Source of the DNA: a virus
Length of the DNA: 64,000 bases
Virus record (IMG/VR): IMGVR_UViG_3300041583_000385
Coordinates: 22,323-86,322 of that record
Strand: one strand, 5' to 3'
Shown one piece after another: positions 1 to 64,000 of this stretch; positions within the stretch are counted from its first letter, which is position 1, and every line of letters starts with the position of its first letter. Made by a program: the position numbers and the translations under genes. Below the pieces are notes generated by a model. The model made no database searches, was not told the DNA's origin, and worked only from the letters and a program-made list of their open reading frames with translations.

Positions 1-350
1 ATACCCTTCTCTATATCAAATAATATATACTCCATATCTTCAATAGATGGGTTCATATCACTACAATATTTTTCTTTAACAGAATCTCTTATCAATACAA
101 CAGATTTACAATTATATGTTGTTACATACATACTACCATTTGGTAATGTTTTATTTCTAATCCATATAGATGGTGATTTTTCTATCTCCCATTTATTATC
201 TGATAATGTATATTTTACTTCCATTTCATACTCAGTGGAATCTTCTCCATGTGCGGTTAATGATCTCTTATGAGTTCGATATTTAGAAGATGGTGATTTC
301 TCACGCCATACCAATGCACCAGAATTGGTGACACCACATAGTGACTCCAT
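1..350 (-). CDS. hypothetical protein, partial (runs off window edge)
   Basis: ATG at 350 opens a frame (MESLCGVTNSGALVWREK...) with no stop before position 1; not in the ORF track. Confidence 0.55.
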   Translation of the reverse strand, partial: MESLCGVTNSGALVWREKSPSSKYRTHKRSLTAHGEDSTEYEMEVKYTLSDNKWEIEKSPSIWIRNKTLPNGSMYVTTYNCKSVVLIRDSVKEKYCSDMNPSIEDMEYILFDIEKG

Positions 351-363
351 TACCCCATTTAAC

Positions 364-576
364 CTATCTTCCACCATATTTGAAATTTTTATTAACCCAA
401 CCTACTGAGAAATTATTATATTCATTTGCATATAATATGTGATTTAAACAAACCATAACCTCTACATCCTCATTATCTACATAAAGTACTTCATAAGTTT
501 TACCCTTCTCGAAGAGTGGCATATTCATTATGTTCGTTATTTCATTTATACAAATTAATTTGTCTCCTTTTCTCAT
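364..576 (-). CDS. hypothetical protein (small beta-rich domain)
   Basis: 70 aa ORF, KGDKLICI...KGKTYEV pattern common in small phage proteins. Confidence 0.6.
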   Translation of the reverse strand: MRKGDKLICINEITNIMNMPLFEKGKTYEVLYVDNEDVEVMVCLNHILYANEYNNFSVGWVNKNFKYGGR

Positions 577-591
577 ATATTTTTTATTAAA

Positions 592-841
592 AAATTAGTA
601 TAAGTTGAGCTTACCCAACATTTTGCTTTATGCTATCATCTATCTATTGCCACAAACCCGACCATCAAAGGGGAACCGATACCCTAGGTCTGTACGTGTC
701 GCTACTTCCGTGGTGCTAACGACTATCCGAAGACCGCCTCCCACGTTAGGTTCAGTAGTGTCGAGGTTTCTCCAGTATCTCTATAAATGAGATTTACACC
801 CTTACGGGACCGGCGATAGCTTCTCTGACTTATACTAATTT
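592..841 (-). ncRNA. rnpB: minimal RNase P RNA-like gene (catalytic domain intact, S-domain reduced, no P18)
   Basis: GC-rich intergenic island. P1 14-bp inverted repeat (592-605/828-841); P2 GCUAUCG/UGAUAGC; P3 CCGGU/ACUGG; P4 ACC(U)CGACA/UGUUGGGU with bulged U; P5 CUAC/GUAG; CGGGU L15 motif; UAGAUAGAU (CR-IV-like); CAAAA...UA (CR-V-like). Confidence 0.85.
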
Positions 842-1311
842 ATTATTAATGCTAAATTATATTCTCTTTTTAATTTCATTGTCCAAGTTTCCACCTTCTG
901 TTTAACTAGGCGATGTAAACAATTATATTCTCTTTTATTAATTTCTTCTAAGTTACCAATATGTTTAGTAAATAATGACATTAAATCTTCTGGTGTCATT
1001 ATATCATTAAATCTACCACTAGGATCCAATAGGTTAATTTCGTTTATGAAATTAATTATAGGTAATACTTCATACCAGTTTTCACCCTTTTTATCCCATG
1101 TATTAAACCATTTACGTATAACTAAATGAAAATATGATTTATTTTCTAAAAAAAACTCATATGTCATATTTACCTCTTTTGGTTTAATACCAATATATTT
1201 ATCCCATTTTTCAATTAGATAATCTTTATCACAGTCTAATACTTTAATATCCATCGTTTGATGGAAATTAAATGTGAAATTAATAAGGTTATCTAATTGT
1301 CCCTTTGTCAT
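835..1311 (-). CDS. hypothetical protein with C-terminal tag (KREYNLALIIN)
   Basis: 158 aa ORF; ATG lies 5 nt downstream of a TATATTTG promoter element. Confidence 0.7.
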   Translation of the reverse strand: MTKGQLDNLINFTFNFHQTMDIKVLDCDKDYLIEKWDKYIGIKPKEVNMTYEFFLENKSYFHLVIRKWFNTWDKKGENWYEVLPIINFINEINLLDPSGRFNDIMTPEDLMSLFTKHIGNLEEINKREYNCLHRLVKQKVETWTMKLKREYNLALIIN

Positions 1312-1316
1312 AATTA

Positions 1317-1346
1317 CAAATATACGTAAAATTGAAAGAAAAACAA
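1317..1346 (-). promoter_or_regulatory. Bacteroidota housekeeping-sigma (early) promoter TTG-N19-TATATTTG
   Basis: minus strand TTG(1346-1344)-N19-TATATTTG(1324-1317); would drive ORF 835-1311 and the RNase P-like RNA. Confidence 0.75.
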
Positions 1347-1384
1347 GGGTTTTTTATATATAATTAAAATTTGAAAAATTTATT

Positions 1385-2272
1385 ATGAAAATAAAACATA
1401 AAGTTATAAAAGAGTTTCAATATCTTAGTCCAGATAAGAAAATCTTCATATTAAAACTTGGTACTATACTAAACAACTATAATTATAAAATTAAAGATGA
1501 ATTGATATTAGTTGATAAAGATATAATTGATAATAATCCACAATATTTTCAAGTAGTTGATTGGAAAGAAGAGATTCACTCATTTATAAAAACAAATAAA
1601 TTACCATCACCAAAAACATTAGCTAATAAGCTAATACCGTTTATGGAGGATATGATATTATCATCTATGGCTAAAAGTACTGATACTGGTGCACAAGTAG
1701 ATGAAGATAGATTAAAAGAAATCGAAAGTAAAGAATCTGATTTAAATAATAGAGAGAAGAGAATTAAAAGTAAAGAAGAAGAACTTGAAATTAGATCAAA
1801 CAGAGTTGAGAAGAGAGAGGAAGATTATAGAGAATGTCTTAAAGATTTAGATAGTAAAGAAGATTCACTCAGAGAAAAATCTAAAGATTTAAAAGAAAGA
1901 GAATTGGATGTGCAAGATAAGTTACAAGATATTAACGAAAAGGAAAGAAACCTTGATAGAACTATATTAGAATCATCTAAAGATATCGATATTAAATATA
2001 CTGAGTTACAATCAAAAATTGATAAAGATTTAAAAACTGTTACTGAGAAAGAGAAAGGATTAGAAATAACCGCAAAGGATATTAAAAAGAGAGAAGATAA
2101 ACTCTTAGATAGGGAAGATGAAATAGATGATTTATTAAGAGATATAGAAAGAAAGAAAGAAGAATTTCAAGATTGGGGTGAAGAGGTAGTTAAATTAGAC
2201 CAAGAAATAAAAGATTGGGAAAAACTACATTGGAAGTTCAAAAGATTGAAGAAGCCGCCTTCTGCTATTTAA
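1385..2272 (+). CDS. coiled-coil protein
   Basis: C-terminal half has charged heptads (KExxLxxRE repeats); TTTATATATA upstream. Confidence 0.75.
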   Translation: MKIKHKVIKEFQYLSPDKKIFILKLGTILNNYNYKIKDELILVDKDIIDNNPQYFQVVDWKEEIHSFIKTNKLPSPKTLANKLIPFMEDMILSSMAKSTDTGAQVDEDRLKEIESKESDLNNREKRIKSKEEELEIRSNRVEKREEDYRECLKDLDSKEDSLREKSKDLKERELDVQDKLQDINEKERNLDRTILESSKDIDIKYTELQSKIDKDLKTVTEKEKGLEITAKDIKKREDKLLDREDEIDDLLRDIERKKEEFQDWGEEVVKLDQEIKDWEKLHWKFKRLKKPPSAI

Positions 2273-2353
2273 CTATAAAAAATCCATATATCAAAGTAAC
2301 ATAAAAAACCGACCAGATAGTATAGTTTAAGGTATCATGATGTTACATGAAGT

Positions 2354-2608
2354 TTAAATAGAAAATAAAAAAAGGTCTATATCATCACCAATTGTGCTTT
2401 TGATTTTACTAATATCGGATTTATCGATAACATTGAATGATTGATATACATTAATTATATCATCATCACTTTGTTTATTTTGAATGAATTTAGAAATAGA
2501 GTCGCAAAACTTATTGAATTTGCTGATACCATCATATTTCTCAAGTACTGACCATAATATTTCTCTCTTTCCCATACTACAAGATAAGGAAAAGTATTGA
2601 ATTACCAA
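2354..2608 (-). CDS. hypothetical protein
   Basis: 84 aa ORF overlapping the stop of the upstream gene. Confidence 0.55.
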   Translation of the reverse strand: MVIQYFSLSCSMGKREILWSVLEKYDGISKFNKFCDSISKFIQNKQSDDDIINVYQSFNVIDKSDISKIKSTIGDDIDLFLFSI

Positions 2609-3306
2609 AGCATTTTAGCTACGGATTTATGTTGTTTATCTGTTAAATATCCTCTTTTCTCATAAAAATCAAGAACACTACTTAAAAATGAATTTGAATC
2701 TTTATTTAATTTGAATCTCAATTGTCTTATTAAATTAACCGACTTATCTGTGTCTTCATTAAGAATTTGGTTTAATTTAATATTTCTTAGCTCAGATGTT
2801 CCAATTTTTTTATTTAAGTACTCCATAAACTCATTCCATTGTACTTCTTCAATTGAATAATAATTTTTAGTAAATGGACTTATTATAATTTTTAAACCAT
2901 TACCCTCTTGTAGTAAGTATAGAGAATTAACGGGGCAATTTTGATACCTAACACTTATCCTAGTGTCTCTTTTTGATATATCAACAAATACAGTATCTAA
3001 GTCATAAAAGTTATCAGGATCAAATGTAAACACATCTGAATCAAATTCAAATTTACCAAATTCTGATAATAATTTTTCAATATCTTGTAATGTTAAATCA
3101 TTTATTAGAACACCATTATTTATAATAGCTTCAATTGGTTTGAAAAAGTCTTTTTTATTAAATATACTAGGATCCACACGAGCGAAATCAGCGGTCATAG
3201 ATGAAATACCATCTGGTATATAAGGAGTTGTTACCCCACCCCAAGCATTGTATTGGGGCACACCAAAATCATCATCTATTTGTAAACTTATGAAAAAATC
3301 TAACAT
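2602..3306 (-). CDS. hypothetical protein with internal RNIKLNQIL tag and C-terminal FLSSV..LTDKQ module
   Basis: 234 aa ORF in an early operon. Confidence 0.7.
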   Translation of the reverse strand: MLDFFISLQIDDDFGVPQYNAWGGVTTPYIPDGISSMTADFARVDPSIFNKKDFFKPIEAIINNGVLINDLTLQDIEKLLSEFGKFEFDSDVFTFDPDNFYDLDTVFVDISKRDTRISVRYQNCPVNSLYLLQEGNGLKIIISPFTKNYYSIEEVQWNEFMEYLNKKIGTSELRNIKLNQILNEDTDKSVNLIRQLRFKLNKDSNSFLSSVLDFYEKRGYLTDKQHKSVAKMLW

Positions 3307-3647
3307 GATAACTTTTGTTCAGTTAATTTATCTTTTAATTTAATAAGTCCAAACATCTTAGTTCTTTGGAACGTTGGGAATTTATCACCATTCTTAACAA
3401 TCCATTCCATATCATGTAATCTTTTTATGGAATACATAACATAATAAGTAGTATATCTTTTTTTGAATTTTATTTGCATCCAGTTATTGAATAAATAACG
3501 TTTGCTTATTCTAACAAACCCTTCTCTTTTCTTAAACCTCTCTATGCTTTCTTTTAGATTCTCAATAACAACAGAGTATGAGTGACCATCCTCCAATAAT
3601 GCTTGAATTTTTTTGTCAATATGTTCTTCTATTCTACTTGGTTTCAT
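3300..3647 (-). CDS. hypothetical protein
   Basis: 115 aa ORF; TATATTTG 5 nt upstream of the ATG. Confidence 0.65.
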   Translation of the reverse strand: MKPSRIEEHIDKKIQALLEDGHSYSVVIENLKESIERFKKREGFVRISKRYLFNNWMQIKFKKRYTTYYVMYSIKRLHDMEWIVKNGDKFPTFQRTKMFGLIKLKDKLTEQKLSC

Positions 3648-3676
3648 AGAGACAAATATAAGGAAATAATATTAAT

Positions 3677-3997
3677 TTACCTAATTAGAGATACTGTCCC
3701 ATAGAATATTTTAGAACATTCTGACCCATAAGCAACAACCTCATAAAGGTAAACACCTCTTTCACACAAATTCCCATTATATAATCCATTCCACTTATCA
3801 CCAACAAAAACTAACATACCCCATCGATTATAAATTGAAAGTTTATAACTTGTATAAGAGTTTATATATGTTGGGTAAAACTCACTATTCGTGCTCATTG
3901 TTGGTGTGAAAGCATTTGGTGAAATTATAGTATCATTACATTGTGAAAATGTAAATATTGATAATAGTAATAGAATTGATGTTAATAATATTTTCAT
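3677..3997 (-). CDS. signal peptide plus stand-alone T9SS type-B C-terminal sorting domain (CHU_C/gliding-motility CTD)
   Basis: MKILLTSILLLLSIFTFSQC signal peptide; PNAFTP, IYNRWGMLVF, WNG, GVYLY, GTVSLIR motifs; start moved to ATG 3997. Confidence 0.85.
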   Translation of the reverse strand: MKILLTSILLLLSIFTFSQCNDTIISPNAFTPTMSTNSEFYPTYINSYTSYKLSIYNRWGMLVFVGDKWNGLYNGNLCERGVYLYEVVAYGSECSKIFYGTVSLIR

Positions 3998-4001
3998 AAG
4001 T

Positions 4002-4574
4002 TTATTTATTATTAGACCAGCCTCTTTTTTCAATTTTTCTAAAATTAGGCTCATCTTTTATTTTATCTAAGTATTTTATTAATTTAAATAGGTATGTATC
4101 ATCAGTATCTCCGTAAAAAGGAGGCATCTTAATAACATTACCATATGAATCAATATGCTCTGGTTTATCATCAACCATCAATACTCTCTCCATATCATAT
4201 CCCCTTTTACTCAATTTGGAAATGTTTTTCTTATACACATAGTGTCCCATTCCACATCCCTCACCATGGTCATATTGTGGTGTGCAATTTTTCTCACTAT
4301 AAAAGAATTTCAATTTAGTAACATCAATATTCATTTTATCAACTAAAAATTCAGCATAGTCTTTACCAGCCGCTGTCCAAATAGCAACATCATAATTTTC
4401 AAATGCGAACTCAATAAATTCTTTTAGACCTGGTCGAAACATAGTTCTATACATACCATCTAAAACATCAAATGAGTTCTTTATAAAATCATAACTCTGT
4501 TTACTTATTTCACTCTCATAAACTGAGTGAAATAAACATTCATCTAAGTCTAATATTAATAATCTGTTTTTCAT
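4002..4574 (-). CDS. NIF/FCP1-like HAD phosphatase
   Basis: LILDLDECL, RPGLKEF, IWTA..KDYA, MVDD, PFYGD.DD.L motifs. Confidence 0.88.
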   Translation of the reverse strand: MKNRLLILDLDECLFHSVYESEISKQSYDFIKNSFDVLDGMYRTMFRPGLKEFIEFAFENYDVAIWTAAGKDYAEFLVDKMNIDVTKLKFFYSEKNCTPQYDHGEGCGMGHYVYKKNISKLSKRGYDMERVLMVDDKPEHIDSYGNVIKMPPFYGDTDDTYLFKLIKYLDKIKDEPNFRKIEKRGWSNNK

Positions 4575-4702
4575 TTTTTGATAAGTTTATTAGCAAAATA
4601 GAATAGTGTTCCTGTTAGATCTCCACCGATATGTGCAAAGTGTGCTATATTATCACCAGGATACATAAACCCACAAAACAATTCAATTGCTATGATTAAT
4701 GG
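4571..4702 (-). pseudogene. rhomboid protease C-terminal remnant
   Basis: start-less frame PLIIAIELFCGFMYPGDNIAHFAHIGGDLTGTLFYF, matching the rhomboid TM6 AHxGG motif. Confidence 0.65.
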
Positions 4703-4951
4703 TCATTCACGCTCTACTTTAAAAAATTCGTCATTTTTATAATAACCATCTATATAAGTGTAAATTGTATTACTTGTTTTAGGTTTAAACCATCTTACTC
4801 TAATAACTTCATCACCATCTAACTCTAATGTATCAGTTAATCCATCATCATCAAATCTACCTCTAAAAAGTGGTATATTAAAACTATTTATAACAGCGTA
4901 GTAATTTGTTACAACAAGATTTGATGGTATTATACCTTGTATAAAATCCAT
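4703..4951 (-). CDS. hypothetical protein
   Basis: 82 aa ORF coupled to the upstream gene. Confidence 0.55.
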   Translation of the reverse strand: MDFIQGIIPSNLVVTNYYAVINSFNIPLFRGRFDDDGLTDTLELDGDEVIRVRWFKPKTSNTIYTYIDGYYKNDEFFKVERE

Positions 4952-5115
4952 TAGTCTCTGTTATCAATAACAGTTCTTTTACACCAATTACAAACAATAA
5001 CAATTCCTGTTTTGTCTCTAATTACTTCTGTTTCACAACTACCTTGACAAAGTGCCTCACCAACAGGTGTGTATTGTGATAACTTATCTTCAATTCTTTC
5101 TTTTAAATTATCCAT
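4951..5115 (-). CDS. small Cys-rich (zinc-ribbon-like) protein
   Basis: 54 aa MDNLKERIEDK...CQGSC...CNWC; TATATTTG 4 nt upstream of the ATG; below ORF track cutoff. Confidence 0.65.
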   Translation of the reverse strand: MDNLKERIEDKLSQYTPVGEALCQGSCETEVIRDKTGIVIVCNWCKRTVIDNRD

Positions 5116-5153
5116 GATACAAATATACGAAATTTTATTAATATATATACACT

Positions 5154-5621
5154 ATGAAGTATATTAAACTATTTGAGAACTTTGACTTCCCACCAAATAT
5201 GAATATTGATGATATTGAGGAAATTTTCTTATCAGTATCAGATCTTGGATTTATATTTCATGACGTACACCTTTGTGATATAGCTTCAATGGGTGATAAA
5301 GATATCATTGGAGATCACAATGAATTAGATATGAATAACCCTCAACGTGCGGTGTCAATTAGATTGGTTATGGATAGAGAGCCTCATAAAAATACAGAAT
5401 TTCATCTCAGTGATGATTTTTATGAGGAATTTAAATTAACCATTGATCATTTTGAAAGTAGGTATGATTGTGAATTATCTAATATCTATATACGTAAAAA
5501 TAAACCAGTTTGGGTAAAAGATATCGATTCTATGAGAAAGTATATTAAATCTTTAACATCTATCAGTTGGATATCATCATTCGATTTAGCATTCACATTA
5601 AATGATACCATTGATAATTAA
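5154..5621 (+). CDS. N-tagged (MKYIKLFE) putative virion-internal paralog
   Basis: N-terminal tag, DIEEIFLSVSDLGF helix, TAATATATA upstream. Confidence 0.75.
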   Translation: MKYIKLFENFDFPPNMNIDDIEEIFLSVSDLGFIFHDVHLCDIASMGDKDIIGDHNELDMNNPQRAVSIRLVMDREPHKNTEFHLSDDFYEEFKLTIDHFESRYDCELSNIYIRKNKPVWVKDIDSMRKYIKSLTSISWISSFDLAFTLNDTIDN

Positions 5622-5951
5622 ATCCCTACGTATTGATATCAATTGTGTTAAAGATTCATCATCTTTTGGATCATAAGGTCTTCTATTCTCTAGAATCTTT
5701 TCCAAATTCTTTATTTGAGTATTAATAATAGGTATTGAAATTTCTTTCTTATTATAATTTAACCAATCCTCTTTTATGTATCTTGGCATGTTAGAAACGT
5801 CTTTTATATTTTCAATATCATCTTTTAGATAAAAATAGTTATCATTAACTTCTGTTATTATGGTAACAAAGCAAATTAAAGTATGATGTTCATATTCGGT
5901 AATTTGTGATATAATAACCCAAGGATCAATGTTTATTTCCCTATCATCCAT
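5598..5951 (-). CDS. hypothetical protein with C-terminal tag (RRDLIINGII)
   Basis: 117 aa ORF. Confidence 0.65.
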   Translation of the reverse strand: MDDREINIDPWVIISQITEYEHHTLICFVTIITEVNDNYFYLKDDIENIKDVSNMPRYIKEDWLNYNKKEISIPIINTQIKNLEKILENRRPYDPKDDESLTQLISIRRDLIINGII

Positions 5952-6558
5952 TATTTTTACTATAATCTTCTAGAAATACCTTTTCTTCATTTGATAGACT
6001 ATCCATTCCTTTTTTACCAATTTTATCCAAAATATCATCAATATCGAATCTGGAATCATTTTCTTGTTGAATCACTTCAATATCAGATGGTTGATTCATA
6101 CCCTTCATCTGATCTGGATTTATATTAAATGTTTTTTCAAAATCTGGTCTATAAAACTTGAACCCCAATACTTCAACAATATCATTTATTTGCTTTTTAT
6201 ATCTTTTCTCAATAGTAAATACGATATCATCAGTAACATTACTTTCTATTGATGATGATGTATAAATACACTTTTCTTTTTGAAATATAGCTATATCCTT
6301 ACTATCCATCATATAAACAATATCAACTTCTCCATGATCCTTTAACTCAGATTTAATAAAAACCGTATTATTAACACGGTTTTTAAATTCAGATTTCCCT
6401 CTTGATATATTTGATAAAATTTGTTTGAATTGTTCAGTTATGCCTTTTAACATAACATCCTTCTTAATTTTATTATACCACTCTGATATAACTTTATATA
6501 CCATACCACCGATAGCTAAACCAGCAAAAAATACAATTAGAATTTGTAAAATATTCAT
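5944..6558 (-). CDS. membrane-anchored protein with C-terminal DUF6576-like hairpin
   Basis: N-terminal TM helix; IDDILDKIGKKGMDSLSNEEKVFL C-terminus. Confidence 0.7.
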   Translation of the reverse strand: MNILQILIVFFAGLAIGGMVYKVISEWYNKIKKDVMLKGITEQFKQILSNISRGKSEFKNRVNNTVFIKSELKDHGEVDIVYMMDSKDIAIFQKEKCIYTSSSIESNVTDDIVFTIEKRYKKQINDIVEVLGFKFYRPDFEKTFNINPDQMKGMNQPSDIEVIQQENDSRFDIDDILDKIGKKGMDSLSNEEKVFLEDYSKNNG

Positions 6559-6565
6559 ATATTAT

Positions 6566-7699
6566 TTATTTAATTTTGTAAACTTCTTTTCTTATTTTAA
6601 TGATTAAATCATTAACCATTTCACCATCAACTTTTGTTGGTAAATTGGACTCTTTGTAAATTTCATCAATCTGTTTAATTTCAGATTCAACATCATCAAT
6701 TAAAGTTTGTAGATCAACTTCACCTCTTCTAATAGAGATAAGTTCTTTAGCATTATCACGTCTTGTAATAATACCCTTTCCTTCTCCTATTTCACGAGCC
6801 ATACCCATTAGACGAACACAGTGCATCATATTCTTACCATCAATTTTCTGACCGTGAGATTTAACATCGACCCATCTAGCCTCATTTCTTTCTTCTAACC
6901 AAGTTTGGTAAGAGTTATAATCTTTACAGTGTTGTGAATATCCATCCTTGTTATAAGATATATGACCAATGAAGTAATCACTAGGACAGTTTATTGGAAT
7001 TGAACTTAATCTAAGTTCATTAGATTCCTCAAATGCGATTCCTCTAAACCCTTGATTCTTATCTGAAACTATTTCAGGGAAAGGAAGTTTAGATAATTTG
7101 AAATCATAAAATAAAGCGTATGTATCTCTACTATGTGGTACGTTTGATAATCCACAAAACTTTTGATCCATTTTTTTATCTTCGAGTACTTGTGTGAGTG
7201 GTATAGACTTTTCACCAGAAAGTAGATAACAAAAATCTAATGGTGTCTTACGAGTTACTTTGTCTTTTTCCCAGTTTTGTTTTTTATTCTGACCCTTAGC
7301 CTTACCAATTTGTTGACGTGCATATCCACCAAATGAACTAGCACATCCTTTAGTGATAAATTCATCACGTTTTTCTAATATTTGGTCAAAAATAGGGTCT
7401 TTGTAGATAATACAATCCTCTGGTGTATTAAGTAATTCTAAAACAGTTGGGTTATTACTAGCAAGTAGACCAAGAAATCTACGAACTTCATAGATTACAG
7501 TATCTTGAGTATCATCATTGATTTGTTCTTTATAATTCACACCAAGAATATCATTCATTGGTTGAATAAATACACCAGCATAATCAGTATCAGAACTTTC
7601 AATATTAGTACCGTAAGCGTGAGACCCACGTATGACAAGGTAAAGAGGTTTTGCCCCTGGTGATTTCTCTTGTATTAATTTTAATAGTTCATCTTTCAT
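6566..7699 (-). CDS. Pol-beta superfamily nucleotidyltransferase (RlaP / T4 NrdC.11-like)
   Basis: GSHAYGT...SDTDY.GV, NNPTVLELL, KNMMHCVRL motifs. Confidence 0.85.
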   Translation of the reverse strand: MKDELLKLIQEKSPGAKPLYLVIRGSHAYGTNIESSDTDYAGVFIQPMNDILGVNYKEQINDDTQDTVIYEVRRFLGLLASNNPTVLELLNTPEDCIIYKDPIFDQILEKRDEFITKGCASSFGGYARQQIGKAKGQNKKQNWEKDKVTRKTPLDFCYLLSGEKSIPLTQVLEDKKMDQKFCGLSNVPHSRDTYALFYDFKLSKLPFPEIVSDKNQGFRGIAFEESNELRLSSIPINCPSDYFIGHISYNKDGYSQHCKDYNSYQTWLEERNEARWVDVKSHGQKIDGKNMMHCVRLMGMAREIGEGKGIITRRDNAKELISIRRGEVDLQTLIDDVESEIKQIDEIYKESNLPTKVDGEMVNDLIIKIRKEVYKIK

Positions 7700-7737
7700 T
7701 CTACAAATATAAGAAGATTATTGGTATTTTATGTGAT

Positions 7738-9081
7738 TTATTTGAATTTCTTTTTCAAATCATCTAAGTCTGTTCTATACATATCTTTCGGATCAGTATT
7801 TTCCAAAATCTTAATTTCTTCTTTTTTATTAGAGAAGTCATTCTTTAATTTATCAAATAACTCTTTTGTTAATGAATATAATGGCATTCTTAAAAGATAA
7901 TCATACGAGTCATCAATCTCTTCTAAGCCCATATCTACAATTTGTGAAATTATTTGTGCTTTAGCGACATTGTTTATTTTTAATTTATCATCAAGTATAG
8001 CTTTTATAAACCTACCTCTATTACTTAATATCTTTAATTCTCTGTTTAACTTCTCAAGTTGATATTCTTTTCTTTTGTGATAATAAGTTAATCTAAAATT
8101 AACAAAATATTCAACAATCTCTTCACAAGTTTCAAATATTTTTAACTTACCAAACTCATCAAGAGTTGAGAATATTTCAGTAGAAGATTCTTCTAATTTT
8201 AATAACTTCCTAAGTTTGGTATCATCCAAATCTCCTAATATACTTCTATTAAACTTTATAGTATAATCTATATTATCTTTACAGTTATCATCATAAGAAA
8301 CAATATCCTTATTATCAGATAGTTTATCTAAATGTTCTTCATACTTTTCATAAGTCATCGAAGGTGGTAGTTCAGTTATTCTAACTGTTGATGTATTTAC
8401 TCTTTCAAAAGTTCCTCTTATTATCCACCTCTTATTATTTTCCTCATCTTGTATAAATTCACCTGTGAACTCAGCATATGATGGTTTAATAGACTTTATC
8501 TTTTTACCATCCAATACTTTAACACAAGAAGCTATTAGTTGTTCTACATTTCTATTTAATACATTCGATGCAAATCCAACAGCAATACCTGATGACCCAT
8601 TTAATAAAACAGTTGGTATTATTGGTAGGAAGAATTCCGGTTCGATTGACTCACCCTCTTCTTCCTTATAGTTTAATAATTCAAAATCTTTATAAATTAA
8701 TCTAAAATTCTCATTTAATTTAGTACCGATATATCTAGGTGCTCCTGGTTGTGGGGATCTAAGTGATCCATATTGACCATCCTCTTCTAATAAAGCAGCA
8801 TTGTTCTTGAACTTTTGAGCCATTGTTACAATGGAGTTTTCAAGTGATGTGTTACCGTGGTGATAAAAAGCATCAGATGCTACTTTACCAGCTAATTGAA
8901 AAACTTTTAATGTTTTTTCATTACCAGTTTTCCATATTTGGTTAGAAATATGTATAACTTTTCTTTGAGTAGGTTTAAACCCATCAATCACAGAAGGCAT
9001 TGCTCTACCTTCAATAGAATACATCGCAAACTCTTTGTATTCATCAGATAAAAAATCTGAAATCGTTTTTTCTGTCATCAT
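7738..9081 (-). CDS. DNA topoisomerase II subunit A (T4 gp52-like)
   Basis: DGFKPTQRK, YHHG, APRY active Tyr, NGSSGIAVG; short, lacks gyrase CTD. Confidence 0.95.
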   Translation of the reverse strand: MMTEKTISDFLSDEYKEFAMYSIEGRAMPSVIDGFKPTQRKVIHISNQIWKTGNEKTLKVFQLAGKVASDAFYHHGNTSLENSIVTMAQKFKNNAALLEEDGQYGSLRSPQPGAPRYIGTKLNENFRLIYKDFELLNYKEEEGESIEPEFFLPIIPTVLLNGSSGIAVGFASNVLNRNVEQLIASCVKVLDGKKIKSIKPSYAEFTGEFIQDEENNKRWIIRGTFERVNTSTVRITELPPSMTYEKYEEHLDKLSDNKDIVSYDDNCKDNIDYTIKFNRSILGDLDDTKLRKLLKLEESSTEIFSTLDEFGKLKIFETCEEIVEYFVNFRLTYYHKRKEYQLEKLNRELKILSNRGRFIKAILDDKLKINNVAKAQIISQIVDMGLEEIDDSYDYLLRMPLYSLTKELFDKLKNDFSNKKEEIKILENTDPKDMYRTDLDDLKKKFK

Positions 9082-9088
9082 AGTTTTA

Positions 9089-9114
9089 TATATAGTAAAA
9101 AGTATAGTTTGTTT
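9089..9114 (-). promoter_or_regulatory. putative phage middle promoter AAAC-N18-TATA
   Basis: same spacing recurs upstream of topo B, RNase H, dnaK, nrdB and others. Confidence 0.6.
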
Positions 9115-9119
9115 TTTGT

Positions 9120-9785
9120 ATGAATCCTATTAAAAAATATGATGAGTTTTTAATTCAAGAGAAATATGATAAAAATATTAAAGCTGAATTAAAGAGACTG
9201 GGTGTTACTAAGAAGGATATTAAAACACACTTATATCATGCACATAGAGGTAATCTTGGTAAATATTTAAATGAAAATGGTACAGTTTTCACATTTGGTA
9301 TGTTAAATGCCCTATTCAAAGATGCTCAAACAGCTAAGAAAAGATCAGCACTAAAAGTTGGTGTTGTTAAGATGATACATAGGGTTACCCCAATGGCCTT
9401 ATCTCCTTTCTTTCCAATAATAGCAATAGCTGGATTCTTATTCGGATCAACTAGAGCATTTAATAAGATTATGAAGCCAATATTAGAAGATCCTGGTAAT
9501 AACTATAATACTTTCTTAAATAAGGTTATAAAAAGTTCAATGAAGATAGCAGAGGGTGAGATAAATACTAAAGATAGATTTACTAGAGCATTTGTTGTTT
9601 CTGATAGATTAGTACAGGCTATACGTCCTGATGTATTACATCAGTTTTCAATAGAATTATCTGATAGGATGTCTAAAATGGATCCATCTATGGAAGTTCC
9701 AGAACATTATATAGAGAATGAATTAAAAATGTATCTAAATGATAAATTTGAAGTAAGTCCTAAGATACCATTAATGAAAGATTAA
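9120..9785 (+). CDS. N-tagged hypothetical protein with hydrophobic segment
   Basis: MNPIKKYDEFLIQE N-terminus; FFPIIAIAGFLFG segment. Confidence 0.75.
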   Translation: MNPIKKYDEFLIQEKYDKNIKAELKRLGVTKKDIKTHLYHAHRGNLGKYLNENGTVFTFGMLNALFKDAQTAKKRSALKVGVVKMIHRVTPMALSPFFPIIAIAGFLFGSTRAFNKIMKPILEDPGNNYNTFLNKVIKSSMKIAEGEINTKDRFTRAFVVSDRLVQAIRPDVLHQFSIELSDRMSKMDPSMEVPEHYIENELKMYLNDKFEVSPKIPLMKD

Positions 9786-9865
9786 AGGATATGAGAACAA
9801 TAATATTTTATTCTTGGCATATTATGTTATATAATATATCTGATATCCAAATTAAAAACTAAGTT

Positions 9866-10114
9866 ATGAAAAAATTTACAGATAAAATAAACGAGTCTAA
9901 AGAGGAATTTGATCCTAAGGAATTAGAAATGGGTATTAAGATAGAATCTGAACATGGTGATGTTTTTGATGATTTAAGAAAATGGGTGGATGATAACTTT
10001 ATCGAAGTTGGAATGCCCTGGTCGGAAAGAACATTTTATGAAAAAATAGCAAAAGCTCATCTTAGAGAAATTCCGGATTACTATACTAGACTTAATAAAA
10101 TGGAAAATGAATGA
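9866..10114 (+). CDS. N-tagged small protein (DUF5661-like)
   Basis: MKKFTDKINES; GIKIESEH...KIAKAHLREIPDYYTRL. Confidence 0.7.
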   Translation: MKKFTDKINESKEEFDPKELEMGIKIESEHGDVFDDLRKWVDDNFIEVGMPWSERTFYEKIAKAHLREIPDYYTRLNKMENE

Positions 10115-10908
10115 AGTATCTAAAATCATATAAAATTTTCGAATCAAATAAAGAAATTATTGTTTCTACTCTAAGAGATATATGCTTAGAATTAGAGGAT
10201 AATGGATTTCTATTTAATTTTAATAGTGAGTCTGATGATAATAAAATAGAATACGTTATACATAGATTAGACTATGAGAGGTTCAGATTTACAGATGATG
10301 TATCAGAAGTTTTAGATAGGATATACCAATATATGAGAGAATTGGGTTGGTATTCACATTTATATTATAATCTTGGTGGTGGTCTAGAAAAGAAATTCTA
10401 TATACGACCAGATGGTAGAATGAGAGATCAAAGTTTATCTTGGATTGATAAAAACTGGCCATCTGTTTTGAGTATATCATTTCATTGGTATAAAATTTAT
10501 GATGATAAAATAAAAGAATCAAATAACTGGGATATTAGTATTGAAGAATTTTATGGTGATGATGTTATAAATACTATGAAAAGTGATATTTCATTTATTA
10601 ATGATAAATTAATAGAGATTAACGATATGGGTTATCACACAAATTCTGATTTCACATCAATGACACATGCTAAAGCTTCTAAAACACCAGTTATATACAT
10701 ATATATTGAAAATAATGATTTTGAGGAATTCTACAAAGATAATGATAAAGAATTAATCGATTCTAATTTAGATGATATAACTAATTATATGAAGTCAAAT
10801 GGATATGAGGTTAAAGCAATTCATGATAATAGAGAAGTAAAACCAATACATCTTAGTTTTATTAAATCAAAAACATCTTACCAAATAAGTTTTATTAAAA
10901 TCTCCTAG
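10111..10908 (+). CDS. N-tagged two-domain paralog
   Basis: MKYLKSYKIFES; internal KIKES separates two similar domains. Confidence 0.75.
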   Translation: MKYLKSYKIFESNKEIIVSTLRDICLELEDNGFLFNFNSESDDNKIEYVIHRLDYERFRFTDDVSEVLDRIYQYMRELGWYSHLYYNLGGGLEKKFYIRPDGRMRDQSLSWIDKNWPSVLSISFHWYKIYDDKIKESNNWDISIEEFYGDDVINTMKSDISFINDKLIEINDMGYHTNSDFTSMTHAKASKTPVIYIYIENNDFEEFYKDNDKELIDSNLDDITNYMKSNGYEVKAIHDNREVKPIHLSFIKSKTSYQISFIKIS

Positions 10909-10953
10909 TTGTATATTAACGAGATCGAAAGATATCAGAACTCCATTTTAAAT

Positions 10954-10979
10954 AAACAAAGTTTTTATTTTACTATATA
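10954..10979 (+). promoter_or_regulatory. putative middle promoter AAAC-N18-TATA
   Basis: AAAC 10954-10957, TATA 10976-10979, upstream of topo B. Confidence 0.6.
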
Positions 10980-11002
10980 TAAACTAAATTCAAAGAAATT
11001 AA

Positions 11003-12847
11003 ATGTCAATAGATAAGAAATTTAGAAAATTAGATGATATAGACCACGTTATATTAAGACCTGGGATGTATATCGGTTCTATAAAACCACACACAGCTAG
11101 TAAGTGGTTAATTGAAGATGATAAAGCAATTCAAAAAGAAATAACATATAATCCTGGTTTCCTCAAAATATTTGATGAGATAATAACTAACTCTGTTGAT
11201 GAGAGTAAACGAAAAGGATCTAAGCTTAATATAATTAAAGTAACAATAGATAGAAGTAAGAATTTAATATCTATTTGGGATAATGGTGGTATACCAGTTG
11301 TTAAACACGAAGAACATAAAGAATGGATACCAGAAATGGTTTTCTCAAATCTTAAAGCCGGTGCCAACTTCAATGATGAGGAAGAAAGATCTTGGGCAGG
11401 GACTAATGGTGTTGGATCGACACTAACAAACATATACTCAAATAAATTTACTGTGGAAACTTGTGATGGTAAAAACCAATTTACACAAACATTCAGTAAT
11501 AATATGAGAGATAGAACAACTGCTAAAGTTAAAAAGGCAACTAGAAGTCATACTACAATAACATTCGAACCTGATTTTGAAAAATTTGGAATGGATGGTT
11601 TAGATGAATCTCATTATAAAATGATTGAGAAAAGAGTATATGATTTAGCCGCTTGTAATACTGGTATAAAGATTTACTTTAATGGGTCTGTTATTAATTT
11701 CAAATCATTTGAAGATTATATAAAATTGTATGTTGAAGACTTCTTCTTTGAGACTAAGAAAGGTAATAGTTGGTCTGTTGGTGTTGCTTTATCAGAAAAT
11801 GGATTTCAACAAGTTAGTTTTGCTAACTCAACTGAGACCTATGACGGTGGAACACACGTTGATTATATAATGAATCAGATAATAGTAGATCTTCGAGAAT
11901 ACTTCTTAAAAAAACACAAAACAGATGTTAAACCATCTGAGTTAAGAAACCATATGTTCCTATTCTTAGACTCTACTGTTATTAACCCATCATTTTCATC
12001 ACAAACAAAGGAGAAATTAATTACAGAAATTAAGGATTTTGGTACTTCTTTTGAAATTAGCAAGAAGATGGTACAATCTATATTAAAATCTGAGATAGTT
12101 AACTCTATACTAGATTGGATTGAGCAAAAGAAAAATGCTGATGAGAATAAATTACAAAGAAATCTAAATAAAAAGTTATCTAAAATAAAGGTTGAAAAAC
12201 TTATTGATGCTAAGGGTAAAGATAGGTGGAAATACTCACTAGGATTATTTGAGGGTGATTCTGCGGCTGGTGCATTTAGAAAATATAGAGATTCTCAATC
12301 AATGGGAGCATTTGCTCTTAAAGGTAAGTTTATAAATGTTTCAGATATATCAAGTAGTAAACTTGTACAAAACACAGAAGCAGTTAACTTAATGGCCTCT
12401 ATTGGGTTGAAGTTGGGACATGATATTGAACTTAAATCACTTAGATATGGTAGAGTTCTTCTATATGTTGATGCTGATGTTGATGGTAACGCAATTGCCG
12501 CACTTTTAATAAACTTCTTTTATAAATATTGGCCAGATATGTTCGAAAGACGAATGTTATATAAGGTTGAAACACCAATTGTGGTTGCTATACCAAGATT
12601 GAAGTCACAAAAAAAGATATTATTCTATAATCAAACTGAGTATAATGAATGGGAATCTAAAAACGACCTAAAGAAATATGAGATAAAGTATAAGAAGGGT
12701 TTAGCCGCTCTTGTTGATGATGAATATGAGGATATTATCAATAATCCTAGACTAACACTCATAACCAAAGATGATGTTTCGGGAGATTCTCTTAATATTT
12801 GGTTTGGTAAAAGTTCCGCATTAAGAAAAACTGAGTTATTAAAGTAA
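11003..12847 (+). CDS. DNA topoisomerase II subunit B (T4 gp39+60-like)
   Basis: RPGMYIGS, EIITNSVD, DNGGIP, GTNGVG, EGDSA, DADVDG, KKGL. Confidence 0.95.
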   Translation: MSIDKKFRKLDDIDHVILRPGMYIGSIKPHTASKWLIEDDKAIQKEITYNPGFLKIFDEIITNSVDESKRKGSKLNIIKVTIDRSKNLISIWDNGGIPVVKHEEHKEWIPEMVFSNLKAGANFNDEEERSWAGTNGVGSTLTNIYSNKFTVETCDGKNQFTQTFSNNMRDRTTAKVKKATRSHTTITFEPDFEKFGMDGLDESHYKMIEKRVYDLAACNTGIKIYFNGSVINFKSFEDYIKLYVEDFFFETKKGNSWSVGVALSENGFQQVSFANSTETYDGGTHVDYIMNQIIVDLREYFLKKHKTDVKPSELRNHMFLFLDSTVINPSFSSQTKEKLITEIKDFGTSFEISKKMVQSILKSEIVNSILDWIEQKKNADENKLQRNLNKKLSKIKVEKLIDAKGKDRWKYSLGLFEGDSAAGAFRKYRDSQSMGAFALKGKFINVSDISSSKLVQNTEAVNLMASIGLKLGHDIELKSLRYGRVLLYVDADVDGNAIAALLINFFYKYWPDMFERRMLYKVETPIVVAIPRLKSQKKILFYNQTEYNEWESKNDLKKYEIKYKKGLAALVDDEYEDIINNPRLTLITKDDVSGDSLNIWFGKSSALRKTELLK

Positions 12848-12866
12848 TTTTCCGTATATTTGCCAC

Positions 12867-13193
12867 ATGAGAACACGTGCCTGGCGCCGATATAAAGAGG
12901 AAACTATTGTTATTCGTAGGATAAAACGAATGGTTTCTTATGAGCTATCCTGGTGGGGTTTTCATGATGTTAATGATATTAAACATAAATACCCAACATT
13001 AACTGACTATATCGGAACAAAAACACACTTTCAATTTAAAAGTCACACAACTGATAGATATGATACAAGACACAAGGTTAAGTATTCAACTAACAAAGGT
13101 AAGTGTTATTGGAGAGATAATAATAAAAAAGGTACAAGGGAAAGAGCTAAGAAAGAATTTCTTAAAATGTTAAAAGAATATGGAATTAAATGA
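12867..13193 (+). CDS. basic hypothetical protein
   Basis: 108 aa, Arg/Lys-rich; TATATTTG 4 nt upstream of the ATG. Confidence 0.7.
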   Translation: MRTRAWRRYKEETIVIRRIKRMVSYELSWWGFHDVNDIKHKYPTLTDYIGTKTHFQFKSHTTDRYDTRHKVKYSTNKGKCYWRDNNKKGTRERAKKEFLKMLKEYGIK

Positions 13194-13725
13194 TATAATA
13201 CCACTAAAATTTATACCAACCATTGGTTGTGAATGGGTGGTTAAGAATAAATTCTTAATGTATAAACATTACGATCATATACCAGTTGCTTTTATAGAAA
13301 ATGATATTGTTTATGTGTTTCTTGATAATAAAATATCCAGACAAATATTAAAATTAACTAAATGGTTGATAAAAGGTGGTATTGAATTCTATTTTACAAG
13401 CCCACTTTTATCCAATCCAAAAGGTATATTTGAAGAAGATATACACAGTACCGTAATAAAACATTACTTATATTCCTATATACAAAAACCATTTTTCGAA
13501 GGATTTAAAAAAATAGAATTTGATATAATTGATAATATGGTTAAGTGGTGTATCAAAGAGAAGTGTATTGAGTTAATAAAAGATTGTTATGATCAAATAT
13601 TGATAAAGGTTAATAGATCTGAATATGATTACTGGTCTAATAAATCATCCTTTGAATATAAAGGTGAAATAAGAGAAGATTATAAGACACTTTATAGAGA
13701 TATACAAATTAATATTATTCTGTAA
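13180..13725 (+). CDS. hypothetical protein with C-terminal tag (RDIQINIIL)
   Basis: 181 aa ORF. Confidence 0.7.
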   Translation: MELNDIIPLKFIPTIGCEWVVKNKFLMYKHYDHIPVAFIENDIVYVFLDNKISRQILKLTKWLIKGGIEFYFTSPLLSNPKGIFEEDIHSTVIKHYLYSYIQKPFFEGFKKIEFDIIDNMVKWCIKEKCIELIKDCYDQILIKVNRSEYDYWSNKSSFEYKGEIREDYKTLYRDIQINIIL

Positions 13726-13749
13726 TTCGACTTCATAATATTAATATAT

Positions 13750-15330
13750 ATGAAGATGAATAATGTTTACAACTACAATCAGTTTCTAACTGAAGCAACC
13801 CTTGATGATTCTAAGACATCAGTTGATTACCAACTATCGAGAAATGGTAGATCAAAGGTTATGAAATTTTCCACATCACCAAATATTGATTCAACTACTA
13901 TAAAGTTTGAGTTTTCTGATGAAACTCCTGGTGATGATGAAGAAATACTTTGGATTAAATCATCATCATTTAGTAAAATGAAATTATCAGAGTTGAAGAC
14001 TAAGTTAAGTATTTCAACAAGAGACCAATTAATGGTTTATAAAGTAGTATCAGATGATTTTGATTTTAATTGGGCCGTTGCTAAAAAGGGTATTAATAGT
14101 AATATGGTAAGGCAAATGAATAGAAGTGGTGGTTCCAAAAGAGGTGATTATTTCAGAGAAACAGCATTTATAATTATGTTATCAATTCAAACTTGGAAAG
14201 AAAAACAAATAGAATTAGATATACATTCCAATAGGGGTAAGATACTTATGGATTATAGTGGTGAAGATGCTACTATGTCAATTGATAACCCAAGTGATTT
14301 TAATAAAATGTATGAGGATTTTATTACTGACCCTACTAAGAAGTTGGTTATAGAGAACATGGAAAAACATTGTAAATTATTAATAAACTATTTGGGTGAA
14401 AATATTTCAAAAGTATCTTATGTTATTAAAAACCATAAAGATATGTTGATAAATATGATGGCTACTTCATATTTAAAGGATGAGATTTCTACTAGAAAAG
14501 GTATTGAAAAAGAAGGTGGTGCTGACTTATCAGAATATGGATTCTACAACATGCCGGAATTTACAAATATAGCTAAATGGAACCCAAGTGATATTTGGAT
14601 AGTATTTGATGAGGATACATTAGATGATAGTGGATTTTATGATAAAAATGAAATTGATTCAATAGATGATTTAAATGATTATTTATATAAGTCAATGGCT
14701 AATAGATATGGTATTGTTGGTGTTTCATTAAAGCAATCTAAAAATACACCTAGGTTATATGATATAAATTCAGATAATAGGAAAATTATAAACAAGTATA
14801 ACGATTTTGATGTTAAGGGATCATCACCAACAAACACAAACGGTAGAAAAACAGCCAAGATAGACTTCTCATTTAAAGGTAGTAAAGGATGGCAAAAAGG
14901 ATCTGGTATTGATATAAGAACTTTCGATTCTAGTAATAAATCATCTATTCAAATAGAAGTTAAAGGTACTCCTGGGTCTGGTTATGTTAGTGGTAAGGCT
15001 GGTTCTATGATAAATCATTTATTACCAGATGATCTTAGAGAAAAGAAAGAAATTATAAGGAAAGGTGTTGATAAGGAAGAAATAAGAAAATCTTTAGAAA
15101 AAGAAGGTGGTATAACTATAAATAATAAAAAGCTTAAACTAATATTTAATGAAGATATCTCAGGAGATGGTTTGTTATTAAACAATGAAAACTCAAGGTT
15201 ACAATCTATAATATTCATTGATTGGTTACTTTCATTATCTACTAATAATAGAAATTCTGCTATAAGTGAGATTGTTAAATTTGCTAAATCCGAATCTGTT
15301 TGGTCGGCTCCACACTTAGTTCTTAAATAA
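13750..15330 (+). CDS. N-tagged protein with possible PD-(D/E)xK nuclease-like core
   Basis: YNQFLTEA N-terminus; E...KWNPSDIW...GVSLK spacing resembles a restriction-endonuclease-like motif; TAATATATA upstream. Confidence 0.6.
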   Translation: MKMNNVYNYNQFLTEATLDDSKTSVDYQLSRNGRSKVMKFSTSPNIDSTTIKFEFSDETPGDDEEILWIKSSSFSKMKLSELKTKLSISTRDQLMVYKVVSDDFDFNWAVAKKGINSNMVRQMNRSGGSKRGDYFRETAFIIMLSIQTWKEKQIELDIHSNRGKILMDYSGEDATMSIDNPSDFNKMYEDFITDPTKKLVIENMEKHCKLLINYLGENISKVSYVIKNHKDMLINMMATSYLKDEISTRKGIEKEGGADLSEYGFYNMPEFTNIAKWNPSDIWIVFDEDTLDDSGFYDKNEIDSIDDLNDYLYKSMANRYGIVGVSLKQSKNTPRLYDINSDNRKIINKYNDFDVKGSSPTNTNGRKTAKIDFSFKGSKGWQKGSGIDIRTFDSSNKSSIQIEVKGTPGSGYVSGKAGSMINHLLPDDLREKKEIIRKGVDKEEIRKSLEKEGGITINNKKLKLIFNEDISGDGLLLNNENSRLQSIIFIDWLLSLSTNNRNSAISEIVKFAKSESVWSAPHLVLK

Positions 15331-15361
15331 AACTTTTAATAAAGCAAGCCATATAATTCTT

Positions 15362-15730
15362 ATGGGATTTATAAATTTAAACGGTCAACAAGTACACACA
15401 TCTGTTATAAATAGTGGAACTTCCTCAACAATAACCAATTCAAGTGGTAGTCTATATACAACCACAACAACTAATAATACATTTATATATTCACAAAAAG
15501 CTAAATATTTTATTTTAGGTGAGGAATTTGAAATTGAGGGATATCAAGACCCAACAATTGCTATGATGATAGCATGTATCAATATAATGGGTAAGCCATT
15601 TTATGATGATTTAGTTAAACAACAAGTTAATATACCAGAGGAAATAGATGAATTCATAAAAAAGAAATTCATAATACTAGAGAGGGACAAGAAAATCGAA
15701 GAGATTATCACGACTAGAAATCAAACTTAA
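15362..15730 (+). CDS. hypothetical protein, S/T-rich N-terminus, C-terminal tag (RDKKIEEII)
   Basis: 122 aa; AAAC-N18-TATA upstream (15330-15355). Confidence 0.7.
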   Translation: MGFINLNGQQVHTSVINSGTSSTITNSSGSLYTTTTTNNTFIYSQKAKYFILGEEFEIEGYQDPTIAMMIACINIMGKPFYDDLVKQQVNIPEEIDEFIKKKFIILERDKKIEEIITTRNQT

Positions 15731-15769
15731 TTCACATTCTACTATATAAATTCTAAATAAAAGAATTTT

Positions 15770-16750
15770 ATGAATTGCGATTTAATAATTGATGGAAATT
15801 ACATTCTTAGTCGTTTGGTTTTTACTTTACACAAAAATAATTTACTTTACGGGGCGTTACACAAAGCATTAGAAAACTCTATGCTTAAATATAAAAAATG
15901 GTACCCATTTGCTAATATTTACTTAGTATCTGATTCCAAAGAGAAATCCTGGAGAAAGAAATATATAAATGAGTATAAAGGTACTCGAAAGAAAAATACT
16001 GATATTGATTGGAAGTTTGTTTATGAAGCTTATGGTGAGTTCAAGGAGTCTATGGTTGGTACTATGGAAGTGCTTGAAGCACCACATATAGAAGGTGATG
16101 ATTGGATAGCATATTTGTGTGAAAAGGCTAATGGTGAAGGAAGATCAACACTTATAGTATCAAATGATTATGATATTAAACAAATAGTTAAGCATAGCTT
16201 TGATCCACTTTGGATTAATATGATGACTAATGAAATGTATAATAAGGAAAAGTTATTTCTACCAAAGAACTATCAAAGCTTTATTAACAAAGTGCAAAAG
16301 ATACCAAATGATGATATCTTTAATATAAATGATAATACTGAATTTTTGAGATTCTTAAATGGGTTTATCAAAAAGTATGAAGTTATTGAGATAGATTATA
16401 TGGAATCATTAATGGTTAAGATTATATCTGGTGATAAGTCCGATAATATAGGATCTGTTTGGTCTGTTACTAAAAATGGTAGAAAAAGGGGTATTGGATC
16501 TAAAGGTGCTCAAACTATTTATGATGAATATTTGGTTGAATTTGGGGAAATGAGTTTTGATGATCCAGACTTAAATGAAAATATAGCTGATTTAATTTGT
16601 GAAAAAAAGAAATTAAGTAAAAGTAATATAGAAGTGATTGTGGAAAATATAGAATCTAACTTTAGGTTAATAGATCTGAGATTATCTAGTCTACCGGTAG
16701 AAGTGGTTAATAAAATGAAAACAACACATGGACAAAAACAAAGCAATTAA
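15770..16750 (+). CDS. rnh: T4 RNase H-like 5'-3' exonuclease / flap endonuclease
   Basis: IIDGNY, SWRK...YKGTRK, EGDD, SNDYD, GDKSDNI, GIGSK. Confidence 0.9.
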   Translation: MNCDLIIDGNYILSRLVFTLHKNNLLYGALHKALENSMLKYKKWYPFANIYLVSDSKEKSWRKKYINEYKGTRKKNTDIDWKFVYEAYGEFKESMVGTMEVLEAPHIEGDDWIAYLCEKANGEGRSTLIVSNDYDIKQIVKHSFDPLWINMMTNEMYNKEKLFLPKNYQSFINKVQKIPNDDIFNINDNTEFLRFLNGFIKKYEVIEIDYMESLMVKIISGDKSDNIGSVWSVTKNGRKRGIGSKGAQTIYDEYLVEFGEMSFDDPDLNENIADLICEKKKLSKSNIEVIVENIESNFRLIDLRLSSLPVEVVNKMKTTHGQKQSN

Positions 16751-17117
16751 GAAGTGGACTCCTACTCCTATAATGGAGAACTTAGGTATTATGAATAAGC
16801 ATTTGTCAGATACAATGTGTTTGTTTTGTGAGGATTATATTAGTAATAATCCTGATAGTCAAGATTTACCAGAAAGGGTAAATCAACTCTTGCTTAAATT
16901 ACAAAATACTGAAAAGAGTGAGATTAAAAGAACATTATATAATCCAATAACTGGTGAAATTGAATATGAATTAGAGAATGGGTTTATTATAACAGAAAAG
17001 AATAAATTTAAAAGAGAACCAACAACTGATGAATTAATATACTTATTTGGGGTTGATTTTGTTAGAGAGTTAAATCCACAAATGTGGAGAGAATATTCAT
17101 TAAATAAAATATTATAA
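16728..17117 (+). CDS. hypothetical protein with C-terminal tag (REYSLNKIL)
   Basis: N-terminus KKWTPTPIMENLGI recalls the KKWxPxLE motif of T4-like major capsid proteins. Confidence 0.65.
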   Translation: MDKNKAIKKWTPTPIMENLGIMNKHLSDTMCLFCEDYISNNPDSQDLPERVNQLLLKLQNTEKSEIKRTLYNPITGEIEYELENGFIITEKNKFKREPTTDELIYLFGVDFVRELNPQMWREYSLNKIL

Positions 17118-17507
17118 ATGGCAGAATTAATTGATGTTGCTAATGCAATGTTTAGAAATAAAAGTGAGTGGGTGAAGATAAGTGATGAGGATAAAGAGAA
17201 AAACTTCTTTATATTCAATCGATACTTTTCTAAAAAGTTTCCAGATAAATCACAACTTCTTAACTCTAAGTTAATAGATAAAGTATCTTCTATGGACTTA
17301 TGGTATTATTTTATGTTAAATAAATCATACCCTAATTGGTTTTGGTCTAAAAGTGCTAAAGAGAAGCCAATTATACCAAATAAAGATTTTAAATTACTTT
17401 TGACGAAGTTAAAGGTTAAAGATTTAGACTTACATTACTTAATTGAAAATCATTTTGATTTTATAAAAGAAGAGCTTTTATATTATAAAAAACTTATGAA
17501 GTTATAA
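17118..17507 (+). CDS. hypothetical protein (possibly clamp-loader small subunit gp62-like)
   Basis: FFIFNRYFS...WFWSK pattern and replication-gene context; weak. Confidence 0.45.
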   Translation: MAELIDVANAMFRNKSEWVKISDEDKEKNFFIFNRYFSKKFPDKSQLLNSKLIDKVSSMDLWYYFMLNKSYPNWFWSKSAKEKPIIPNKDFKLLLTKLKVKDLDLHYLIENHFDFIKEELLYYKKLMKL

Positions 17508-17553
17508 TTTATAAAAGAGGAGTTTAATTTTAATATATAAAATAAAATTCTTC

Positions 17554-18289
17554 ATGGTAGTTTGTGTAAAATGTCTTTTTGATAAAGAAGAATCGGAATT
17601 TAGTAAAAAATCTAATATTTGTAAAAAATGTAAAAGAAAAGAAGCTTATGATAGATTTAGGATAAATAATCCGGACAAGATGAAAAAATATCATAAGAAA
17701 TATTATGAAAATAACAAAGAAGATATTATAAAAATTAATACCAATTACTATCAAAATAACAAAGAAGAAAGATTATTAAAGAAGAAAGATTACTATCAAA
17801 ATAACAAAGAAGTGATTTTATCAAAGAAGAAAGATTACTATCAAGTAAGTAAAGAAAGTAAGAAATTATATAATAGTAAGTATTATGAAAATAACAAAGA
17901 AGATATTATAAAATCTAATGTTAAATATAAAAGAATGAGATTGGAAAATGATGAAATGTATAAATTAACTCATTATATGAGGGGTTTGATTATGTCTGGG
18001 TTCACAAGAAAGAATATTAAAAAGGATATTAAAACAGAAAACATTTTATGTTGTTCATTTGAAGAATTTAAATTGTATCTGGAATATAAATTTGAAGAAT
18101 GGATGAATTGGGATAATAGGGGGGTTATATAATGGTGAGTTAAACCATGGATGGGATGTTGATCACATAATCCCTCTATCAACAGCAAAGACAGAGGAAG
18201 ATATAATAAGGTTAAATCACTATACAAACTTACAACCTTTATGTAGTAAAGTTAATAGGTATATTAAGAAGAATAAATTAATAAATTAA
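17554..18289 (+). mobile_element. HNH-type homing endonuclease, frameshifted in G run 18119-18124
   Basis: CxxC..CxxC, YYxNNKE repeats, WMNWDN; next frame WDVDHIIP...HYTNLQPLC to TAA 18289. Confidence 0.8.
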
Positions 18290-18291
18290 TT

Positions 18292-18843
18292 ATGAAAATG
18301 AAAACAAGAGAAATACAAGACACAACAACAATGAAATGGTATACTATTAGAACACAATCTAATAGAGAGAAAAGCGTTTCTGAGAAAATAAAAAAAGAAC
18401 CTGAATTGAAAAGTTCAGTTGGTGAAGTAATTGTTCCATTAGAACAAGTTTACAATCTTAAAAATGGTAAAAAGGTAGTAAGAGACAAAATAATGTTCCC
18501 TGGTTATATCTTTGTAGAGGCTAGTTCTATTGGTGAGTTGAAATATTTCCTAAGAGGGTGTGATGGAGCTACTGGATTCTTAACAGAGAGAGATGGTAGT
18601 ATTAAACCTATGAAAGAAAAGGAAATTAATAGAATTATAGGTCAGCAAGAAGAACAAAAGGACCTTGATATCAGTGATTTGTTTATTGTTGGGGAAGATA
18701 TAACTATAACTGATGGTCCATTTGATACAATGGTTGGTACTATTGAGAGTATTAATGGTGATAAAGTTAAAGTTAACGTTTCTATTTTTGGTAGAAAAAC
18801 TCCATTAGACCTTAGTATAATGCAAATAAATAAAAAGAACTAA
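18292..18843 (+). CDS. nusG: transcription factor NusG
   Basis: WYTIRTQSNRE, MFPGYIFV, KOW motif ITDGPF...G, VSIFGRKTP. Confidence 0.95.
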   Translation: MKMKTREIQDTTTMKWYTIRTQSNREKSVSEKIKKEPELKSSVGEVIVPLEQVYNLKNGKKVVRDKIMFPGYIFVEASSIGELKYFLRGCDGATGFLTERDGSIKPMKEKEINRIIGQQEEQKDLDISDLFIVGEDITITDGPFDTMVGTIESINGDKVKVNVSIFGRKTPLDLSIMQINKKN

Positions 18844-18849
18844 AACTTT

Positions 18850-19038
18850 TTGAATAAGGATTTAATAGATAAAATATTAGATGCTTCTAATAAAATACAC
18901 AAAGCATCATTAAGAAGTCAGTCTAATTATATCATAACTAGTCAGGTTTTTAATGATGCTTTGAATAATATATTTAATAAGAAATCTGATAGGATAAATA
19001 AAATCAATTACGATAGAATCATTTATCATAGATGTTAA
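18850..19038 (+). CDS. small protein resembling a major-capsid fragment, with C-tag-like DRINKIN
   Basis: ILDASNKIHKASLRSQSNYIITS resembles the gp23 I...RG.GNFIIAS segment. Confidence 0.5.
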   Translation: MNKDLIDKILDASNKIHKASLRSQSNYIITSQVFNDALNNIFNKKSDRINKINYDRIIYHRC

Positions 19039-19244
19039 ATCAAGAGTACCATATACACAACAATTACAAATGGAATCCATCATAAGAGATAATATAACTA
19101 ACATTCGATCAAAGAATGATTTTATCCCTGACTCTATTAACGATAAACTAAATTCACTATGAAGAATGACTAGAGATATAACCAAAGATCTATATAATAC
19201 AATGATGGCTATGAATAGAATGAGAAAAATTAAAAATATATTTA

Positions 19245-19391
19245 ATGAGAGCTAAGTGGGAATTAATGAAGGAATTAATGAAGACTGGTGAACAGTATAT
19301 TAGTACAGATTGGGCTATAAAAAATATATTAAATATATCAAAGTAAGAATTCAGAAAAGAGAAAATTAAAAGAATATTTGATGGAGAGTAA
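19245..19391 (+). pseudogene. small C-tagged ORF with an in-frame TAA
   Basis: MRAKWELMK...STDWAIKNILNISK*EFRKEKIKRIFDGE*. Confidence 0.45.
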
Positions 19392-19800
19392 AGAAGAAAG
19401 ATACGAGAAAACATATTTAAGAATGGCTAGAGAATGGGCAAACCTCTCACATTGTACAAGGAAACAGGTAGGAGCTCTTATAGTTAAGAATGGTATGATT
19501 ATATCAGATGGTTATAATGGAACACCCACAGGCTTCGATAATGCTTGTGAGATAGAAGATGGCACAACAAGTTGGAGTGTTATACATGGAGAAGCAAACG
19601 CTATCTTGAAATGTGCTAGACATGGACATTCTTGTGATGGTGCTACTTTATATCAAACACATTCACCTTGTAGAGAATGTTCTAAATTAATATTACAATC
19701 AGGTATAAAAAAGGTAGTTTATATTGTGGAATATAAAGACACATCTGGTTTAGACTTTTTAATAGAAGCTGGAATAGAAATTAAGAGATATGATGTTTGA
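19378..19800 (+). CDS. dCMP deaminase
   Basis: GYNGTP, HGEANA, SPCxxC zinc motifs. Confidence 0.93.
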   Translation: MMESKEERYEKTYLRMAREWANLSHCTRKQVGALIVKNGMIISDGYNGTPTGFDNACEIEDGTTSWSVIHGEANAILKCARHGHSCDGATLYQTHSPCRECSKLILQSGIKKVVYIVEYKDTSGLDFLIEAGIEIKRYDV

Positions 19801-20287
19801 TGTATTTGTAAATGAAATTAAAGCTGTAAGTCCTAAGAGAGAACTATCCGTATTCCCAATATCTGAATATAATTTAGAAGCTATCAAATATTTAGTTGAA
19901 AATTGTGAAATGGGTAATAACGGACCAAATATTAATGTTAGGTTAGCAACCTTTAATACATCACTTTGGTTAGGTGACTTTCTTGATAAATATTGGGATA
20001 AGATATCATATGTGTCAAAGTTACCAGCTTTTAATATCATTAAAGTTGAGGATGGTTCTATTGTTGTGAAGACTTATGAAACAAAATCTGATACATTTGA
20101 TAATGAAGAAGAGTTAGATAAATTCTTTGAAGATGGTAAATGGAAGAAGTTTGTAATATACAAAGTGTCTAAGTTCGCAGATATATCTAAAATGACTAGT
20201 TTTTATACTATTAGGTATGCTGATATAACTGAAAAGTATGAAGTTAGAGATAAAAAAATAGAACATATCTTGGGTGATATTAAATAA
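19790..20287 (+). CDS. hypothetical protein with C-terminal tag (RDKKIEHIL)
   Basis: 165 aa ORF. Confidence 0.7.
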   Translation: MMFDVFVNEIKAVSPKRELSVFPISEYNLEAIKYLVENCEMGNNGPNINVRLATFNTSLWLGDFLDKYWDKISYVSKLPAFNIIKVEDGSIVVKTYETKSDTFDNEEELDKFFEDGKWKKFVIYKVSKFADISKMTSFYTIRYADITEKYEVRDKKIEHILGDIK

Positions 20288-21191
20288 ATTCCTTTCTATA
20301 TTTAATAACAGCTAAATCTTTAGCCTTTGCCTCAATCTCCGTATCAAAATCAAGACCATAAGTTTTAATTTCCTCATAGATATAATCAGCATGCGCTGTT
20401 TTTCTACTAGTTTTATCTTCTAATGTTTTTGATGAACTCATATGTGTTAATACTCTTGTTTTCCAAGTAGAGTGTGCTAGTTTTATAGATTCTTCCATAC
20501 TTTGATCCTGTGGACCAAATAGGAAGTGATGTTGGTCAAAAACAATTGGAATACCTATTTTGTCATATAACCACTCATGTAACATCTTAACAGAGTATTG
20601 GTTCGGTGAATCATCATTCTCAATAGTTAATCTCTTTTTACAAGATTCACTCAATTCACTAAATCTATCTACAAATCTTTGAGCAGCTTCTTCTCTAGTT
20701 GGTTTTGTTGTATTGATATGTATATTTATCGGATAAAATGTCGATTGATCTAATCCCATTAAATCCATTATCTCAGCGTGTTTATTTAATTCTTTTATAG
20801 TTTTCAAAACCACTGATTCGTTCTCAGATGCTAATACATTAAAGGGGCCTGGGTGGTATGAAACTCTAATATTATTAGATTTAACCTTATCACCAATTTC
20901 TAATAATAAGGATTGTATTTTGTTAAAATTTGGTAGATCTTCAAATTCATATTCAGACATCCATGGAAATGAATCACTAGACATTCTATAAATATAGATA
21001 TCTTGGCTTAGATTATAATCTAAAACTTTCAAAGTATCTTTTAGATTATCTATTACCAACTCAGAGACATATGTTATACCTTTTGATATAAAGGTTTTCT
21101 TTATCATTCCCCTATTAACCTTAATATGGTCTTTTGGTCTTTTATTTATATTACACCCCATTGAGATGCAGCAATATCCTATATTATTCAT
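20280..21191 (-). CDS. uvsE: UV damage endonuclease UvsE/UVDE
   Basis: IGYCCI, YRMSS, HPGPFNVL, IEND, VFDQHH, HADY, IEAKAKD; start at ATG 21191, 4 nt after TATATTTG. Confidence 0.92.
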   Translation of the reverse strand: MNNIGYCCISMGCNINKRPKDHIKVNRGMIKKTFISKGITYVSELVIDNLKDTLKVLDYNLSQDIYIYRMSSDSFPWMSEYEFEDLPNFNKIQSLLLEIGDKVKSNNIRVSYHPGPFNVLASENESVVLKTIKELNKHAEIMDLMGLDQSTFYPINIHINTTKPTREEAAQRFVDRFSELSESCKKRLTIENDDSPNQYSVKMLHEWLYDKIGIPIVFDQHHFLFGPQDQSMEESIKLAHSTWKTRVLTHMSSSKTLEDKTSRKTAHADYIYEEIKTYGLDFDTEIEAKAKDLAVIKYRKEFI

Positions 21192-21262
21192 TATACAAAT
21201 ATACAAATTTAATATTTATATCACAAATTATAAAAGGTTATGATATTTTAATATATATGTTT

Positions 21263-21829
21263 ATGATAGTTAGAAAATATTTAGATTTTATAAAAGAAGA
21301 GTTTCAAGAAACTCCAGAGAGTTATATATCAACCGCATTAACAGCAATCAAACAAAAGATTGATAAAATGTTTGATTTCCAAGAAGGTGATTTAGATAAT
21401 CCACCAGAAGCAGAAGAAGACCCAACAAAGATTAAAAAACTATCAACAAAGGATAGTAATAAAATGAGCTTTGAAGATTTGGGTGTTACTTTAGAGAGTT
21501 CTGAGATTTCAAAATATTCTAAAATGTATGACTCATTAACTGTAAAATATACGGATGATGAAAATACATATACTTTAATTCTTATGATAGATATTAAAGA
21601 AGCTATTCCTAAAGATCCAGAAGAAAATTTCGACAGTGATGATATAGAAAAGTGTTATATTAAATTCAAAAAATATAGCTTAGATAATCTTACTGAAATA
21701 ATTGGACAAATTAGTAAAAATATCGATATAAAAGATATCGATGAAGAATTCCTAATCGATCTAAAAATAGAACTTGATGATAAATTTGGTGGTGATAACG
21801 ATGAATTCGAAATCGAAACCAACAAATAA
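21263..21829 (+). CDS. N-tagged acidic protein
   Basis: MIVRKYLDFIKEE directly after TAATATATA; upstream extension in the ORF track is implausible. Confidence 0.75.
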   Translation: MIVRKYLDFIKEEFQETPESYISTALTAIKQKIDKMFDFQEGDLDNPPEAEEDPTKIKKLSTKDSNKMSFEDLGVTLESSEISKYSKMYDSLTVKYTDDENTYTLILMIDIKEAIPKDPEENFDSDDIEKCYIKFKKYSLDNLTEIIGQISKNIDIKDIDEEFLIDLKIELDDKFGGDNDEFEIETNK

Positions 21830-21838
21830 TTAATCATC

Positions 21839-22714
21839 TTGAAATACTTAAAGAAATATAAAATATTTGAATCTAGTGGTTATTTGGATCACTACCTAAG
21901 TAAGTTGGGTGCTACTAAAGATGATATAAGAGATATATTTTCAGAAGTTATTGATCAGGGTTATGAATTAAAATTAAAAGTACTTTATCAAGATTCCAAT
22001 GGGAGAATAAGAATTAAAAAATCAACAGCAAGTGAGAATCCCATACTTAAAATCTCTTTATCATCTGATAAAGTATCATATGTTGGTGGAAGTGTCAAAT
22101 TTGATAGCATAACATATATAGAAACAATATACCACTCATTATCCAGGTTTATAAACACATATGGGTCTAATATTAAAAAGATAACTTATGAGTTAGATAA
22201 TAAAGCTGAAATAACTGTAAATTGTATTTTTGAAACTGAAACTGATGAGTCTAAATTAAAAATATCAAAGAATGATATTTTTAATTGTGTTAGAAAGGCT
22301 TTGTCTAATAAATTACCGGATGGTTATAATGATTCTATATCTTTTAAAGATTTTCAAGGCACTCACGGGATTATTAAAATGTCAGATTTATATAAACTAG
22401 AGAAATACAAGGAATTAAGAGAAATTCTGAGAAATTCTGAGGAGAAATACATAAATAATTATAAAGAGATAGAATCATTATGTTCTGTATTAAGGGATGA
22501 AATAGCTATTGAACTATCATTAAAAAGTGGTGGTGATATTAGATTTATTAAAAAGGATAGAACAGAAGGAGCCCTTTATGTATTTATTGATAATGTTGAA
22601 TCATATAGACTTGGTAATTTATCATGTTATGATAATGATTCTAGGAGATATTCTGAGAGAATTAAAACAGGATTTTTATCAAAAAAGAATATAGAGGTTG
22701 AATTATTCTATTAG
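21839..22714 (+). CDS. N-tagged paralog
   Basis: TTG start, MKYLKKYKIFES, DIRDIFSEVIDQGY. Confidence 0.75.
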   Translation: MKYLKKYKIFESSGYLDHYLSKLGATKDDIRDIFSEVIDQGYELKLKVLYQDSNGRIRIKKSTASENPILKISLSSDKVSYVGGSVKFDSITYIETIYHSLSRFINTYGSNIKKITYELDNKAEITVNCIFETETDESKLKISKNDIFNCVRKALSNKLPDGYNDSISFKDFQGTHGIIKMSDLYKLEKYKELREILRNSEEKYINNYKEIESLCSVLRDEIAIELSLKSGGDIRFIKKDRTEGALYVFIDNVESYRLGNLSCYDNDSRRYSERIKTGFLSKKNIEVELFY

Positions 22715-22766
22715 AATATCCGTAACACTAGATTAAAGGAAGCACATTCTATTTAATAAATAATCT

Positions 22767-23285
22767 ATGGGATTAAATATTGTTGCATCATATCAAACTA
22801 TTACAGAATTTAAAAGATCTAGGTATTTTAAGATAAATCTTGGATTAGTTGCTACTGTTGAGAAAAATGGTAAAAGAACTTTTAATCCTGATGATAAATT
22901 CAGTTACTATTATTATAGCCAATATAAAGCAACTATATATGGACAGGGTAATGTTGGTGATATAAAATTTTACGCAGATCACTTCATAAAAGATAATACA
23001 TTCGCTGTTTATTATGGTGATACATTCGAAGAATTTCTATTTAATTTTGATAGGGTAATGGTTAGTAAAAATAATATAGATTTTTATTTAGGTCACATAT
23101 TAAAGAGTGTTGAGGAACAATATGAAGAAAGGGTTAAAAATAAAGAACTTAAAAAACTTGAAGTTCAACCGGAAGGTAATGCTGAGAATATTCTTAAAAA
23201 CCCAGGTAATGTTAATTACGCTGATTTGAAGGCATATTTAAAAACAAAACAAAATAGTAGATACAAAAATAATAACAGTTTATGA
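22767..23285 (+). CDS. hypothetical protein
   Basis: 172 aa ORF coupled to the endolysin gene. Confidence 0.7.
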   Translation: MGLNIVASYQTITEFKRSRYFKINLGLVATVEKNGKRTFNPDDKFSYYYYSQYKATIYGQGNVGDIKFYADHFIKDNTFAVYYGDTFEEFLFNFDRVMVSKNNIDFYLGHILKSVEEQYEERVKNKELKKLEVQPEGNAENILKNPGNVNYADLKAYLKTKQNSRYKNNNSL

Positions 23286-24313
23286 AACTTAAAAGAATTA
23301 TAATGCTTAGAATGTCTGGTGATGATGTTCGTTGGATGCAAACTAAGTTAAAGGAATATGGATACCATAAAGGTAAGATTGATGGATTTTTTGGACAAAA
23401 TACATTAATCTCTGTTACTAATTATCAAAGATCTATTGGTATTAAAGCTGATGGTGTTGTTGGTCCACAAACTTGGAGTCAGATAACAAACCATTTAGAA
23501 AACAAAAAGCAAAAAGAGTCGGATGGTATTGAAGTTGATGTTGTGTTAACACCAATCCCTAGAAATGAAGATATCCCATTTAAGATATCATATATCGGTG
23601 ATGATTCATTAAAAATATATGATTGTTTTTTAGAAGATGATGAATATTATAAAACAGAGACACAAAAAGATACTATTTGGTTACATCATACTGCTGGTGG
23701 TTCTAGACCAGATTGGACAATTGGTGGATGGGAAAGAGATTATCAAAAAGATAAAAAAGGAAACCCAGTTTTAGATAAAGATGGTAACCAAAAATCATTA
23801 AGGGTTGGTACTCAATTTGTAATAGGTAGAAGTTCTTCGTCTAAGAAAGATGTATTGTGGGATGGAAAGGTTCTAAGAGCTTTTGATGATAGATATTGGG
23901 CTTATCACTTAGGTATATCAGGAAGTAAAAGTAAAGCGTTAAACTCAAAGTCTATTGGTATAGAGATATGTAATTATGGGCCATTGACATTAGGTAGAGA
24001 CGGTAGATATTATAACTATGTTAACCGCCCTGTTAATGATGAAGATGTTGTTGAACTAGATAAGCCATTTAGAGGATACAAACACTATGAAAGATATACA
24101 GACACTCAGATAGAAACTGTAAGAAAGCTTATACTATATTTGAAGAATAGATGGGATATACAGATAGAAAGTGGTATTTATGATGAAGAATGGTTTGAGT
24201 ATAATGATAAATGGTTCTCAAATGGTGGAATAAGAAGTCATACACAAGTAAGAACAGGTAAGTTTGATATATTCCCACAGAAGGAGATGATAGAAATGTT
24301 AAATAGTTTATGA
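23282..24313 (+). CDS. endolysin: PG-binding domain plus N-acetylmuramoyl-L-alanine amidase (Amidase_2)
   Basis: GDDVRWMQ..L, DGFFGQNT, DGVVGPQT; LHHTAG, AYH, SIGIE, SH...K.D. Confidence 0.9.
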   Translation: MKLKRIIMLRMSGDDVRWMQTKLKEYGYHKGKIDGFFGQNTLISVTNYQRSIGIKADGVVGPQTWSQITNHLENKKQKESDGIEVDVVLTPIPRNEDIPFKISYIGDDSLKIYDCFLEDDEYYKTETQKDTIWLHHTAGGSRPDWTIGGWERDYQKDKKGNPVLDKDGNQKSLRVGTQFVIGRSSSSKKDVLWDGKVLRAFDDRYWAYHLGISGSKSKALNSKSIGIEICNYGPLTLGRDGRYYNYVNRPVNDEDVVELDKPFRGYKHYERYTDTQIETVRKLILYLKNRWDIQIESGIYDEEWFEYNDKWFSNGGIRSHTQVRTGKFDIFPQKEMIEMLNSL

Positions 24314-24526
24314 AATATATAAAATTATACGAAAGTTACGATCACAAAGAAACAAAATATGGTTATATGACCTTATAAATATGATGATAGGTCAAATTTC
24401 ATTGAAATTGAATCTATGGGTAATGAGTGGATAGATAAGATATATACTATTGTATCAGAAAATGATGGTTCTTATAAAGGGTGGGATGATAAAATGACGA
24501 TGATGCTTTATCTATATCACCAATGA
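24310..24526 (+). pseudogene. broken N-tagged ORF
   Basis: MKYIKLYES then stop at 24378; reading continues in another frame. Confidence 0.5.
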
Positions 24527-24533
24527 AATTTTA

Positions 24534-24791
24534 TTAATTATAAATTATAGCTAGTATCTTATATAATTGTAATTGACTTTCTTCATCTATTTCGTCAAAA
24601 TCAACAACGATATCTAAATCATCTTGGAAAATATGCAAGAAAACCTTATTAGATTCGACATCCCATTCAACTGAATTAAACTCACCCATTGGTAGACTTA
24701 TATCCATCAAAAGTTCATTTAGTCCAAATCCCAATAGTTTAATTAAGTTAATTATTTTATTCCTCATCACCTTACATAAAATTTTCTTCAC
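24534..24791 (-). CDS. hypothetical protein
   Basis: 85 aa; TAATATATA immediately upstream on the minus strand. Confidence 0.65.
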   Translation of the reverse strand: MKKILCKVMRNKIINLIKLLGFGLNELLMDISLPMGEFNSVEWDVESNKVFLHIFQDDLDIVVDFDEIDEESQLQLYKILAIIYN

Positions 24792-24873
24792 TATCTATAT
24801 ATTAAATTTCAATATATTAAGTTTTGAATTTTATTTTTTAATATATAATACCAACAAAATAAAGTATTAGAAA

Positions 24874-26151
24874 ATGGGTTTATTAAAATATAATGATTAT
24901 ATAACAGAAAAGGTAGCTTATAAGCTATTACTTGAATCTAAAGTTGTTTTTTCTAAGAAGTTTGTTAATTTATTAACTAAGATGAAGACAAATAAAGTAG
25001 CATCTAATTTGTTGGGTATTTATTCTAAGGATATTGATGTATCACATAATTACATTGACACTACTGATGCTAAAGACGCTGTATCATTTACACCAGATAG
25101 AAAAGCTCAAGAATTGTTAAAGGATAGACCACAATTATGGGAAGTTAGAGACACACAAAGATATTTAACACATGCAAATGGTAATAGTAAATTATTTGAC
25201 GCACTTGGTTATGAAAAACCAGATGGAGACCCTTGGGTGCCTGGTGAGGGAACAATTGGTTATATTTTAGGAGAAACTATTAGTGAGAAATCAGGTAAAA
25301 TATATGTTATTTTTGAAGAAGAAGGAGACTCAAGAAAAACAGTTCTTAATAAAGAAGCATTAGAAGCAAGTGAATCATCAGAAAATTCTAAAATTTGGTC
25401 AACATCAAGAAATAGTATTAAAGTAGGTAGATTAGTTAGAGCTATATTAAAAGCATCTAAATTAGAATTTACCGATAAAGATATAGAAGAATTCACAAAT
25501 ACATATAAAGCAACCTTTGATTTTGAACAAGACGTACTTAAACAATTTGATATAGTTTCTGGTAAAGATATATCACGTTGGTATGATAATAGTGATGAAG
25601 AAACTTATGTAGATGGTGGTGGTGTATTAAACAACTCTTGTATGTCACACTCACCTAGTGAGTACTTTGATATGTATTGTAACAACACTAAGGAAATTCA
25701 AATGGTTATTTTATATGGTGATGATGGTGAGATTAAAGATGGTAAATTTGTATCAGATCAGATAAAGGGTAGAGCGCTATTATGGAAAGCTAATATTGGT
25801 GGATCTGACGGTACATTTATGGATAGAATCTACACAACTAATGATAGTGATGTTGAATTATTCAAACAATATGCTGAGAAGAATAATTGGTGGTATAAGA
25901 AATCACAAACTATGGAACCTGGTGAAAATATCACAAATGGATCAGGATCCAAAAGTGCAACAATAACAGTTAAACTAACAGGTAGTGGTGGGACTTGGGA
26001 TAGATACCCATATATGGATACAATGTGTTACTTAAATCAAGATGGTGATATATTAACTAATAATGATGAAGGAGATTTAGAGATAAACAGAACATTCAGA
26101 GATACCGATGGAGGGTATATGGATTCTGATGGTGATTATCAATATGATTAA
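24874..26151 (+). CDS. N-tagged conserved phage protein (SCM...GRALLW...FMDRIY...YPYMDT)
   Basis: MGLLKYNDYITE start; motif set loosely PcfJ-like; TAATATATA upstream. Confidence 0.75.
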   Translation: MGLLKYNDYITEKVAYKLLLESKVVFSKKFVNLLTKMKTNKVASNLLGIYSKDIDVSHNYIDTTDAKDAVSFTPDRKAQELLKDRPQLWEVRDTQRYLTHANGNSKLFDALGYEKPDGDPWVPGEGTIGYILGETISEKSGKIYVIFEEEGDSRKTVLNKEALEASESSENSKIWSTSRNSIKVGRLVRAILKASKLEFTDKDIEEFTNTYKATFDFEQDVLKQFDIVSGKDISRWYDNSDEETYVDGGGVLNNSCMSHSPSEYFDMYCNNTKEIQMVILYGDDGEIKDGKFVSDQIKGRALLWKANIGGSDGTFMDRIYTTNDSDVELFKQYAEKNNWWYKKSQTMEPGENITNGSGSKSATITVKLTGSGGTWDRYPYMDTMCYLNQDGDILTNNDEGDLEINRTFRDTDGGYMDSDGDYQYD

Positions 26152-26158
26152 TATAAAT

Positions 26159-26192
26159 AAAAAAACCCAGTCAAAATTGACTGGGTTTTTTT
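26159..26192. terminator. bidirectional intrinsic terminator
   Basis: AAAAAAACCCAGTCAA-AA-TTGACTGGGTTTTTTT between convergent genes. Confidence 0.9.
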
Positions 26193-26195
26193 ATT

Positions 26196-28076
26196 TTAAT
26201 CTACTTCTTCAAATGGAGTATCCTCTACTTCACCCTCATCAGTTGATTCACCTGATTCCTCAGATTCTTGTGTTTGTTGATATAGTCTAGTGCTAATTGC
26301 TGACCAAGTTTCATTCAATTTCTCAGATGATTCATCTATCTTTTCAATGTCTTGTTCAGAATGTGCAGTTCTCAACTCACCAAGGTCAGAATTAAGAGAA
26401 GACATATCATCTTCTGTTAATTTCTCAGAAAACTCTTTAATTTGTTTCTCTGTTTGGAAGATTAAATTATCCGCCATATTAACCTTATCAACTTTTTCTC
26501 TTTCAAGTTTATCTGATTCAGCATTAACCTCAGCCTCAGATTTCATTCTTTCAATTTCCTCCTTAGATAATTGTGAACCACCTTCAATTCGAATTTTATT
26601 CTCTTTACCAGTAGCTTTATCTTTAGCAGAAACAGAAAGTATACCATTAGCATCAATGTCTAATGTAACTTCAACTTGAGGAATACCTCTTGGAGATGGC
26701 ATGATACCATCTAAATGGAATCTACCTAAGTCACGATTATCCTTTGCCATTGGTCTCTCACCTTGTAAAACATGTATCTCAACTGATGGTTGGTTATCTG
26801 ATGCTGTTGAAAACGTTTCCGACTTTCTTGTAGGAATTGTTGTATTAGCTTCAATTAACTTAGTCATTACTGAACCCATTGTTTCGATACCAAGTGAAAG
26901 TGGTGTAACATCAAGAAGTAATACATCAGTAATACCTCCTGATAAAACAGCTCCTTGAATAGCCGCCCCAAGAGCAACAACTTCATCTGGATTAACAGAT
27001 TTGTTAGGTGCTTTACCAATAAAAGCTTCAATAGCTTTTTGAATAGCCGGGATTCTTGTAGAACCACCAACTAAAATAACTTCATCAATATCAACCGGTT
27101 TAAGACCAGCATTTTTAAGAGCACTTTTCGCACAAGTGATAGTTCTATCTACTAACTTAGAAGTCATTTGCTCAAACTTAGCACTTGATAATTTCTTAAC
27201 AAAGTGTAAAGGAGTTCCATCTTTAGCTGTAATATAAGGTAAGTTAATTTCAGTTTGTGTTGATGTTGATAATTCAATTTTTGCTTTCTCTGCTGCTTCT
27301 TTTAATCTTTGAAGAGCCATAGGATCTTTTGATAAATCCATACCACTATCTGATTTGAATTCATCTATCATCCAATCAATAATCGTATTATCAAAATCAT
27401 CACCACCTAAGTGTGTATCACCATCAGTAGATTTAACTTCAAAAACACCATCACCAATTTCTAAAACTGAAACATCATGTGTACCACCACCACAATCAAA
27501 TACAAGTATTTTAGAATCTGTATTCTTCTTATCTAACCCGTAAGCTAAAGCCGCGGCAGTTGGTTCATTTATAATTCTTTCAACTTTTAGTCCAGCAATT
27601 TCACCAGCTTCAATAGTTGCTGTTCTTTCAGCATCACCGAAATAAGCTGGTACAGTTATAACTGCTCTTTCAACATCATGTCCTAAAAATTCCTCAGCCG
27701 TCTTCTTCATTTTTTGAAGAATCATTGCTGAAATTTCTTGTGGTGTATAGACTCTATCATCTATTTGGACACCAGGTACATTTTTACCAGTCTTCACTAA
27801 CTTATAAGGTACTTTTGATACTTCACCTTTACAAGCAGAAAAATCTTTACCTATGAAACGTTTAATTGAATAAATCGTTTTTTCTGGATTAGTAACCGCT
27901 TGTCTTTTGGCTGGATCTCCCACCTTTCTATCATTATCTGTAAATCCAACAACAGATGGTGTTGTTCTTTTTCCTTCCGAATTAGTAATTACAATAGGCT
28001 CTCCACCTTGAACGACTGCAACGCATGAATTTGTGGTTCCCAAATCAATCGCGATAATTGTATTTTCTTTACTCAT
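26196..28076 (-). CDS. dnaK: chaperone DnaK (Hsp70)
   Basis: [36 protein letters not shown]. Confidence 0.98.
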
Positions 28077-28113
28077 ATATTATAATTTTAATTTTAATTT
28101 ATTTCTATTTTGT

Positions 28114-28203
28114 ACAAATACCATACCAAAGTTATTTTTACCATATATGTCAATGTTGATAACCTAGTATTTGAAATTATATAAAAAATAGAATAAAAAG
28201 TTT
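28114..28203 (-). promoter_or_regulatory. dnaK control region: AAAC-N18-TATA plus sigma54-like TGGTATG-N4-TTGT and TGACA-N4-TGGTA
   Basis: motifs read on the minus strand at 28203-28178, 28152-28139 and 28128-28114. Confidence 0.45.
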
Positions 28204-28265
28204 ATTTATTGGGATAGATTTAGGAACGACACTAAATTTTATATATAATAAAAACATCAAGAATA

Positions 28266-29099
28266 ATGAGATATATTTATACACTTAGTGATCCCGTTAC
28301 AAAAGAAATAAGATATGTTGGCCAAACCAATGATATAAAAAGAAGATTTAATAGTCACATATCATCATCCATGAACAAGAATTCTGATTGTTATGATACA
28401 TATAAGTCAAGGTGGGTAAGAAAATTAATAGGAAATAACCTATTACCCATTATCGACATAATAGATAAGTGTGAGACATTGAAGGAATCCAATAAAATGG
28501 AAAGTTTACATATTGGAAAATTAACAGAGGAAGGAGTTAAGTTGACAAATTCATATGTTGGTGATGTTACTGAGTTTTCAATAGAGACAAGGAAAAAAAT
28601 GTCAGATGCTAAGAAAGGTAAAACATTGGAAGAAATAGTTGGTAAGGAAAAATCAATAGAATTAAGAGAATATTATTCAGAAAGACTAAAAATTAATAAC
28701 CCAAATAAAAGTGATGATACATTAGTTCGTGAAAAGATAAGTAATACACTTAAAGAATACTTCTCTGATAAGGAAAACCATTGGGCATATGGTTTAAAAA
28801 TGAGTGATGATCACAATGAGAAGTTAAGACAGTCAAAATTAGGCAATCCAAAAAACGTTGGTAATAGGAAGCCGAGAACAGAAGAACAAAAAGAAAAAAT
28901 AAGAAATGGTATAAAGGGTACTAAAATAAAAAGATTTTTAATTTTACAATATGATTTAGAAATGAATTTCATAAAAGAGTGGAAGAGTTTAAGGGAGATA
29001 CAGAGATATGATAACACTTTTAATAGGAAAGGAATTGCTGATAACTGCAAGGGTCTTAAAGGTAGTTACGCTAATTTCATATGGGTATATAAAGATTAA
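28266..29099 (+). mobile_element. GIY-YIG homing endonuclease with NUMOD3/NUMOD1
   Basis: YIYTL...YVGQT...RF..H; ETRKKMS; ILQYDLE.NFIKEW.S. Confidence 0.88.
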
Positions 29100-29308
29100 T
29101 TTGATGTGTTTGATACGATATCGATAGGTGATGTACCACTACCAACTGACATAGGGCCAGGAATTGGTGAACTAGCAATAGACATAAACTTAGTTGGTTT
29201 ATTATTAGACTTTCTAAAATCTAAGAATTTTTTAACCCTTCTACGTTTCTTTTTCTTTCTATCCTCTAATTTCTTTAGATATTTTTCTTTATTAAGAATT
29301 CTAGACAT
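29096..29308 (-). CDS. small basic protein
   Basis: 70 aa, KKKKRRR; coupled to the upstream gene. Confidence 0.55.
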   Translation of the reverse strand: MSRILNKEKYLKKLEDRKKKKRRRVKKFLDFRKSNNKPTKFMSIASSPIPGPMSVGSGTSPIDIVSNTSN

Positions 29309-30384
29309 TATTTCTTTTTGTTCTTTTTGTTCTCTTCCCTACGTAGTCTAGAAATTTCTTTAACAAATTCCTTTACTTCTGCTTCATCACCAGCAGGTGG
29401 TAAGAAACCATATCCACGTAATCTACTATACCACTTAACTTGACCTATTGTAGTGCCGTTCTTAACTACGTTATAAATATCAGTCTTAGCACCTTTCTTC
29501 CTAGGTTGTTTGTTAAATTTTAATTTAGGTGTAGTTTTAGATTCTGAAATATTAAAACTCCTTTTTAATAGTGGAATAGACTTAAAATTATCCAAATTCT
29601 CACCTTTTAGATAGATTTTAATCTCAATACCAAGAACAAGATTATTACTATCTAATATATCAACGCTTACATCCCTTTCCCAGATACCAGTATTTTTACC
29701 AAAATATACAGTTTCATCCTTTTTACAATAACCTATTGAGAAATCATTATCATAACTATCTATTAATCTTAATGTATAATCACTTATACTACTTGGTTTG
29801 AATTCTGAATCAGGTGGATATTTACTCTGATTAGCATTTTGTTTACTCTTAATAACTATATTTATATAATCACTTTTACTAGATGATAACCATCTCTCTG
29901 GAGTATAGTCTATATTAACTACCCATTTATCATCTATTAAATCAAGTAATATATCATTTATTTTATCAATTTCAGTTAGTATCAAATCTTGGTCAGTCTT
30001 AGATTCTCCTATTATATGATCAACCGATTTGTAAACGGTTAATTGAAAAGCTTCCGATTCACTGTTAATATCACCATTAAAACTACTTAAAGATAATTTA
30101 TTATCCTCATTATATAACATAAGTTTGTTTATATAACCAAGTGGTTTAGTATAATCTACTATTCTATCAAATATATCTTTTATACCAGCACTTTTATCAG
30201 AAAAGACAGATACCTTTATAACATCATCACACAACATATTATTAACTTTCGAACATTTAGTTATATTTATGTTAAACTTTAACCCATCATCCTTTAATTC
30301 TTGACAAATATCATTTAACTCTATATAGATTTTATCAAGAGGAGAATCACTTTCAAATACTTTATATTTCTTTAGATATTTCAT
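29308..30384 (-). CDS. N-tagged multidomain paralog
   Basis: MKYLKKYKVFES; internal IGES and ISES sites between domains. Confidence 0.75.
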   Translation of the reverse strand: MKYLKKYKVFESDSPLDKIYIELNDICQELKDDGLKFNINITKCSKVNNMLCDDVIKVSVFSDKSAGIKDIFDRIVDYTKPLGYINKLMLYNEDNKLSLSSFNGDINSESEAFQLTVYKSVDHIIGESKTDQDLILTEIDKINDILLDLIDDKWVVNIDYTPERWLSSSKSDYINIVIKSKQNANQSKYPPDSEFKPSSISDYTLRLIDSYDNDFSIGYCKKDETVYFGKNTGIWERDVSVDILDSNNLVLGIEIKIYLKGENLDNFKSIPLLKRSFNISESKTTPKLKFNKQPRKKGAKTDIYNVVKNGTTIGQVKWYSRLRGYGFLPPAGDEAEVKEFVKEISRLRREENKKNKKK

Positions 30385-30713
30385 TCCCATGTCCAATCAA
30401 TTTTATTATTAACTTTCAGATTTAAAAAGTTTATTGATTCATCAAATGTCAATTTTTGAACCTCTTCTCTAATATATCTACTTATTTCATTCATAACCCT
30501 ATCATCATACACATCTTCATGACCAGGTCGTCTAATAGATCCCCAATTCATAAGTTTATACTTTTTATCCTTTAAACCAAATCCTATTTTCATGTCACCA
30601 TAATTGGATGTGTGTATGTTTAAATAAATAGTAGGATCATAATCATCATAATCATCAAGCTCAACTTTTGGTGAACTTTCAAATATTTTGTATTTTCTTA
30701 GATATTTCATCAC
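30381..30713 (-). CDS. N-tagged hypothetical protein
   Basis: MKYLRKYKIFES. Confidence 0.75.
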   Translation of the reverse strand: MMKYLRKYKIFESSPKVELDDYDDYDPTIYLNIHTSNYGDMKIGFGLKDKKYKLMNWGSIRRPGHEDVYDDRVMNEISRYIREEVQKLTFDESINFLNLKVNNKIDWTWE

Positions 30714-30799
30714 TACTATATATAAAAAGAGAGATAATACTTTTCTGTAAATAATCCATGTTTTTTACAATACCACTTAAAAACCTTAATATATAAGTT

Positions 30800-31666
30800 A
30801 TGATATTTTATGTATATGTATATTTGAATAGATTAAAACCGGGTTTTTATGATTATGGATCTGGTTTAGTTTTTAATTATGAACCATTCTATGTTGGTAA
30901 AGGAAAGCTAAATAGGTATCTATATCATCTAAATAAAGTTAGAAATAATTGCAAATACAATAAAAGTTTAAAATTTGATATAATAGAGGAAAATATAAAA
31001 AATAACCTAGATCCACTCATTATAATTATTCATGATAAATTAATTGAAATTGACTCCTTAACAATGGAAAAGGAAATAATAACTAAGATAGGTAGATTGG
31101 ATTTAAAACTTGGACCACTTACAAATAGAAATGATGGTGGTTTAAAACCACAAGATAACTATAAACATAATAAGGAGTCAAAATTGAAAATATCCGAAGG
31201 TGGTAAAAAAAGAGATCCTGAAAAAAGGTATAAATTAATATCACCATCCGGGGAAATATTTGATAATATAAAATTGTTAAATTTCTGTAATGAGAATAAT
31301 TTAGATTATCAAAAAATAAGAAAGTCCTCCAATAGGGGAATAATTAAAGAAATAAGGATAACATCTAAAAAACAATCAAAATTAAGTACACTAAATTGTG
31401 TTGGTTGGGAAGTTATAAATAAAAAATTAAGTAATTATAGTATTCGTGAAATAAAATATAAATTAATATCTCCTTTTGGTAAAGAGATATTAATTTATAA
31501 AGGAGATATTTTAAAGGATATATGTTTAGAATTAATATTAGATACTAGAACATTAAGATATTATAAAAATAAAGGTGTAATACATATTAAAAATAAAAAT
31601 CAATCTAATAATGAATCAATCAATTGTGAAGGTTGGGAATTTATTGATCCTCAACATCATCTTTAA
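30800..31666 (+). mobile_element. GIY-YIG family homing endonuclease
   Basis: FYVYVY...PFYVGKG..R..H, E..I..IGR..GPLTN..GG. Confidence 0.82.
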
Positions 31667-32900
31667 AAAAAAGAGATTTATCCTTTGACATTAACCAATC
31701 TCTAGCAATCATTAATTTCTTGGTTTTATCTAACAACCAACCTTTAGTGATATCATGAATATCTTTACCATTATCCAATGCCATCACATAACTAAAGTTA
31801 GGATCTGTTTTAAGATACCTAAGAGCATATTTCTTTCTATCACTACCCATATTCAAAAATATTTTATATGAGTCTTTTATCTCAGAAGATTTTTCATTTA
31901 ATGAATTCTTCACAATTGATATTATTTTATTAATTCTTTCATGTGTCTCAAACTCTTCCTCTGGTATTTGACCAAGTACATCATCTATTTTATCATCCAA
32001 TATTGTGGAGATAATAACATTTTCCTTATATATATCATCTGTTAGTAATCCATGAAGAGCTGTATACCAAGGAGTTTTTAGTTTGAAGAAGAAATCTCTA
32101 CCTTCACTATCCTCAGCTTGTACAATACAACCTTCTTTATCAATTTGAGTCGCAACTAATTCAACCAAACTATTCAAATCACCTTGGTGATCATCTTCAA
32201 ATGGTGCAATCTTAATTGAACCAATTTTATCTAAATGGTCTTGTATATCAATATGTTTACCAGTCTTATTATTTCTTAATCTAAGAAGTATTAAATCTTC
32301 ATCAGAATATCTTAATACAATTCTGTTATGAGTGGCAACATATTCAAATATTGGAATGATATCATTATCTAAACACCAGTTAACTAAAGCTTTTACCTCA
32401 GTGTTCTTAGAATATATTCTATTGATACCATTAGCTTGATCATTATCAAATCCCATTTTAGATTTACCAACAATTTTACCATTTGGTAATTTTACGAATG
32501 TAGCTATTGATCCATCTTCCTTATTATTAACATACTTTATTTTGTAATTCTTAATAACAGAATACATTGATTCTGGAACTTGGTTTATATTAAAGAACTT
32601 TTCAAGTAATACATATCTATTGAATAATGTTCCATCTTCATTAAATATGAAAGTTAATCCTCTCATTTCATAACCTTTTAATTCAGGTTTATGATCAAGT
32701 GGGTTAGCAAAATCTTTATATTGAGCAAGTCTGTAATTAAATACGGACACATTGAATCCATCAACTATCATCTTAGATTCATAAAAAGGATCATCATCTT
32801 TTGAGCATAACTCAACCGCTTCTTCATAAGAAGGTATTGAATAACCCTTATACTCTGAGCTTTCGTTTATAAATTCAAGATACTTAACTAATTTCTTCAT
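31641..32900 (-). CDS. rnlA: T4 Rnl1-like RNA ligase with N-terminal tag
   Basis: EMRGL, KFFNINQ, KEDGS (motif I), FEY, NRIV, EG, FKLKTPWY; starts MKKLVKYLEFINES. Confidence 0.9.
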   Translation of the reverse strand: MKKLVKYLEFINESSEYKGYSIPSYEEAVELCSKDDDPFYESKMIVDGFNVSVFNYRLAQYKDFANPLDHKPELKGYEMRGLTFIFNEDGTLFNRYVLLEKFFNINQVPESMYSVIKNYKIKYVNNKEDGSIATFVKLPNGKIVGKSKMGFDNDQANGINRIYSKNTEVKALVNWCLDNDIIPIFEYVATHNRIVLRYSDEDLILLRLRNNKTGKHIDIQDHLDKIGSIKIAPFEDDHQGDLNSLVELVATQIDKEGCIVQAEDSEGRDFFFKLKTPWYTALHGLLTDDIYKENVIISTILDDKIDDVLGQIPEEEFETHERINKIISIVKNSLNEKSSEIKDSYKIFLNMGSDRKKYALRYLKTDPNFSYVMALDNGKDIHDITKGWLLDKTKKLMIARDWLMSKDKSLFFKDDVEDQ

Positions 32901-32912
32901 TTTTTATATATT

Positions 32913-32937
32913 AAAAAACCAGATAATTAATCTGGTT
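32913..32937 (-). terminator. intrinsic terminator overlapping the late promoter of the ligase
   Basis: AACCAGATTAATTATCTGGTTTTTT, then TAATATATA. Confidence 0.7.
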
Positions 32938-33163
32938 AATAATCTAATTTTAATTCTGGTAGAGGTACTTCACTTGTCAATATCTGACCCATTCCAAAAT
33001 TCTGTTTTAATAGAGCTCCTTTCTTGGTTATATTAACAATAAAGTATGTACTTCTATGTTCTTCTGACCAACACCACCTAACGATGTCTCCTATTTTATA
33101 ATCTATACTATCTTCTTCGATTTCTTCTTTATGACTTGTCACTTTCATTTCTAATACACCCAT
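32936..33163 (-). CDS. hypothetical protein
   Basis: 75 aa, YKIGDIV SH3-like start. Confidence 0.55.
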   Translation of the reverse strand: MGVLEMKVTSHKEEIEEDSIDYKIGDIVRWCWSEEHRSTYFIVNITKKGALLKQNFGMGQILTSEVPLPELKLDY

Positions 33164-33712
33164 TTATTTAATAATACTTTTTATTAATTCATGGTAAACT
33201 TCATCTACTGTACCTTCACCATCAATTTCAATTATTCTTTTTTTGTAGAAATTTTTCAATGGTGCAGAGTCTTCGTTATAATTTTTTATTCTTTTCTTTA
33301 TAACATCTACACTAGAATCATCAGGTCTATTTGATGTCTCACCTCTTTTTAAATTTCTTTTAATCGTTGTTTCTTCACTAACATTTATCCAAATGACTTT
33401 TTTGATATTTAACATTCTATCTAAACTAAGTCCTTGATTGTTTGTTCTTGGATAACCATCTATAAGATAAAATGTACCATGTTTAATTGGTTTCTTTAAT
33501 TCATTGAGAATAATTTTTGTTATCATTCCATCCGGAACTAAATTACCATCATCTATAATAGAAGCAATTTCTTTACCCAATTCACTACCAGATGCTTTCT
33601 CTTCTCTTAATAAGTCACCAGCACTAATTAATTTATAATTGTACTCATTTATAATCTTATTACAGATTGTTCCCTTTCCAGATCCAGGAGGTCCCACTAT
33701 CACTAAATTCAT
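33164..33712 (-). CDS. adk: adenylate kinase (short LID)
   Basis: GPPGSGKGT, ISAGDLLR, GNLVPD, DGYPR, RPDD. Confidence 0.95.
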   Translation of the reverse strand: MNLVIVGPPGSGKGTICNKIINEYNYKLISAGDLLREEKASGSELGKEIASIIDDGNLVPDGMITKIILNELKKPIKHGTFYLIDGYPRTNNQGLSLDRMLNIKKVIWINVSEETTIKRNLKRGETSNRPDDSSVDVIKKRIKNYNEDSAPLKNFYKKRIIEIDGEGTVDEVYHELIKSIIK

Positions 33713-34076
33713 ATTCCTATATCATTTAATTTTTCATTCCTTCTTTTAGAAATATACATTGGATAAGTTTTGACTTTTTTAACAAAAGTTGGATAAAAAT
33801 CAGTTACGGTTAAAACTTCTTTGTTTTTGGAATCAGCAAAATACTCTGCTGATTCCCAATCTTCATCCCTCAATTTCCTAGATTTTGGCTTATAATATAT
33901 ATTATATTAAATAGGATCTAGGAAATTGAGTGAGCACATAGCCTATAAAATTTAGATGTTGGTTTTTGAACCATTATATAATCTACCATTTCACATAACA
34001 TTGGGTATAATTTTATCATACCCGCGGGTTTAAACCCATAACTATTTATAAAATCTTTTATCTCTTCCTCATTCAT
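33709..34076 (-). pseudogene. frameshifted ORF ending in C-terminal tag RRNEKLNDIGI
   Basis: ATG 34076 overlaps the upstream stop; frame broken; TGA 33709 overlaps the adk ATG. Confidence 0.5.
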
Positions 34077-34486
34077 TAAACTAACTTTTCTAAATTAGCA
34101 TTTCTATTAACAATCTTATCACCACCCATTAGTCTTTTAACTACTTCAACAGTGAATTTATATGATTTACCTGCTTTGTTTTTAGCAATCACAGGATATT
34201 TTCTATTTCTTGTTTTAATCTCAGTTACTTCAAAAGTAATACCACCTTGGTCAAAAGACATACCAACGATATCTTGTGTAAATCCAATTCTTCTACAAAC
34301 TGATTCATATACACCTTTAACAACATCATTCTTCACATTGGTTGATACCTTTAATTTAGTTGTGTAATATGCACTATTGAATGAAGCACCACCCAAAGAT
34401 ATTGTAACATTTTCTTCTGCTTCAATTTCTTTTAATGCTTTTTGAATTTTTGCTTGTATTGATCTTACTCTTGCTCTATCTATCAT
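34076..34486 (-). CDS. hypothetical protein with C-terminal tag (RNANLEKLV)
   Basis: 136 aa, RNRKYPVIA..GKSYKF. Confidence 0.75.
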   Translation of the reverse strand: MIDRARVRSIQAKIQKALKEIEAEENVTISLGGASFNSAYYTTKLKVSTNVKNDVVKGVYESVCRRIGFTQDIVGMSFDQGGITFEVTEIKTRNRKYPVIAKNKAGKSYKFTVEVVKRLMGGDKIVNRNANLEKLV

Positions 34487-34546
34487 CTTTGTCTTTTTAG
34501 TGGTTAATAATTATAAAATATAAGGAATTTATTTAATATATACCTT

Positions 34547-34723
34547 ATGTATCACTTAAAATCATTCAAAATATTTGAATCAAATGATAATTTAAATAAT
34601 AAAGTTAATAACGAATTAATTCAAAATTTAAAAGATATATCACTTGACTTATTGGATAATCATACAAACTTACTAAGTAGAATTAAACAAATGTATCCAA
34701 CTTATAAAATCAATTTAACATAA
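34547..34723 (+). CDS. short or truncated N-tagged paralog
   Basis: MYHLKSFKIFES...LKDISLDLLD; TAATATATA 4 nt upstream. Confidence 0.6.
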   Translation: MYHLKSFKIFESNDNLNNKVNNELIQNLKDISLDLLDNHTNLLSRIKQMYPTYKINLT

Positions 34724-34903
34724 CACAGTCTTTGCCGCTTGGTATTGTTTCTCACTCAAAACTTTAAGATTTTTCTTACCAACTAAAACCTTTTCTAAAG
34801 ATTTTGATGTTTTAAGACTTCTTTGTAAAGAAAGTATAAAAGAGTTTTCACCATCATACTTTCTTATAAGTTTATTCAATTCTAATTTTTCTTCTAATTC
34901 CAT
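34715..34903 (-). CDS. small protein with FILSL...LSEKQ module
   Basis: shares a motif with the C-terminus of 2602-3306. Confidence 0.65.
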   Translation of the reverse strand: MELEEKLELNKLIRKYDGENSFILSLQRSLKTSKSLEKVLVGKKNLKVLSEKQYQAAKTVLC

Positions 34904-34956
34904 TTGTTATATTTTTTTAAATTATCTTCTTTCCATAATGGTCTGAGGTTAAAGAA

Positions 34957-35598
34957 CTATTTAACACTAGCCTTTCGCCACCGTCTAGACCAATGTTCAT
35001 CTGTTTGAACATGATTTGCTCGTACCCATTTAGATACATTCTCAGCAAAATCATCGTTGTGAAACATACCAGCGCTTCTAACTACAATTCCTTCTCTCTC
35101 ACCACCTAATTCTGATTTCTCAGAAACTAAACTATCAACCAATTCTTTTAATTCTTTCTCTGAATTAACAATACCTTTGAATAAAACTGGTACTGTTGGT
35201 ATATCTAATAGATAAGAATATTCTTCCACTGATTTCCATGGTACCCAAATATTATTATCTCTAACACCAAATATATAAAAGTATGATTTTAGATTAGTAT
35301 ATTCAATTGAGTGTATTCCTTCTAAGTTTTCACCAAAAAGAAATTCATCTGGTGATAGATTTCCTCTTACTTTAACATCATGTAACTGTCTAACCTCTCT
35401 ACTCCAAGGTGATGTAGTGTATGTTGCATGACTTCTAGCATAAACACCATCATTAGTCATTCCAGTATTTTCACCATCTAACTTTTCAGTAATAACAATC
35501 TGCTTACCTATTAACAAGGTAATGTCATTAGATATCTTATCATCACTTGTTGTACCAGGTGACCAGGGTAAATGATATGTTCTTTGGTATTTTGACAT
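34957..35598 (-). CDS. ATP-dependent RNA ligase (Rnl2-like nucleotidyltransferase domain)
   Basis: RTYHLPWS, TEKLDGEN, FGEN, EGIVVR, KWVR; start moved to MSKY. Confidence 0.88.
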   Translation of the reverse strand: MSKYQRTYHLPWSPGTTSDDKISNDITLLIGKQIVITEKLDGENTGMTNDGVYARSHATYTTSPWSREVRQLHDVKVRGNLSPDEFLFGENLEGIHSIEYTNLKSYFYIFGVRDNNIWVPWKSVEEYSYLLDIPTVPVLFKGIVNSEKELKELVDSLVSEKSELGGEREGIVVRSAGMFHNDDFAENVSKWVRANHVQTDEHWSRRWRKASVK

Positions 35599-35609
35599 AG
35601 ATTTATATA

Positions 35610-36596
35610 TTAAGTACAAATATAACATGAAATTAACCATTCAACAAATTTATCAAAGGATTTTTTACCACCAAAGAATCTAATAGGTTTAAAATGTTGT
35701 ATTCCATCAAATTCTATGCAGATATTTTCATCAACCAAATAAAAATCAAATTTTAATTTATTTTTGAATTTACAATCATCAAATGTTTTTTGTGTTTGGT
35801 GATTTATATTATTTTTTATTAGTATATACTCAATGTAATTTTCAAATTTACTTTTATTACAAACACTACAACCACATCCGGAAAAATGATCACTTATTAC
35901 TTGTGTAAATATACGACCACACTTTTTGTGCTTTATTTCAATTTTTGAAAAAGCACCACTCAATTCTGATAATATAATATATTCATTGTTATGAATTTTA
36001 TCAGATTTTTCTTGAACCATTTCCTTTGTTAATGGTGCGTTACCAGCACATTTTGGACACCCATGTCCAATTAGATGAGATGATACCAATTGGATATACT
36101 CATACCCACACTTTTTGTGCTTTATAAATGACTTCTCTGTATATTTAATATTATTAGATAATATCTCATATTCACTATCCCAATATTCATTAGACCTATT
36201 TATTATATCAACACTTGATAACTTTTTATTACCATAACATTTAAAACACCTATCACCTCTTAAATGTCTATTTCCTATTTGTGTAAATATTTCACCACAA
36301 ACCTTATGCTCTATTTTAACTGGATAATTACCATTTTTAAATTCCAATATCACATATTCACTATTATGAATTTCATCAGACTTTTTTTGAAACATTTCTT
36401 TTGTTCTCCATACACCATCACAGATAGGACACCTATTTCTATTCAATAAGTGTGATAGTCTAGTTTCGAATATATGACCACATGAATGTTTAAATTTTGA
36501 TTTCTTATCTCCTTTTTTGAAATCTAATATTTTGAAATCTAATCCTGAGTTATCTATTCTATTTTGGTAGTCTTTTAATGTTAATGTATTACCCAT
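35610..36596 (-). mobile_element. homing endonuclease with zinc-ribbon repeats and Vsr-like PD-(D/E)xK domain (C-terminus truncated)
   Basis: four H..CG...HL.G..CP.C repeats; FDFYL...IEFDGIQH. Confidence 0.8.
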
Positions 36597-36644
36597 AAAC
36601 TTTATTTTATTTTTTACCTATAAACAATAAATTATATATTAAAT

Positions 36645-37130
36645 ATGAAAATTACTTTATGCGCAGAAGACCTAATACGTAGGTGTGTATGGGACTCATA
36701 TGTTTATTACATATTAGGATCAGACAAGGAAGGTCAAAAAATCTTAGCAGAAAACGAAGAGATGGAAATATCTGAACGTGATGCTTTAGTCATTGGTTTG
36801 TTAAAAGTTATCGAAACTGATAACCTTATACACAAATTCAATACTCATGTAGCTGAGTTTTTAGCAAACAAAACAAAAAAGGAAGGTACTTTACTATTAA
36901 CTAGTAGAAGGGCTTTTGATAATACTGTTGATAAGTTCTTAGATAAATTTCCTGATTATTGGGAACCATCTGCTAACTGGACAAGTTCGTTAAAAGATTT
37001 AGTTGACTATATAGAAATATTCAAAACAAAATTAGAAGGATTGGAAATACATAAGATAGTTGATAAGAATATAACTTATGAATTATATAATTCTAATCAT
37101 ATTAGAAAAATGCTTAAATTTAATTACTAA
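36645..37130 (+). CDS. hypothetical protein
   Basis: 161 aa; AAAC-N18-TATA upstream (36597-36622). Confidence 0.75.
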   Translation: MKITLCAEDLIRRCVWDSYVYYILGSDKEGQKILAENEEMEISERDALVIGLLKVIETDNLIHKFNTHVAEFLANKTKKEGTLLLTSRRAFDNTVDKFLDKFPDYWEPSANWTSSLKDLVDYIEIFKTKLEGLEIHKIVDKNITYELYNSNHIRKMLKFNY

Positions 37131-37133
37131 AAA

Positions 37134-37670
37134 ATGAAAGAAACAATTTCAAAGACTGTTGAATTTTTAAGAGACAAGAAATTATTAGATGTTGATAAAG
37201 ATTCATTCAAAATAATTCATGATGAAGCTGGAGAGGTATCACTAAATGAACTATTAGAAGAATTTGCTGGTATGTGTGGTCAAAACGGAGCTGACTCACA
37301 CATGAGATTAGCCGCTGAATTCGATAACTATAAAAAGAGAACTTCAAAAGAGAAACAAGACTTAGTAAACTCTACAAAGGTTAAAATGCTTAGTTCCATA
37401 CTTGATATGGATAGTGATATATCACTTGCATTAAAATCTATAACAAATGAGGAAGCTAAAGAAGGAGTTTCACTTATAGCCTCTAAGGTAGATAGTTTTT
37501 TAAAATCACAAGGTATTGAATCAATACAAACAGATACTTATGATAGTGAAATTCATGAACCAATAAGTGTTGTTGACATAGGTGAGTCTAAGATAGTTGA
37601 TGTTATTAGTAAAGGATATACATTAAACGGTAAACCATTTAGATATCCTAAAATTATTTTAGGAAAATAA
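37134..37670 (+). CDS. grpE: nucleotide exchange factor GrpE
   Basis: RLAAEFDNYKKR, YDSEIHEP, KGYTLNGK..R. Confidence 0.92.
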   Translation: MKETISKTVEFLRDKKLLDVDKDSFKIIHDEAGEVSLNELLEEFAGMCGQNGADSHMRLAAEFDNYKKRTSKEKQDLVNSTKVKMLSSILDMDSDISLALKSITNEEAKEGVSLIASKVDSFLKSQGIESIQTDTYDSEIHEPISVVDIGESKIVDVISKGYTLNGKPFRYPKIILGK

Positions 37671-38209
37671 TGTCTGATAATAAAGTTACATTATTTGATA
37701 TTAAATCTAACCTACAATATAGACAATATATAGTTTCAGAACTATCTAGTCGAGTTGATGATAAGTTGAAAACAGAATTTATTAAGGTCATCAATCATGT
37801 TATTGATGACCCTAGTATATTTGATAGAGAAGATTTAGAAGGTAGTTTTTATGAGGGTGAAGATGATACACATGATTTAGTTTTACCAGCGGTTGCTAGG
37901 GTTTTGAACCAAGTATTTATAAAACCACCACCAATCTTCCAGGGGAAATATGATGAAGGTACTCGATTAGAATTATTTCAAACTATGTTTGATATTGATG
38001 AATTTAATGAATACTTAGTTAATATGTTGATAGAATCAAAGGGATCTTTGAGTAAATTCACAAATATTGATAGAACTGCTGAAACTTTATCACTAATAGT
38101 TGATAACTATATTGCTAAGTTAGTCACTGCTGTTTTGGAATCATATGATATAGATAATGACTTAATAAGACTTAAAAGAGAAAGAAAACTTAAATATTTA
38201 ACAAAATGA
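37670..38209 (+). CDS. hypothetical protein with C-terminal tag (RERKLKYL)
   Basis: 179 aa; contains LVLPAVARV. Confidence 0.7.
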   Translation: MSDNKVTLFDIKSNLQYRQYIVSELSSRVDDKLKTEFIKVINHVIDDPSIFDREDLEGSFYEGEDDTHDLVLPAVARVLNQVFIKPPPIFQGKYDEGTRLELFQTMFDIDEFNEYLVNMLIESKGSLSKFTNIDRTAETLSLIVDNYIAKLVTAVLESYDIDNDLIRLKRERKLKYLTK

Positions 38210-38520
38210 GGGTAGATTGGTATATTGATATTTCTGAACACATGAAAACAAAAAAAATGGCAGATCAAGTTATAAAGACAGTGACTCCGTTGATGGATTA
38301 TTTTTGTGAAAGGTTATCAGATCAAATAATGACTATTGAGAACATAGAAAAAACTTTTTCTGAGATTATAGAAGAAATGCCTGTGATGAACCATAGGATA
38401 GTAGAAGTTAATGGTGAGAGGGAGTTTGTAATATATTATAATAGATGGGTTCGTATAAAATTGACGGACAGCACCAAACAAATATATAGAGAAATAAAAT
38501 TAACAAAGATATTATCATAG
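38206..38520 (+). CDS. hypothetical protein with C-terminal tag (REIKLTKIL)
   Basis: 104 aa ORF. Confidence 0.7.
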
Positions 38521-38522
38521 TT

Positions 38523-39593
38523 ATGGCAAAAGATTATTACGAGATATTAGGAGTAGATAAAGGAGCATCAGAGGATAAAATCAAGAAAGCTTATCGTAAA
38601 ATGGCGATGAAGTATCACCCTGATAAGAATCCAGATAATGAAGCGGCTGAGTCTAAATTCAAAGAAGCGGCTGAGGCATATGATACACTTTCATCGAAAG
38701 AAAAGAAAGAAAGTTATGATAGATTCGGTCCGGGTGGTAGTCCATTTGGACAGGGTAACCCATTTGCTAACTCCGGTGGAGGTGGTGGATACGGATTTAA
38801 TATGGAAGATATATTTAGTCAATTCGGTGATATTTTTGGTGGTCAATTTGGTGGTCAACAAAAAAGAACTAAAAAAGGATCTGATTTAAGAATAAAAGTT
38901 TCTTTAACTATTGAAGATGTATTAAACGGTACTAGTAAGAAGATAAAATATAAAAGACAAGATTCTTGTAATAGTTGCTCGGGTAAAGGAGGAACTGATG
39001 TTAAAAATTGTATTCCTTGTGGTGGGAGAGGTAGTAGAATAATTCTACAACAAACACCATTTGGTCAAGTTAGGCAACAAGCACCCTGTCCTGATTGTCA
39101 AGGTTCTGGTAAACAAGTGACTAATAAATGTGGTGTTTGTCACGGAGCTGGTACTAATGTTAAAGATGAAATTGTAGAGGTTGATATCCCAGCTGGTGTT
39201 TCAAATGGAATGCAACTTAATATGAGAAGTTATGGTAACCATATAAGAGATGGTGTACCTGGTGATTTACATATAATGATTGATGAAGTTAGAGAATTCT
39301 ATTTCAAAAGAGATGGTAATAACTTAATCGTTGAGAAAGAAATATCTGTTATAGATGCTATCTTAGGAGCACATCTTAAAGTTAAAACACCACACGGTGA
39401 TTTACCATTGACAATAGATGAGGGGACTCAACATGGTAAAACTATTAGAGTTTCGGGTAAAGGAGTTCCTGATGTTAATTTGGGACTTGGGGATTTATTT
39501 GTAGTTGTTAATGTTAGAATACCACAAAATATTTCTATGGATGAGAAGTATATACTTGAGAAGTTAAAGAAATCTAAGAATTTCGAAGCATGA
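38523..39593 (+). CDS. dnaJ: chaperone DnaJ (class A)
   Basis: [13 protein letters not shown] region, four CxxCxGxG. Confidence 0.97.
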
Positions 39594-39802
39594 TGAAACA
39601 TCCAAAATTAAATAGTGTTGTGTATCATACTACTATGCCAAAAAAACCAATTGAGGGTAATATTTATTATAATTCGATAGAATCAACTAATTATATTTAC
39701 CAAGAAGATGGTAAATGGAAATCATTAACCTTTCATTCTGATATTTGGTATGGTATAAATGTTGATAGAAAGAAAAAAATCAAGAATATTTATGAGCAAT
39801 AG
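39590..39802 (+). CDS. small protein with C-terminal tag (RKKKIKNIY)
   Basis: 70 aa ORF. Confidence 0.6.
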
Positions 39803-39976
39803 TTATGTTGATTATATCACTACACACTTAGATAAAAGTATTACTTATTCCGAATATTTAGCTGAGAATTTAAATAAAAATATTGCTGCCGAATATTTAA
39901 GAAAGGAATCGAGAATGAATAATTGATTCCCCGTAATGGAATCAAAATGAATAAAATAAAATCAATATTCAAATGA
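39792..39976 (+). pseudogene. small ORF with YSEYLAENL motif; C-tag (RMNKIKSIFK) split by a short duplication
   Basis: [30 protein letters not shown]...ESRMNN*; GGAATCRARAATGAATAA-like segment occurs twice. Confidence 0.5.
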
Positions 39977-40281
39977 ATTATGTTTATATAATATCTTGTC
40001 AACGTGGACAAGCACTACCAGAAATATACTCTATGTGGATCACATATGAAAAAGCAATAACCGCTTATTATGATTGTTGTGTTAGTGATGGTAATAGAAC
40101 AAGTTTTAAGAGATTGTATAAATTTCCATTAGATGAACTATACTGTGATATAAACAAATGGAGTGATATTAAGATGGGTAAAACTTGTAAATACCTACTT
40201 AAATTCGATTTCAAAGATTTAAAATCAGAACATCTATCAGTGAGTCGTGATAATAAGATAAGTGAATTGGGTATTGATTAA
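39973..40281 (+). CDS. hypothetical protein with C-terminal tag (RDNKISELGI)
   Basis: 102 aa ORF. Confidence 0.7.
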   Translation: MNYVYIISCQRGQALPEIYSMWITYEKAITAYYDCCVSDGNRTSFKRLYKFPLDELYCDINKWSDIKMGKTCKYLLKFDFKDLKSEHLSVSRDNKISELGID

Positions 40282-40457
40282 TCAATACTTTTTTTATGCT
40301 TTGGTTTTCTTGTATAAGTCTTTTTTGATGTATGAACTTTATGCGTAGCAGTCCACCCAATTGAATTTTCCAATTCAATTTCCCTAGAGATTTTCTTGTT
40401 TTGTGTAAGAATTTGCTCTTGTGTTATTTTCCCTATCTTGATTACTTTAGTGTTCAT
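40278..40457 (-). CDS. small basic protein (HTSKKTYTRKPKH)
   Basis: start moved to MNTKVIK, 5 nt after TTTG-N20-TAGATTTG. Confidence 0.7.
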   Translation of the reverse strand: MNTKVIKIGKITQEQILTQNKKISREIELENSIGWTATHKVHTSKKTYTRKPKHKKSID

Positions 40458-40526
40458 AATAACAAATCTACGAAAAATAACCGGAATCACCAAATTTATA
40501 TATAGAGATAAATATAAATACATTTT

Positions 40527-41315
40527 ATGTCTAATAACAATAATTACGTACCATACCAAGGAGGTTATACAATAGATGAACTAATTGATATGGTTCAATT
40601 TGAATTAAACGTTGCTTGTGCATTACCTAAAACACTACCAGATGCTGCTATTAGACAAATAATTGAAGTAAGAGCATTACCTTGGTTTTATCGTAATTAC
40701 CAATACGCTGTTCAAAAAATGTATTTCTTTATAAATAAAGAAGCATTTACTTGTGAAGAATTTACAAAATATAATTTTGTTCAAGTTCCTTGTGAAATAC
40801 AATCTGTTATTTATTTATATGAAGTTAGAGGTGATTCTTTATTTCAATTGGGTCTAAACACTCCTAATATGTCGGTTAACTTAGGTGTTACAAACCAACC
40901 ATATCTATCATCATATGTTACTACAATAGGTGAATTGGGTGTTTATAAGACTATATTAGATTCGATGTCTGATATGATGAATCAATTAAATAAATATACA
41001 TTAAAATACCACTTTAATCAATTAAATCATAGACTTAATATATTGACTGATGTTCAACATCACGTTATTATGGAAGCTTATGCTGATATACCTAAAGAGA
41101 ATTTATATAAAGATGATTTGTTCTTTAAATACATTACTGGGTATGCTAAGCAACAACTGGGTAACTTGGTTGGAAGGTACGATTTCGTTTTGCCCGGTGG
41201 TATTAAGATACAAGCATCTGACCTTATCTCACAAGGTAAAGAAGAGGTTAAAGAAGTTGAAGAGGAAATTAAAGGACAGAGTAATAGTTCGTGGTTTTAC
41301 ATGGTCAAGAAGTGA
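40527..41315 (+). CDS. head completion / neck protein (T4 gp13-like)
   Basis: FFKYITGYAKQQLG..VGRY...LPGGIKI...GKEE C-terminal signature. Confidence 0.75.
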   Translation: MSNNNNYVPYQGGYTIDELIDMVQFELNVACALPKTLPDAAIRQIIEVRALPWFYRNYQYAVQKMYFFINKEAFTCEEFTKYNFVQVPCEIQSVIYLYEVRGDSLFQLGLNTPNMSVNLGVTNQPYLSSYVTTIGELGVYKTILDSMSDMMNQLNKYTLKYHFNQLNHRLNILTDVQHHVIMEAYADIPKENLYKDDLFFKYITGYAKQQLGNLVGRYDFVLPGGIKIQASDLISQGKEEVKEVEEEIKGQSNSSWFYMVKK

Positions 41316-41395
41316 TACCTACACACTCACTTGATTCCAGAGGTATTCATTAGGAGAAGCTTACAATATAATATATAATAAAACTAAGTTATATT

Positions 41396-42541
41396 ATGAG
41401 TGAGTTAAACAAAACGGACTTAATCAAAACCACATTTATTTATACATTATCCGATGATAGTGGAATAAGGTATGTTGGTAAAAGTAATTTTCCAAATAAG
41501 AGATATTATAATCATATAAAAACTTGTAATAGAACAAATACATATAAAAATAATTGGATAAAGTCACTTCTAAATGAGTGTAAAAAACCAATACTGAATA
41601 TTATAGATGAGGTACCAATCACAGAATGGCAATTTTGGGAAAAATACTGGATATCAAAACTTAGATCAGATGGTAATAATTTAACAAATATATCTATTGG
41701 TGGTAATGGATTAGGTAGTCATGGTTATAATACCAAAGAAAGAATGAAAATCAGACATAAAGAATTTCCAAATTATAATAGATCAGGTGGTAATTTAAAA
41801 AATGTTATAGATAAAGATTTATTATACCAACTTTATATAATTGAGAATTTATCAATAAATAAAATATCAAAAAAGTTAAAATTCGGGAAAAAGAAAATAT
41901 GGGATTCTCTACAAGAGTATAATATATCAAAATCAAAATCTGATTGGAAACATCAATTATCAACACAACCTAAGAAGATTGTTTTACAATATGATAAATC
42001 TGGTAACTTCATAAAAGAATGGATAGGTTTAAGTATAATACAAGATGAGATTGGTGTTAATAAGTCTAATATTTCTAGTTGTTGTAGAGGTATTGTAGTA
42101 AGTGCTGGTGATTTCACATGGAGGTATAAAGATGAATTTATAGAAATTGATACAGATAGGTTAAATTATCAAAAGAGAAAGGTTAAACAGTATGATAAAT
42201 CTGGTAATCTAATAAAAGAATATGACTCAATAAAAGAAACAATCTCAGATGGGTTTAATGATAGTAATGTTCAACTATGTTGCTCAGGTAGACAAAAGTC
42301 ACACAAAGGTTCTATTTGGAGATATTCAGAAGATAGTGCACCTAATAAATATAAAAACAAAACTATAAAATCTGTTATTCAATATGATAAGAATATGAAC
42401 AAAATAAAAGTATGGGATTCCATATCATCAGTGACAAAAGAATTGGACATAGGTAGTAATTCAATAACAACTTGTTGTAAAGGTAAATATAAATCAGCGG
42501 GTGGTTTCATTTGGAGATATAAATACGAATCAACTAATTAA
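41396..42541 (+). mobile_element. GIY-YIG homing endonuclease with three NUMOD1 domains
   Basis: FIYTL...YVGKS; QYDKSGN.IKEW...CC.G..SAG.F.WRY three times. Confidence 0.88.
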
Positions 42542-42551
42542 TATATACTTA

Positions 42552-42989
42552 GTGAGACATTTAAAACATTTCGAGAAATTAGATACTATAAAATATAAGG
42601 ATATGACATCTTGGGGATCTACTGAACCACAAAAAGAATTTAAACCATTGGATGAGAATTATATTAAGATGATATTTTCTGATTTCTTTGATAATGAATC
42701 TGCTGGTATAAAACATTCTGATCATGATAACTTCAAAGGGGTTAAATACGAATATATTACAGTTACAATAAATGATATTAAATTCTCACATGGTAATGAA
42801 ATAGATGGATTGATAGAATATCACAATAGATGTATTGAATTTCTAAAAGAAATAAAAGTTTGTATAAATAGAGTAAAAGATACGTATAAAGATGTTAGTG
42901 TACAAATTCACTTAGGTGGTGGATATGACCCAATTGGTGGTACTACTCACCCAACTGAATATGAAGTAATAATAATTAATAAGAAATGA
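42552..42989 (+). CDS. N-tagged paralog
   Basis: GTG start 4 nt after TAATATATA: MRHLKHFE. Confidence 0.7.
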   Translation: MRHLKHFEKLDTIKYKDMTSWGSTEPQKEFKPLDENYIKMIFSDFFDNESAGIKHSDHDNFKGVKYEYITVTINDIKFSHGNEIDGLIEYHNRCIEFLKEIKVCINRVKDTYKDVSVQIHLGGGYDPIGGTTHPTEYEVIIINKK

Positions 42990-43075
42990 GATATTTAAAG
43001 TTATTTGAAAAATTCACACAAGATGAGACAATAAGGCAGAATCTAGGAAGAGGTATCTACAAAATCCTGACTTAA
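42986..43075 (+). pseudogene. N-tag remnant
   Basis: MRYLKLFEKF, 29 aa then stop. Confidence 0.45.
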
Positions 43076-43089
43076 TATATAAAAAGACT

Positions 43090-43290
43090 ATGTTTAAGGA
43101 AAGAATAAAAGATGGTGAGGTATTGGTTGACTTTGATTTTGAAGGTAGACATTATAATGGTATTGTACAGAAATATACAGGTACTTCTATTAGAATAGAG
43201 GGTGAGTCATTTAAACATACAAGGTTTGATAAAATCAAAAACTTAAAACTATCTGATAAAGATGGTAATAAAATTGAAGATATATTATGA
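43090..43290 (+). CDS. hypothetical protein
   Basis: 66 aa ORF after TAATATATA. Confidence 0.55.
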   Translation: MFKERIKDGEVLVDFDFEGRHYNGIVQKYTGTSIRIEGESFKHTRFDKIKNLKLSDKDGNKIEDIL

Positions 43291-44378
43291 AGTATATAAA
43301 GAGATATAATGAATCAAATGTTGAGAGAAATGACTTAGATAAGGAATTCTTCAATAATGTTTTTATTGATTTAATTGAAAGTAAAGTTATTTTAGATATA
43401 AAAGATAATTTCAACTTTTTTAAAAAATTCTATTTAGATAGATCTGGTAGTGAAGGTGGTGTTTTAATATTATTAAAGATAACACCAGATTCAAATCACA
43501 TAGATAGTTACCTAAAGGAGTTTGATGAGTGTAAAGAAAATATGTTAGAGATTAAGACTTGTATTAAAAGAGTTGAAGATGAGTTCCCAGGTATAGAACA
43601 TTATATAGTTACTAAGAGAAATAATGTTAATGTGGAATTTGATTCAGACGCATTTGGTATGAGAGATGATATGAGAAAGACTGATACATTTCTTTATTTT
43701 TGGTACCCAAAAAGAATCAAAGAGTCAAAAATATTTGAGTCAAAAATATCAACACTTGACTCCTTAACAGATGATGAATTAAGAGAGAGGTTGAAATGGT
43801 TAGCTATTGAGAGAGATGAATTACTAGAAGAGATTGGTAATATCAATAAGTTATTGAGAAGTAGAAAAGAGAATAAGGAATCTATATATAGTAAAGATTT
43901 ACCAGAAAGTATTTTTGATTTTAACCAAGAACAATGTGAGTGGATATTTGAACACCACCATGGAACAACATCTAAACATTATGAAATTGCTCAAAAATAT
44001 TTCAGCGAACTTGGTATATATAATTCGGGATTTAACCCAGATACAAAACAATTTTACTTTACAATAAGTAGTAGCTCTTGTTTTAATGAAGCAGAAGACG
44101 GATTTAAATTAAATGAAAAAGTAGCTAAGTCAATTAAATTCCTAGGTAATAACCTTAAAAAGAGTGATGGTGGGTTTGTTAAATTTGGAGTATCATATTA
44201 TTATGATGAAGGTGAAAGAAATGATTTAGTTAAATATTTTAACGAGGGTAATTTATTTTATGGCATTGGATACTTGGTTGGTAGAGGAAAGGAATATACT
44301 AGTGTTGAAAAATTATTAGAAGACGTTGTTGCTAATGATTTAGAAGAACAAATAGATAGAGATAGAAATGCGTGGTAA
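43287..44378 (+). CDS. N-tagged multidomain protein
   Basis: MKYIKRYNES; internal RIKESKIFES. Confidence 0.75.
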   Translation: MKYIKRYNESNVERNDLDKEFFNNVFIDLIESKVILDIKDNFNFFKKFYLDRSGSEGGVLILLKITPDSNHIDSYLKEFDECKENMLEIKTCIKRVEDEFPGIEHYIVTKRNNVNVEFDSDAFGMRDDMRKTDTFLYFWYPKRIKESKIFESKISTLDSLTDDELRERLKWLAIERDELLEEIGNINKLLRSRKENKESIYSKDLPESIFDFNQEQCEWIFEHHHGTTSKHYEIAQKYFSELGIYNSGFNPDTKQFYFTISSSSCFNEAEDGFKLNEKVAKSIKFLGNNLKKSDGGFVKFGVSYYYDEGERNDLVKYFNEGNLFYGIGYLVGRGKEYTSVEKLLEDVVANDLEEQIDRDRNAW

Positions 44379-44379
44379 T

Positions 44380-44829
44380 ATGAAACATTTAAAAAAATAT
44401 AACGAGTCTGTTGATGGATTTGAGGTTAATAAATCTATTACTGATTATATAAAATTAGTATTCGCTGATTTAATTGGTGAAGTTGAGGATGAATTTGAAT
44501 TTTAAGATGGTGTTTCAATGGAAAGTAATAAACCATTTGTAGAGTGTTATTTTTCTATAACTCTACCTACTTTACATAAACCAAATCAAAAACTAATAGG
44601 GTATAGTATTGGTACCGCTAAGGGATCTATATCAGAGTTTGTTAAAAACAATGAAAATATATCTGATATATTAAAAGATATAGAAACTGGTATTAAAAGA
44701 ATTAAGGATGAATACCCTATCATAAGACATGAAATCGAAAAGGAGTGTGATGAAATTCACAGGGATAATATATTATCTTATTTAACAGTTCATATTGAGT
44801 GGGGTGAACACACAACAATATTAAATTAA
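44380..44829 (+). pseudogene. N-tagged paralog with one in-frame TAA (44503-44505)
   Basis: MKHLKKYNES...EFEF*DGVS, in frame with ORF 44518-44829. Confidence 0.65.
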
Positions 44830-45225
44830 TATTTGTTGTAACTTAATATCCCTTTCCCATTCTAAATATAGAACTCTAAATGCTTCATCTGAATAAGTAA
44901 ACCCAAATATCCAAGTTTTACCACCATACCAACTAGACCAAACTTCTGTATATAAATTGGAATTTTTAAATTCTAATTCTAACCTTTCAGCTTCTTCTCT
45001 TGTTGTGTGGTGGGAAAATCCAGTATCAGATAAATAAAAATCTAATACATCTATTTCTATTTTACCACTATTCTTCCAGTTATTCAAATACCATTCACCT
45101 TGAAGTGATTCAACACTATTTATAAAATCATTTCTATCACAATAACCCCTTGTTACTATATCAAATAAATCAATTGGTTTTAATGATTTAATGATTCTAT
45201 ATCTTTTAAAGATTTTGACTCTCAT
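44821..45225 (-). CDS. hypothetical protein with C-terminal tag (RDIKLQQIL)
   Basis: 134 aa ORF. Confidence 0.7.
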   Translation of the reverse strand: MRVKIFKRYRIIKSLKPIDLFDIVTRGYCDRNDFINSVESLQGEWYLNNWKNSGKIEIDVLDFYLSDTGFSHHTTREEAERLELEFKNSNLYTEVWSSWYGGKTWIFGFTYSDEAFRVLYLEWERDIKLQQILI

Positions 45226-46241
45226 TTATTGAACCTATTGAAAGCCATTGGGCTTATTTGTACAAAGTCAGGACCACCTATAAATTCATCTAATGTTCTA
45301 CAACCAGTATAAGACATAGCAGATTTTAGATAGTCAGTGAAATTCTCACACCAACCATCAATTGTATATTCAACTAAGTTATATTTAGTTATACCTTCTC
45401 CGGTTTTTAACTCAACTCTGTTCCAAGACTTCTGAACTTCTTTAGTTGACATACCTCTATAATATTTATAAACAGACTCACCCTCATTAAAGTATTCAAG
45501 TGCTTCTTCCGTAGAGATTTCTTTATAATCTCTGTTAGAAATTATATAATTATTGGAACAAGATTCTATACATTTATTAAAAATACCACCAATCATACAA
45601 GCGTGTCCACCCAAGGCTAGTGCTTTTATTATTTCAGAAGTATTTCTAAATCCACCATCTACTATTATTTTAGTAGGATTATTAAATTTTTTAGATATTT
45701 CATGACACTCATTTACTAATGATGCAGATGGATAAAAAATCCCAACATTTGCGGCTGTTGTACATGCGCTACCGGATCCTATATTACATCTTATATAATC
45801 AACACCTATTTCACAGTATTTTTCATAGGTTTTAGGATTTGAAATATTACCAATCATTAGTTCGATATTATCACCAAACATATCTTTTATTTTTTTAGAT
45901 ATATCATATAACTTCTGCATATGACCATTTGCAATATCAATTAGTATTCTTTTAGGAAGAGATACATTATTTTCAATAATACCAATTATCTCATCTAACC
46001 CATATGAGTAGAAATAATTATCACTTTTACTAGGATCATATTTTATATGTCTAGGTAGACATATATTTATTTTATTATTATCAAAGTATTTAATGTTATT
46101 TTCATCTATAACCATGTCCATTGGTGCTGTAAAAATAGGCAAATTGCCATTGTCAAGATATGGATTTACCTCATATCTAGAAGAGATTGAACTTAAAACA
46201 TTTGGTACTATTGTGATATCATTCCAGTCAAATTTATACAT
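45222..46241 (-). CDS. IMP dehydrogenase / GMP reductase family protein (no CBS domains)
   Basis: TAPMD, IDIANGH, IGSGSACTT, DGG, KALALG, YRGMST. Confidence 0.9.
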   Translation of the reverse strand: MYKFDWNDITIVPNVLSSISSRYEVNPYLDNGNLPIFTAPMDMVIDENNIKYFDNNKINICLPRHIKYDPSKSDNYFYSYGLDEIIGIIENNVSLPKRILIDIANGHMQKLYDISKKIKDMFGDNIELMIGNISNPKTYEKYCEIGVDYIRCNIGSGSACTTAANVGIFYPSASLVNECHEISKKFNNPTKIIVDGGFRNTSEIIKALALGGHACMIGGIFNKCIESCSNNYIISNRDYKEISTEEALEYFNEGESVYKYYRGMSTKEVQKSWNRVELKTGEGITKYNLVEYTIDGWCENFTDYLKSAMSYTGCRTLDEFIGGPDFVQISPMAFNRFNK

Positions 46242-46283
46242 TTTTTATATTTTATTTTTAATATATATTAAAAATATAAAGTA

Positions 46284-46505
46284 ATGTTGACATCATTACT
46301 TAATAAAGTTATGCCAAAATTAGTAAATAATGAATATTTTATAGAAAAGTCAAAAATTAAACATTTTGATAATTATGATTACTCTAAAGTAAATTATATA
46401 AATAATTCAACAGATATTATTATAATTTGTAAAAAGCATGGTGAATTCCTACAAAAACCAGCTGTTCATTTAAGAGGTAGTGGATGTAACCAAATATTGT
46501 ATTGA
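46284..46505 (+). pseudogene. zinc-ribbon homing endonuclease remnant
   Basis: YDYSKVNY...IICKKHGEF.Q...HL.GSGC, truncated. Confidence 0.65.
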
Positions 46506-46570
46506 TAATAATATTATCCTAATAAGAATTTCCTATTTAGATAATATTATTGATAGTTTAAATTTCTCAT

Positions 46571-46879
46571 TTAATAGAAAGAATACTTATTATCTATTTT
46601 AATACAATAGATAGAGATTGGATAAAGTCTAATTCCTTTATCAGATTCATCTATTAAAAATCTCATAGCACCATCTATTAATTCATCATTCATTATCTTA
46701 ACCGTGGCATTATGTAGACCACTAAAGATGGAAACATTTACATCATCAGTAATTGGTATAAAGTTTTTCTTAGAATCTGTTATCTTACCACCAAATCCTT
46801 CTTTGAAATAAGACTTATCTATAATTTTAGATAAATCTTCGGTATTTGTTAATTCTACTCTAATTTCGTGCTTTATCAT
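46571..46879 (-). CDS. hypothetical protein
   Basis: 102 aa ORF. Confidence 0.6.
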   Translation of the reverse strand: MIKHEIRVELTNTEDLSKIIDKSYFKEGFGGKITDSKKNFIPITDDVNVSIFSGLHNATVKIMNDELIDGAMRFLIDESDKGIRLYPISIYCIKIDNKYSFY

Positions 46880-46963
46880 ATATTTTCGTTTAATTTACTC
46901 TAATCTTATTATTAATTATAATAAAAGTTTGAAAACAAGTGTTTAAAAAATTTATATATATTG

Positions 46964-47264
46964 TATGATTTGTAAAAAATGCAATATTGATAAAGAATGT
47001 TCTGATTTTCATAAAAAAAGTAAATCAAAAACAAGGTACCAAATATATTGTAAACTTTGTAATAGAGGAGTACAGAAATCTTTTTATGAAAAAAATACAA
47101 ATAGTATCTTAGAAAGAAAAAGTAATTGACTAGTCTAAATTATACCACATAAAAAACCAATAACAAAATTTGATAAAAATAGTGATATAAAAATAATAAA
47201 TGCTTTGAGTAATTTACAACCACTCTGGGCTAAAGATAATTTATCTAAAGGTAATAAATTTTAA
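46964..47264 (+). pseudogene. HNH homing endonuclease remnant
   Basis: MICKKCNIDK start, broken frames, ends HKKPITKFD...NALSNLQPLWAKDNLSKGNKF*. Confidence 0.65.
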
Positions 47265-47341
47265 CGGCTTAGGACCCGTTGTAGTTTCGCCCCAACTGGG
47301 TAGGACTAAAGAAGAGGTTGAATTCGCTACTCAACCTCTTC
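47263..47341 (+). other. three-hairpin structured element (terminator and/or ncRNA candidate)
   Basis: AACGG/CCGTT; TAGTTT..CCC/GGG..GGACTA; 11-bp GAAGAGGTTGA/TCAACCTCTTC with ATTCGCTAC loop. Confidence 0.55.
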
Positions 47342-47726
47342 ACTTTTTAAATAAGTCATTCATAATGAACTCTCTAAGTTCACTCTTAGGTGTTAGTTCC
47401 CTTTCATAGATATGTAATTTGAAAATAACTTTAACAACACCTTTACTAAAACTTGATGTTATTGTAGATCTCTCAAATTGAGAATCCACCATCCATAAAC
47501 CCTGATTAAATTCTTCACTAAAGTTTTTAACACTATCATTCTTATCAACAAGTAACCTAAAGTGTAGGTTATTATCAGAATCCTTTATATCAGTTCTCAT
47601 TTTGAAATAATTAGTAAGTGGAATAGTTACCGTTATCTTAACAGGCTCCATAGAATACCACATATCATCCTTCATTTCACTTTTTAGTACACAAGGGTAC
47701 TTTTCATCTTTATAGATAAATTTCAT
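47340..47726 (-). CDS. hypothetical protein with C-tag-like end (REFIMNDLF)
   Basis: 128 aa ORF. Confidence 0.65.
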   Translation of the reverse strand: MKFIYKDEKYPCVLKSEMKDDMWYSMEPVKITVTIPLTNYFKMRTDIKDSDNNLHFRLLVDKNDSVKNFSEEFNQGLWMVDSQFERSTITSSFSKGVVKVIFKLHIYERELTPKSELREFIMNDLFKK

Positions 47727-47999
47727 ATTCCTAATTCTTTTAGTTTATCATTTCTATCATCTTCCAATCCTTCCCAAACCCCATCCTTTACAATTACCAT
47801 CTTCCTCACCACTCCAAATATCTAAATCTAATTTACAACCTGGGATGTGCTCACCACCTAAACCAGCTTCATATTCGAATTTACAAGTCCAGCACTTTTT
47901 ATTTACCTTGTTGAAAGAGCAATCAGGTTCGTGTGATTTTATTTTACTTGAATCAATATCTGTTTTTGAACAAAAGTCACACTTCCATACCTGTTTCAT
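47723..47999 (-). CDS. Cys-rich protein; +1 G frameshift hides C-terminal tag RNDKLKELGI
   Basis: CxxC, HxxxC, CxxC; removing one G at 47779-47782 gives GWVWEGLEDDRNDKLKELGI* whose stop overlaps the next ATG. Confidence 0.65.
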
Positions 48000-48565
48000 A
48001 TTCCTAATTCTTTTAGTTTAATATCCCTTAATAAGGATATAAGAGCACTCCATTTTTCTGGTTTGATTTTAAAATTCTCATCAATTACTTCCTTTATATC
48101 TTTTGTGTTGAAAAATTTATTATCCATTATGTAATCAACACGTCCTGGATTAGCACTTATTTTAACTGGATCTAATATTCTTTTTATTAAATACTTCTTA
48201 TCAATATTTAATTTACTGAATGGTCTTGAACCAGAAGCTGATGTGAAATTTTCCGGGTATTCATCAACCAACTCTTGTAGAAGTTCACATACAATATGTA
48301 TTCTAGCGTATTTACATTCTAGTGGTATAAAGCATGGATTAGTAATATCACCCTTTTCTATTAAGAATAAAGCACAATCTTTAGAAGCATTTTTAAGAGA
48401 TAATTGTAATAGATTACCTTTACATTTATCAAATTCATCATTTCTTAATAATTTAAAGTTCTCTTTTAGATTATCGATTTGGTTATCATGTACATTACTT
48501 TCTAGAGCATCTTTTAGACGCTTTCGATGTTTTAACCATTTTTCATTTTTGTTATTACTGAACAT
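47996..48565 (-). CDS. hypothetical protein with C-terminal tag (RDIKLKELGI)
   Basis: 189 aa; TATATTTG upstream; weak ankyrin-like NLLQLSLKNASKDCALFLIEKG. Confidence 0.7.
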   Translation of the reverse strand: MFSNNKNEKWLKHRKRLKDALESNVHDNQIDNLKENFKLLRNDEFDKCKGNLLQLSLKNASKDCALFLIEKGDITNPCFIPLECKYARIHIVCELLQELVDEYPENFTSASGSRPFSKLNIDKKYLIKRILDPVKISANPGRVDYIMDNKFFNTKDIKEVIDENFKIKPEKWSALISLLRDIKLKELGI

Positions 48566-48670
48566 TAAACTTTTTTATTATTTCACCTACAAATATAGAT
48601 AAAAATTCCCGATAAACATAAACAATCGGGTATATAATTAATATACTAACTACATAAATAAAATATTTAA

Positions 48671-49636
48671 ATGGCAGAACAAGAACACATATTAAAAGAC
48701 AACCCAGGTAGGTTTGTTGTATTCCCAATCAAACACAATGATATATGGGAAATGTATAAAACAGCGGAACATTCATTCTGGACAGCAGAAGAAATTGATT
48801 TAGCTCAAGACATGACGGATTGGGAGGAAAAATTAAATGATGATGAAAGACATTATATAAAGAATGTTTTAGCATTTTTCGCGGCATCTGATGGTATTGT
48901 AAATGAAAATCTAGCTGAGAATTTTGTAAAAGAAGTTCAATATCCAGAAGCTAAATTCTTTTATGGATTTCAAATAGCTATGGAGAATGTACATTCAGAG
49001 ACATACTCATTGTTAATTGATACCTATATTAAGGATAATACTGAAAAAGACCATTTGTTCAATGCTATTGATACTATACCATCAGTTAAGAAAAAAGCTG
49101 ATTGGGCTATTAAGTGGATAGATTCTGAATCATTTGCTGAAAGACTTATAGCATTTGCGGCAGTTGAAGGTATTTTCTTCTCTGGTTCATTTTGTTCTTT
49201 GTTCTGGTTGAAAAAAAGAGGATTAATGCCAGGATTAACATTCTCAAATGAATTAATCTCAAGAGATGAAGGATTACATTGTTTATTCGCTTGTTTATTA
49301 CACAACAACCATATACAAAACAAAGTTTCTCAAGACCGTATTAAAGAAATCATCTGTGAAGCAGTTGAGATTGAGAAAGAATTTGTAACAGATTCTTTAC
49401 CAGTTGCTTTAATTGGTATGAACGAGGTGTTGATGCAACAATACATTGAATATGTTGCTGACTATTGGTTGATTGAGTTGGGATGTTCTAAAGTTTATAA
49501 TGCTGAAAACCCATTTGACTTTATGGATATGTTATCTTTACAGAATAAAAGTAACTTCTTTGAAAAAAGAGTATCTGAATACCAAAAAGCTTCTGATACA
49601 AATATCGATTACGATAATTTATCAGATGATTTTTAA
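48671..49636 (+). CDS. nrdB: class Ia ribonucleotide reductase beta subunit
   Basis: [52 protein letters not shown]. Confidence 0.97.
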
Positions 49637-49661
49637 TATATAATTTGTCCGACAAGGCAAA

Positions 49662-49715
49662 ACCCTTATCTTATGATAAGGTGAAGCCCTTATCTTAATC
49701 GATAAGGGTTTTTTT
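49662..49715 (+). terminator. tandem hairpins; second is an intrinsic terminator
   Basis: CCTTATC-TTAT-GATAAGG, then GCCCTTATC-TTAATC-GATAAGGGT-T6. Confidence 0.85.
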
Positions 49716-49759
49716 GTTGCCAAAATTTAATATATAAATCAAAAAAGAAATATATTATT

Positions 49760-50071
49760 ATGAAATATTATGCTTATTTAAAACAAAGTGGTGAAGGTTG
49801 TGATTATACAATTGGATGTGCTCAAACATTGATTACTATTGAAGCTAGTAATGATGATGAGGCTAGAGAGAAATTATCAGAAGAGATTTCTGAAAATTAT
49901 TATGATGAAAGGGAATTATCAGAAGTTCAATTATTCAAAGAACCAATTGAATTTGATTTGAATAAGACTTATGATAAGATGAAATCTTCAAAGGAAGAGT
50001 CTAATAATAAGATGCAACACCTTAAAGATAGGGAAGAGTATGAGCGTCTAAGAAAAAAATTCGGAGAATAA
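49760..50071 (+). CDS. hypothetical protein
   Basis: 103 aa, GCDYTIGC...EYERLRKKF. Confidence 0.75.
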   Translation: MKYYAYLKQSGEGCDYTIGCAQTLITIEASNDDEAREKLSEEISENYYDERELSEVQLFKEPIEFDLNKTYDKMKSSKEESNNKMQHLKDREEYERLRKKFGE

Positions 50072-50727
50072 TGAAACACTTAAAGAAATTAAAAAGGATT
50101 GATGAGATTCAAGATTCAAGATTAGATATACATGGATTAAAGTGTGATAACACAGAATGTGATTGGAATGATATGTCTATTCAATTTGACGATTATCCAA
50201 ATCATGTAGATGCTGGTTGTCCAGAGTGTGGTGAGAATATTCTTAAAGATGCTGATTATCAAGAATTATTACAGATGAAAAATGCTGTTGAGGCTTTGAA
50301 TAAACTATCAGAAGAACAAATACAGGCTATGTTAGCTAATCTATCACCTGAACAAATGGATGCATCTCTTGATCAAATGAATCATATGAAAAAGATGTTT
50401 GATGTTAGAACTGATAATGGTGATGGTACAGAAACTTTATCTTCAAGTGATAATATAAATGAATCTTTACCAAGACAACAAAGTGTTGATCAATTAAAGA
50501 AATTGAGAAAATTATGTAAAGGTACTGATATCGGTGATAGGATATCCGATATGAATAAAGAGGGAGCTAATATACAATATATTCAAAACCCTATTGATAG
50601 TGGTATTGAATCATATGAAGATTATCAAAAGGCTAATAAGAAATTTATTCCTTCTTGGAATCTAAAACACTCCCATTTGGTGGTAAAAAAAGTAAAAAGA
50701 AATAATGAAACACTTAAAGAAATTTAA
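50071..50727 (+). CDS. N-tagged protein with zinc-ribbon domain
   Basis: MKHLKKLKRIDE; CDNTEC..CPECG; internal NINES; 3' end probably frameshifted. Confidence 0.7.
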   Translation: MKHLKKLKRIDEIQDSRLDIHGLKCDNTECDWNDMSIQFDDYPNHVDAGCPECGENILKDADYQELLQMKNAVEALNKLSEEQIQAMLANLSPEQMDASLDQMNHMKKMFDVRTDNGDGTETLSSSDNINESLPRQQSVDQLKKLRKLCKGTDIGDRISDMNKEGANIQYIQNPIDSGIESYEDYQKANKKFIPSWNLKHSHLVVKKVKRNNETLKEI

Positions 50728-51238
50728 TACTGGTATAGTTGCATATAGAAAATTTAACGAATCAGTTGACCACAATAAAGTTAACTCATTTATACAAAAA
50801 GCTAATTCACTTATAAACTATGATGAATCAGAATTCGAACAAGGTGATGAACCTATGAATGTTGATTTATTATCAGAATTAGGTGAATTATATAATGATA
50901 TGGATATGACACCAGAAGATTTATCAATGGTTGTTACTTCCGGTAGATTGAATGATGATAATAATCTTGTTAAGATAATATTAGATGAAGTACAAAGTGA
51001 ATCAACAACCGATACTAATGTCAGAACAGATAATACACCATTAGAAAAAGTGGATGTTTATTACGCTTGTATGAATGGTGGTGATGGATCTGTTAGTGTT
51101 CGTTGGTATTTAACTTACGAAGAAGCTGTATCGGCTGAGGAAAACCAATCAGAAGGATGGGGAGAACCTTGTGATGGTCACGCAGAAACATTTGTTGGGT
51201 CAAATATACATAAATTAGCAAAAAGAAATAGTAAATAA
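50705..51238 (+). CDS. N-tagged hypothetical protein
   Basis: MKHLKKFN...YRKFNES. Confidence 0.75.
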   Translation: MKHLKKFNTGIVAYRKFNESVDHNKVNSFIQKANSLINYDESEFEQGDEPMNVDLLSELGELYNDMDMTPEDLSMVVTSGRLNDDNNLVKIILDEVQSESTTDTNVRTDNTPLEKVDVYYACMNGGDGSVSVRWYLTYEEAVSAEENQSEGWGEPCDGHAETFVGSNIHKLAKRNSK

Positions 51239-51732
51239 TGAAACACTTAAAGAAATTTAACGAAGAAATTAGAATTGTTAAATCAGAAGGTTCTGAACCT
51301 GATGTTGATGTTAAGAAATCATCATATAACACACCAGGTACTAAAATAATAAAAATTGAAGCGTTTGATGAAGTTGCATCTAAAATATTACAAAAACAAA
51401 TGTCATTAGGATTAAAACCCTTTTATTTAAATAAAGATAATGAATTTGTTGAAATATTAATTGATGATAAAGGATTTCCTTATGAAAGTATAGAATCTGA
51501 AAGAGCTAATAGATATGGTAGACCTATCTCATCAAGAAAGAATTCTTTTAAATGGAAAGCGAATCATTATGGTGAAGTTTATTTATTAACAGATGAAGAT
51601 TTAAAAAGCATACAACCTTTATTGGGTAAAGTAAGGGGATTGATAAATAAATTAGAAGAACAAAAACAATTATTAGTAAAACTAATTGGATCAAAATTAA
51701 CACATAAGGATGAAAATATTGAAGAATTATAA
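51238..51732 (+). CDS. N-tagged hypothetical protein
   Basis: MKHLKKFNEE. Confidence 0.75.
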   Translation: MKHLKKFNEEIRIVKSEGSEPDVDVKKSSYNTPGTKIIKIEAFDEVASKILQKQMSLGLKPFYLNKDNEFVEILIDDKGFPYESIESERANRYGRPISSRKNSFKWKANHYGEVYLLTDEDLKSIQPLLGKVRGLINKLEEQKQLLVKLIGSKLTHKDENIEEL

Positions 51733-51868
51733 GAAATTTAATGAAATGGCTGGTTATAACGAAACTATGACCATAGAAGATTTAATTTATGTATTGGAGC
51801 AAAAACCAAAAGATAATTTTATTGTTGCTCATAATCAGAAATTAATGAATACGAGGGTTTTTATCTAG
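51710..51868 (+). CDS. short N-tagged ORF (possibly truncated)
   Basis: MKILKNYKKFNEM, 52 aa. Confidence 0.5.
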   Translation: MKILKNYKKFNEMAGYNETMTIEDLIYVLEQKPKDNFIVAHNQKLMNTRVFI

Positions 51869-51887
51869 AAAATGAAATAATAGGAAA

Positions 51888-52163
51888 ATGAAATATTTAA
51901 AGACATTTGAATCACATGGAACACATTTAGCAGAAGATATTGCTAAAGACTTATTACCTAGATTAAAAGAGATAAAATCTGAGAAGGGTTTCTTTACAAC
52001 AAGTATGTTTGATAACTATATGGAGGAAAGAAAAGGTAACCTTAAATTAACTGATGAAGTTATGGGTTATTTGGTAAACATGGGTTTTGACTTCGATACT
52101 GATGAAGATGATGAAGATGATGGATTTGATGATATATCAATGTTTGATTATAACTTAAATTAA
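51888..52163 (+). CDS. N-tagged acidic protein
   Basis: MKYLKTFES; acidic tail. Confidence 0.75.
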   Translation: MKYLKTFESHGTHLAEDIAKDLLPRLKEIKSEKGFFTTSMFDNYMEERKGNLKLTDEVMGYLVNMGFDFDTDEDDEDDGFDDISMFDYNLN

Positions 52164-52341
52164 TAACCGGTAATAATAACCATCTAGAAGATAAAAAGAA
52201 AAAACCCCAAATTGGATTGAACCATTCAATAAACCCGTATTTAAAATACCAATCGGTGCACTGATTATATAATCATAACATTGGTTTACTCAAACAATCT
52301 GTGGAATTTTACATCAAGTTTTTTAATATATAAACATAGTC

Positions 52342-53031
52342 ATGAAATATATTAAGAAATATAAAATATTCGAAAGTTCAAGTAATATAGATGAAATCTG
52401 TAATAAATATGGTATAGAAAATTATACCATAAATGAGGATGGATCTATTGATGTTGAGGGTAATGTTAATTTAAATGATAGAGTAGTATTATCTGAATTG
52501 CCAATTAAATTTGGTAATGTAGGTGGTAATTTTAATTGTAGTGGAAATAAATTAACGAGTCTAGAAGGAAGTCCTAAAAGTGTAGGTGGTAATTTTAATT
52601 GTAGTGGAAATAAATTAACGAGTCTAGAAGGAAGTCCTAAAAGTGTAGGTGGTAATTTTAATTGTAGTAGAAATAAATTAACGAGTCTAGAAGGAAGTCC
52701 TAAAAGTGTAGGTGGTGGTTTCTATTGTAGTGGAAATAAATTAACGAGTCTAGAAGGAAGTCCTAAAAGTGTAGGTGGTGGTTTCTATTGTGATGATAAT
52801 CAATTGGTTAGTCTAGAGGGAAGTCCTAAAAGTGTAGGTGGTGGTTTCTATTGTGATGGTAATCCAGTTTATGAATTGTGGAAATTATTTAAGGATTATT
52901 CAAAAGTTGAATTATTCAATGATTATGATATGATAATTAATGACCAAATAATAATTATTAGATTAAATGACTTTTTAGAATCTATTAATAAAGAACCTAT
53001 TAATAAAGTTAAAGGATATAAAAGTATTTAA
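52342..53031 (+). CDS. N-tagged leucine-rich-repeat-like protein
   Basis: MKYIKKYKIFES; 21-aa repeats VGGxFxCSxNxLTSLEGSPKS. Confidence 0.85.
   Translation: MKYIKKYKIFESSSNIDEICNKYGIENYTINEDGSIDVEGNVNLNDRVVLSELPIKFGNVGGNFNCSGNKLTSLEGSPKSVGGNFNCSGNKLTSLEGSPKSVGGNFNCSRNKLTSLEGSPKSVGGGFYCSGNKLTSLEGSPKSVGGGFYCDDNQLVSLEGSPKSVGGGFYCDGNPVYELWKLFKDYSKVELFNDYDMIINDQIIIIRLNDFLESINKEPINKVKGYKSI
52519..52863 (+). repeat. 63-nt coding tandem repeat, 5 full units plus a partial
   Basis: units start at 52519, 52582, 52645, 52708, 52771, 52834. Confidence 0.9.
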
Positions 53032-53036
53032 AAGTC

Positions 53037-53217
53037 ATGAAATATATTAAGAAATATAAAATATTCGAAAGTTCAAGTAATATGGATCAAATAAATGAAG
53101 GTGGATCATTGATGTTGATGGTAATGTTGGTTTAAGTGATAAAGGTTTATCTGAATTGGTAATGTTGGTGGTGATTTCAATTGTTATGATAATCAATTAA
53201 CAATTAACGAGTCTAGA
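53037..53217 (+). pseudogene. collapsed duplicate of the LRR-like gene
   Basis: first ~50 nt identical to 52338-52388, then deleted and frameshifted pieces of the same gene. Confidence 0.75.
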
Positions 53218-53273
53218 AACTTTTTACTTGCATATCGATCACTAATTTGTAAACTTCTCCTTTTCTCATATAT

Positions 53274-53549
53274 TTATTTTATTATTTTATCTATTTTATT
53301 ATTTCTCTCAATTGATGATACATATAATATAACATCTTTATAATAAGTCTCTGTTACTGTAAATGGTATAAATTTACCCGTAATTGGTTGAATATTTATA
53401 GTGTTTTCATCATTGTGTGTTCTACCATCAACAACCTCAAAATCATTTATGGTTAGTATATCTGATCCAGAAATACCCATATTTGGACTTCTTCTATAAT
53501 TCAAATATACTAAAATATAACCTTTATTTATACTATTTTTTGTAAACAT
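53274..53549 (-). CDS. hypothetical protein with C-terminal tag (RNNKIDKII)
   Basis: 91 aa ORF. Confidence 0.65.
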   Translation of the reverse strand: MFTKNSINKGYILVYLNYRRSPNMGISGSDILTINDFEVVDGRTHNDENTINIQPITGKFIPFTVTETYYKDVILYVSSIERNNKIDKIIK

Positions 53550-53726
53550 TTAACTTAAAATTGTATTAATTTTCTTATCCCTCTTTTTTGCTAAGTGTTC
53601 ATTAACTATTTCTTGTTCTTCCTTTTGGTAAATCGAATTCCATATGCTTGTTTTTTAGTATTGAGTATTGGTATAAAGTATTGATTATGACGAATTAAAA
53701 ATTTAGCAACTCCATTAACACGTCAT
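53550..53726 (-). pseudogene. broken ORF ending in C-terminal tag RDKKINTIL
   Basis: frame WNSIYQKEEQEIVNEHLAKKRDKKINTILS* with no intact start. Confidence 0.45.
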
Positions 53727-53913
53727 TTTTTAGTCTTCTCCTTTTATCTATAACCGTACCCACCTTATTTACTAATTGTTTTTTATTTTTAGTACTGCGT
53801 ATTGAATAAATCAGTGCTGAAATTTCAACTTCGGCACTAAACTGGTATGACGCTAAGATCCGCTGCCCTGAGCATAGATGTAGTGATTGAGCAGGTTGTG
53901 TAGAAACTTCCCA

Positions 53914-54090
53914 TTATCTTAATACCATATATTTAACACCATCAACTACTTTAGTTATGTACTTACTATTAGACTTAGATTTAGAAGCTTTCTTAGTAGC
54001 TCTTTTCTTAGCCATTGCGGTTTTGGTGTTCTTTTCAGCTTCACCAAATTTATTCTTCATAACCTCTCTCATTGAATATCTTTCTTCCAT
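53914..54090 (-). CDS. small basic protein
   Basis: 58 aa MEERYSMREVMKNKF...YITKVVDGVKYMVLR; TATATTTG upstream. Confidence 0.65.
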   Translation of the reverse strand: MEERYSMREVMKNKFGEAEKNTKTAMAKKRATKKASKSKSNSKYITKVVDGVKYMVLR

Positions 54091-54173
54091 AATTTCTCCT
54101 TTTTTGTTTGACTTCTAACAAATATAAGGAATCTTTTTTGTTTTTTCATCATAGAAAAGAAATATATATAACT

Positions 54174-54710
54174 ATGTTAAAGAAATATAAAGAATTTATA
54201 AAGGAGTCAATTAATGGATATAAATACGGATGTGTTATGATTGATGTACCAGTTAATAACTGGGAAGAGATAACATCTTGGATTGATCCAGAGGATGTAT
54301 ATGAGGGAGATGGTGATTCAACGTATGGTGTTCAACACAGACCACACCTTACACTTTTATATGGTTTACATAAGGAAGTATCAAATGAAGAAGTTAAGTC
54401 TGTATTTGACTCCTTTGATGATGAAATATCAGTTGAGGTTAATGGTTTTAATGTATTTGAAAATGATAAATTTGATGTTGTTAAATTTAATGTAAACCCT
54501 AAGGGTTCACTACAACATCTATTTGATAAACTATCAGAATTACCAAACTCTAATGAATTTCCTGATTATAAACCACATTTAACAATTGCTTATGTTAAAA
54601 AAGGTATGGGTAAAAAATACATTAAAAAAGACTATAAATATACAGTTAAGAACATAAATAAAATAACTTACTCTAATTCTGTTGGTAAAGAATTCAAATT
54701 TGATTTATAG
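54174..54710 (+). CDS. 2H phosphoesterase, T4 gp57B / Acb1-like, with N-terminal tag
   Basis: GCVM, HLTLLYG and YKPHLTIAY HxT motifs; start MLKKYKEFIKES. Confidence 0.85.
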   Translation: MLKKYKEFIKESINGYKYGCVMIDVPVNNWEEITSWIDPEDVYEGDGDSTYGVQHRPHLTLLYGLHKEVSNEEVKSVFDSFDDEISVEVNGFNVFENDKFDVVKFNVNPKGSLQHLFDKLSELPNSNEFPDYKPHLTIAYVKKGMGKKYIKKDYKYTVKNINKITYSNSVGKEFKFDL

Positions 54711-55453
54711 TCTAATATTTTAATTTTATAATCATCAGTTAGATAATCAATATACTTTTCATATACATCAACACAATCATAATCAATTGATGTATATTTT
54801 TTAATATTTTCAAATGGATACATTGGTCTAAGGTTATCTAAAGCACTTACTATTTTTAATGGTGTGTTATCAACAAAAGCAACTATTGGTATAATATGAT
54901 CAATCTCAAATGATTTTCTATTTTCCCAGGACATATCACCAATAAATTGCATTTCAATATATAACTTGAATTCTAAATCACTATATCCCAATAAATTATT
55001 AGTATAATCATTCTTATTCCTATTAAGTCTTCTGATAACAGATTTTAATGAGTCTCTGTATCTTTGTTTATGAGCATTTTTTATTTTATATTCATTTAAC
55101 CACTTTTTACCCTCTTCTGTTTTTCTATACTCTTTCTTTTTCTTATTTATTTCCTCTTTGTTATCTTTATAATAATTTGATAATCTTTCTTTATCTACAT
55201 CTTCATATCTTGTTCTATTATACTCTTTTTCTTTTTCTTTATTATCATCTCTCCACTTTTTACGTATTGGTTTCAACCTATCTTTATTTACTAAATAATG
55301 TTCTTTAGCATACTCTTTCTTTTTGGATTTAATATCTTTTTTATTTCTGTATTTTTTATAAGACTCCTTGATAGCTAATTTAGAACAACCTTCGCAATAT
55401 TTGCACCTTTTTGATAAAAATGATATATCAACATCACATTTTCCACAATTCAT
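54668..55453 (-). mobile_element. HNH-type homing endonuclease
   Basis: CxxC pairs, helical K/E repeats, LLGYS, MSWEN, EIDHIIP, NLRP...N..K. Confidence 0.82.
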
Positions 55454-55540
55454 AAAACTTTTTTATCTATATATAAATAAAGTGTCTTTCTGTTTCTGAC
55501 CAAAATAAAAAGAACTTTTTTTATTTAATATATACATAAT

Positions 55541-56230
55541 ATGAAACATATAATAGGATATAATCAATTAAACGAGAATAAAATGTGGTATAAAACAATA
55601 CCAGAAATGTTAAGTTGGTTGAAATCCAAGATTACCAAACCATTTATATTTTTGGATACGGAAACTACTGGTTTAAATGGCCCAAAGAAAGAACAATTGA
55701 CACAAGTTTCTTGTTTAGTAACAGAGTGTGACTTTGGTAATAACACCTTTAAAGAATTAGCACAGTTTGATGAGAAAATAAAATTAACATCAGATACTAA
55801 ATCCAAATATAATGATGAGGGGGATAAAACTAAGTGGGTTTTAGGCTTTAACCACTATGGTAGTGGTGGGTATAAATATAAAGATGAGGAAATGGTTGTA
55901 AATGATTTTTTCGAATTTATATCTGATTACGAACCTTGTTTATTAATTGCACAAAATGCAGCATTTGATATGGCTATGTTGAGTGGTAGATATGGTAATA
56001 AAATAGAGAATGAAGTATTTGATACTAAAATGTTGATACAATTATATTTCTTACCACTACTACAAAAGTTAGCTGAGACCGCCGCATTATTTCCGTGATG
56101 TAAGTTTTCAAGAAAAAATAGATTTTATTGGTGTGTCACCTAGAGATGGTGGTTTAATATCATCTTCTATGTCAAAAATAGGACCTGTACTTGGAATTAA
56201 TATGACTGGGTATCACGATGCTATCATCTT
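55541..56230 (+). CDS. DEDDh 3'-5' exonuclease (DnaQ-like), N-tagged, frameshifted and truncated at motif III
   Basis: FLDTETTGL, AQNAAFD, FDTK; next frame DVSFQEKID...GYHDA. Confidence 0.75.
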
Positions 56231-56232
56231 AA

Positions 56233-57000
56233 AATTCTACATTTATATATTCTTTATCATGTCCAATATCGGGAGATGTTATGTATGTTGGTAAATCAAA
56301 TAACCCAAAGACTAGATTTTCAAAACATATACAAATGGCTGGTAACAACCATGATAAGAATAAATGGATAAATGATCTTAAATTCATAAAATTAAAACCA
56401 ATATTATCAATAATTGATGAGGTATTAATGTGTGATTGGAAAGATAAAGAAAAATTCTACATATCCAAATTCAGAAAATTAGGATGTAATTTGTTTAATA
56501 CGTCAATGGGTGGAGAGGGTTCTGATTCTGGTAATCAAACAAGTTTTAAACCAGGTAATGGGTCTAAAAGAATCGTTTGTCTAATGTGTGATGGTTCCTA
56601 TCACAAAACATTCGAATCAACTATAAAAGCTGCTGGGTATATAGGAAAGCATAATATAAGTAGTGTTTTAAAGGGTGTTACGAAAAAAGCGGGTGGGTAT
56701 ATTTGGATATATGAAGATAGGTATAGAATAATGTCAATTGTGGATATTCGTAAATTTGTTGAAAATTCAAATGATAATAGATCTAGGTTAAATGGTGAGG
56801 AAAGTAGATTTAAGAAGGGTAATGATGCTTGGAATAAAAAAAGTGTTAATCAATATACAAGAGATGATGTTTTTATAAAAACATGGGAAAGTGTTAAAAT
56901 ATCAACACTCTCACTGGGTAAGAAAGTAAATTCTAGTGGGATTTCGAGATGTGCTCGAGGTGATAGAAAAACAGCATTTGGGTATAAATGGAAATATTAA
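56233..57000 (+). mobile_element. GIY-YIG homing endonuclease with NUMOD1 domains
   Basis: TFIYSLSCPISGDVMYVGKS in frame upstream of ATG 56281; QYT..FIKTWES, AFGYKWKY. Confidence 0.82.
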
Positions 57001-57001
57001 A

Positions 57002-57596
57002 ATGATAAAAATGATAAAAATAGGATTGACAGGGCCAATGGGAAGTGGAAAGACATTTTGTTCAAAACTATTTGGACAATTGGGTGTTCCTATTTTTTAT
57101 ACCGATGATGTTGCTAGATCAATAATAAACACTGATGAAGATTTAAAATCTGATATTAGAAAGGAGTTTGGGGGAGGTATACGATTCTAATGGTATTATG
57201 ATAACTTCCTTGATTAGAAGTATAGTATTTGTTAGTGGTTCTGAACATAAACTTAAAAAGTTGAATGAATTGGTACACCCATATGTATTTGAAAAGTACA
57301 ATAAATTCTGTTTAGAAAATTCTAATAAACCATATACACTGATTGAATCAGCTATACTTTATGAGACCGATTTAGATAAACTTGTGGATAAAGTTATTTA
57401 TGTTCATACTGATGAAGATTTGAGGATGAAGAGAACTTTTGATAGGAGTGGGTTTGGTAAAGATGAATATAGACAAAGAATGAAAGACCAGATTCCAAAT
57501 AAAGAAAGTATATCTGATTATGTTATTAGTAATAATGAGGGTGATGATGTTCATAAACAAATAATCGAGTTGGATAAACTAATATATAGTATATGA
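57002..57596 (+). CDS. coaE: dephospho-CoA kinase, +1 G frameshift at 57170-57174
   Basis: IGLTGPMGSGKT; IVF...LNELVHP, ESAILYE, R..RM..Q, DYVI.N in the next frame. Confidence 0.88.
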
Positions 57597-57961
57597 AAAA
57601 ATTCACAGATATAACAGATAAAGAAGCTTCGATAGAATTCAATAAAGATAAAGAGAGTGATTTATCAAATGATATAACCGAGTTGAACGATCAAGTATCT
57701 GATGAGGTTAAAAATACTATATTAGATGGTGAGTGGGAGATTTGTAATATAATTGATGTATCTGCTAACAAACCAACAAATGAAGCTATCATAATCAATG
57801 CTGAATTGGGTGATAAGCAAGTTAAGAGAGGTGAATTTCTTTATGTAACTGCTCTTATTAATAAAAAAGGTAGACCATACCACCAAAGTCAAATGGGTGT
57901 CTTAAAAGTTAGAGTAGTAGAAATATACAATACACTACTAGTACTTAATAGCTTAAGATGA
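57593..57961 (+). CDS. N-tag-like hypothetical protein
   Basis: MKKFTDITDKE; TAATATATA 4 nt upstream. Confidence 0.7.
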   Translation: MKKFTDITDKEASIEFNKDKESDLSNDITELNDQVSDEVKNTILDGEWEICNIIDVSANKPTNEAIIINAELGDKQVKRGEFLYVTALINKKGRPYHQSQMGVLKVRVVEIYNTLLVLNSLR

Positions 57962-58664
57962 GACATTTAAAAAATTATAAAATTTTCGAGACACAAACTG
58001 ATGAGCATCATAATTTGGAAGATATTTCCAAGAATTTTTCGATGAGTATGGTTTTGTGAAATTTGATAGAGTTAAACACTTATTAATGCTTTCATCACAA
58101 AAACTTGGTTTGGGTATAGAAATATCCGACTCTTGGTGTTTTGGAGTTAAGTGTATTAAAATTAGAATGACTGATAGTAGTAGTGGTCGGTCAAATATTA
58201 AGAGAGGTGTTTATAAAGGATTTGATGGATTTATAGACCAAGAAATGGCTACTGTTATAAAAGAATGTCATGAGAGAATTGTTCAATATCTAAACCCGGT
58301 TCATGTTGAAATTGGATATTTGGGTGTACACACACGAGATTTTGATTTGTTGTACTTTAAGGAAGCTCCAGATATGAGTAGGTTTGGTGATGTTGAAATA
58401 TATGGATCGAATGTGGCTATACATTTAGATAAATTAAACCATTGGTTATCATTCGAAACGAAACACAACAATGGATTTGATGTTTTTTCTGAAAGTTGGG
58501 GTATAGAAGCTGTGCCATATCTAAAGGGTTATAGCGATCCAGGTTGGTTCTACTTTAATATGTATAGAGATAGAGATATAGATAATTTTAATTTATGGAT
58601 AAGTCCATCTATATTCATGATGGTAATTATTATTATTTTGATGATGGTGAAAAAGTATCCATAG
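57958..58664 (+). CDS. N-tagged paralog, frameshifted near 58025
   Basis: MRHLKNYKIFE; adding one T gives EDIFQEFFDEYGF in frame with ORF 58056. Confidence 0.65.
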
Positions 58665-58700
58665 ATTTATAATTTTTTACTATATTTGTAAAAACAAGAA

Positions 58701-59165
58701 ATTTTCAGTATAATATTCCTAGATATCGATGGTGTTTTAAGAACACTAAAAAGTGATTTAGAATGGTCAAGTATTCTAAAAGAACCTGTGCCTACAAAAT
58801 ATACTGATAGGAGACTTAGTAGTGAAGCTATTAGAAATCTAAATGAAATAGTATCATATACTAGATCAAAAGTGGTAATAACATCCAATTGGAGATTGGG
58901 TCTTACTCTAACTCAATTAAAAATAATTCTTAGAAGTGAAGGTTTTCACGGTGATGTTGTTGGTAAGACTGATATCGGTGTTAGTAGAGGTGAAGAGATA
59001 TTAGAGTGGATAGAATTAAAGGGAGTTACTGATTATGTGGTAATTGACGATCAAGTAGGAGATATAATATCTGTTTTAGGTGATAAACGTGTTATTGAGG
59101 TTGATCATAAAAAAGGACTAGATAGAAATGTTGTTGATAAAGCAATAGATATATTATTTCAATAA
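58701..59165 (+). CDS. HAD-superfamily phosphatase (RNA-repair HAD_SAK-like), non-ATG start
   Basis: IIFLDIDGVL upstream in frame; VVITSNWR, RGEEI, YVVIDD; TATATTTG at 58681. Confidence 0.8.
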   Translation: MFSIIFLDIDGVLRTLKSDLEWSSILKEPVPTKYTDRRLSSEAIRNLNEIVSYTRSKVVITSNWRLGLTLTQLKIILRSEGFHGDVVGKTDIGVSRGEEILEWIELKGVTDYVVIDDQVGDIISVLGDKRVIEVDHKKGLDRNVVDKAIDILFQ

Positions 59166-59510
59166 AGGAGATTTTGTCATTTTAGACCACTTATCAAATT
59201 CATACCAAATTTTATCACCACCACCTTTTTTACTTCGGTAATTCATACCATAAGATTTTAATGTTTCATCAAATTCTGATATTTCTTCCCTATTATAAAG
59301 GTTATCATCATCCTCATAATAATTACCCTCATAATTATCATCTACTAAAACATCATCTTTATCCTCTATTAATAGGTGTATCATTTTACCTTCTTTCCAT
59401 ATCTCTATTACCAATCCTAAATCTTGTAGATCTATTGTAAGGTCTTTAAGTATTTGTATTTTTTGATCAACCAAACTTTCAAATAATTTATATGGTATTA
59501 TTTTATCCAT
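59154..59510 (-). CDS. N-tagged paralog
   Basis: MDKIIPYKLFES...LKDLTIDLQDLGL. Confidence 0.72.
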   Translation of the reverse strand: MDKIIPYKLFESLVDQKIQILKDLTIDLQDLGLVIEIWKEGKMIHLLIEDKDDVLVDDNYEGNYYEDDDNLYNREEISEFDETLKSYGMNYRSKKGGGDKIWYEFDKWSKMTKSPLLK

Positions 59511-59713
59511 TATTTAGAAACCTTTATATCTATATCAACACCATCAAGTTCGTGTAATTCTTGTAAATATCCTGTTATTGCTGATTCTGGACTATTACAA
59601 TCATAGTATCCTTCTAGATTATCAGCAGTTTTCTTAGACATTTTAAGAACTATTGTTATTTCAATATCCTTTGTATCATCTGATGATTCGTTTATTTTAC
59701 TAAATTTTTTCAT
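59510..59713 (-). CDS. N-tagged small protein
   Basis: MKKFSKINES; TAATATATA upstream. Confidence 0.7.
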   Translation of the reverse strand: MKKFSKINESSDDTKDIEITIVLKMSKKTADNLEGYYDCNSPESAITGYLQELHELDGVDIDIKVSK

Positions 59714-59874
59714 AAAAATTATTTTATTTTGTATAAAGTATATATTAATCCATATATTTGTGATTAATGAAAATAGACGAAAAATTAATACAAGAAGGAT
59801 TTAATGAATCCATATTGAAATTCTATCACAATAGAACAAAGCAATCTGGTAGGTTAATGAAAAGTGCATTTCTT

Positions 59875-60007
59875 TTTGGTTAGAAATGAATCCGTATATT
59901 TGTAAGACAAGTAAGGGTAAAAACATCACGAAAAATAAAAATAAAAATAAAAAACTTTCGAAAATGTTTGGTAAAAGAGATAATGTTCCGTATATTTGTA
60001 AGACAAG
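59875..60007 (+). promoter_or_regulatory. tandem early promoters with 21-bp direct repeat TCCGTATATTTGTAAGACAAG
   Basis: repeat at 59891-59911 and 59987-60007; second copy is TTTG-N20-TATATTTG. Confidence 0.8.
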
Positions 60008-60051
60008 AAAGAAATTAAATTATTAATCACTACATAAAAACAAAAAGAACT

Positions 60052-60672
60052 ATGGCAAATTTATTCGCAAAAGCAAAGAAAATGGCACCTAAAACAACTA
60101 AGGCTAAAGATGAGAAAGTAAGAATCTCTATTGAGGATAAAACTTTCTTTGATAAAGTTACAAAACTTGAACAACTTCAAGATACTATGAAATCATCTAA
60201 GGCGAAAGCAGATATGATTTCTGATGAACTTAAAGACCTTGGTAAAGAAAAATGGGCTGAACTTTACGCTGAGACTGGTAAGAATCCAGGATCTGTTATG
60301 TTAGAACAAATCAATGATGTTGATGATGTAGCACAATTGATGTTCGTTCCTACTGATAAGTATATTACTATCAATGAAGAAAGATCAGAAGAATTACAAG
60401 AAATTTATGGAGAAGATATCGTTACAGAAGATACTACTTTCTCTTTCGATTCAGTAATGATTGAGAAATATGGAGAAGTACTTTCAAGATTAATCCAAGA
60501 GTCTGAGGAAATTGCAGAAAAAGATAAAGAAAAAATTATCAAAGCAACTACTAAATTCTCTGTGGCTAAGGGAACTATCGATAACTTCAAAACTTATGGA
60601 GACGTTAGTGAAGTAATGGAGAGTGTTAGACCAGTAATCGCTTTGAAAAACGTAGAAATTATTAAAGGATAA
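60052..60672 (+). CDS. hypothetical early protein
   Basis: 206 aa behind tandem promoters, followed by a hairpin. Confidence 0.85.
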   Translation: MANLFAKAKKMAPKTTKAKDEKVRISIEDKTFFDKVTKLEQLQDTMKSSKAKADMISDELKDLGKEKWAELYAETGKNPGSVMLEQINDVDDVAQLMFVPTDKYITINEERSEELQEIYGEDIVTEDTTFSFDSVMIEKYGEVLSRLIQESEEIAEKDKEKIIKATTKFSVAKGTIDNFKTYGDVSEVMESVRPVIALKNVEIIKG

Positions 60673-60684
60673 TAAAAAACAATG

Positions 60685-60713
60685 AGAGAGTGTTAGTATA
60701 TAACACTCTCTTT
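60685..60713 (+). terminator. hairpin / terminator
   Basis: AGAGAGTGTTA-GTATA-TAACACTCTCT-TT. Confidence 0.7.
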
Positions 60714-60731
60714 ATAAATAAAAAGAGAAAA

Positions 60732-60805
60732 GCTCTCTTAGCTCAGTTGGTTAGAGCGGCGCGCTCATAACGCGTAGGTCAATGGTTCGAATCCATTAGG
60801 GAGCA
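60732..60805 (+). tRNA. tRNA with CAT anticodon (elongator Met or Ile2), CCA not encoded
   Basis: GCTCTCT/AGGGAGC acceptor, GCTC D-arm, GCGCG-CTCATAA-CGCGT, AATGG-TTCGAAT-CCATT; G1-C72 pair argues against initiator. Confidence 0.95.
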
Positions 60806-60867
60806 CAATTTTGAAATGCCTAACGATACAGACTTAGGTAAGTTTTTAAGAAATAATTCAAAATAAA

Positions 60868-60900
60868 TTTGGTAAAGTAAATTAATAATCATTATATTTG
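60868..60900 (+). promoter_or_regulatory. early promoter TTTG-N21-TATATTTG
   Basis: matches the Bacteroidota -33/-7 consensus. Confidence 0.8.
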
Positions 60901-60933
60901 TAAAACAAAATAATTAAACAAAAAGTAAAAAAT

Positions 60934-62067
60934 ATGTCAGAAAAAGTATCAAAACAGGTAAGTCCTGAATTACAAGAGAAACTATCTCTTTTAACACCAA
61001 AAGAAAGAAAGTATTTCTCTGTTATGTGGGCGAAGTATGGTGTTCTTAACATCACTTCTAAACCAGGAGTTGCTAAGTCTGCAATTGGTCGTTCGATTTG
61101 TGATAAACTTGGTTTCCGTTATATGGATATCAGATTATCAATGGTTGATGAAACTGATGTAGGACTTTATCCAGATGTCTCAGAGATTGAGGTTGATGGT
61201 AAAAAAGTAAAATGTTTGGATTTCGTTGTTCCACGTTGGGCTCTTGAGGCGAACAAACAACCAACAATCATTCACTTTGAAGAGTTGAACAGAGCATCTC
61301 AACAAGTTAGAAATGCGGCTTTACAAATCTTACTTGAACGTCAGATTGGTACTGAGTTCAATTTCAATGATAATGTTCTTATGATGTCTTCCGGTAACCT
61401 TGGAGACGAAGATGGGACTGATGTTGAAGAGTTCGATGCGGCACTTAACAACCGTTTAGTACACATTAATCACGTACTTGGTGTTGACGAGTGGATTGAG
61501 AACTTTGCTGACGAGAATGTTCACCGTTTAATTACGTCATTCATCAAAGCACACCCTGAGCAAATGTATAAAACTAGCGACAACGCTAAAGCATACGCTA
61601 CCCCACGTTCTTGGACGATGTTGTCTGAGTTCATCATCACCAACTTTGGTGAAGATGCTTCTCCTAGAGACTTCCTTCCATTAGTGAAAGAAGTGGCAAC
61701 TGGTTACCTTGGTAACTCTTCTATGAAGTTTGTACAGTACTGTGAAGATATGTTAAATATCTCCATTCAAGATGTTCTTAACAACTATGATGGTATTAAG
61801 AAAGACTTGGCTAAGTACAACCGTGATAAAAACTCTGAATTGATTCAAGCATTGAAAGAGATTGAAATCACTAAGTTAAGTCCTAAACAACTTAAAAACA
61901 TTGTTAAGTTCCTTGAGAATGTTGGTGATGATGAAAAGACGGCTTACTTACTTTACATTTTGGATAATGTAGCTGATGTTACAAATCCGAAATTAAAGAA
62001 CTTCCTTTTAGAGTTCGAAGAATTGTTGAGAACCATTAAGAAAATCAACAAACCGGGTAGTAAGTAA
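60934..62067 (+). CDS. MoxR-like AAA+ ATPase
   Basis: SKPGVAKS Walker A variant, IIHFEELNRA, SSGN, ALNNR, ATPRSW. Confidence 0.85.
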   Translation: MSEKVSKQVSPELQEKLSLLTPKERKYFSVMWAKYGVLNITSKPGVAKSAIGRSICDKLGFRYMDIRLSMVDETDVGLYPDVSEIEVDGKKVKCLDFVVPRWALEANKQPTIIHFEELNRASQQVRNAALQILLERQIGTEFNFNDNVLMMSSGNLGDEDGTDVEEFDAALNNRLVHINHVLGVDEWIENFADENVHRLITSFIKAHPEQMYKTSDNAKAYATPRSWTMLSEFIITNFGEDASPRDFLPLVKEVATGYLGNSSMKFVQYCEDMLNISIQDVLNNYDGIKKDLAKYNRDKNSELIQALKEIEITKLSPKQLKNIVKFLENVGDDEKTAYLLYILDNVADVTNPKLKNFLLEFEELLRTIKKINKPGSK

Positions 62068-62089
62068 TCTTAGAAATAAGATTCAGAAC

Positions 62090-62118
62090 AGGGGGTATCT
62101 TAGATATCCCCTTTTTTT
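62090..62118 (+). terminator. intrinsic terminator
   Basis: GGGGGTATCT-TAGATATCCCC-T7. Confidence 0.85.
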
Positions 62119-62141
62119 GTTTAAAACAAACGAAAAATAAA

Positions 62142-62402
62142 ATGATATATAATGGTATGAGTGATGAAGAAAAAGTCGAAGTACAAATAGTTTTAAAGAA
62201 CCACTTTGGTGAGTTTGTTGGTAAGAAATCAACACTTAACGAAGAGCAATACAAAAACTTATTACAGATGTCCAAAAGTTTTTATGTTGGAACTGGGTTT
62301 GAGTTAACGTGTGAAGATGGGACATTTGTTGTTTTTCCTCCAGAGATAGTTCGACAGTCAATACTACAAGTAAAAAAAATTAAAAATGAAGAAAATGTTT
62401 AA
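62142..62402 (+). CDS. hypothetical protein
   Basis: 86 aa; AAAC-N18-TATA (62124-62149) favours the second ATG (MSDEEK). Confidence 0.7.
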   Translation: MIYNGMSDEEKVEVQIVLKNHFGEFVGKKSTLNEEQYKNLLQMSKSFYVGTGFELTCEDGTFVVFPPEIVRQSILQVKKIKNEENV

Positions 62403-63045
62403 AAACAGATTTAAGAAATTCGGAGGAGACCATATTCCAGATATAATTGAATATATCAAGGAATTTATTGAAAATGATCCAACAGCAACTATAACAGTTG
62501 GGTGTGATTCTATACAAAAGCGTAGAAAGACTGTCTATGCTAATACTATAATGCTTTATAACTCAGATATTAAAAAGGGAGCACATGTTGTTTTCTTTAG
62601 AGAATCTTGTACTAAGATTAGAGATAATCAAGATAGACTATACAGAGAAGCTCAGTGGTTACATGATGTTGGTACTTACCTTGATAAGGAATTATCAGAA
62701 TTCTACGTTAGGAAAGATTTAACAGATAATGAGATAAAGAGATATAAGTATCACTTGTTAAAATGTTCTGGTGAATATACTAATGTTGAGACGCATCAAG
62801 AGGATGCGGTTATGAGAAATCTTATACTAACACCACTTGATAAGTTAGAACCTAGGTTAGTTGATTTACATGTTGACTTCAATCCATTTGAAGGTAATAT
62901 AGATGAAAAGGGTGTTCGTAAGAATAAATCATATGCTGCTTATAAAGCATATAGCCCTTGGTTGAGAGGTTTAGGTTTCAGAACTTGGGCTAAACCGCAA
63001 GCATTCGCCGCAACTTCGGCCGCCGATCTTTTATTAAAAGATTAA
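62386..63045 (+). CDS. RNase H-like YkuK/DUF458 family protein
   Basis: VGCDS, RLYREA, HVDFN, KPQAFAATSAAD. Confidence 0.82.
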   Translation: MKKMFKNRFKKFGGDHIPDIIEYIKEFIENDPTATITVGCDSIQKRRKTVYANTIMLYNSDIKKGAHVVFFRESCTKIRDNQDRLYREAQWLHDVGTYLDKELSEFYVRKDLTDNEIKRYKYHLLKCSGEYTNVETHQEDAVMRNLILTPLDKLEPRLVDLHVDFNPFEGNIDEKGVRKNKSYAAYKAYSPWLRGLGFRTWAKPQAFAATSAADLLLKD

Positions 63046-63422
63046 TGAGATTTGAAATAAATAAATATCTATTAATGAAGTTGGGTTGGCTTGAATACTA
63101 CTACATCTTTGGTCAATGCTACTCAAATGGAATCGGACTAAAACATGGTTTAAATTTATTTGAATCTGATGATTTAGTCCGATTCTTTATTGATATTAAA
63201 GAAAGAAAAATATGCTATTTAGTAAAAGAACTTTCTGATTTTGAAAAACAAAAATCAAAAAATACATATAAATTTATAATTGCAGATTATACATCTGATG
63301 TACCTGATATTAGCTTTACTGAGTTTAACTCAAATGATTATCTATTTAAGAGTATAATCAAACATGAAGCTTGTAGTAGTGAATATGAAAGACATTTTAA
63401 AATAAATAAACTATTAAAATAG
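63045..63422 (+). CDS. hypothetical protein with C-terminal tag (RHFKINKLL)
   Basis: 125 aa ORF. Confidence 0.65.
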   Translation: MRFEINKYLLMKLGWLEYYYIFGQCYSNGIGLKHGLNLFESDDLVRFFIDIKERKICYLVKELSDFEKQKSKNTYKFIIADYTSDVPDISFTEFNSNDYLFKSIIKHEACSSEYERHFKINKLLK

Positions 63423-64000
63423 ATGAAAAGAAGAGAATTAAAAATATTAGGATTATCATATAGTCAAAGTCAAGTTGGGTCTTATGTTTTGGTACTTTCT
63501 GATAAAAATGGTAGTAAGAAATTACCGTTGATAATTAAACCACTTGAAGCACAAAGAATAGCTCTTGAGTTAGAGGGTATTAAATCACCAAGACCATTAA
63601 CACATGACCTGATTAAATCACTAAGTGATTCATTCGGTATCGATATACAAGAAGTTTATATACATTCTTTATTAGAGGGTGTGTTCTATACAAAACTTGT
63701 TACATCAAATGGTATTGATGATGTTGAAATTGAGTGTACTGCTGGTGATGCTATGGCTTTATCAGTTATTTATAAATGTCCTATTTTTGTAAAGGGTGAG
63801 ATAATGGACACCGCTGGTATAGTTATATCAAGTGAAGAAGGTGCTGATGGGGAAGAGTATGATTTTGAGGATGTTGATGAGGAAGATGAATTTGAATCTA
63901 AACCAGAAAGATTTGTATCTGTTGAGGATCTTGAGAAGATGATGGAAGAAGCTATCAAGAATGAGGAATATGAGATAGCCGCTGAGATACGAGATAGGAT
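63423..64000 (+). CDS. bifunctional nuclease (DUF151/BFN) with C-terminal UVR domain, partial
   Basis: GLSYSQSQVGSYVLVL, KKLPLII, RPLTHDL, EGVFY, DAMAL, EEYEIAAEIRD; open at window end, absent from ORF track. Confidence 0.88.
   Translation, partial: MKRRELKILGLSYSQSQVGSYVLVLSDKNGSKKLPLIIKPLEAQRIALELEGIKSPRPLTHDLIKSLSDSFGIDIQEVYIHSLLEGVFYTKLVTSNGIDDVEIECTAGDAMALSVIYKCPIFVKGEIMDTAGIVISSEEGADGEEYDFEDVDEEDEFESKPERFVSVEDLEKMMEEAIKNEEYEIAAEIRDR

Follow-up and report, generated by a model that had tools for sequence, protein, structure and literature searches.

Few ribozymes are universal; RNase P RNA is one of them, and no part of it is more conserved than P4. Among the reduced forms, type T RNAs are archaeal and cellular and keep the consensus P4, and engineered forms are artificial. 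Lai and colleagues reportedly described in 2010 that the Pyrobaculum type T RNase P RNA (RF02357), with almost no specificity domain, still cleaves pre-tRNA, and catalytic-domain-only bacterial P RNAs engineered by Pan, Harris and others are said to cleave pre-tRNA with the help of protein. By analogy with both, the phage element that we report here is proposed to work with almost no specificity domain. Its resemblance to type T is functional, lying in the missing specificity domain, and is not one of membership: the copy in our window (the whole 64,000-nt stretch of phage DNA analysed) is unmatched in 4227 Rfam families, and the best match of its homologue within clan CL00002 is RF00373. Among viruses, a camelpox virus RNA has an RNase P-like secondary structure and is reported to lack pre-tRNA processing activity (PMC3001073). 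That RNA belongs to a eukaryotic virus and comes with no viral RNase P protein, whereas the phage family combines a covarying, full catalytic-domain fold with RnpA. Our literature searches found no paper describing a phage miniature RNase P RNA; the main text of Al-Shayeb et al. 2020 contains 0 occurrences of "RNase P", and its supplementary tables may list RNase P protein.

The element lies on the minus strand of a huge-phage fragment, at window positions 595 to 838. It is a GC-rich, intergenic RNA gene of 244 nt, in which RNA position n equals 839 minus the window coordinate, and it is flanked by ORFs at 835..1311 and 364..576, both on the minus strand. GC content reaches 0.56 at 651-750 versus about 0.25 in the surroundings. 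A preliminary description had placed a phage-encoded minimal RNase P RNA at 592-841; the element is real, and that span exceeds the gene by 3 nt at either end. We set the ends of the gene by the arms of P1, and R1 and R2, two RNA models built in this analysis, align with it end to end; contigs from RNA libraries, discussed below, also bear on its extent. The stop codon TAG (837-835) of the upstream ORF falls within the 5' strand of P1.

A close cellular counterpart is bacterial type A (RF00010, exemplified by E. coli M1 RNA, rnpB), whose order the element follows: P1-P2-P3-J3/4-P4-P5-J5/7(P6)-P7 ... P5'-J5/15-P15-P16-P17(P6')-J/2-P2'-J2/4-P4'-P1'. The agreement extends to the lengths of P2 (7 bp), P5 (4 bp) and P7 (5 bp), to a P3-P5 spacing of 13 nt in which position 8 is a bulged U, and to the P15-P16-P17 arm with its GGU and a P6 that joins L17 to J5/7. 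It also includes short motifs: L15 with GGGU on its 3' side, UAGAU.(G/A)AU before P2', an A after P4 and C(G/A)A in J5/15 against CAA. Related phage genomes also carry a gene for RnpA, the protein partner of type A. Unlike type A, the element is phage-encoded and, at 244 nt, shorter than the RNAs of E. coli (377 nt) and Chryseobacterium (296 nt), reduces P8-P14 to one hairpin, has no P18, gets no RF00010 score and differs in P4 sequence at 6/8 pairs.

A scripted base-by-base check found all the helices that the preliminary description had listed. The 5' strand of P1 (823..838; n1-11 and n14-16) pairs with 595-609 in 11 + 3 = 14 bp, and 7/14 of these pairs are compensated in the divergent homologue of record LR756502. 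The 5' strand of P2 (814..820; n19-25) forms the 7-bp helix GCUAUCG/UGAUAGC with 632-638, in which LR756502 has 2/7 pairs compensated and 1 unpaired. P3 (772..813; n26-67) consists of a CCGG/CUGG stem bearing two hairpins, CCC-GUAA-GGG first and AUCUC/GAGAU second. Three of the four stem pairs and one of the three pairs of the first hairpin are compensated, and its loop is GUAA or GAAA; the second hairpin (14 nt) is private to the window copy, being missing in 7/7 other copies. The CUAC strand of P5 (755..758; n81-84) pairs with GUAG at 702-705 (4 bp, 2/4 compensated).

P7 and what is left of the specificity domain occupy 709..745 (n94-130), with CGUGG/CCACG (3/5 pairs compensated) closing around one UUCG hairpin and a GUUAGCA tail. 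Pair 102/117 of the stub hairpin is seen as AU, GU and GC. The 31 nt inside P7 hold only this hairpin and the 7-nt tail, so that the specificity domain (P8-P14) is otherwise gone; when the homologue is aligned with RNaseP_arch, 38 nt at this place replace 117 model positions. That the specificity domain would be cut down to CGUGG/CCACG plus one UUCG hairpin, with P18 absent, had been proposed from the start and was borne out base by base. J5/15 follows as CGA (699..701); it reads CAA in LR745206, the closest full genome, and in LR756502, and GCAA stands at the same place in RF00010 and RF00373.

The P15-P16-P17 arm (651..698; n141-188), confirmed by the same base-by-base check, has GGGUUU (654-659) on the 3' side of its internal loop and carries the 3' strand of P6 in L17 (673-677). 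Compensated pairs number 1/3 in P15, 2/4 in P16 and 2/4 in P17, and among the close copies G157-C167 becomes A-U in LR745206. The GGU of the P15/P16 internal loop is kept in LR756502; the RF00010 consensus at this place reads GGGUa. Minimum free energy folding prefers the pairing ACAGACC/GGUUUGU to P15/P16; we rejected it because G157A with C167U in LR745206 and the changes in LR756502 fit P15-P16-P17. After the arm come, in order, AAUAGAUAGAU, the 3' strand of P2, AUAAAGCAAAA, the 3' strand of P4 and an A. J15/2 (GCAAUAGAUAGA, 639..650) contains no hairpin between P15 and P2', hence no P18; once U201 and G202 are counted in, the sequence is UAGAUAGAU-G versus uAGAugAAU-G in the J18/2 consensus of RF00010, and its CAAUAGA is invariant in 6/6 sequences. 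J2/4 (AUAAAGCAAAA, 621..631) occupies the position of ACAGAA in RF00010, a motif found exactly in LR756502.

The P4 helix departs in sequence from the cellular RNase P RNAs compared here. J3/4 AGAA and the 5' strand ACC(U)CGACA lie at 759..771 (n68-80), with the bulged U75 at window position 764, and the 3' strand UGUUGGGU lies at 613..620 (n219-226), giving 8 bp with n72-74 and n76-80. J3/4 and the 5' strand together span 13 nt, as in RF00010 (AGGAAAGUCCGGg); in both, the U bulge falls on the 8th nucleotide past P3 and P5 begins after 13 nt. The bulged U is invariant in 6/6 distinct sequences, and RNAalifold predicts the helix unprompted. The strands are ACCUCGACA/UGUUGGGU in the window and AGUUCAACA/(A)GUUGACU in LR756502; the consensus P4 (AAGUCCGG / CCGGCUU) is present in neither, but we observed it in E. 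coli and Chryseobacterium. The changes between the copies are CG>GC, CG>UA, GU>AU, CG>UG, GU>GC and one AU>AA, that is, 2 double changes, 3 one-sided changes that keep the pair and 1 terminal mismatch. The claim that both P4 strands are off-consensus and still paired thus holds, with the U75 bulge, the 8 bp and compensatory changes.

The pairs beside the bulged U are ACC/GGU in the window, AGU/ACU in LR756502 and AAG/CUU in the RF00010 and RF00373 consensus, E. coli and Chryseobacterium. Since they differ across both lineages and the cellular references, the conserved property of P4 would be its helix geometry rather than base identity. If true, the element would stand alone among the natural RNase P RNAs of our comparison in having swapped P4 pairs beside the metal-binding bulged U, and would be a natural experiment in which P4 geometry rather than sequence suffices for catalysis. 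With its catalytic domain alone, a rewritten and compensated P4 and its own RnpA, it would reveal the extent of drift that the catalytic helix tolerates.

The second pseudoknot, P6, forms between GAACC (749-753), within J5/7 (746..754; n85-93), and GGUUC of L17 at 673-677. Four of its five pairs are compensated in LR756502 (GAACC/GGUUC > CUUCU/AGAAG). P4 and P6 were left out of the covariance model; in shuffles of the two junction segments, a P4-like helix arose by chance in 102/20000 and a P6-like helix in 2817/20000.

Covariation was assessed over 6 distinct sequences, in which 99.0% of cells are paired. We found that 30/67 pairs had changed on both sides, nearly all in one divergent sequence (LR756502), so that effectively two lineages are compared, with the nested helices aligned by a model built on the same structure. 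These double changes are spread over all 12 helices, at least one in each, P4 and P6 included. Shuffled controls gave 5.7 ± 2.1 double changes, with 0/500 reaching 30, and sliding the partners by 1-3 columns left 0-2. Covariation is decisive evidence that the fold exceeds chance. Folding energy alone is weak, with an MFE z-score of -1.82 and 9/200 shuffles folding equally well. Among 5 close variants no substitution breaks a helix, and RNA identity is 88-97% versus 65-66% for the neighbouring protein. These findings show that the RNA fold is conserved under strong purifying selection.

We searched for similarity to described RNAs using Rfam models. The preliminary description had held that failure to align with RNase P covariance models, even locally, would count against its reading, and this is what we found for the window copy: a scan of all 4227 Rfam families gave no match at E ≤ 10, so for the window copy this point stands against the claim. 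Likewise, a 6.3-kb search left the LR745206 copy with no Rfam RNase P match, and a search of 6 phage records with RF00010 returned nothing at the element. The LR756502 homologue behaves differently. It is 217 nt long, is detected by R1 with 80.9 bits (E 2.4e-22) and follows a homologous ORF (32% identity). It aligns end to end with RNaseP_arch (RF00373, model positions 1-288; E 2e-5) at 24.2 bits, far short of the gathering score of 84 bits, and RNaseP_arch is the sole match of the 241-nt LR756502 stretch among the 4227 families, with no other member of the Rfam clan matched. GAGGAA..UC, GCAA, AGGUA, UAG.C.AAUG and AACAGAA are aligned and the specificity domain is skipped; in terms of elements, the alignment runs through P1-P4, P5, J5/15, the P15 loop, J15/2 and J2/4-P4. 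AGGAA, the bulged U, GCAA, GGU and ACAGAA in LR756502 are near-consensus RNase P motifs and therefore link the family to RNase P. Unlike archaeal RNase P, the family has bacterial RnpA as its partner rather than the archaeal protein set, and its window copy is unmatched. The homologue, with its compensatory changes in 30/67 pairs and in both pseudoknots, supports the RNase P reading despite the unmatched window copy. Rfam-based annotation entirely misses such putative phage RNase P RNAs.

Could an unrelated structured phage RNA have come to resemble RNase P by convergence? The window copy is missed by Rfam models, and reverse searches with R1 and R2 missed bacterial rnpB too, giving hairpin-level or no matches to the E. 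coli and Chryseobacterium genes. We nevertheless regard convergence as very unlikely, given the end-to-end match of the homologue to RNaseP_arch (E 2e-5, its sole Rfam match), the position-by-position agreement of helix lengths, junction lengths and junction motifs with RF00010, and the co-occurrence of the RNA with RnpA. A search of 151 Bacteroidota genomes with R1 and R2 found nothing, an empty outcome that is uninformative. No Rfam or ARAGORN match pointed to a tmRNA, tRNA array, group I intron, riboswitch, 6S, Y-RNA-like RNA or HEARO/GOLLD/ROOL, and we rejected these candidates.

RnpA (PF00825) was detected in LR745206 (E 1.8e-12), in relatives G001 (4.9e-12) and G004 (1.2e-12), the latter from the same sample as G002, and in LR756502 (3.7e-14). 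All these phage proteins share KRAVDRNR(I/V)KRLMRE, and the best PDB relative is annotated "Ribonuclease P protein component" (E 0.0042). The gene is encoded in every sufficiently complete relative with the RNA, and relative G003 (94% complete) has neither; RnpA was not found in the source 86-kb fragment, which is 12% complete. The topology established by compensation, the RNaseP_arch match of the homologue and RnpA in relatives support the core of the preliminary description, a phage-encoded minimal RNase P RNA.

On this sequence evidence, we consider it probable that the element is a catalytic-domain-only RNase P RNA derived from type A that works with phage RnpA on pre-tRNAs. Such an RNA would retain P1-P5, P7, P15-P17 and the P4 and P6 pseudoknots, with P18 lost and a 31-nt stub as the sole remainder of the specificity domain, and would assemble with the phage-encoded RnpA. 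P4, with bulged U75 and the J3/4 adenosines, would hold the catalytic Mg2+; the GGU of the P15/P16 internal loop could pair with the tRNA 3' CCA, and J5/15 would touch the nucleotide preceding the cleavage site. The enzyme would cut 5' leaders from the phage's own pre-tRNAs, possibly from host pre-tRNAs too, presumably without reading the tRNA elbow. It would offer a compact natural scaffold (217-244 nt) on which to study what RNase P catalysis and RnpA binding minimally require.

Catalysis cannot be assumed, since the bulge-flanking P4 pairs are non-consensus and both P18 and the elbow-reading domain are missing. These same features, together with a window copy recognised by no Rfam model and the reported in vitro inactivity of the camelpox RNA (PMC3001073), would suit an RNase P-derived RNA that no longer catalyses and serves as a regulator or decoy, binding for instance pre-tRNAs or the RnpA of the host. 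We think this unlikely. An RnpA-sequestering mimic, which had been suggested at the outset, is disfavoured because relatives bring their own RnpA, unneeded for decoying a host protein; moreover, the bulged U, the J3/4 adenosines, GGU, GCAA and J15/2 are invariant or near-consensus in two lineages, the pattern to be expected of an active site in use.

The identity of the substrates raises another alternative. LR745206 gave 61 tRNA matches and the source 86-kb fragment gave 2, and the tRNA-Met gene at window position 60732 does not encode CCA. There are just 4 matches in G001, and G003 has 30 tRNAs yet no such RNA. Both observations, like the missing domain for reading the tRNA elbow and the position of the gene outside tRNA arrays, where either lineage keeps it after the same conserved ORF, would fit an active RNase P-derived ribozyme retargeted mainly to phage mRNAs, other noncoding RNAs or host RNAs selected by other means. 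In bacterial enzymes, however, L15 GGU and J5/15 GCAA serve recognition of the tRNA 3' end and of position -1; both are conserved here, and with the 61 tRNA matches of LR745206 they make retargeting improbable. Under the preferred reading, an RNase P acting on pre-tRNAs, a virus-encoded enzyme would add tRNA 5' maturation to the translation steps supplied by huge phages. On the wider proposal that huge phages of this group encode a full RNase P holoenzyme, made up of RnpA and a catalytic-domain-only ribozyme of 217-244 nt, in which the pairs flanking the P4 bulge are swapped so that geometry suffices, and whose RNA may be circular, we are evenly divided.

A U6 run (589..594) immediately follows P1, and a promoter-like site, TGGACA-18-TATAAT (11/12), lies at 856..885 on the minus strand within the 3' end of the upstream ORF. 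Support for a promoter is weak because the region holds 9 such sites versus 8.0 ± 3.0 in shuffles. In both the window and LR756502, TATAAT or TATAAA stands 17 nt before P1, where it also codes for a conserved Tyr-Asn/Lys. The position between two co-oriented ORFs, the terminator-like P1 and U6 run, and a different ORF at the syntenic site in G003/L014 might suggest a leader or terminator of neighbouring genes, or a small mobile insertion with inverted repeats. We find this hardly credible: the supposed inverted repeat is a covarying helix with 7/14 P1 pairs compensated, LR756502 lacks the U run, each genome has one copy and RNA contigs are element-sized.

A metagenome scan for further copies returned 8 loci, of which 5 are true copies close to known ones (L032, L034, L036, L038 and L039) and 3 are chance matches (L033, L035 and L037). 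Short exact hairpin and junction patterns gave mostly chance matches in coding DNA (L006-L009, L015-L018, L023 and L024). An IMG/VR pattern scan found just the two contigs already known, and blastn against phages at E ≤ 10 found LR745206 only, besides 26 short chance matches. Scans of genome contigs yielded no copy; one Chryseobacterium chance match had no R2 or Rfam match. A repeated or mobile element was ruled out by the single full copy per genome.

Three RNA libraries, each from a different study, have no contigs here other than those of 274, 161 and 204 nt, which cover 589-839, 581-734 and 614-827, respectively, none reaching into a flanking ORF; such contigs are by themselves no proof of transcription, and the uncovered parts are no sign of absence. 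Run X2 covers 853-886 only, has unlike flanks and is uninformative. Across 23 sequencing runs, word shares are small, and we inferred no habitat from them. The RNA contig of run X19 is self-closing, with the U6 run joined to 8 nt upstream of P1. Since this contig closes exactly around P1 and the source phage encodes an RNA ligase of the T4 Rnl1 type, the RNA could possibly be a covalently closed circle.

The element occupies window positions 838 to 595 (-), where an 11-nt inverted repeat, P1, delimits 244 nt, and it is the only full copy in the 86,322-bp record of the window (CheckV completeness 12%). The window covers bases 22323-86322 of this IMG/VR virus record and is AT-rich (GC about 25%), and the element forms a GC island, with 0.56 at 651-750, between two ORFs without a Pfam family, 835..1311(-) of 158 aa and 364..576(-) of 70 aa. 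Using a script, we verified base by base every pair of the helices listed in the preliminary description, i.e., P1 (11+3 bp), P2 (7 bp), P3 (a 4-bp stem with a CCC-GUAA-GGG hairpin), P4 (ACC(U)CGACA/UGUUGGGU), P5 (CUAC/GUAG), P6 (GAACC/GGUUC), and P7 (CGUGG/CCACG enclosing a single UUCG hairpin). J3/4 is AGAA, the 3' side of the internal loop in the P15-P16-P17 arm is GGGUUU, and this arm is followed, in order, by AAUAGAUAGAU, P2', AUAAAGCAAAA, P4', an A, and P1'. The folding energy relative to shuffles (z = -1.82) is unimpressive by itself, and helices resembling P4 and P6 arose by chance in 102 and 2817 of 20000 shuffles, respectively (two junction segments). Since thermodynamics and chance-helix rates are weak, the case for the fold rests on comparative data. 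A second, weak match to the element's 3' portion, at window about 15529-15603 (+) (record 37851-37925), is probably due to chance (79% identity over 41 nt by blast, E 0.003; 9.6 bits, E 0.13 with R1, a covariance model of our own).

Close copies were found in the phage record LR745206 (634,780 bp, 88% identity), in two contigs from IMG/VR (483 and 313 kb), and in five metagenome contigs, one of which is 492,776 bp. This close group comprises eight copies, representing five distinct sequences that are 88-97% identical, compared to only 65-66% for the adjoining 158-aa protein. Outside a P3 indel, 15 columns are variable, seven of which are in helices (74, 222, 102/117, 105, and 157/167), and pairing is kept at all seven, with a double change from G-C to A-U at 157/167. 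This variation is thin, although consistent with the predicted fold. The decisive copy, which is more divergent, came from LR756502 (642,428 bp), a phage record whose RnpA, the bacterial RNase P protein, was reached by tblastn with the RnpA of the relatives (51.6% identity). There, R1 matched a 217-nt homologue (614633-614849(-), 80.9 bits, E 2.4e-22), which is located directly behind the 32%-identical counterpart of the 158-aa ORF.

Compensatory changes, which the preliminary description had proposed to seek in homologues, were abundant. When six distinct sequences were aligned, with P4 and P6 entered as pseudoknots, 99.0% of 399 cells were paired, and both-sided changes were seen at 30 of 67 pairs, a number reached by none of 500 shuffles (5.7 ± 2.1), while sliding the partners by 1-3 columns yielded 0-2. 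Each of the 12 helices contains at least one compensated pair, with the caveats that almost all double changes stem from the single divergent sequence and that the alignment of the nested helices relied on a model derived from the same structure. P4 and P6 are outside the covariance model, and their pairing is thus not forced by its structure. Changes in P4 include C-G to G-C, C-G to U-A, and G-U to A-U, to which the close group adds C-G to U-G and G-U to G-C, with one exception, a terminal A-U replaced by A.A. RNAalifold also chose P4 when no structure was supplied. In P6, GAACC/GGUUC switches to CUUCU/AGAAG, with four of five pairs compensated.

In the covariance-model search named in the preliminary description, no Rfam family matched the window copy at a cutoff as permissive as E ≤ 10, and none matched the LR745206 copy. 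Six phage records were searched with RF00010, the bacterial type A model, and none showed a match at the position of the element. Neither R1 nor R2 (our second model) detected rnpB of E. coli or Chryseobacterium. The LR756502 copy matched RNaseP_arch (model 1-288, 24.2 bits, E 2e-5), and only this one among 4227 Rfam families, in an alignment that skips the specificity domain and includes GAGGAA..UC, GCAA, AGGUA, UAG.C.AAUG, and AACAGAA. For comparison, we then took the RF00010 consensus and structure line shown with the rnpB genes of E. coli and Chryseobacterium. Where RF00010 has AGGAAAGUCCGGg, the LR756502 copy has AGGAAGUUCAACA, and ACAGAA is exactly at its consensus place, while the window copy displays AGAAACCUCGACA and GCAAAA at these two sites, so that the LR756502 copy links the window copy to the consensus. 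The window copy shares with RF00010 a distance of 13 nt from P3 to P5 with a U at position 8, the lengths of P2 (7 bp), P5 (4 bp), and P7 (5 bp), GGGU on the 3' side of L15, and an A after P4. In addition, J5/15 is C(G/A)A in the element versus CAA, and the window copy has UAGAUAGAU-G before P2' versus uAGAugAAU-G. Unlike type-A RNase P RNA, the element has no P18, and a 31-nt stub replaces the specificity domain. Given the link through LR756502 and these agreements, we regard the element as homologous to the type-A catalytic domain. These findings support its original identification as a miniature RNase P RNA, and homology to RNase P RNA is, in our view, very likely.

A protein partner is encoded by several of these phages. 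PF00825 (RnpA) was detected in LR745206 (E 1.8e-12), the 483-kb contig (E 4.9e-12), LR756502 (E 3.7e-14), and a 242-kb contig (E 1.2e-12). The sample that yielded the 242-kb contig also contains the 313-kb contig with the RNA. All four RnpA proteins contain KRAVDRNR(I/V)KRLMRE, which we take to be the RNR motif of bacterial RnpA, and the best PDB relative is annotated "Ribonuclease P protein component." No RnpA was found in the window's own record, which represents only 12% of the genome. In G003 (IMGVR_UViG_3300036770_008729), a 281-kb relative that is rated 94% complete and whose counterpart of the flanking ORF is 40% identical, both the RNA and RnpA were absent; in place of the RNA, the site between the two conserved ORFs contains another ORF, of about 160 aa, whose N terminus is hydrophobic (L014:3470-4010). 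Matches to tRNAs number 61 in LR745206, 30 in G003, 6 in the 313-kb contig, 4 in the 483-kb contig, and 2 in the window's own record. The element probably acts with phage RnpA in 5' processing of pre-tRNAs, a putative activity. A tRNA-Met gene at window 60732-60806 (+) does not encode CCA, its acceptor end being followed by ACAA. At 2282-2572 of MT836084.1, a 13-kb "Bacteriophage sp." from a human faecal sample, tblastn gave a weak match resembling RnpA (30.6% identity, E 7e-3).

In full-text literature searches, neither an RNase P RNA nor an RnpA encoded by a phage was described in any paper retrieved. The largest phage genomes were grouped in a "Mahaphage" clade with predicted Bacteroidetes infection by Al-Shayeb et al. 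2020, where RNase P is nowhere mentioned as far as the main text is concerned (PMC7162821). The nearest item retrieved is a camelpox RNase P-like RNA, reported as inactive (PMC3001073).

Of four sequencing runs compared with this stretch, three are RNA libraries from three studies, and each of these yielded one contig, at 589-839 (274 nt, depth 34, run X19), 581-734 (161 nt), and 614-827 (204 nt), none of which enters the flanking ORFs, although contigs from RNA libraries are no proof of transcription. In the 274-nt contig, the first and last 30 letters are identical, and it therefore closes on itself as a 244-nt circle, with the U run after P1 joined to the 8 nt that precede P1. This may reflect a circular RNA or, alternatively, a head-to-tail (tandem) template switch that would mark the termini of a transcript about 244 nt long, and the self-closure could also be an assembly effect. 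The window encodes a T4 Rnl1-type RNA ligase (31641-32900 (-); PF09511, E 3.3e-21) and an RlaP RNA-repair nucleotidyltransferase (6566-7699 (-); PF10127, E 5.3e-21), which could be relevant to tRNA repair or to a circular RNA form. Other genes include a full-length Hsp70/DnaK (26196-28076 (-), E 3.4e-247), topoisomerase/gyrase A-like and B-like subunits (7738-9081 (-) and 11003-12847 (+)), and a GIY-YIG/NUMOD homing-endonuclease-like ORF (41396-42541 (+)). Finally, both lineages have a hexamer 17 nt ahead of P1, TATAAT at window 856-861 and TATAAA in LR756502 (locus L042, about 1735-1740 (-)). It overlaps Tyr-Asn/Lys codons that are conserved in the upstream ORF, and its spacing to P1 is 26 nt in copies of the type found at locus L012.

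Follow-up and report, generated by a model that had tools for sequence, protein, structure and literature searches.

The XB peptide of SspB is C-terminal and follows a long flexible linker; it tethers the adaptor to the ClpX N-domain, with one or few such adaptors per cell. PRANC, a folded domain of ~40-50 residues on poxvirus ankyrin-repeat proteins, binds Skp1, part of a ubiquitin system that is absent from bacteria. In phage T4, the capsid-targeting sequence of IPI-III and Alt is N-terminal, comprises ~10 residues and is removed by the prohead protease at an L/I-x-E site. The C-terminal clamp-binding tails of T4/RB69 gp43, gp55 and gp33 are acidic-hydrophobic, and PIP-box peptides are comparable. 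Microcompartment encapsulation peptides and encapsulin cargo-loading peptides are terminal short helices or peptides that load unrelated cargo onto a shell. ssrA-type degrons are unstructured tails recognised by their free C-terminal residues; MinD/FtsA-type membrane-targeting helices are terminal and strongly amphipathic, with little sequence-specific conservation; and T9SS C-terminal domains are beta-sandwiches of 70-100 residues on signal-peptide proteins.

Here we describe a C-terminal tag in a 64,000-nucleotide stretch (the window) of the IMG/VR virus record IMGVR_UViG_3300041583_000385. About 1 in 6 proteins of this giant Bacteroidota phage end in one short helix, carried by bodies that are small and otherwise unrelated. 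Literature searches returned no description of this tag, and passages of PMC7824862 and of bioRxiv 10.64898/2026.10.24.761521 do not describe it.

A C-terminal motif on unrelated small proteins

The tag has the consensus hydrophobic(-4)-x-x-x-R1-[D/E/N]2-x-[K]4-[I/L]5-x-x-[I/L]8-[L/I/G]9, followed by 0-7 variable, unconserved residues. All 20 peptides quoted in an earlier note on this DNA are present in the sequence. Of the 19 terminal peptides, 16 close clean ORFs (the first 16 lines below), and three, listed there under ORF starts 19245, 47723 and 53550, are separated from an ORF by a stop, a frameshift or a missing start. One member, ORF 47340-47726(-), is added here. The tags and tag-like stretches of the window are:

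835..867, minus: REYNLALIIN and stop, ending ORF 835-1311 (158 aa); weakest member, 9.9 bits
5598..5627, minus: RDLIINGII and stop, ending ORF 5598-5951 (117 aa)
13696..13725, plus: RDIQINIIL and stop, ending ORF 13180-13725 (181 aa); tag kept in the orthologue
15683..15730, plus: RDKKIEEII, six residues and stop, ending ORF 15362-15730 (122 aa)
17088..17117, plus: REYSLNKIL and stop, ending ORF 16728-17117 (129 aa)
20246..20287, plus: RDKKIEHIL, GDIK and stop, ending ORF 19790-20287 (165 aa)
33709..33741, minus: RNEKLNDIGI and stop, ending ORF 33709-33873 (54 aa)
34076..34105, minus: RNANLEKLV and stop, ending ORF 34076-34486 (136 aa)
38177..38209, plus: 10-residue tag and stop, ending ORF 37670-38209 (179 aa), directly 3' of grpE
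38488..38520, plus: 10-residue tag and stop, ending ORF 38206-38520 (104 aa), directly 5' of dnaJ
39767..39802, plus: R-K type 11-residue tag and stop, ending ORF 39590-39802 (70 aa), which overlaps the end of dnaJ
40246..40281, plus: RDNKISELGID and stop, ending ORF 39973-40281 (102 aa)
44821..44853, minus: RDIKLQQILI and stop, ending ORF 44821-45225 (134 aa)
47996..48028, minus: RDIKLKELGI and stop, ending ORF 47996-48565 (189 aa, helical-repeat body); top score, 26.1 bits
53274..53306, minus: RNNKIDKIIK and stop, ending ORF 53274-53549 (91 aa)
63390..63422, plus: RHFKINKLLK and stop, ending ORF 63045-63422 (125 aa)
47340..47375, minus: REFIMNDLFKK and stop, a looser tag ending ORF 47340-47726 (128 aa); absent from the earlier list
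47723..47755, minus: RNDKLKELGI and stop, detached; in another frame than the overlapping 80-aa Cys-rich ORF 47757-47999
19353..19391, plus: R-K type tag RKEKIKRIFDGE and stop, detached; the in-frame TAA at 19347-19349 stands between it and ORF 19245-19346
53550..53582, minus: RDKKINTILS and stop, detached; in a 25-codon frame without ATG, GTG or TTG
10920..10955, plus: RDRKISELHFK and stop, tag-like; lies in the spacer ahead of the topoisomerase gene and immediately follows a stop codon
2761..2787, minus: RNIKLNQIL, internal, 53 residues before the end of ORF 2602-3306 (234 aa)

The frameshift that sets the tag at 47723..47755 apart from the Cys-rich ORF is either genuine or an assembly error. 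At the position of the TAA at 19347-19349, the orthologue in the phage LR745206.1 has Glu. The stretch at 10920..10955 is probably a relic; tblastn of this stretch with an 81-aa LR745206.1 protein gave no match. The internal copy in ORF 2602-3306, already reported in the earlier note, is confirmed and is preserved in the orthologue.

The strict pattern R[DENKH]xK[IL]xx[IL] was counted on 140 contig ORFs, comparing the last 16 residues with the body. It starts 15 times within the last 16 residues and once in 24,196 body positions, a 192-fold enrichment per position, and residue shuffles averaged 0.07-0.22 and never exceeded 3. A scoring matrix was then trained on a related 635-kb phage and applied to the 86-kb contig (156 ORFs). 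At the C-terminus, 25 of the 156 ORFs scored at least 9.9 bits, with the next best at 0.5, a clean bimodal split; scores above 8 bits occurred at merely 3 of the 23,552 body positions. Across IMG/VR, the pattern RDxKLxxLGI-stop had 89 matches compared to 3 for a scrambled pattern, and 83 of the 89 close frames of at least 43 codons. A composition artefact, the refuting condition named in the earlier note, is ruled out by the shuffles, the body-versus-tail counts and the scrambled-pattern scan, and a chance origin of the motif is excluded.

The conserved stretch spans 9-13 residues, about two heptads. On a helical wheel, the conserved positions share one face, where a hydrophobic stripe surrounds the invariant Arg. 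The term amphipathic, used in the earlier note, applies only in part: the invariant Arg sits mid-stripe, and the hydrophobic moment of the helix is no higher than in untagged C-termini (0.23 compared to 0.29). The tag window is basic, with a net charge of +1.65. In an AlphaFold model of the 189-aa protein (ORF 47996-48565), the tag closes a continuous helix of residues 173-186; in a model of ORF 44821-45225, which has an alpha/beta fold, it makes up the second half of the terminal helix (residues 113-133 of 134). In both predicted structures, of different folds, the tag thus forms the last turns of a terminal alpha-helix. The modelled helices are continuous, without a flexible linker, and part of the conserved face may simply pack on the protein's own body. 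Synonymous codons at tag positions match genome usage (Arg chi2 4.1, 5 df), the sole exception being a preference for ATA at Ile8 (chi2 16.8). The tag is therefore selected at the protein level, and a DNA- or RNA-level signal is ruled out.

By BLASTP, the bodies that precede the tag are unrelated, as the earlier note had stated: among 24 contig bodies, the best pair had E = 0.025, and clustering of the 135 tagged LR745206.1 bodies left 134 groups. Tagged proteins are 41-731 aa long, and their small, soluble bodies include helical-repeat, alpha/beta and Cys-rich types. TM-like segments are no commoner in tagged proteins (10/156) than in untagged ones (75/590). Certain tagged bodies in LR745206.1 copy segments of that phage's own capsid protein and prohead protease. 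In the window, the first 35 residues of ORF 16728-17117 are 40% identical to the N-terminus of the LR745206.1 capsid protein (pairwise E 5e-7); for ORF 39590-39802, derivation from the prohead protease repeats was unsupported (E 0.41). Pfam matched none of 17 tagged window ORFs, one of the 134 tagged LR745206.1 proteins above cut-off (UVR motif; polymerase domain in none) and one of 65 IMG/VR peptides, also above cut-off (DUF1660). A PHROGs search with 35 proteins gave a single family, of unknown function. Foldseek searches of the PDB with both models returned nothing at E <= 0.001, the best match being a designed ankyrin (E 0.19). In the ESM Atlas, one body yielded an ankyrin-like lead; a search with a tag region found nothing of use.

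These properties bear on the idea that the tag has no shared partner at all, and either acts in cis on the ribosome, in termination or coupling to the next gene, or marks one hyper-diverged protein family. The tag is always near a stop codon, there is an excess of TGA stops and ATGA overlaps (44 of 135 tagged ORFs compared to 184 of all 960), and an arrest peptide would likewise show selection at the peptide level. However, the distance from tag to stop varies, the final residues are not conserved, tagged genes also close operons (for example the convergent ends at 40281 and 44821), and the helical periodicity of the conserved positions indicates a surface rather than contact with the ribosome tunnel. 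The two folds, the range of lengths and the fusions to capsid pieces argue against a single family. We consider this idea very improbable in either form.

Conservation and spread among phages

All 19 of 19 orthologues keep the tag, and identity is higher in the tag (71%) than in the body (58%). The orthologues of ORFs 37670-38209 and 38206-38520 in LR745206.1 are also tagged. In one family with 37 distant homologues, R1, L/F/I at position 5 and L/I at position 8 are kept in 37/37, and D/E at position 2 and G/L at position 9 in 36/37. Within this huge-phage clade, the tag is carried by 14-21% of ORFs. In the distant huge phage LR756504.1, 63 of the 286 ORFs sampled carry the variant R-K-x-[IKR]-I-x-x-L-[LI], and no tag was found within the 150 kb of LR756500.1 that were sampled. 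The tag thus changes in step within another clade, as one shared reader would produce.

In 41 of 79 scored IMG/VR relatives, a tagged mini-ORF lies at or just past the end of the gp55-like late sigma gene, and the gp55-like ORF itself ends without a tag in 79/79 loci. No cultured relative with proteomics was found; the topoisomerase's best cultured match is 44% identical. In host proteins, RDxKLxxLGI-stop had no match among 306 genomes (5 host genomes and 301 Flavobacteriales), a search of low power: this variant makes up just 3 of at least 135 LR745206.1 tags, so that the negative neither helps nor hurts.

Complete phages of 29-32 kb carry nearly the same tag as the huge phages. BLASTP found no protein common to all four of these small phages and the huge phages, and the head proteins of the small phages are unrelated to the huge phage's T4-type capsid protein. 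A PHROGs search of 81 proteins of at least 110 aa from three of the four identified no chaperone/DnaK, AAA+, clamp or polymerase family.

One reading of this distribution is that tags bind each other, as a portable device for homo-oligomers or mixed assemblies with Arg/acidic salt bridges between helices. This reading works without any further partner, suits phages of either size as well as the restriction to phages, and would expect concerted drift within a genome equally; the conserved R1 beside D/E at position 2 would suit antiparallel pairing. However, more than 100 proteins with one zipper would cross-pair at random, so that selection should diversify the tag, and pairing does not require a near-identical tag across phages almost without common genes. 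The conserved stretch is also short, about two heptads. We regard tag-tag pairing as rather improbable.

Candidate receptors

We tentatively favour, at somewhat less than an even chance, a portable protein-level docking helix that plugs many small phage proteins into one common, probably host-encoded receptor. The tag helix would be a plug on many unrelated small soluble proteins, all of which would dock through it onto the same receptor, a conserved machine of the Bacteroidota host. The portable docking helix was already proposed in the earlier note; it is supported in part, by protein-level selection, unrelated bodies, two predicted folds, deep conservation and clade-wise change, while the docking is what we infer, along with a single receptor and its host origin. 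A conserved host machine is the most likely receptor because the 29-32-kb phages, almost without shared genes, use nearly the same tag, an argument that rests on the BLASTP-level absence of a shared phage protein.

A Bacteroidota host fits since the phage DnaK is 54-74% identical to genomes found, mostly Bacteroidota, and since a T9SS CHU_C domain (Pfam) is present on a different, untagged ORF. The Flavobacterium host assumed in the earlier note is more specific than this evidence, which agrees at the level of Bacteroidota.

The alternative that the receptor is phage-encoded is unlikely in our view. It could be DnaK/DnaJ/GrpE, a prohead component (capsid protein, scaffold or protease) or a small protein invisible to BLASTP, with tag and receptor co-evolving in each clade. 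Four tagged genes are interleaved with grpE and dnaJ, two of them with tagged LR745206.1 orthologues; the consensus is clade-specific and missing from the sampled part of LR756500.1; and certain tagged bodies copy head proteins. Against this, searches of three small phages turned up no DnaK, clamp or AAA+ family, the four have no protein that all of them share with the huge phages, and the tag is near-identical despite unrelated head proteins. As general receptors, the phage MoxR and phage DnaK/DnaJ/GrpE, named as candidates in the earlier note, are excluded, since the 29-32-kb phages are tagged and a chaperone family was found in none of the three scanned. The host's own DnaK system is a possible receptor. 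A head receptor is further disfavoured by a separate N-terminal motif, MKYLKxYKIFES, which looks like the head-loading signal and presumably resembles the T4 capsid-targeting signal. It occurs on nine contig ORFs, none of them C-tagged, in agreement with the earlier observation that no tagged protein carries the N-terminal FES tag.

A turnover or stability signal on the tagged protein itself, either a degron for timed removal by a host protease or a protective cap, would account for the C-terminal position and for carriers that are small proteins outside known families, and a host protease would be available to phages of either size. However, the free end is not read, because the spacing of 0-7 residues varies and one conserved copy lies 53 residues inside, and the tag is within a predicted folded helix, unlike the unstructured ssrA-type tails. 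Such a signal is quite improbable.

A bolder extension of the docking helix, which we think has a small chance of being correct, is a viral adaptor system in which more than 100 bait modules per genome would each capture a different target and hand it to one conserved host machine. The baits would be helical repeats, Cys-rich mini-domains and the conserved pieces of capsid protein and prohead protease, and the targets could include host immune sensors that recognise head proteins. The host machine would be a protease, an unfoldase or a chaperone, and the 30-kb phages would tap the same one.

Huge phages encode largely small proteins without known function, and in this clade 14-21% of the ORFs bear one easily recognised handle. 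If the handle docks to one receptor, a central infection node would be reachable by a single peptide pull-down, and more than 100 orphan proteins per genome would fall into one functional class. The tagged copies of capsid and protease fragments raise the idea of decoys or adaptors against head-protein sensors, and a tag carried by 30-kb and 600-kb phages alike indicates a vulnerability shared by Bacteroidota hosts.

Comparison with known systems

Several of the systems described above differ from the tag in basic features. An ssrA-type degron does not fit the 0-7 variable residues past position 9 or the conserved copy 53 residues from the end. The low hydrophobic moment (0.23 compared to 0.29) and the invariant or nearly invariant Arg and acidic residue speak against a MinD/FtsA-type helix. 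The tag is also no T9SS C-terminal domain, being helical and 9-13 residues long; TM-like segments are not enriched and CHU_C is on an untagged ORF.

Like the T4/RB69 clamp tails and PIP-box peptides, where one hub reads many tails, the tag is at the extreme C-terminus with a hydrophobic [IL]-x-x-[IL]-[LF]. Unlike the T4 tails, it is basic with an invariant Arg (net +1.65). The gp55-like ORF is untagged in 79/79 loci and none of 134 tagged proteins has a polymerase domain, which does not fit an acidic-hydrophobic tail carried by the polymerase, the late sigma and its co-activator. The Pfam gp45 clamp families PF09116 and PF02916 had no match at E <= 1 in LR745206.1 and the small phages G002-G005, a search that a diverged clamp could escape.

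The tag resembles the T4 capsid-targeting sequence as a short peptide label common to unrelated phage proteins, but it is C-terminal, and the N-terminal MKYLKxYKIFES fits that role better. The '-LGI' ending bears a superficial likeness to encapsulin loading peptides; unlike in encapsulation peptides, the hydrophobic moment of the tag is not raised, and no microcompartment or encapsulin loading system with ~100 or more types of cargo per genome is known to us.

The SspB tail is similar in being a short C-terminal peptide, movable between proteins, by which a cargo binder docks to a hub, the docking of the phage tag being inferred. Unlike the SspB tail, the phage tag continues a folded helix (173-186/189 and 113-133/134 in the models) on 14-21% of ORFs; an SspB-type long flexible linker is absent from both models, in which the helix is continuous. 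As in poxvirus PRANC/F-box proteins, one viral C-terminal module is found on many bodies, and one tagged family is helical-repeat and weakly ankyrin-like; unlike PRANC, the phage tag is conserved over 9-13 residues only. If real, the adaptor system would parallel in bacteria the ankyrin/F-box strategy of poxviruses.

Occurrence of the C-terminal tag

The earlier note had described a C-terminal tag, R1-[D/E/N]2-x-K4-[I/L]5-x-x-[I/L]8-[L/I/G]9, on about 20 unrelated small proteins. Every peptide that it quoted is present in the sequence, and 16 of the 19 terminal peptides end clean ORFs, while the other three are detached from any body (the tagged protein minus its tag). In the first of these, an in-frame TAA at 19347 separates body and tag, at a position where the orthologue in LR745206.1, a related uncultured phage of 635 kb, has Glu. 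The second (47723-47755) differs in frame from ORF 47757-47999, and the third (53550-53582) has no start codon. The concentration of the motif at C-termini was borne out: the strict pattern R[DENKH]xK[IL]xx[IL] was found 15 times within the last 16 residues of 140 contig ORFs compared to once in 24,196 body positions, and residue shuffles of the contig ORFs gave a mean of 0.07-0.22 C-terminal matches. When 156 contig ORFs were scored with a position matrix trained on LR745206.1, 25 C-termini reached 9.9-26.1 bits and all others scored ≤0.5 bits; within bodies, 8 bits was exceeded at 3 of 23,552 positions. Seventeen of the 25 tags lie inside the window, and one of these seventeen, on ORF 47340-47726, is new. 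The ORFs were taken from our own greedy sets and not from a gene finder.

In LR745206.1, a looser pattern placed the tag on 135 of 960 ORFs, and the strict pattern gave 102 tail matches versus 22 in bodies, a 99-fold difference per position. The 156 tagged ORFs counted there by the matrix are a circular count, since the matrix was trained on this genome.

Tagged bodies and the tag peptide

The tagged bodies are unrelated, as had been proposed. The best BLASTP pair among the contig's tagged proteins had an E-value of 0.025, BLASTP clustering of the 135 tagged bodies of LR745206.1 returned 134 clusters, and almost none of the tagged proteins belonged to known families. A single protein family, or an effect of the tag in cis, is highly improbable as the explanation. 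The proteins are mostly soluble and mildly acidic. AlphaFold models of two of them differed in fold: an all-helical repeat was predicted for one (pLDDT 83) and an alpha/beta fold for the other (pLDDT 87). In both, the terminal helix (residues 173-186 and 113-133) has the tag as its final segment. A different shared terminal module, a 32-residue stretch that matches Pfam DUF6576, was seen at 62% identity at the C-termini of two otherwise dissimilar proteins of ~200 aa each (window 5944-6558(-) and contig 20788-21384(-)).

The tag logo reads hydrophobic at -4, S/E at -3, R1, D/E/N2, x, K4, I/L5, x, x, I/L8 and L/I/G9, followed by 0-3 residues in 122 of 156 tags and by at most seven. On a helical wheel, we read the conserved positions as sharing one face with Arg at its centre, which would explain why the classical hydrophobic moment shows no increase (0.23 versus 0.29 for untagged C-termini); the tag window is basic (+1.65). 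In 135 LR745206.1 tags, synonymous codons at R1, D/N/E2, K4 and I/L5 matched genome-wide usage (Arg chi2 4.1, 5 df), and only Ile8 showed a bias, towards ATA. This codon usage argues that selection acts on the peptide rather than on DNA or RNA. In one protein a conserved copy of the tag lies internally, with 53 further residues after it, so a free C-terminus is not needed. That the tag is a turnover signal we consider very unlikely.

The tag is also long kept. It was retained in 19 of 19 orthologue pairs, in which the tag window was 71% identical and the bodies 58%. Among 37 homologues of ORF 47996-48565, drawn from a library of 1.84 billion proteins, R1, L/F/I at position 5 and L/I at position 8 were kept in all, D/E at 2 with G/L at 9 in 36, and K4 in only 14.

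A sub-type with Lys at position 2, R-K-x-K-I-x-x-I-[F/Y/W], ends mini-proteins of 41-83 aa. The gp55-like late sigma ORF has a constant length of 121 aa, both at its LR745206.1 locus (189151-189649) and in 79 IMG/VR relatives. Of the 79 loci scored, 41 contained, according to a pattern search, a mini-ORF that lies at or just past the end of the gp55-like ORF and terminates in an R-K type tag. Thirty-two of these mini-ORFs occupy the +1 frame relative to the gp55-like ORF; the one in LR745206.1 does too, and overlaps the final 29 bases of that ORF.

Phage range, host and the putative reader

The window spans bases 22,323-86,322 of one 86,322-bp contig (G+C 28%), and the IMG/VR record is 12% complete according to CheckV. 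At the DNA level, its topoisomerase II genes share 76-78% identity with those of LR745206.1 (85% in protein for the large subunit), which identifies the window as part of a huge phage genome. Mahaphage and Lak are clade names in the literature on such phages. NusG, RNA ligases, topoisomerase II and three chaperone proteins are encoded.

Phage chaperone genes in the window
26196-28076 (-), DnaK
37134-37670 (+), GrpE
38523-39593 (+), DnaJ

The window DnaK shares 54-74% identity with its counterparts in the genomes found, which are mostly Bacteroidota. A 125-aa ORF (3677-4054(-)) contains a type IX secretion signal domain, CHU_C (E 6.7e-9, above the cut-off), a Bacteroidota-specific export label here on a phage protein. 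Together, the DnaK identities and this domain point to Bacteroidota as the likely host. Three paralogous GIY-YIG/NUMOD homing-endonuclease genes were also seen (28266-29099, 41396-42541 and 56281-57000).

Across IMG/VR, RDxKLxxLGI-stop, a narrow variant of the tag, was matched 89 times and a scrambled control 3 times. Long frames were terminated by 83 of the 89, and many clustered several per contig on contigs of 150-483 kb. In LR756504.1, a distant huge phage with 43% topoisomerase identity, 63 of 286 sampled ORFs carried the tag in a shifted form, E-[Y/H]-R-K-x-[I/K/R]-I-x-x-L-[L/I]. The tag was on none of 190 ORFs in 150 kb sampled from LR756500.1; four of these end in F-D-N, which may be a different terminal motif. 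A pattern search also found 2-5 tagged small proteins in each of four small phages, whose genomes of 29-32 kb are 93-100% complete and in two cases have terminal repeats. PHROGs searches of 81 proteins of ≥110 aa from three of them (G002-G004) identified terminase, portal, tail, sigma factors and methylases, and no chaperone, clamp or polymerase families. In the related small phages G004 (123-356) and G005 (19202-19459), a tagged 77-85-aa protein is encoded directly upstream of, and overlapping, the large terminase gene, in the usual place of the small terminase subunit.

A single shared reader, as the earlier note had supposed, appears to be the best explanation for a tag that is peptide-selected, on unrelated folds, long kept and shifting in concert within a clade. 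Pairing of tags with one another is quite unlikely. No protein common to all four small phages and the huge phages was found, and we regard a phage-encoded receptor as unlikely. Four tagged genes are interleaved with the phage DnaK/DnaJ/GrpE genes; however, these chaperones, which had been put forward as a partner, cannot be the general receptor, since their families were not found among the scanned proteins of G002-G004, phages that are tagged too. We tentatively favour a conserved host receptor, because phages with almost no common genes carry a near-identical tag; the host DnaK system is a candidate. A search of 306 genomes for host proteins ending in the RDxKLxxLGI variant gave no match but had low power, and no description of the tag was found in the literature searched.

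Tagged head-protein copies and a separate N-terminal tag

Judging from sequence matches, segments of the phage's own head proteins recur as conserved copies in a few of the tagged proteins. The copied pieces are the capsid N-terminus, C-terminal half or last 46 residues, or derive from the prohead protease (phrog_207; 707 aa with repeats), which two tagged proteins match. A tagged 243-aa protein resembles capsid residues 344-530 (E 5e-15), a 75-aa one residues 494-539, and the start of window ORF 16728-17117 the capsid N-terminus (pairwise E 5e-7).

Tagged head-protein copies, from sequence matches
Window 16728-17117
LR745206.1 207176-207907
LR745206.1 255010-237 (-)
LR745206.1 194897-195382 (-)
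LR745206.1 460435-460686 (-)

A separate N-terminal tag, M-K-Y-L-K-x-Y-K-I-F-E-S, begins nine contig ORFs and ~30 in LR745206.1, and never occurs on one protein together with the C-terminal tag.

Window ORFs with the N-terminal motif MKYLKxYKIFES
10111-10908 (+)
21839-22714 (+)
29308-30396 (-)
30381-30713 (-)
34547-34723 (+)
51888-52163 (+)
52342-53031 (+)
59154-59510 (-)

The existence of this T4-like N-terminal tag makes it less probable that head loading is signalled by the C-terminal tag. We take MKYLKxYKIFES to resemble the capsid-targeting sequence of T4, followed by an I/L-x-E prohead-protease site.
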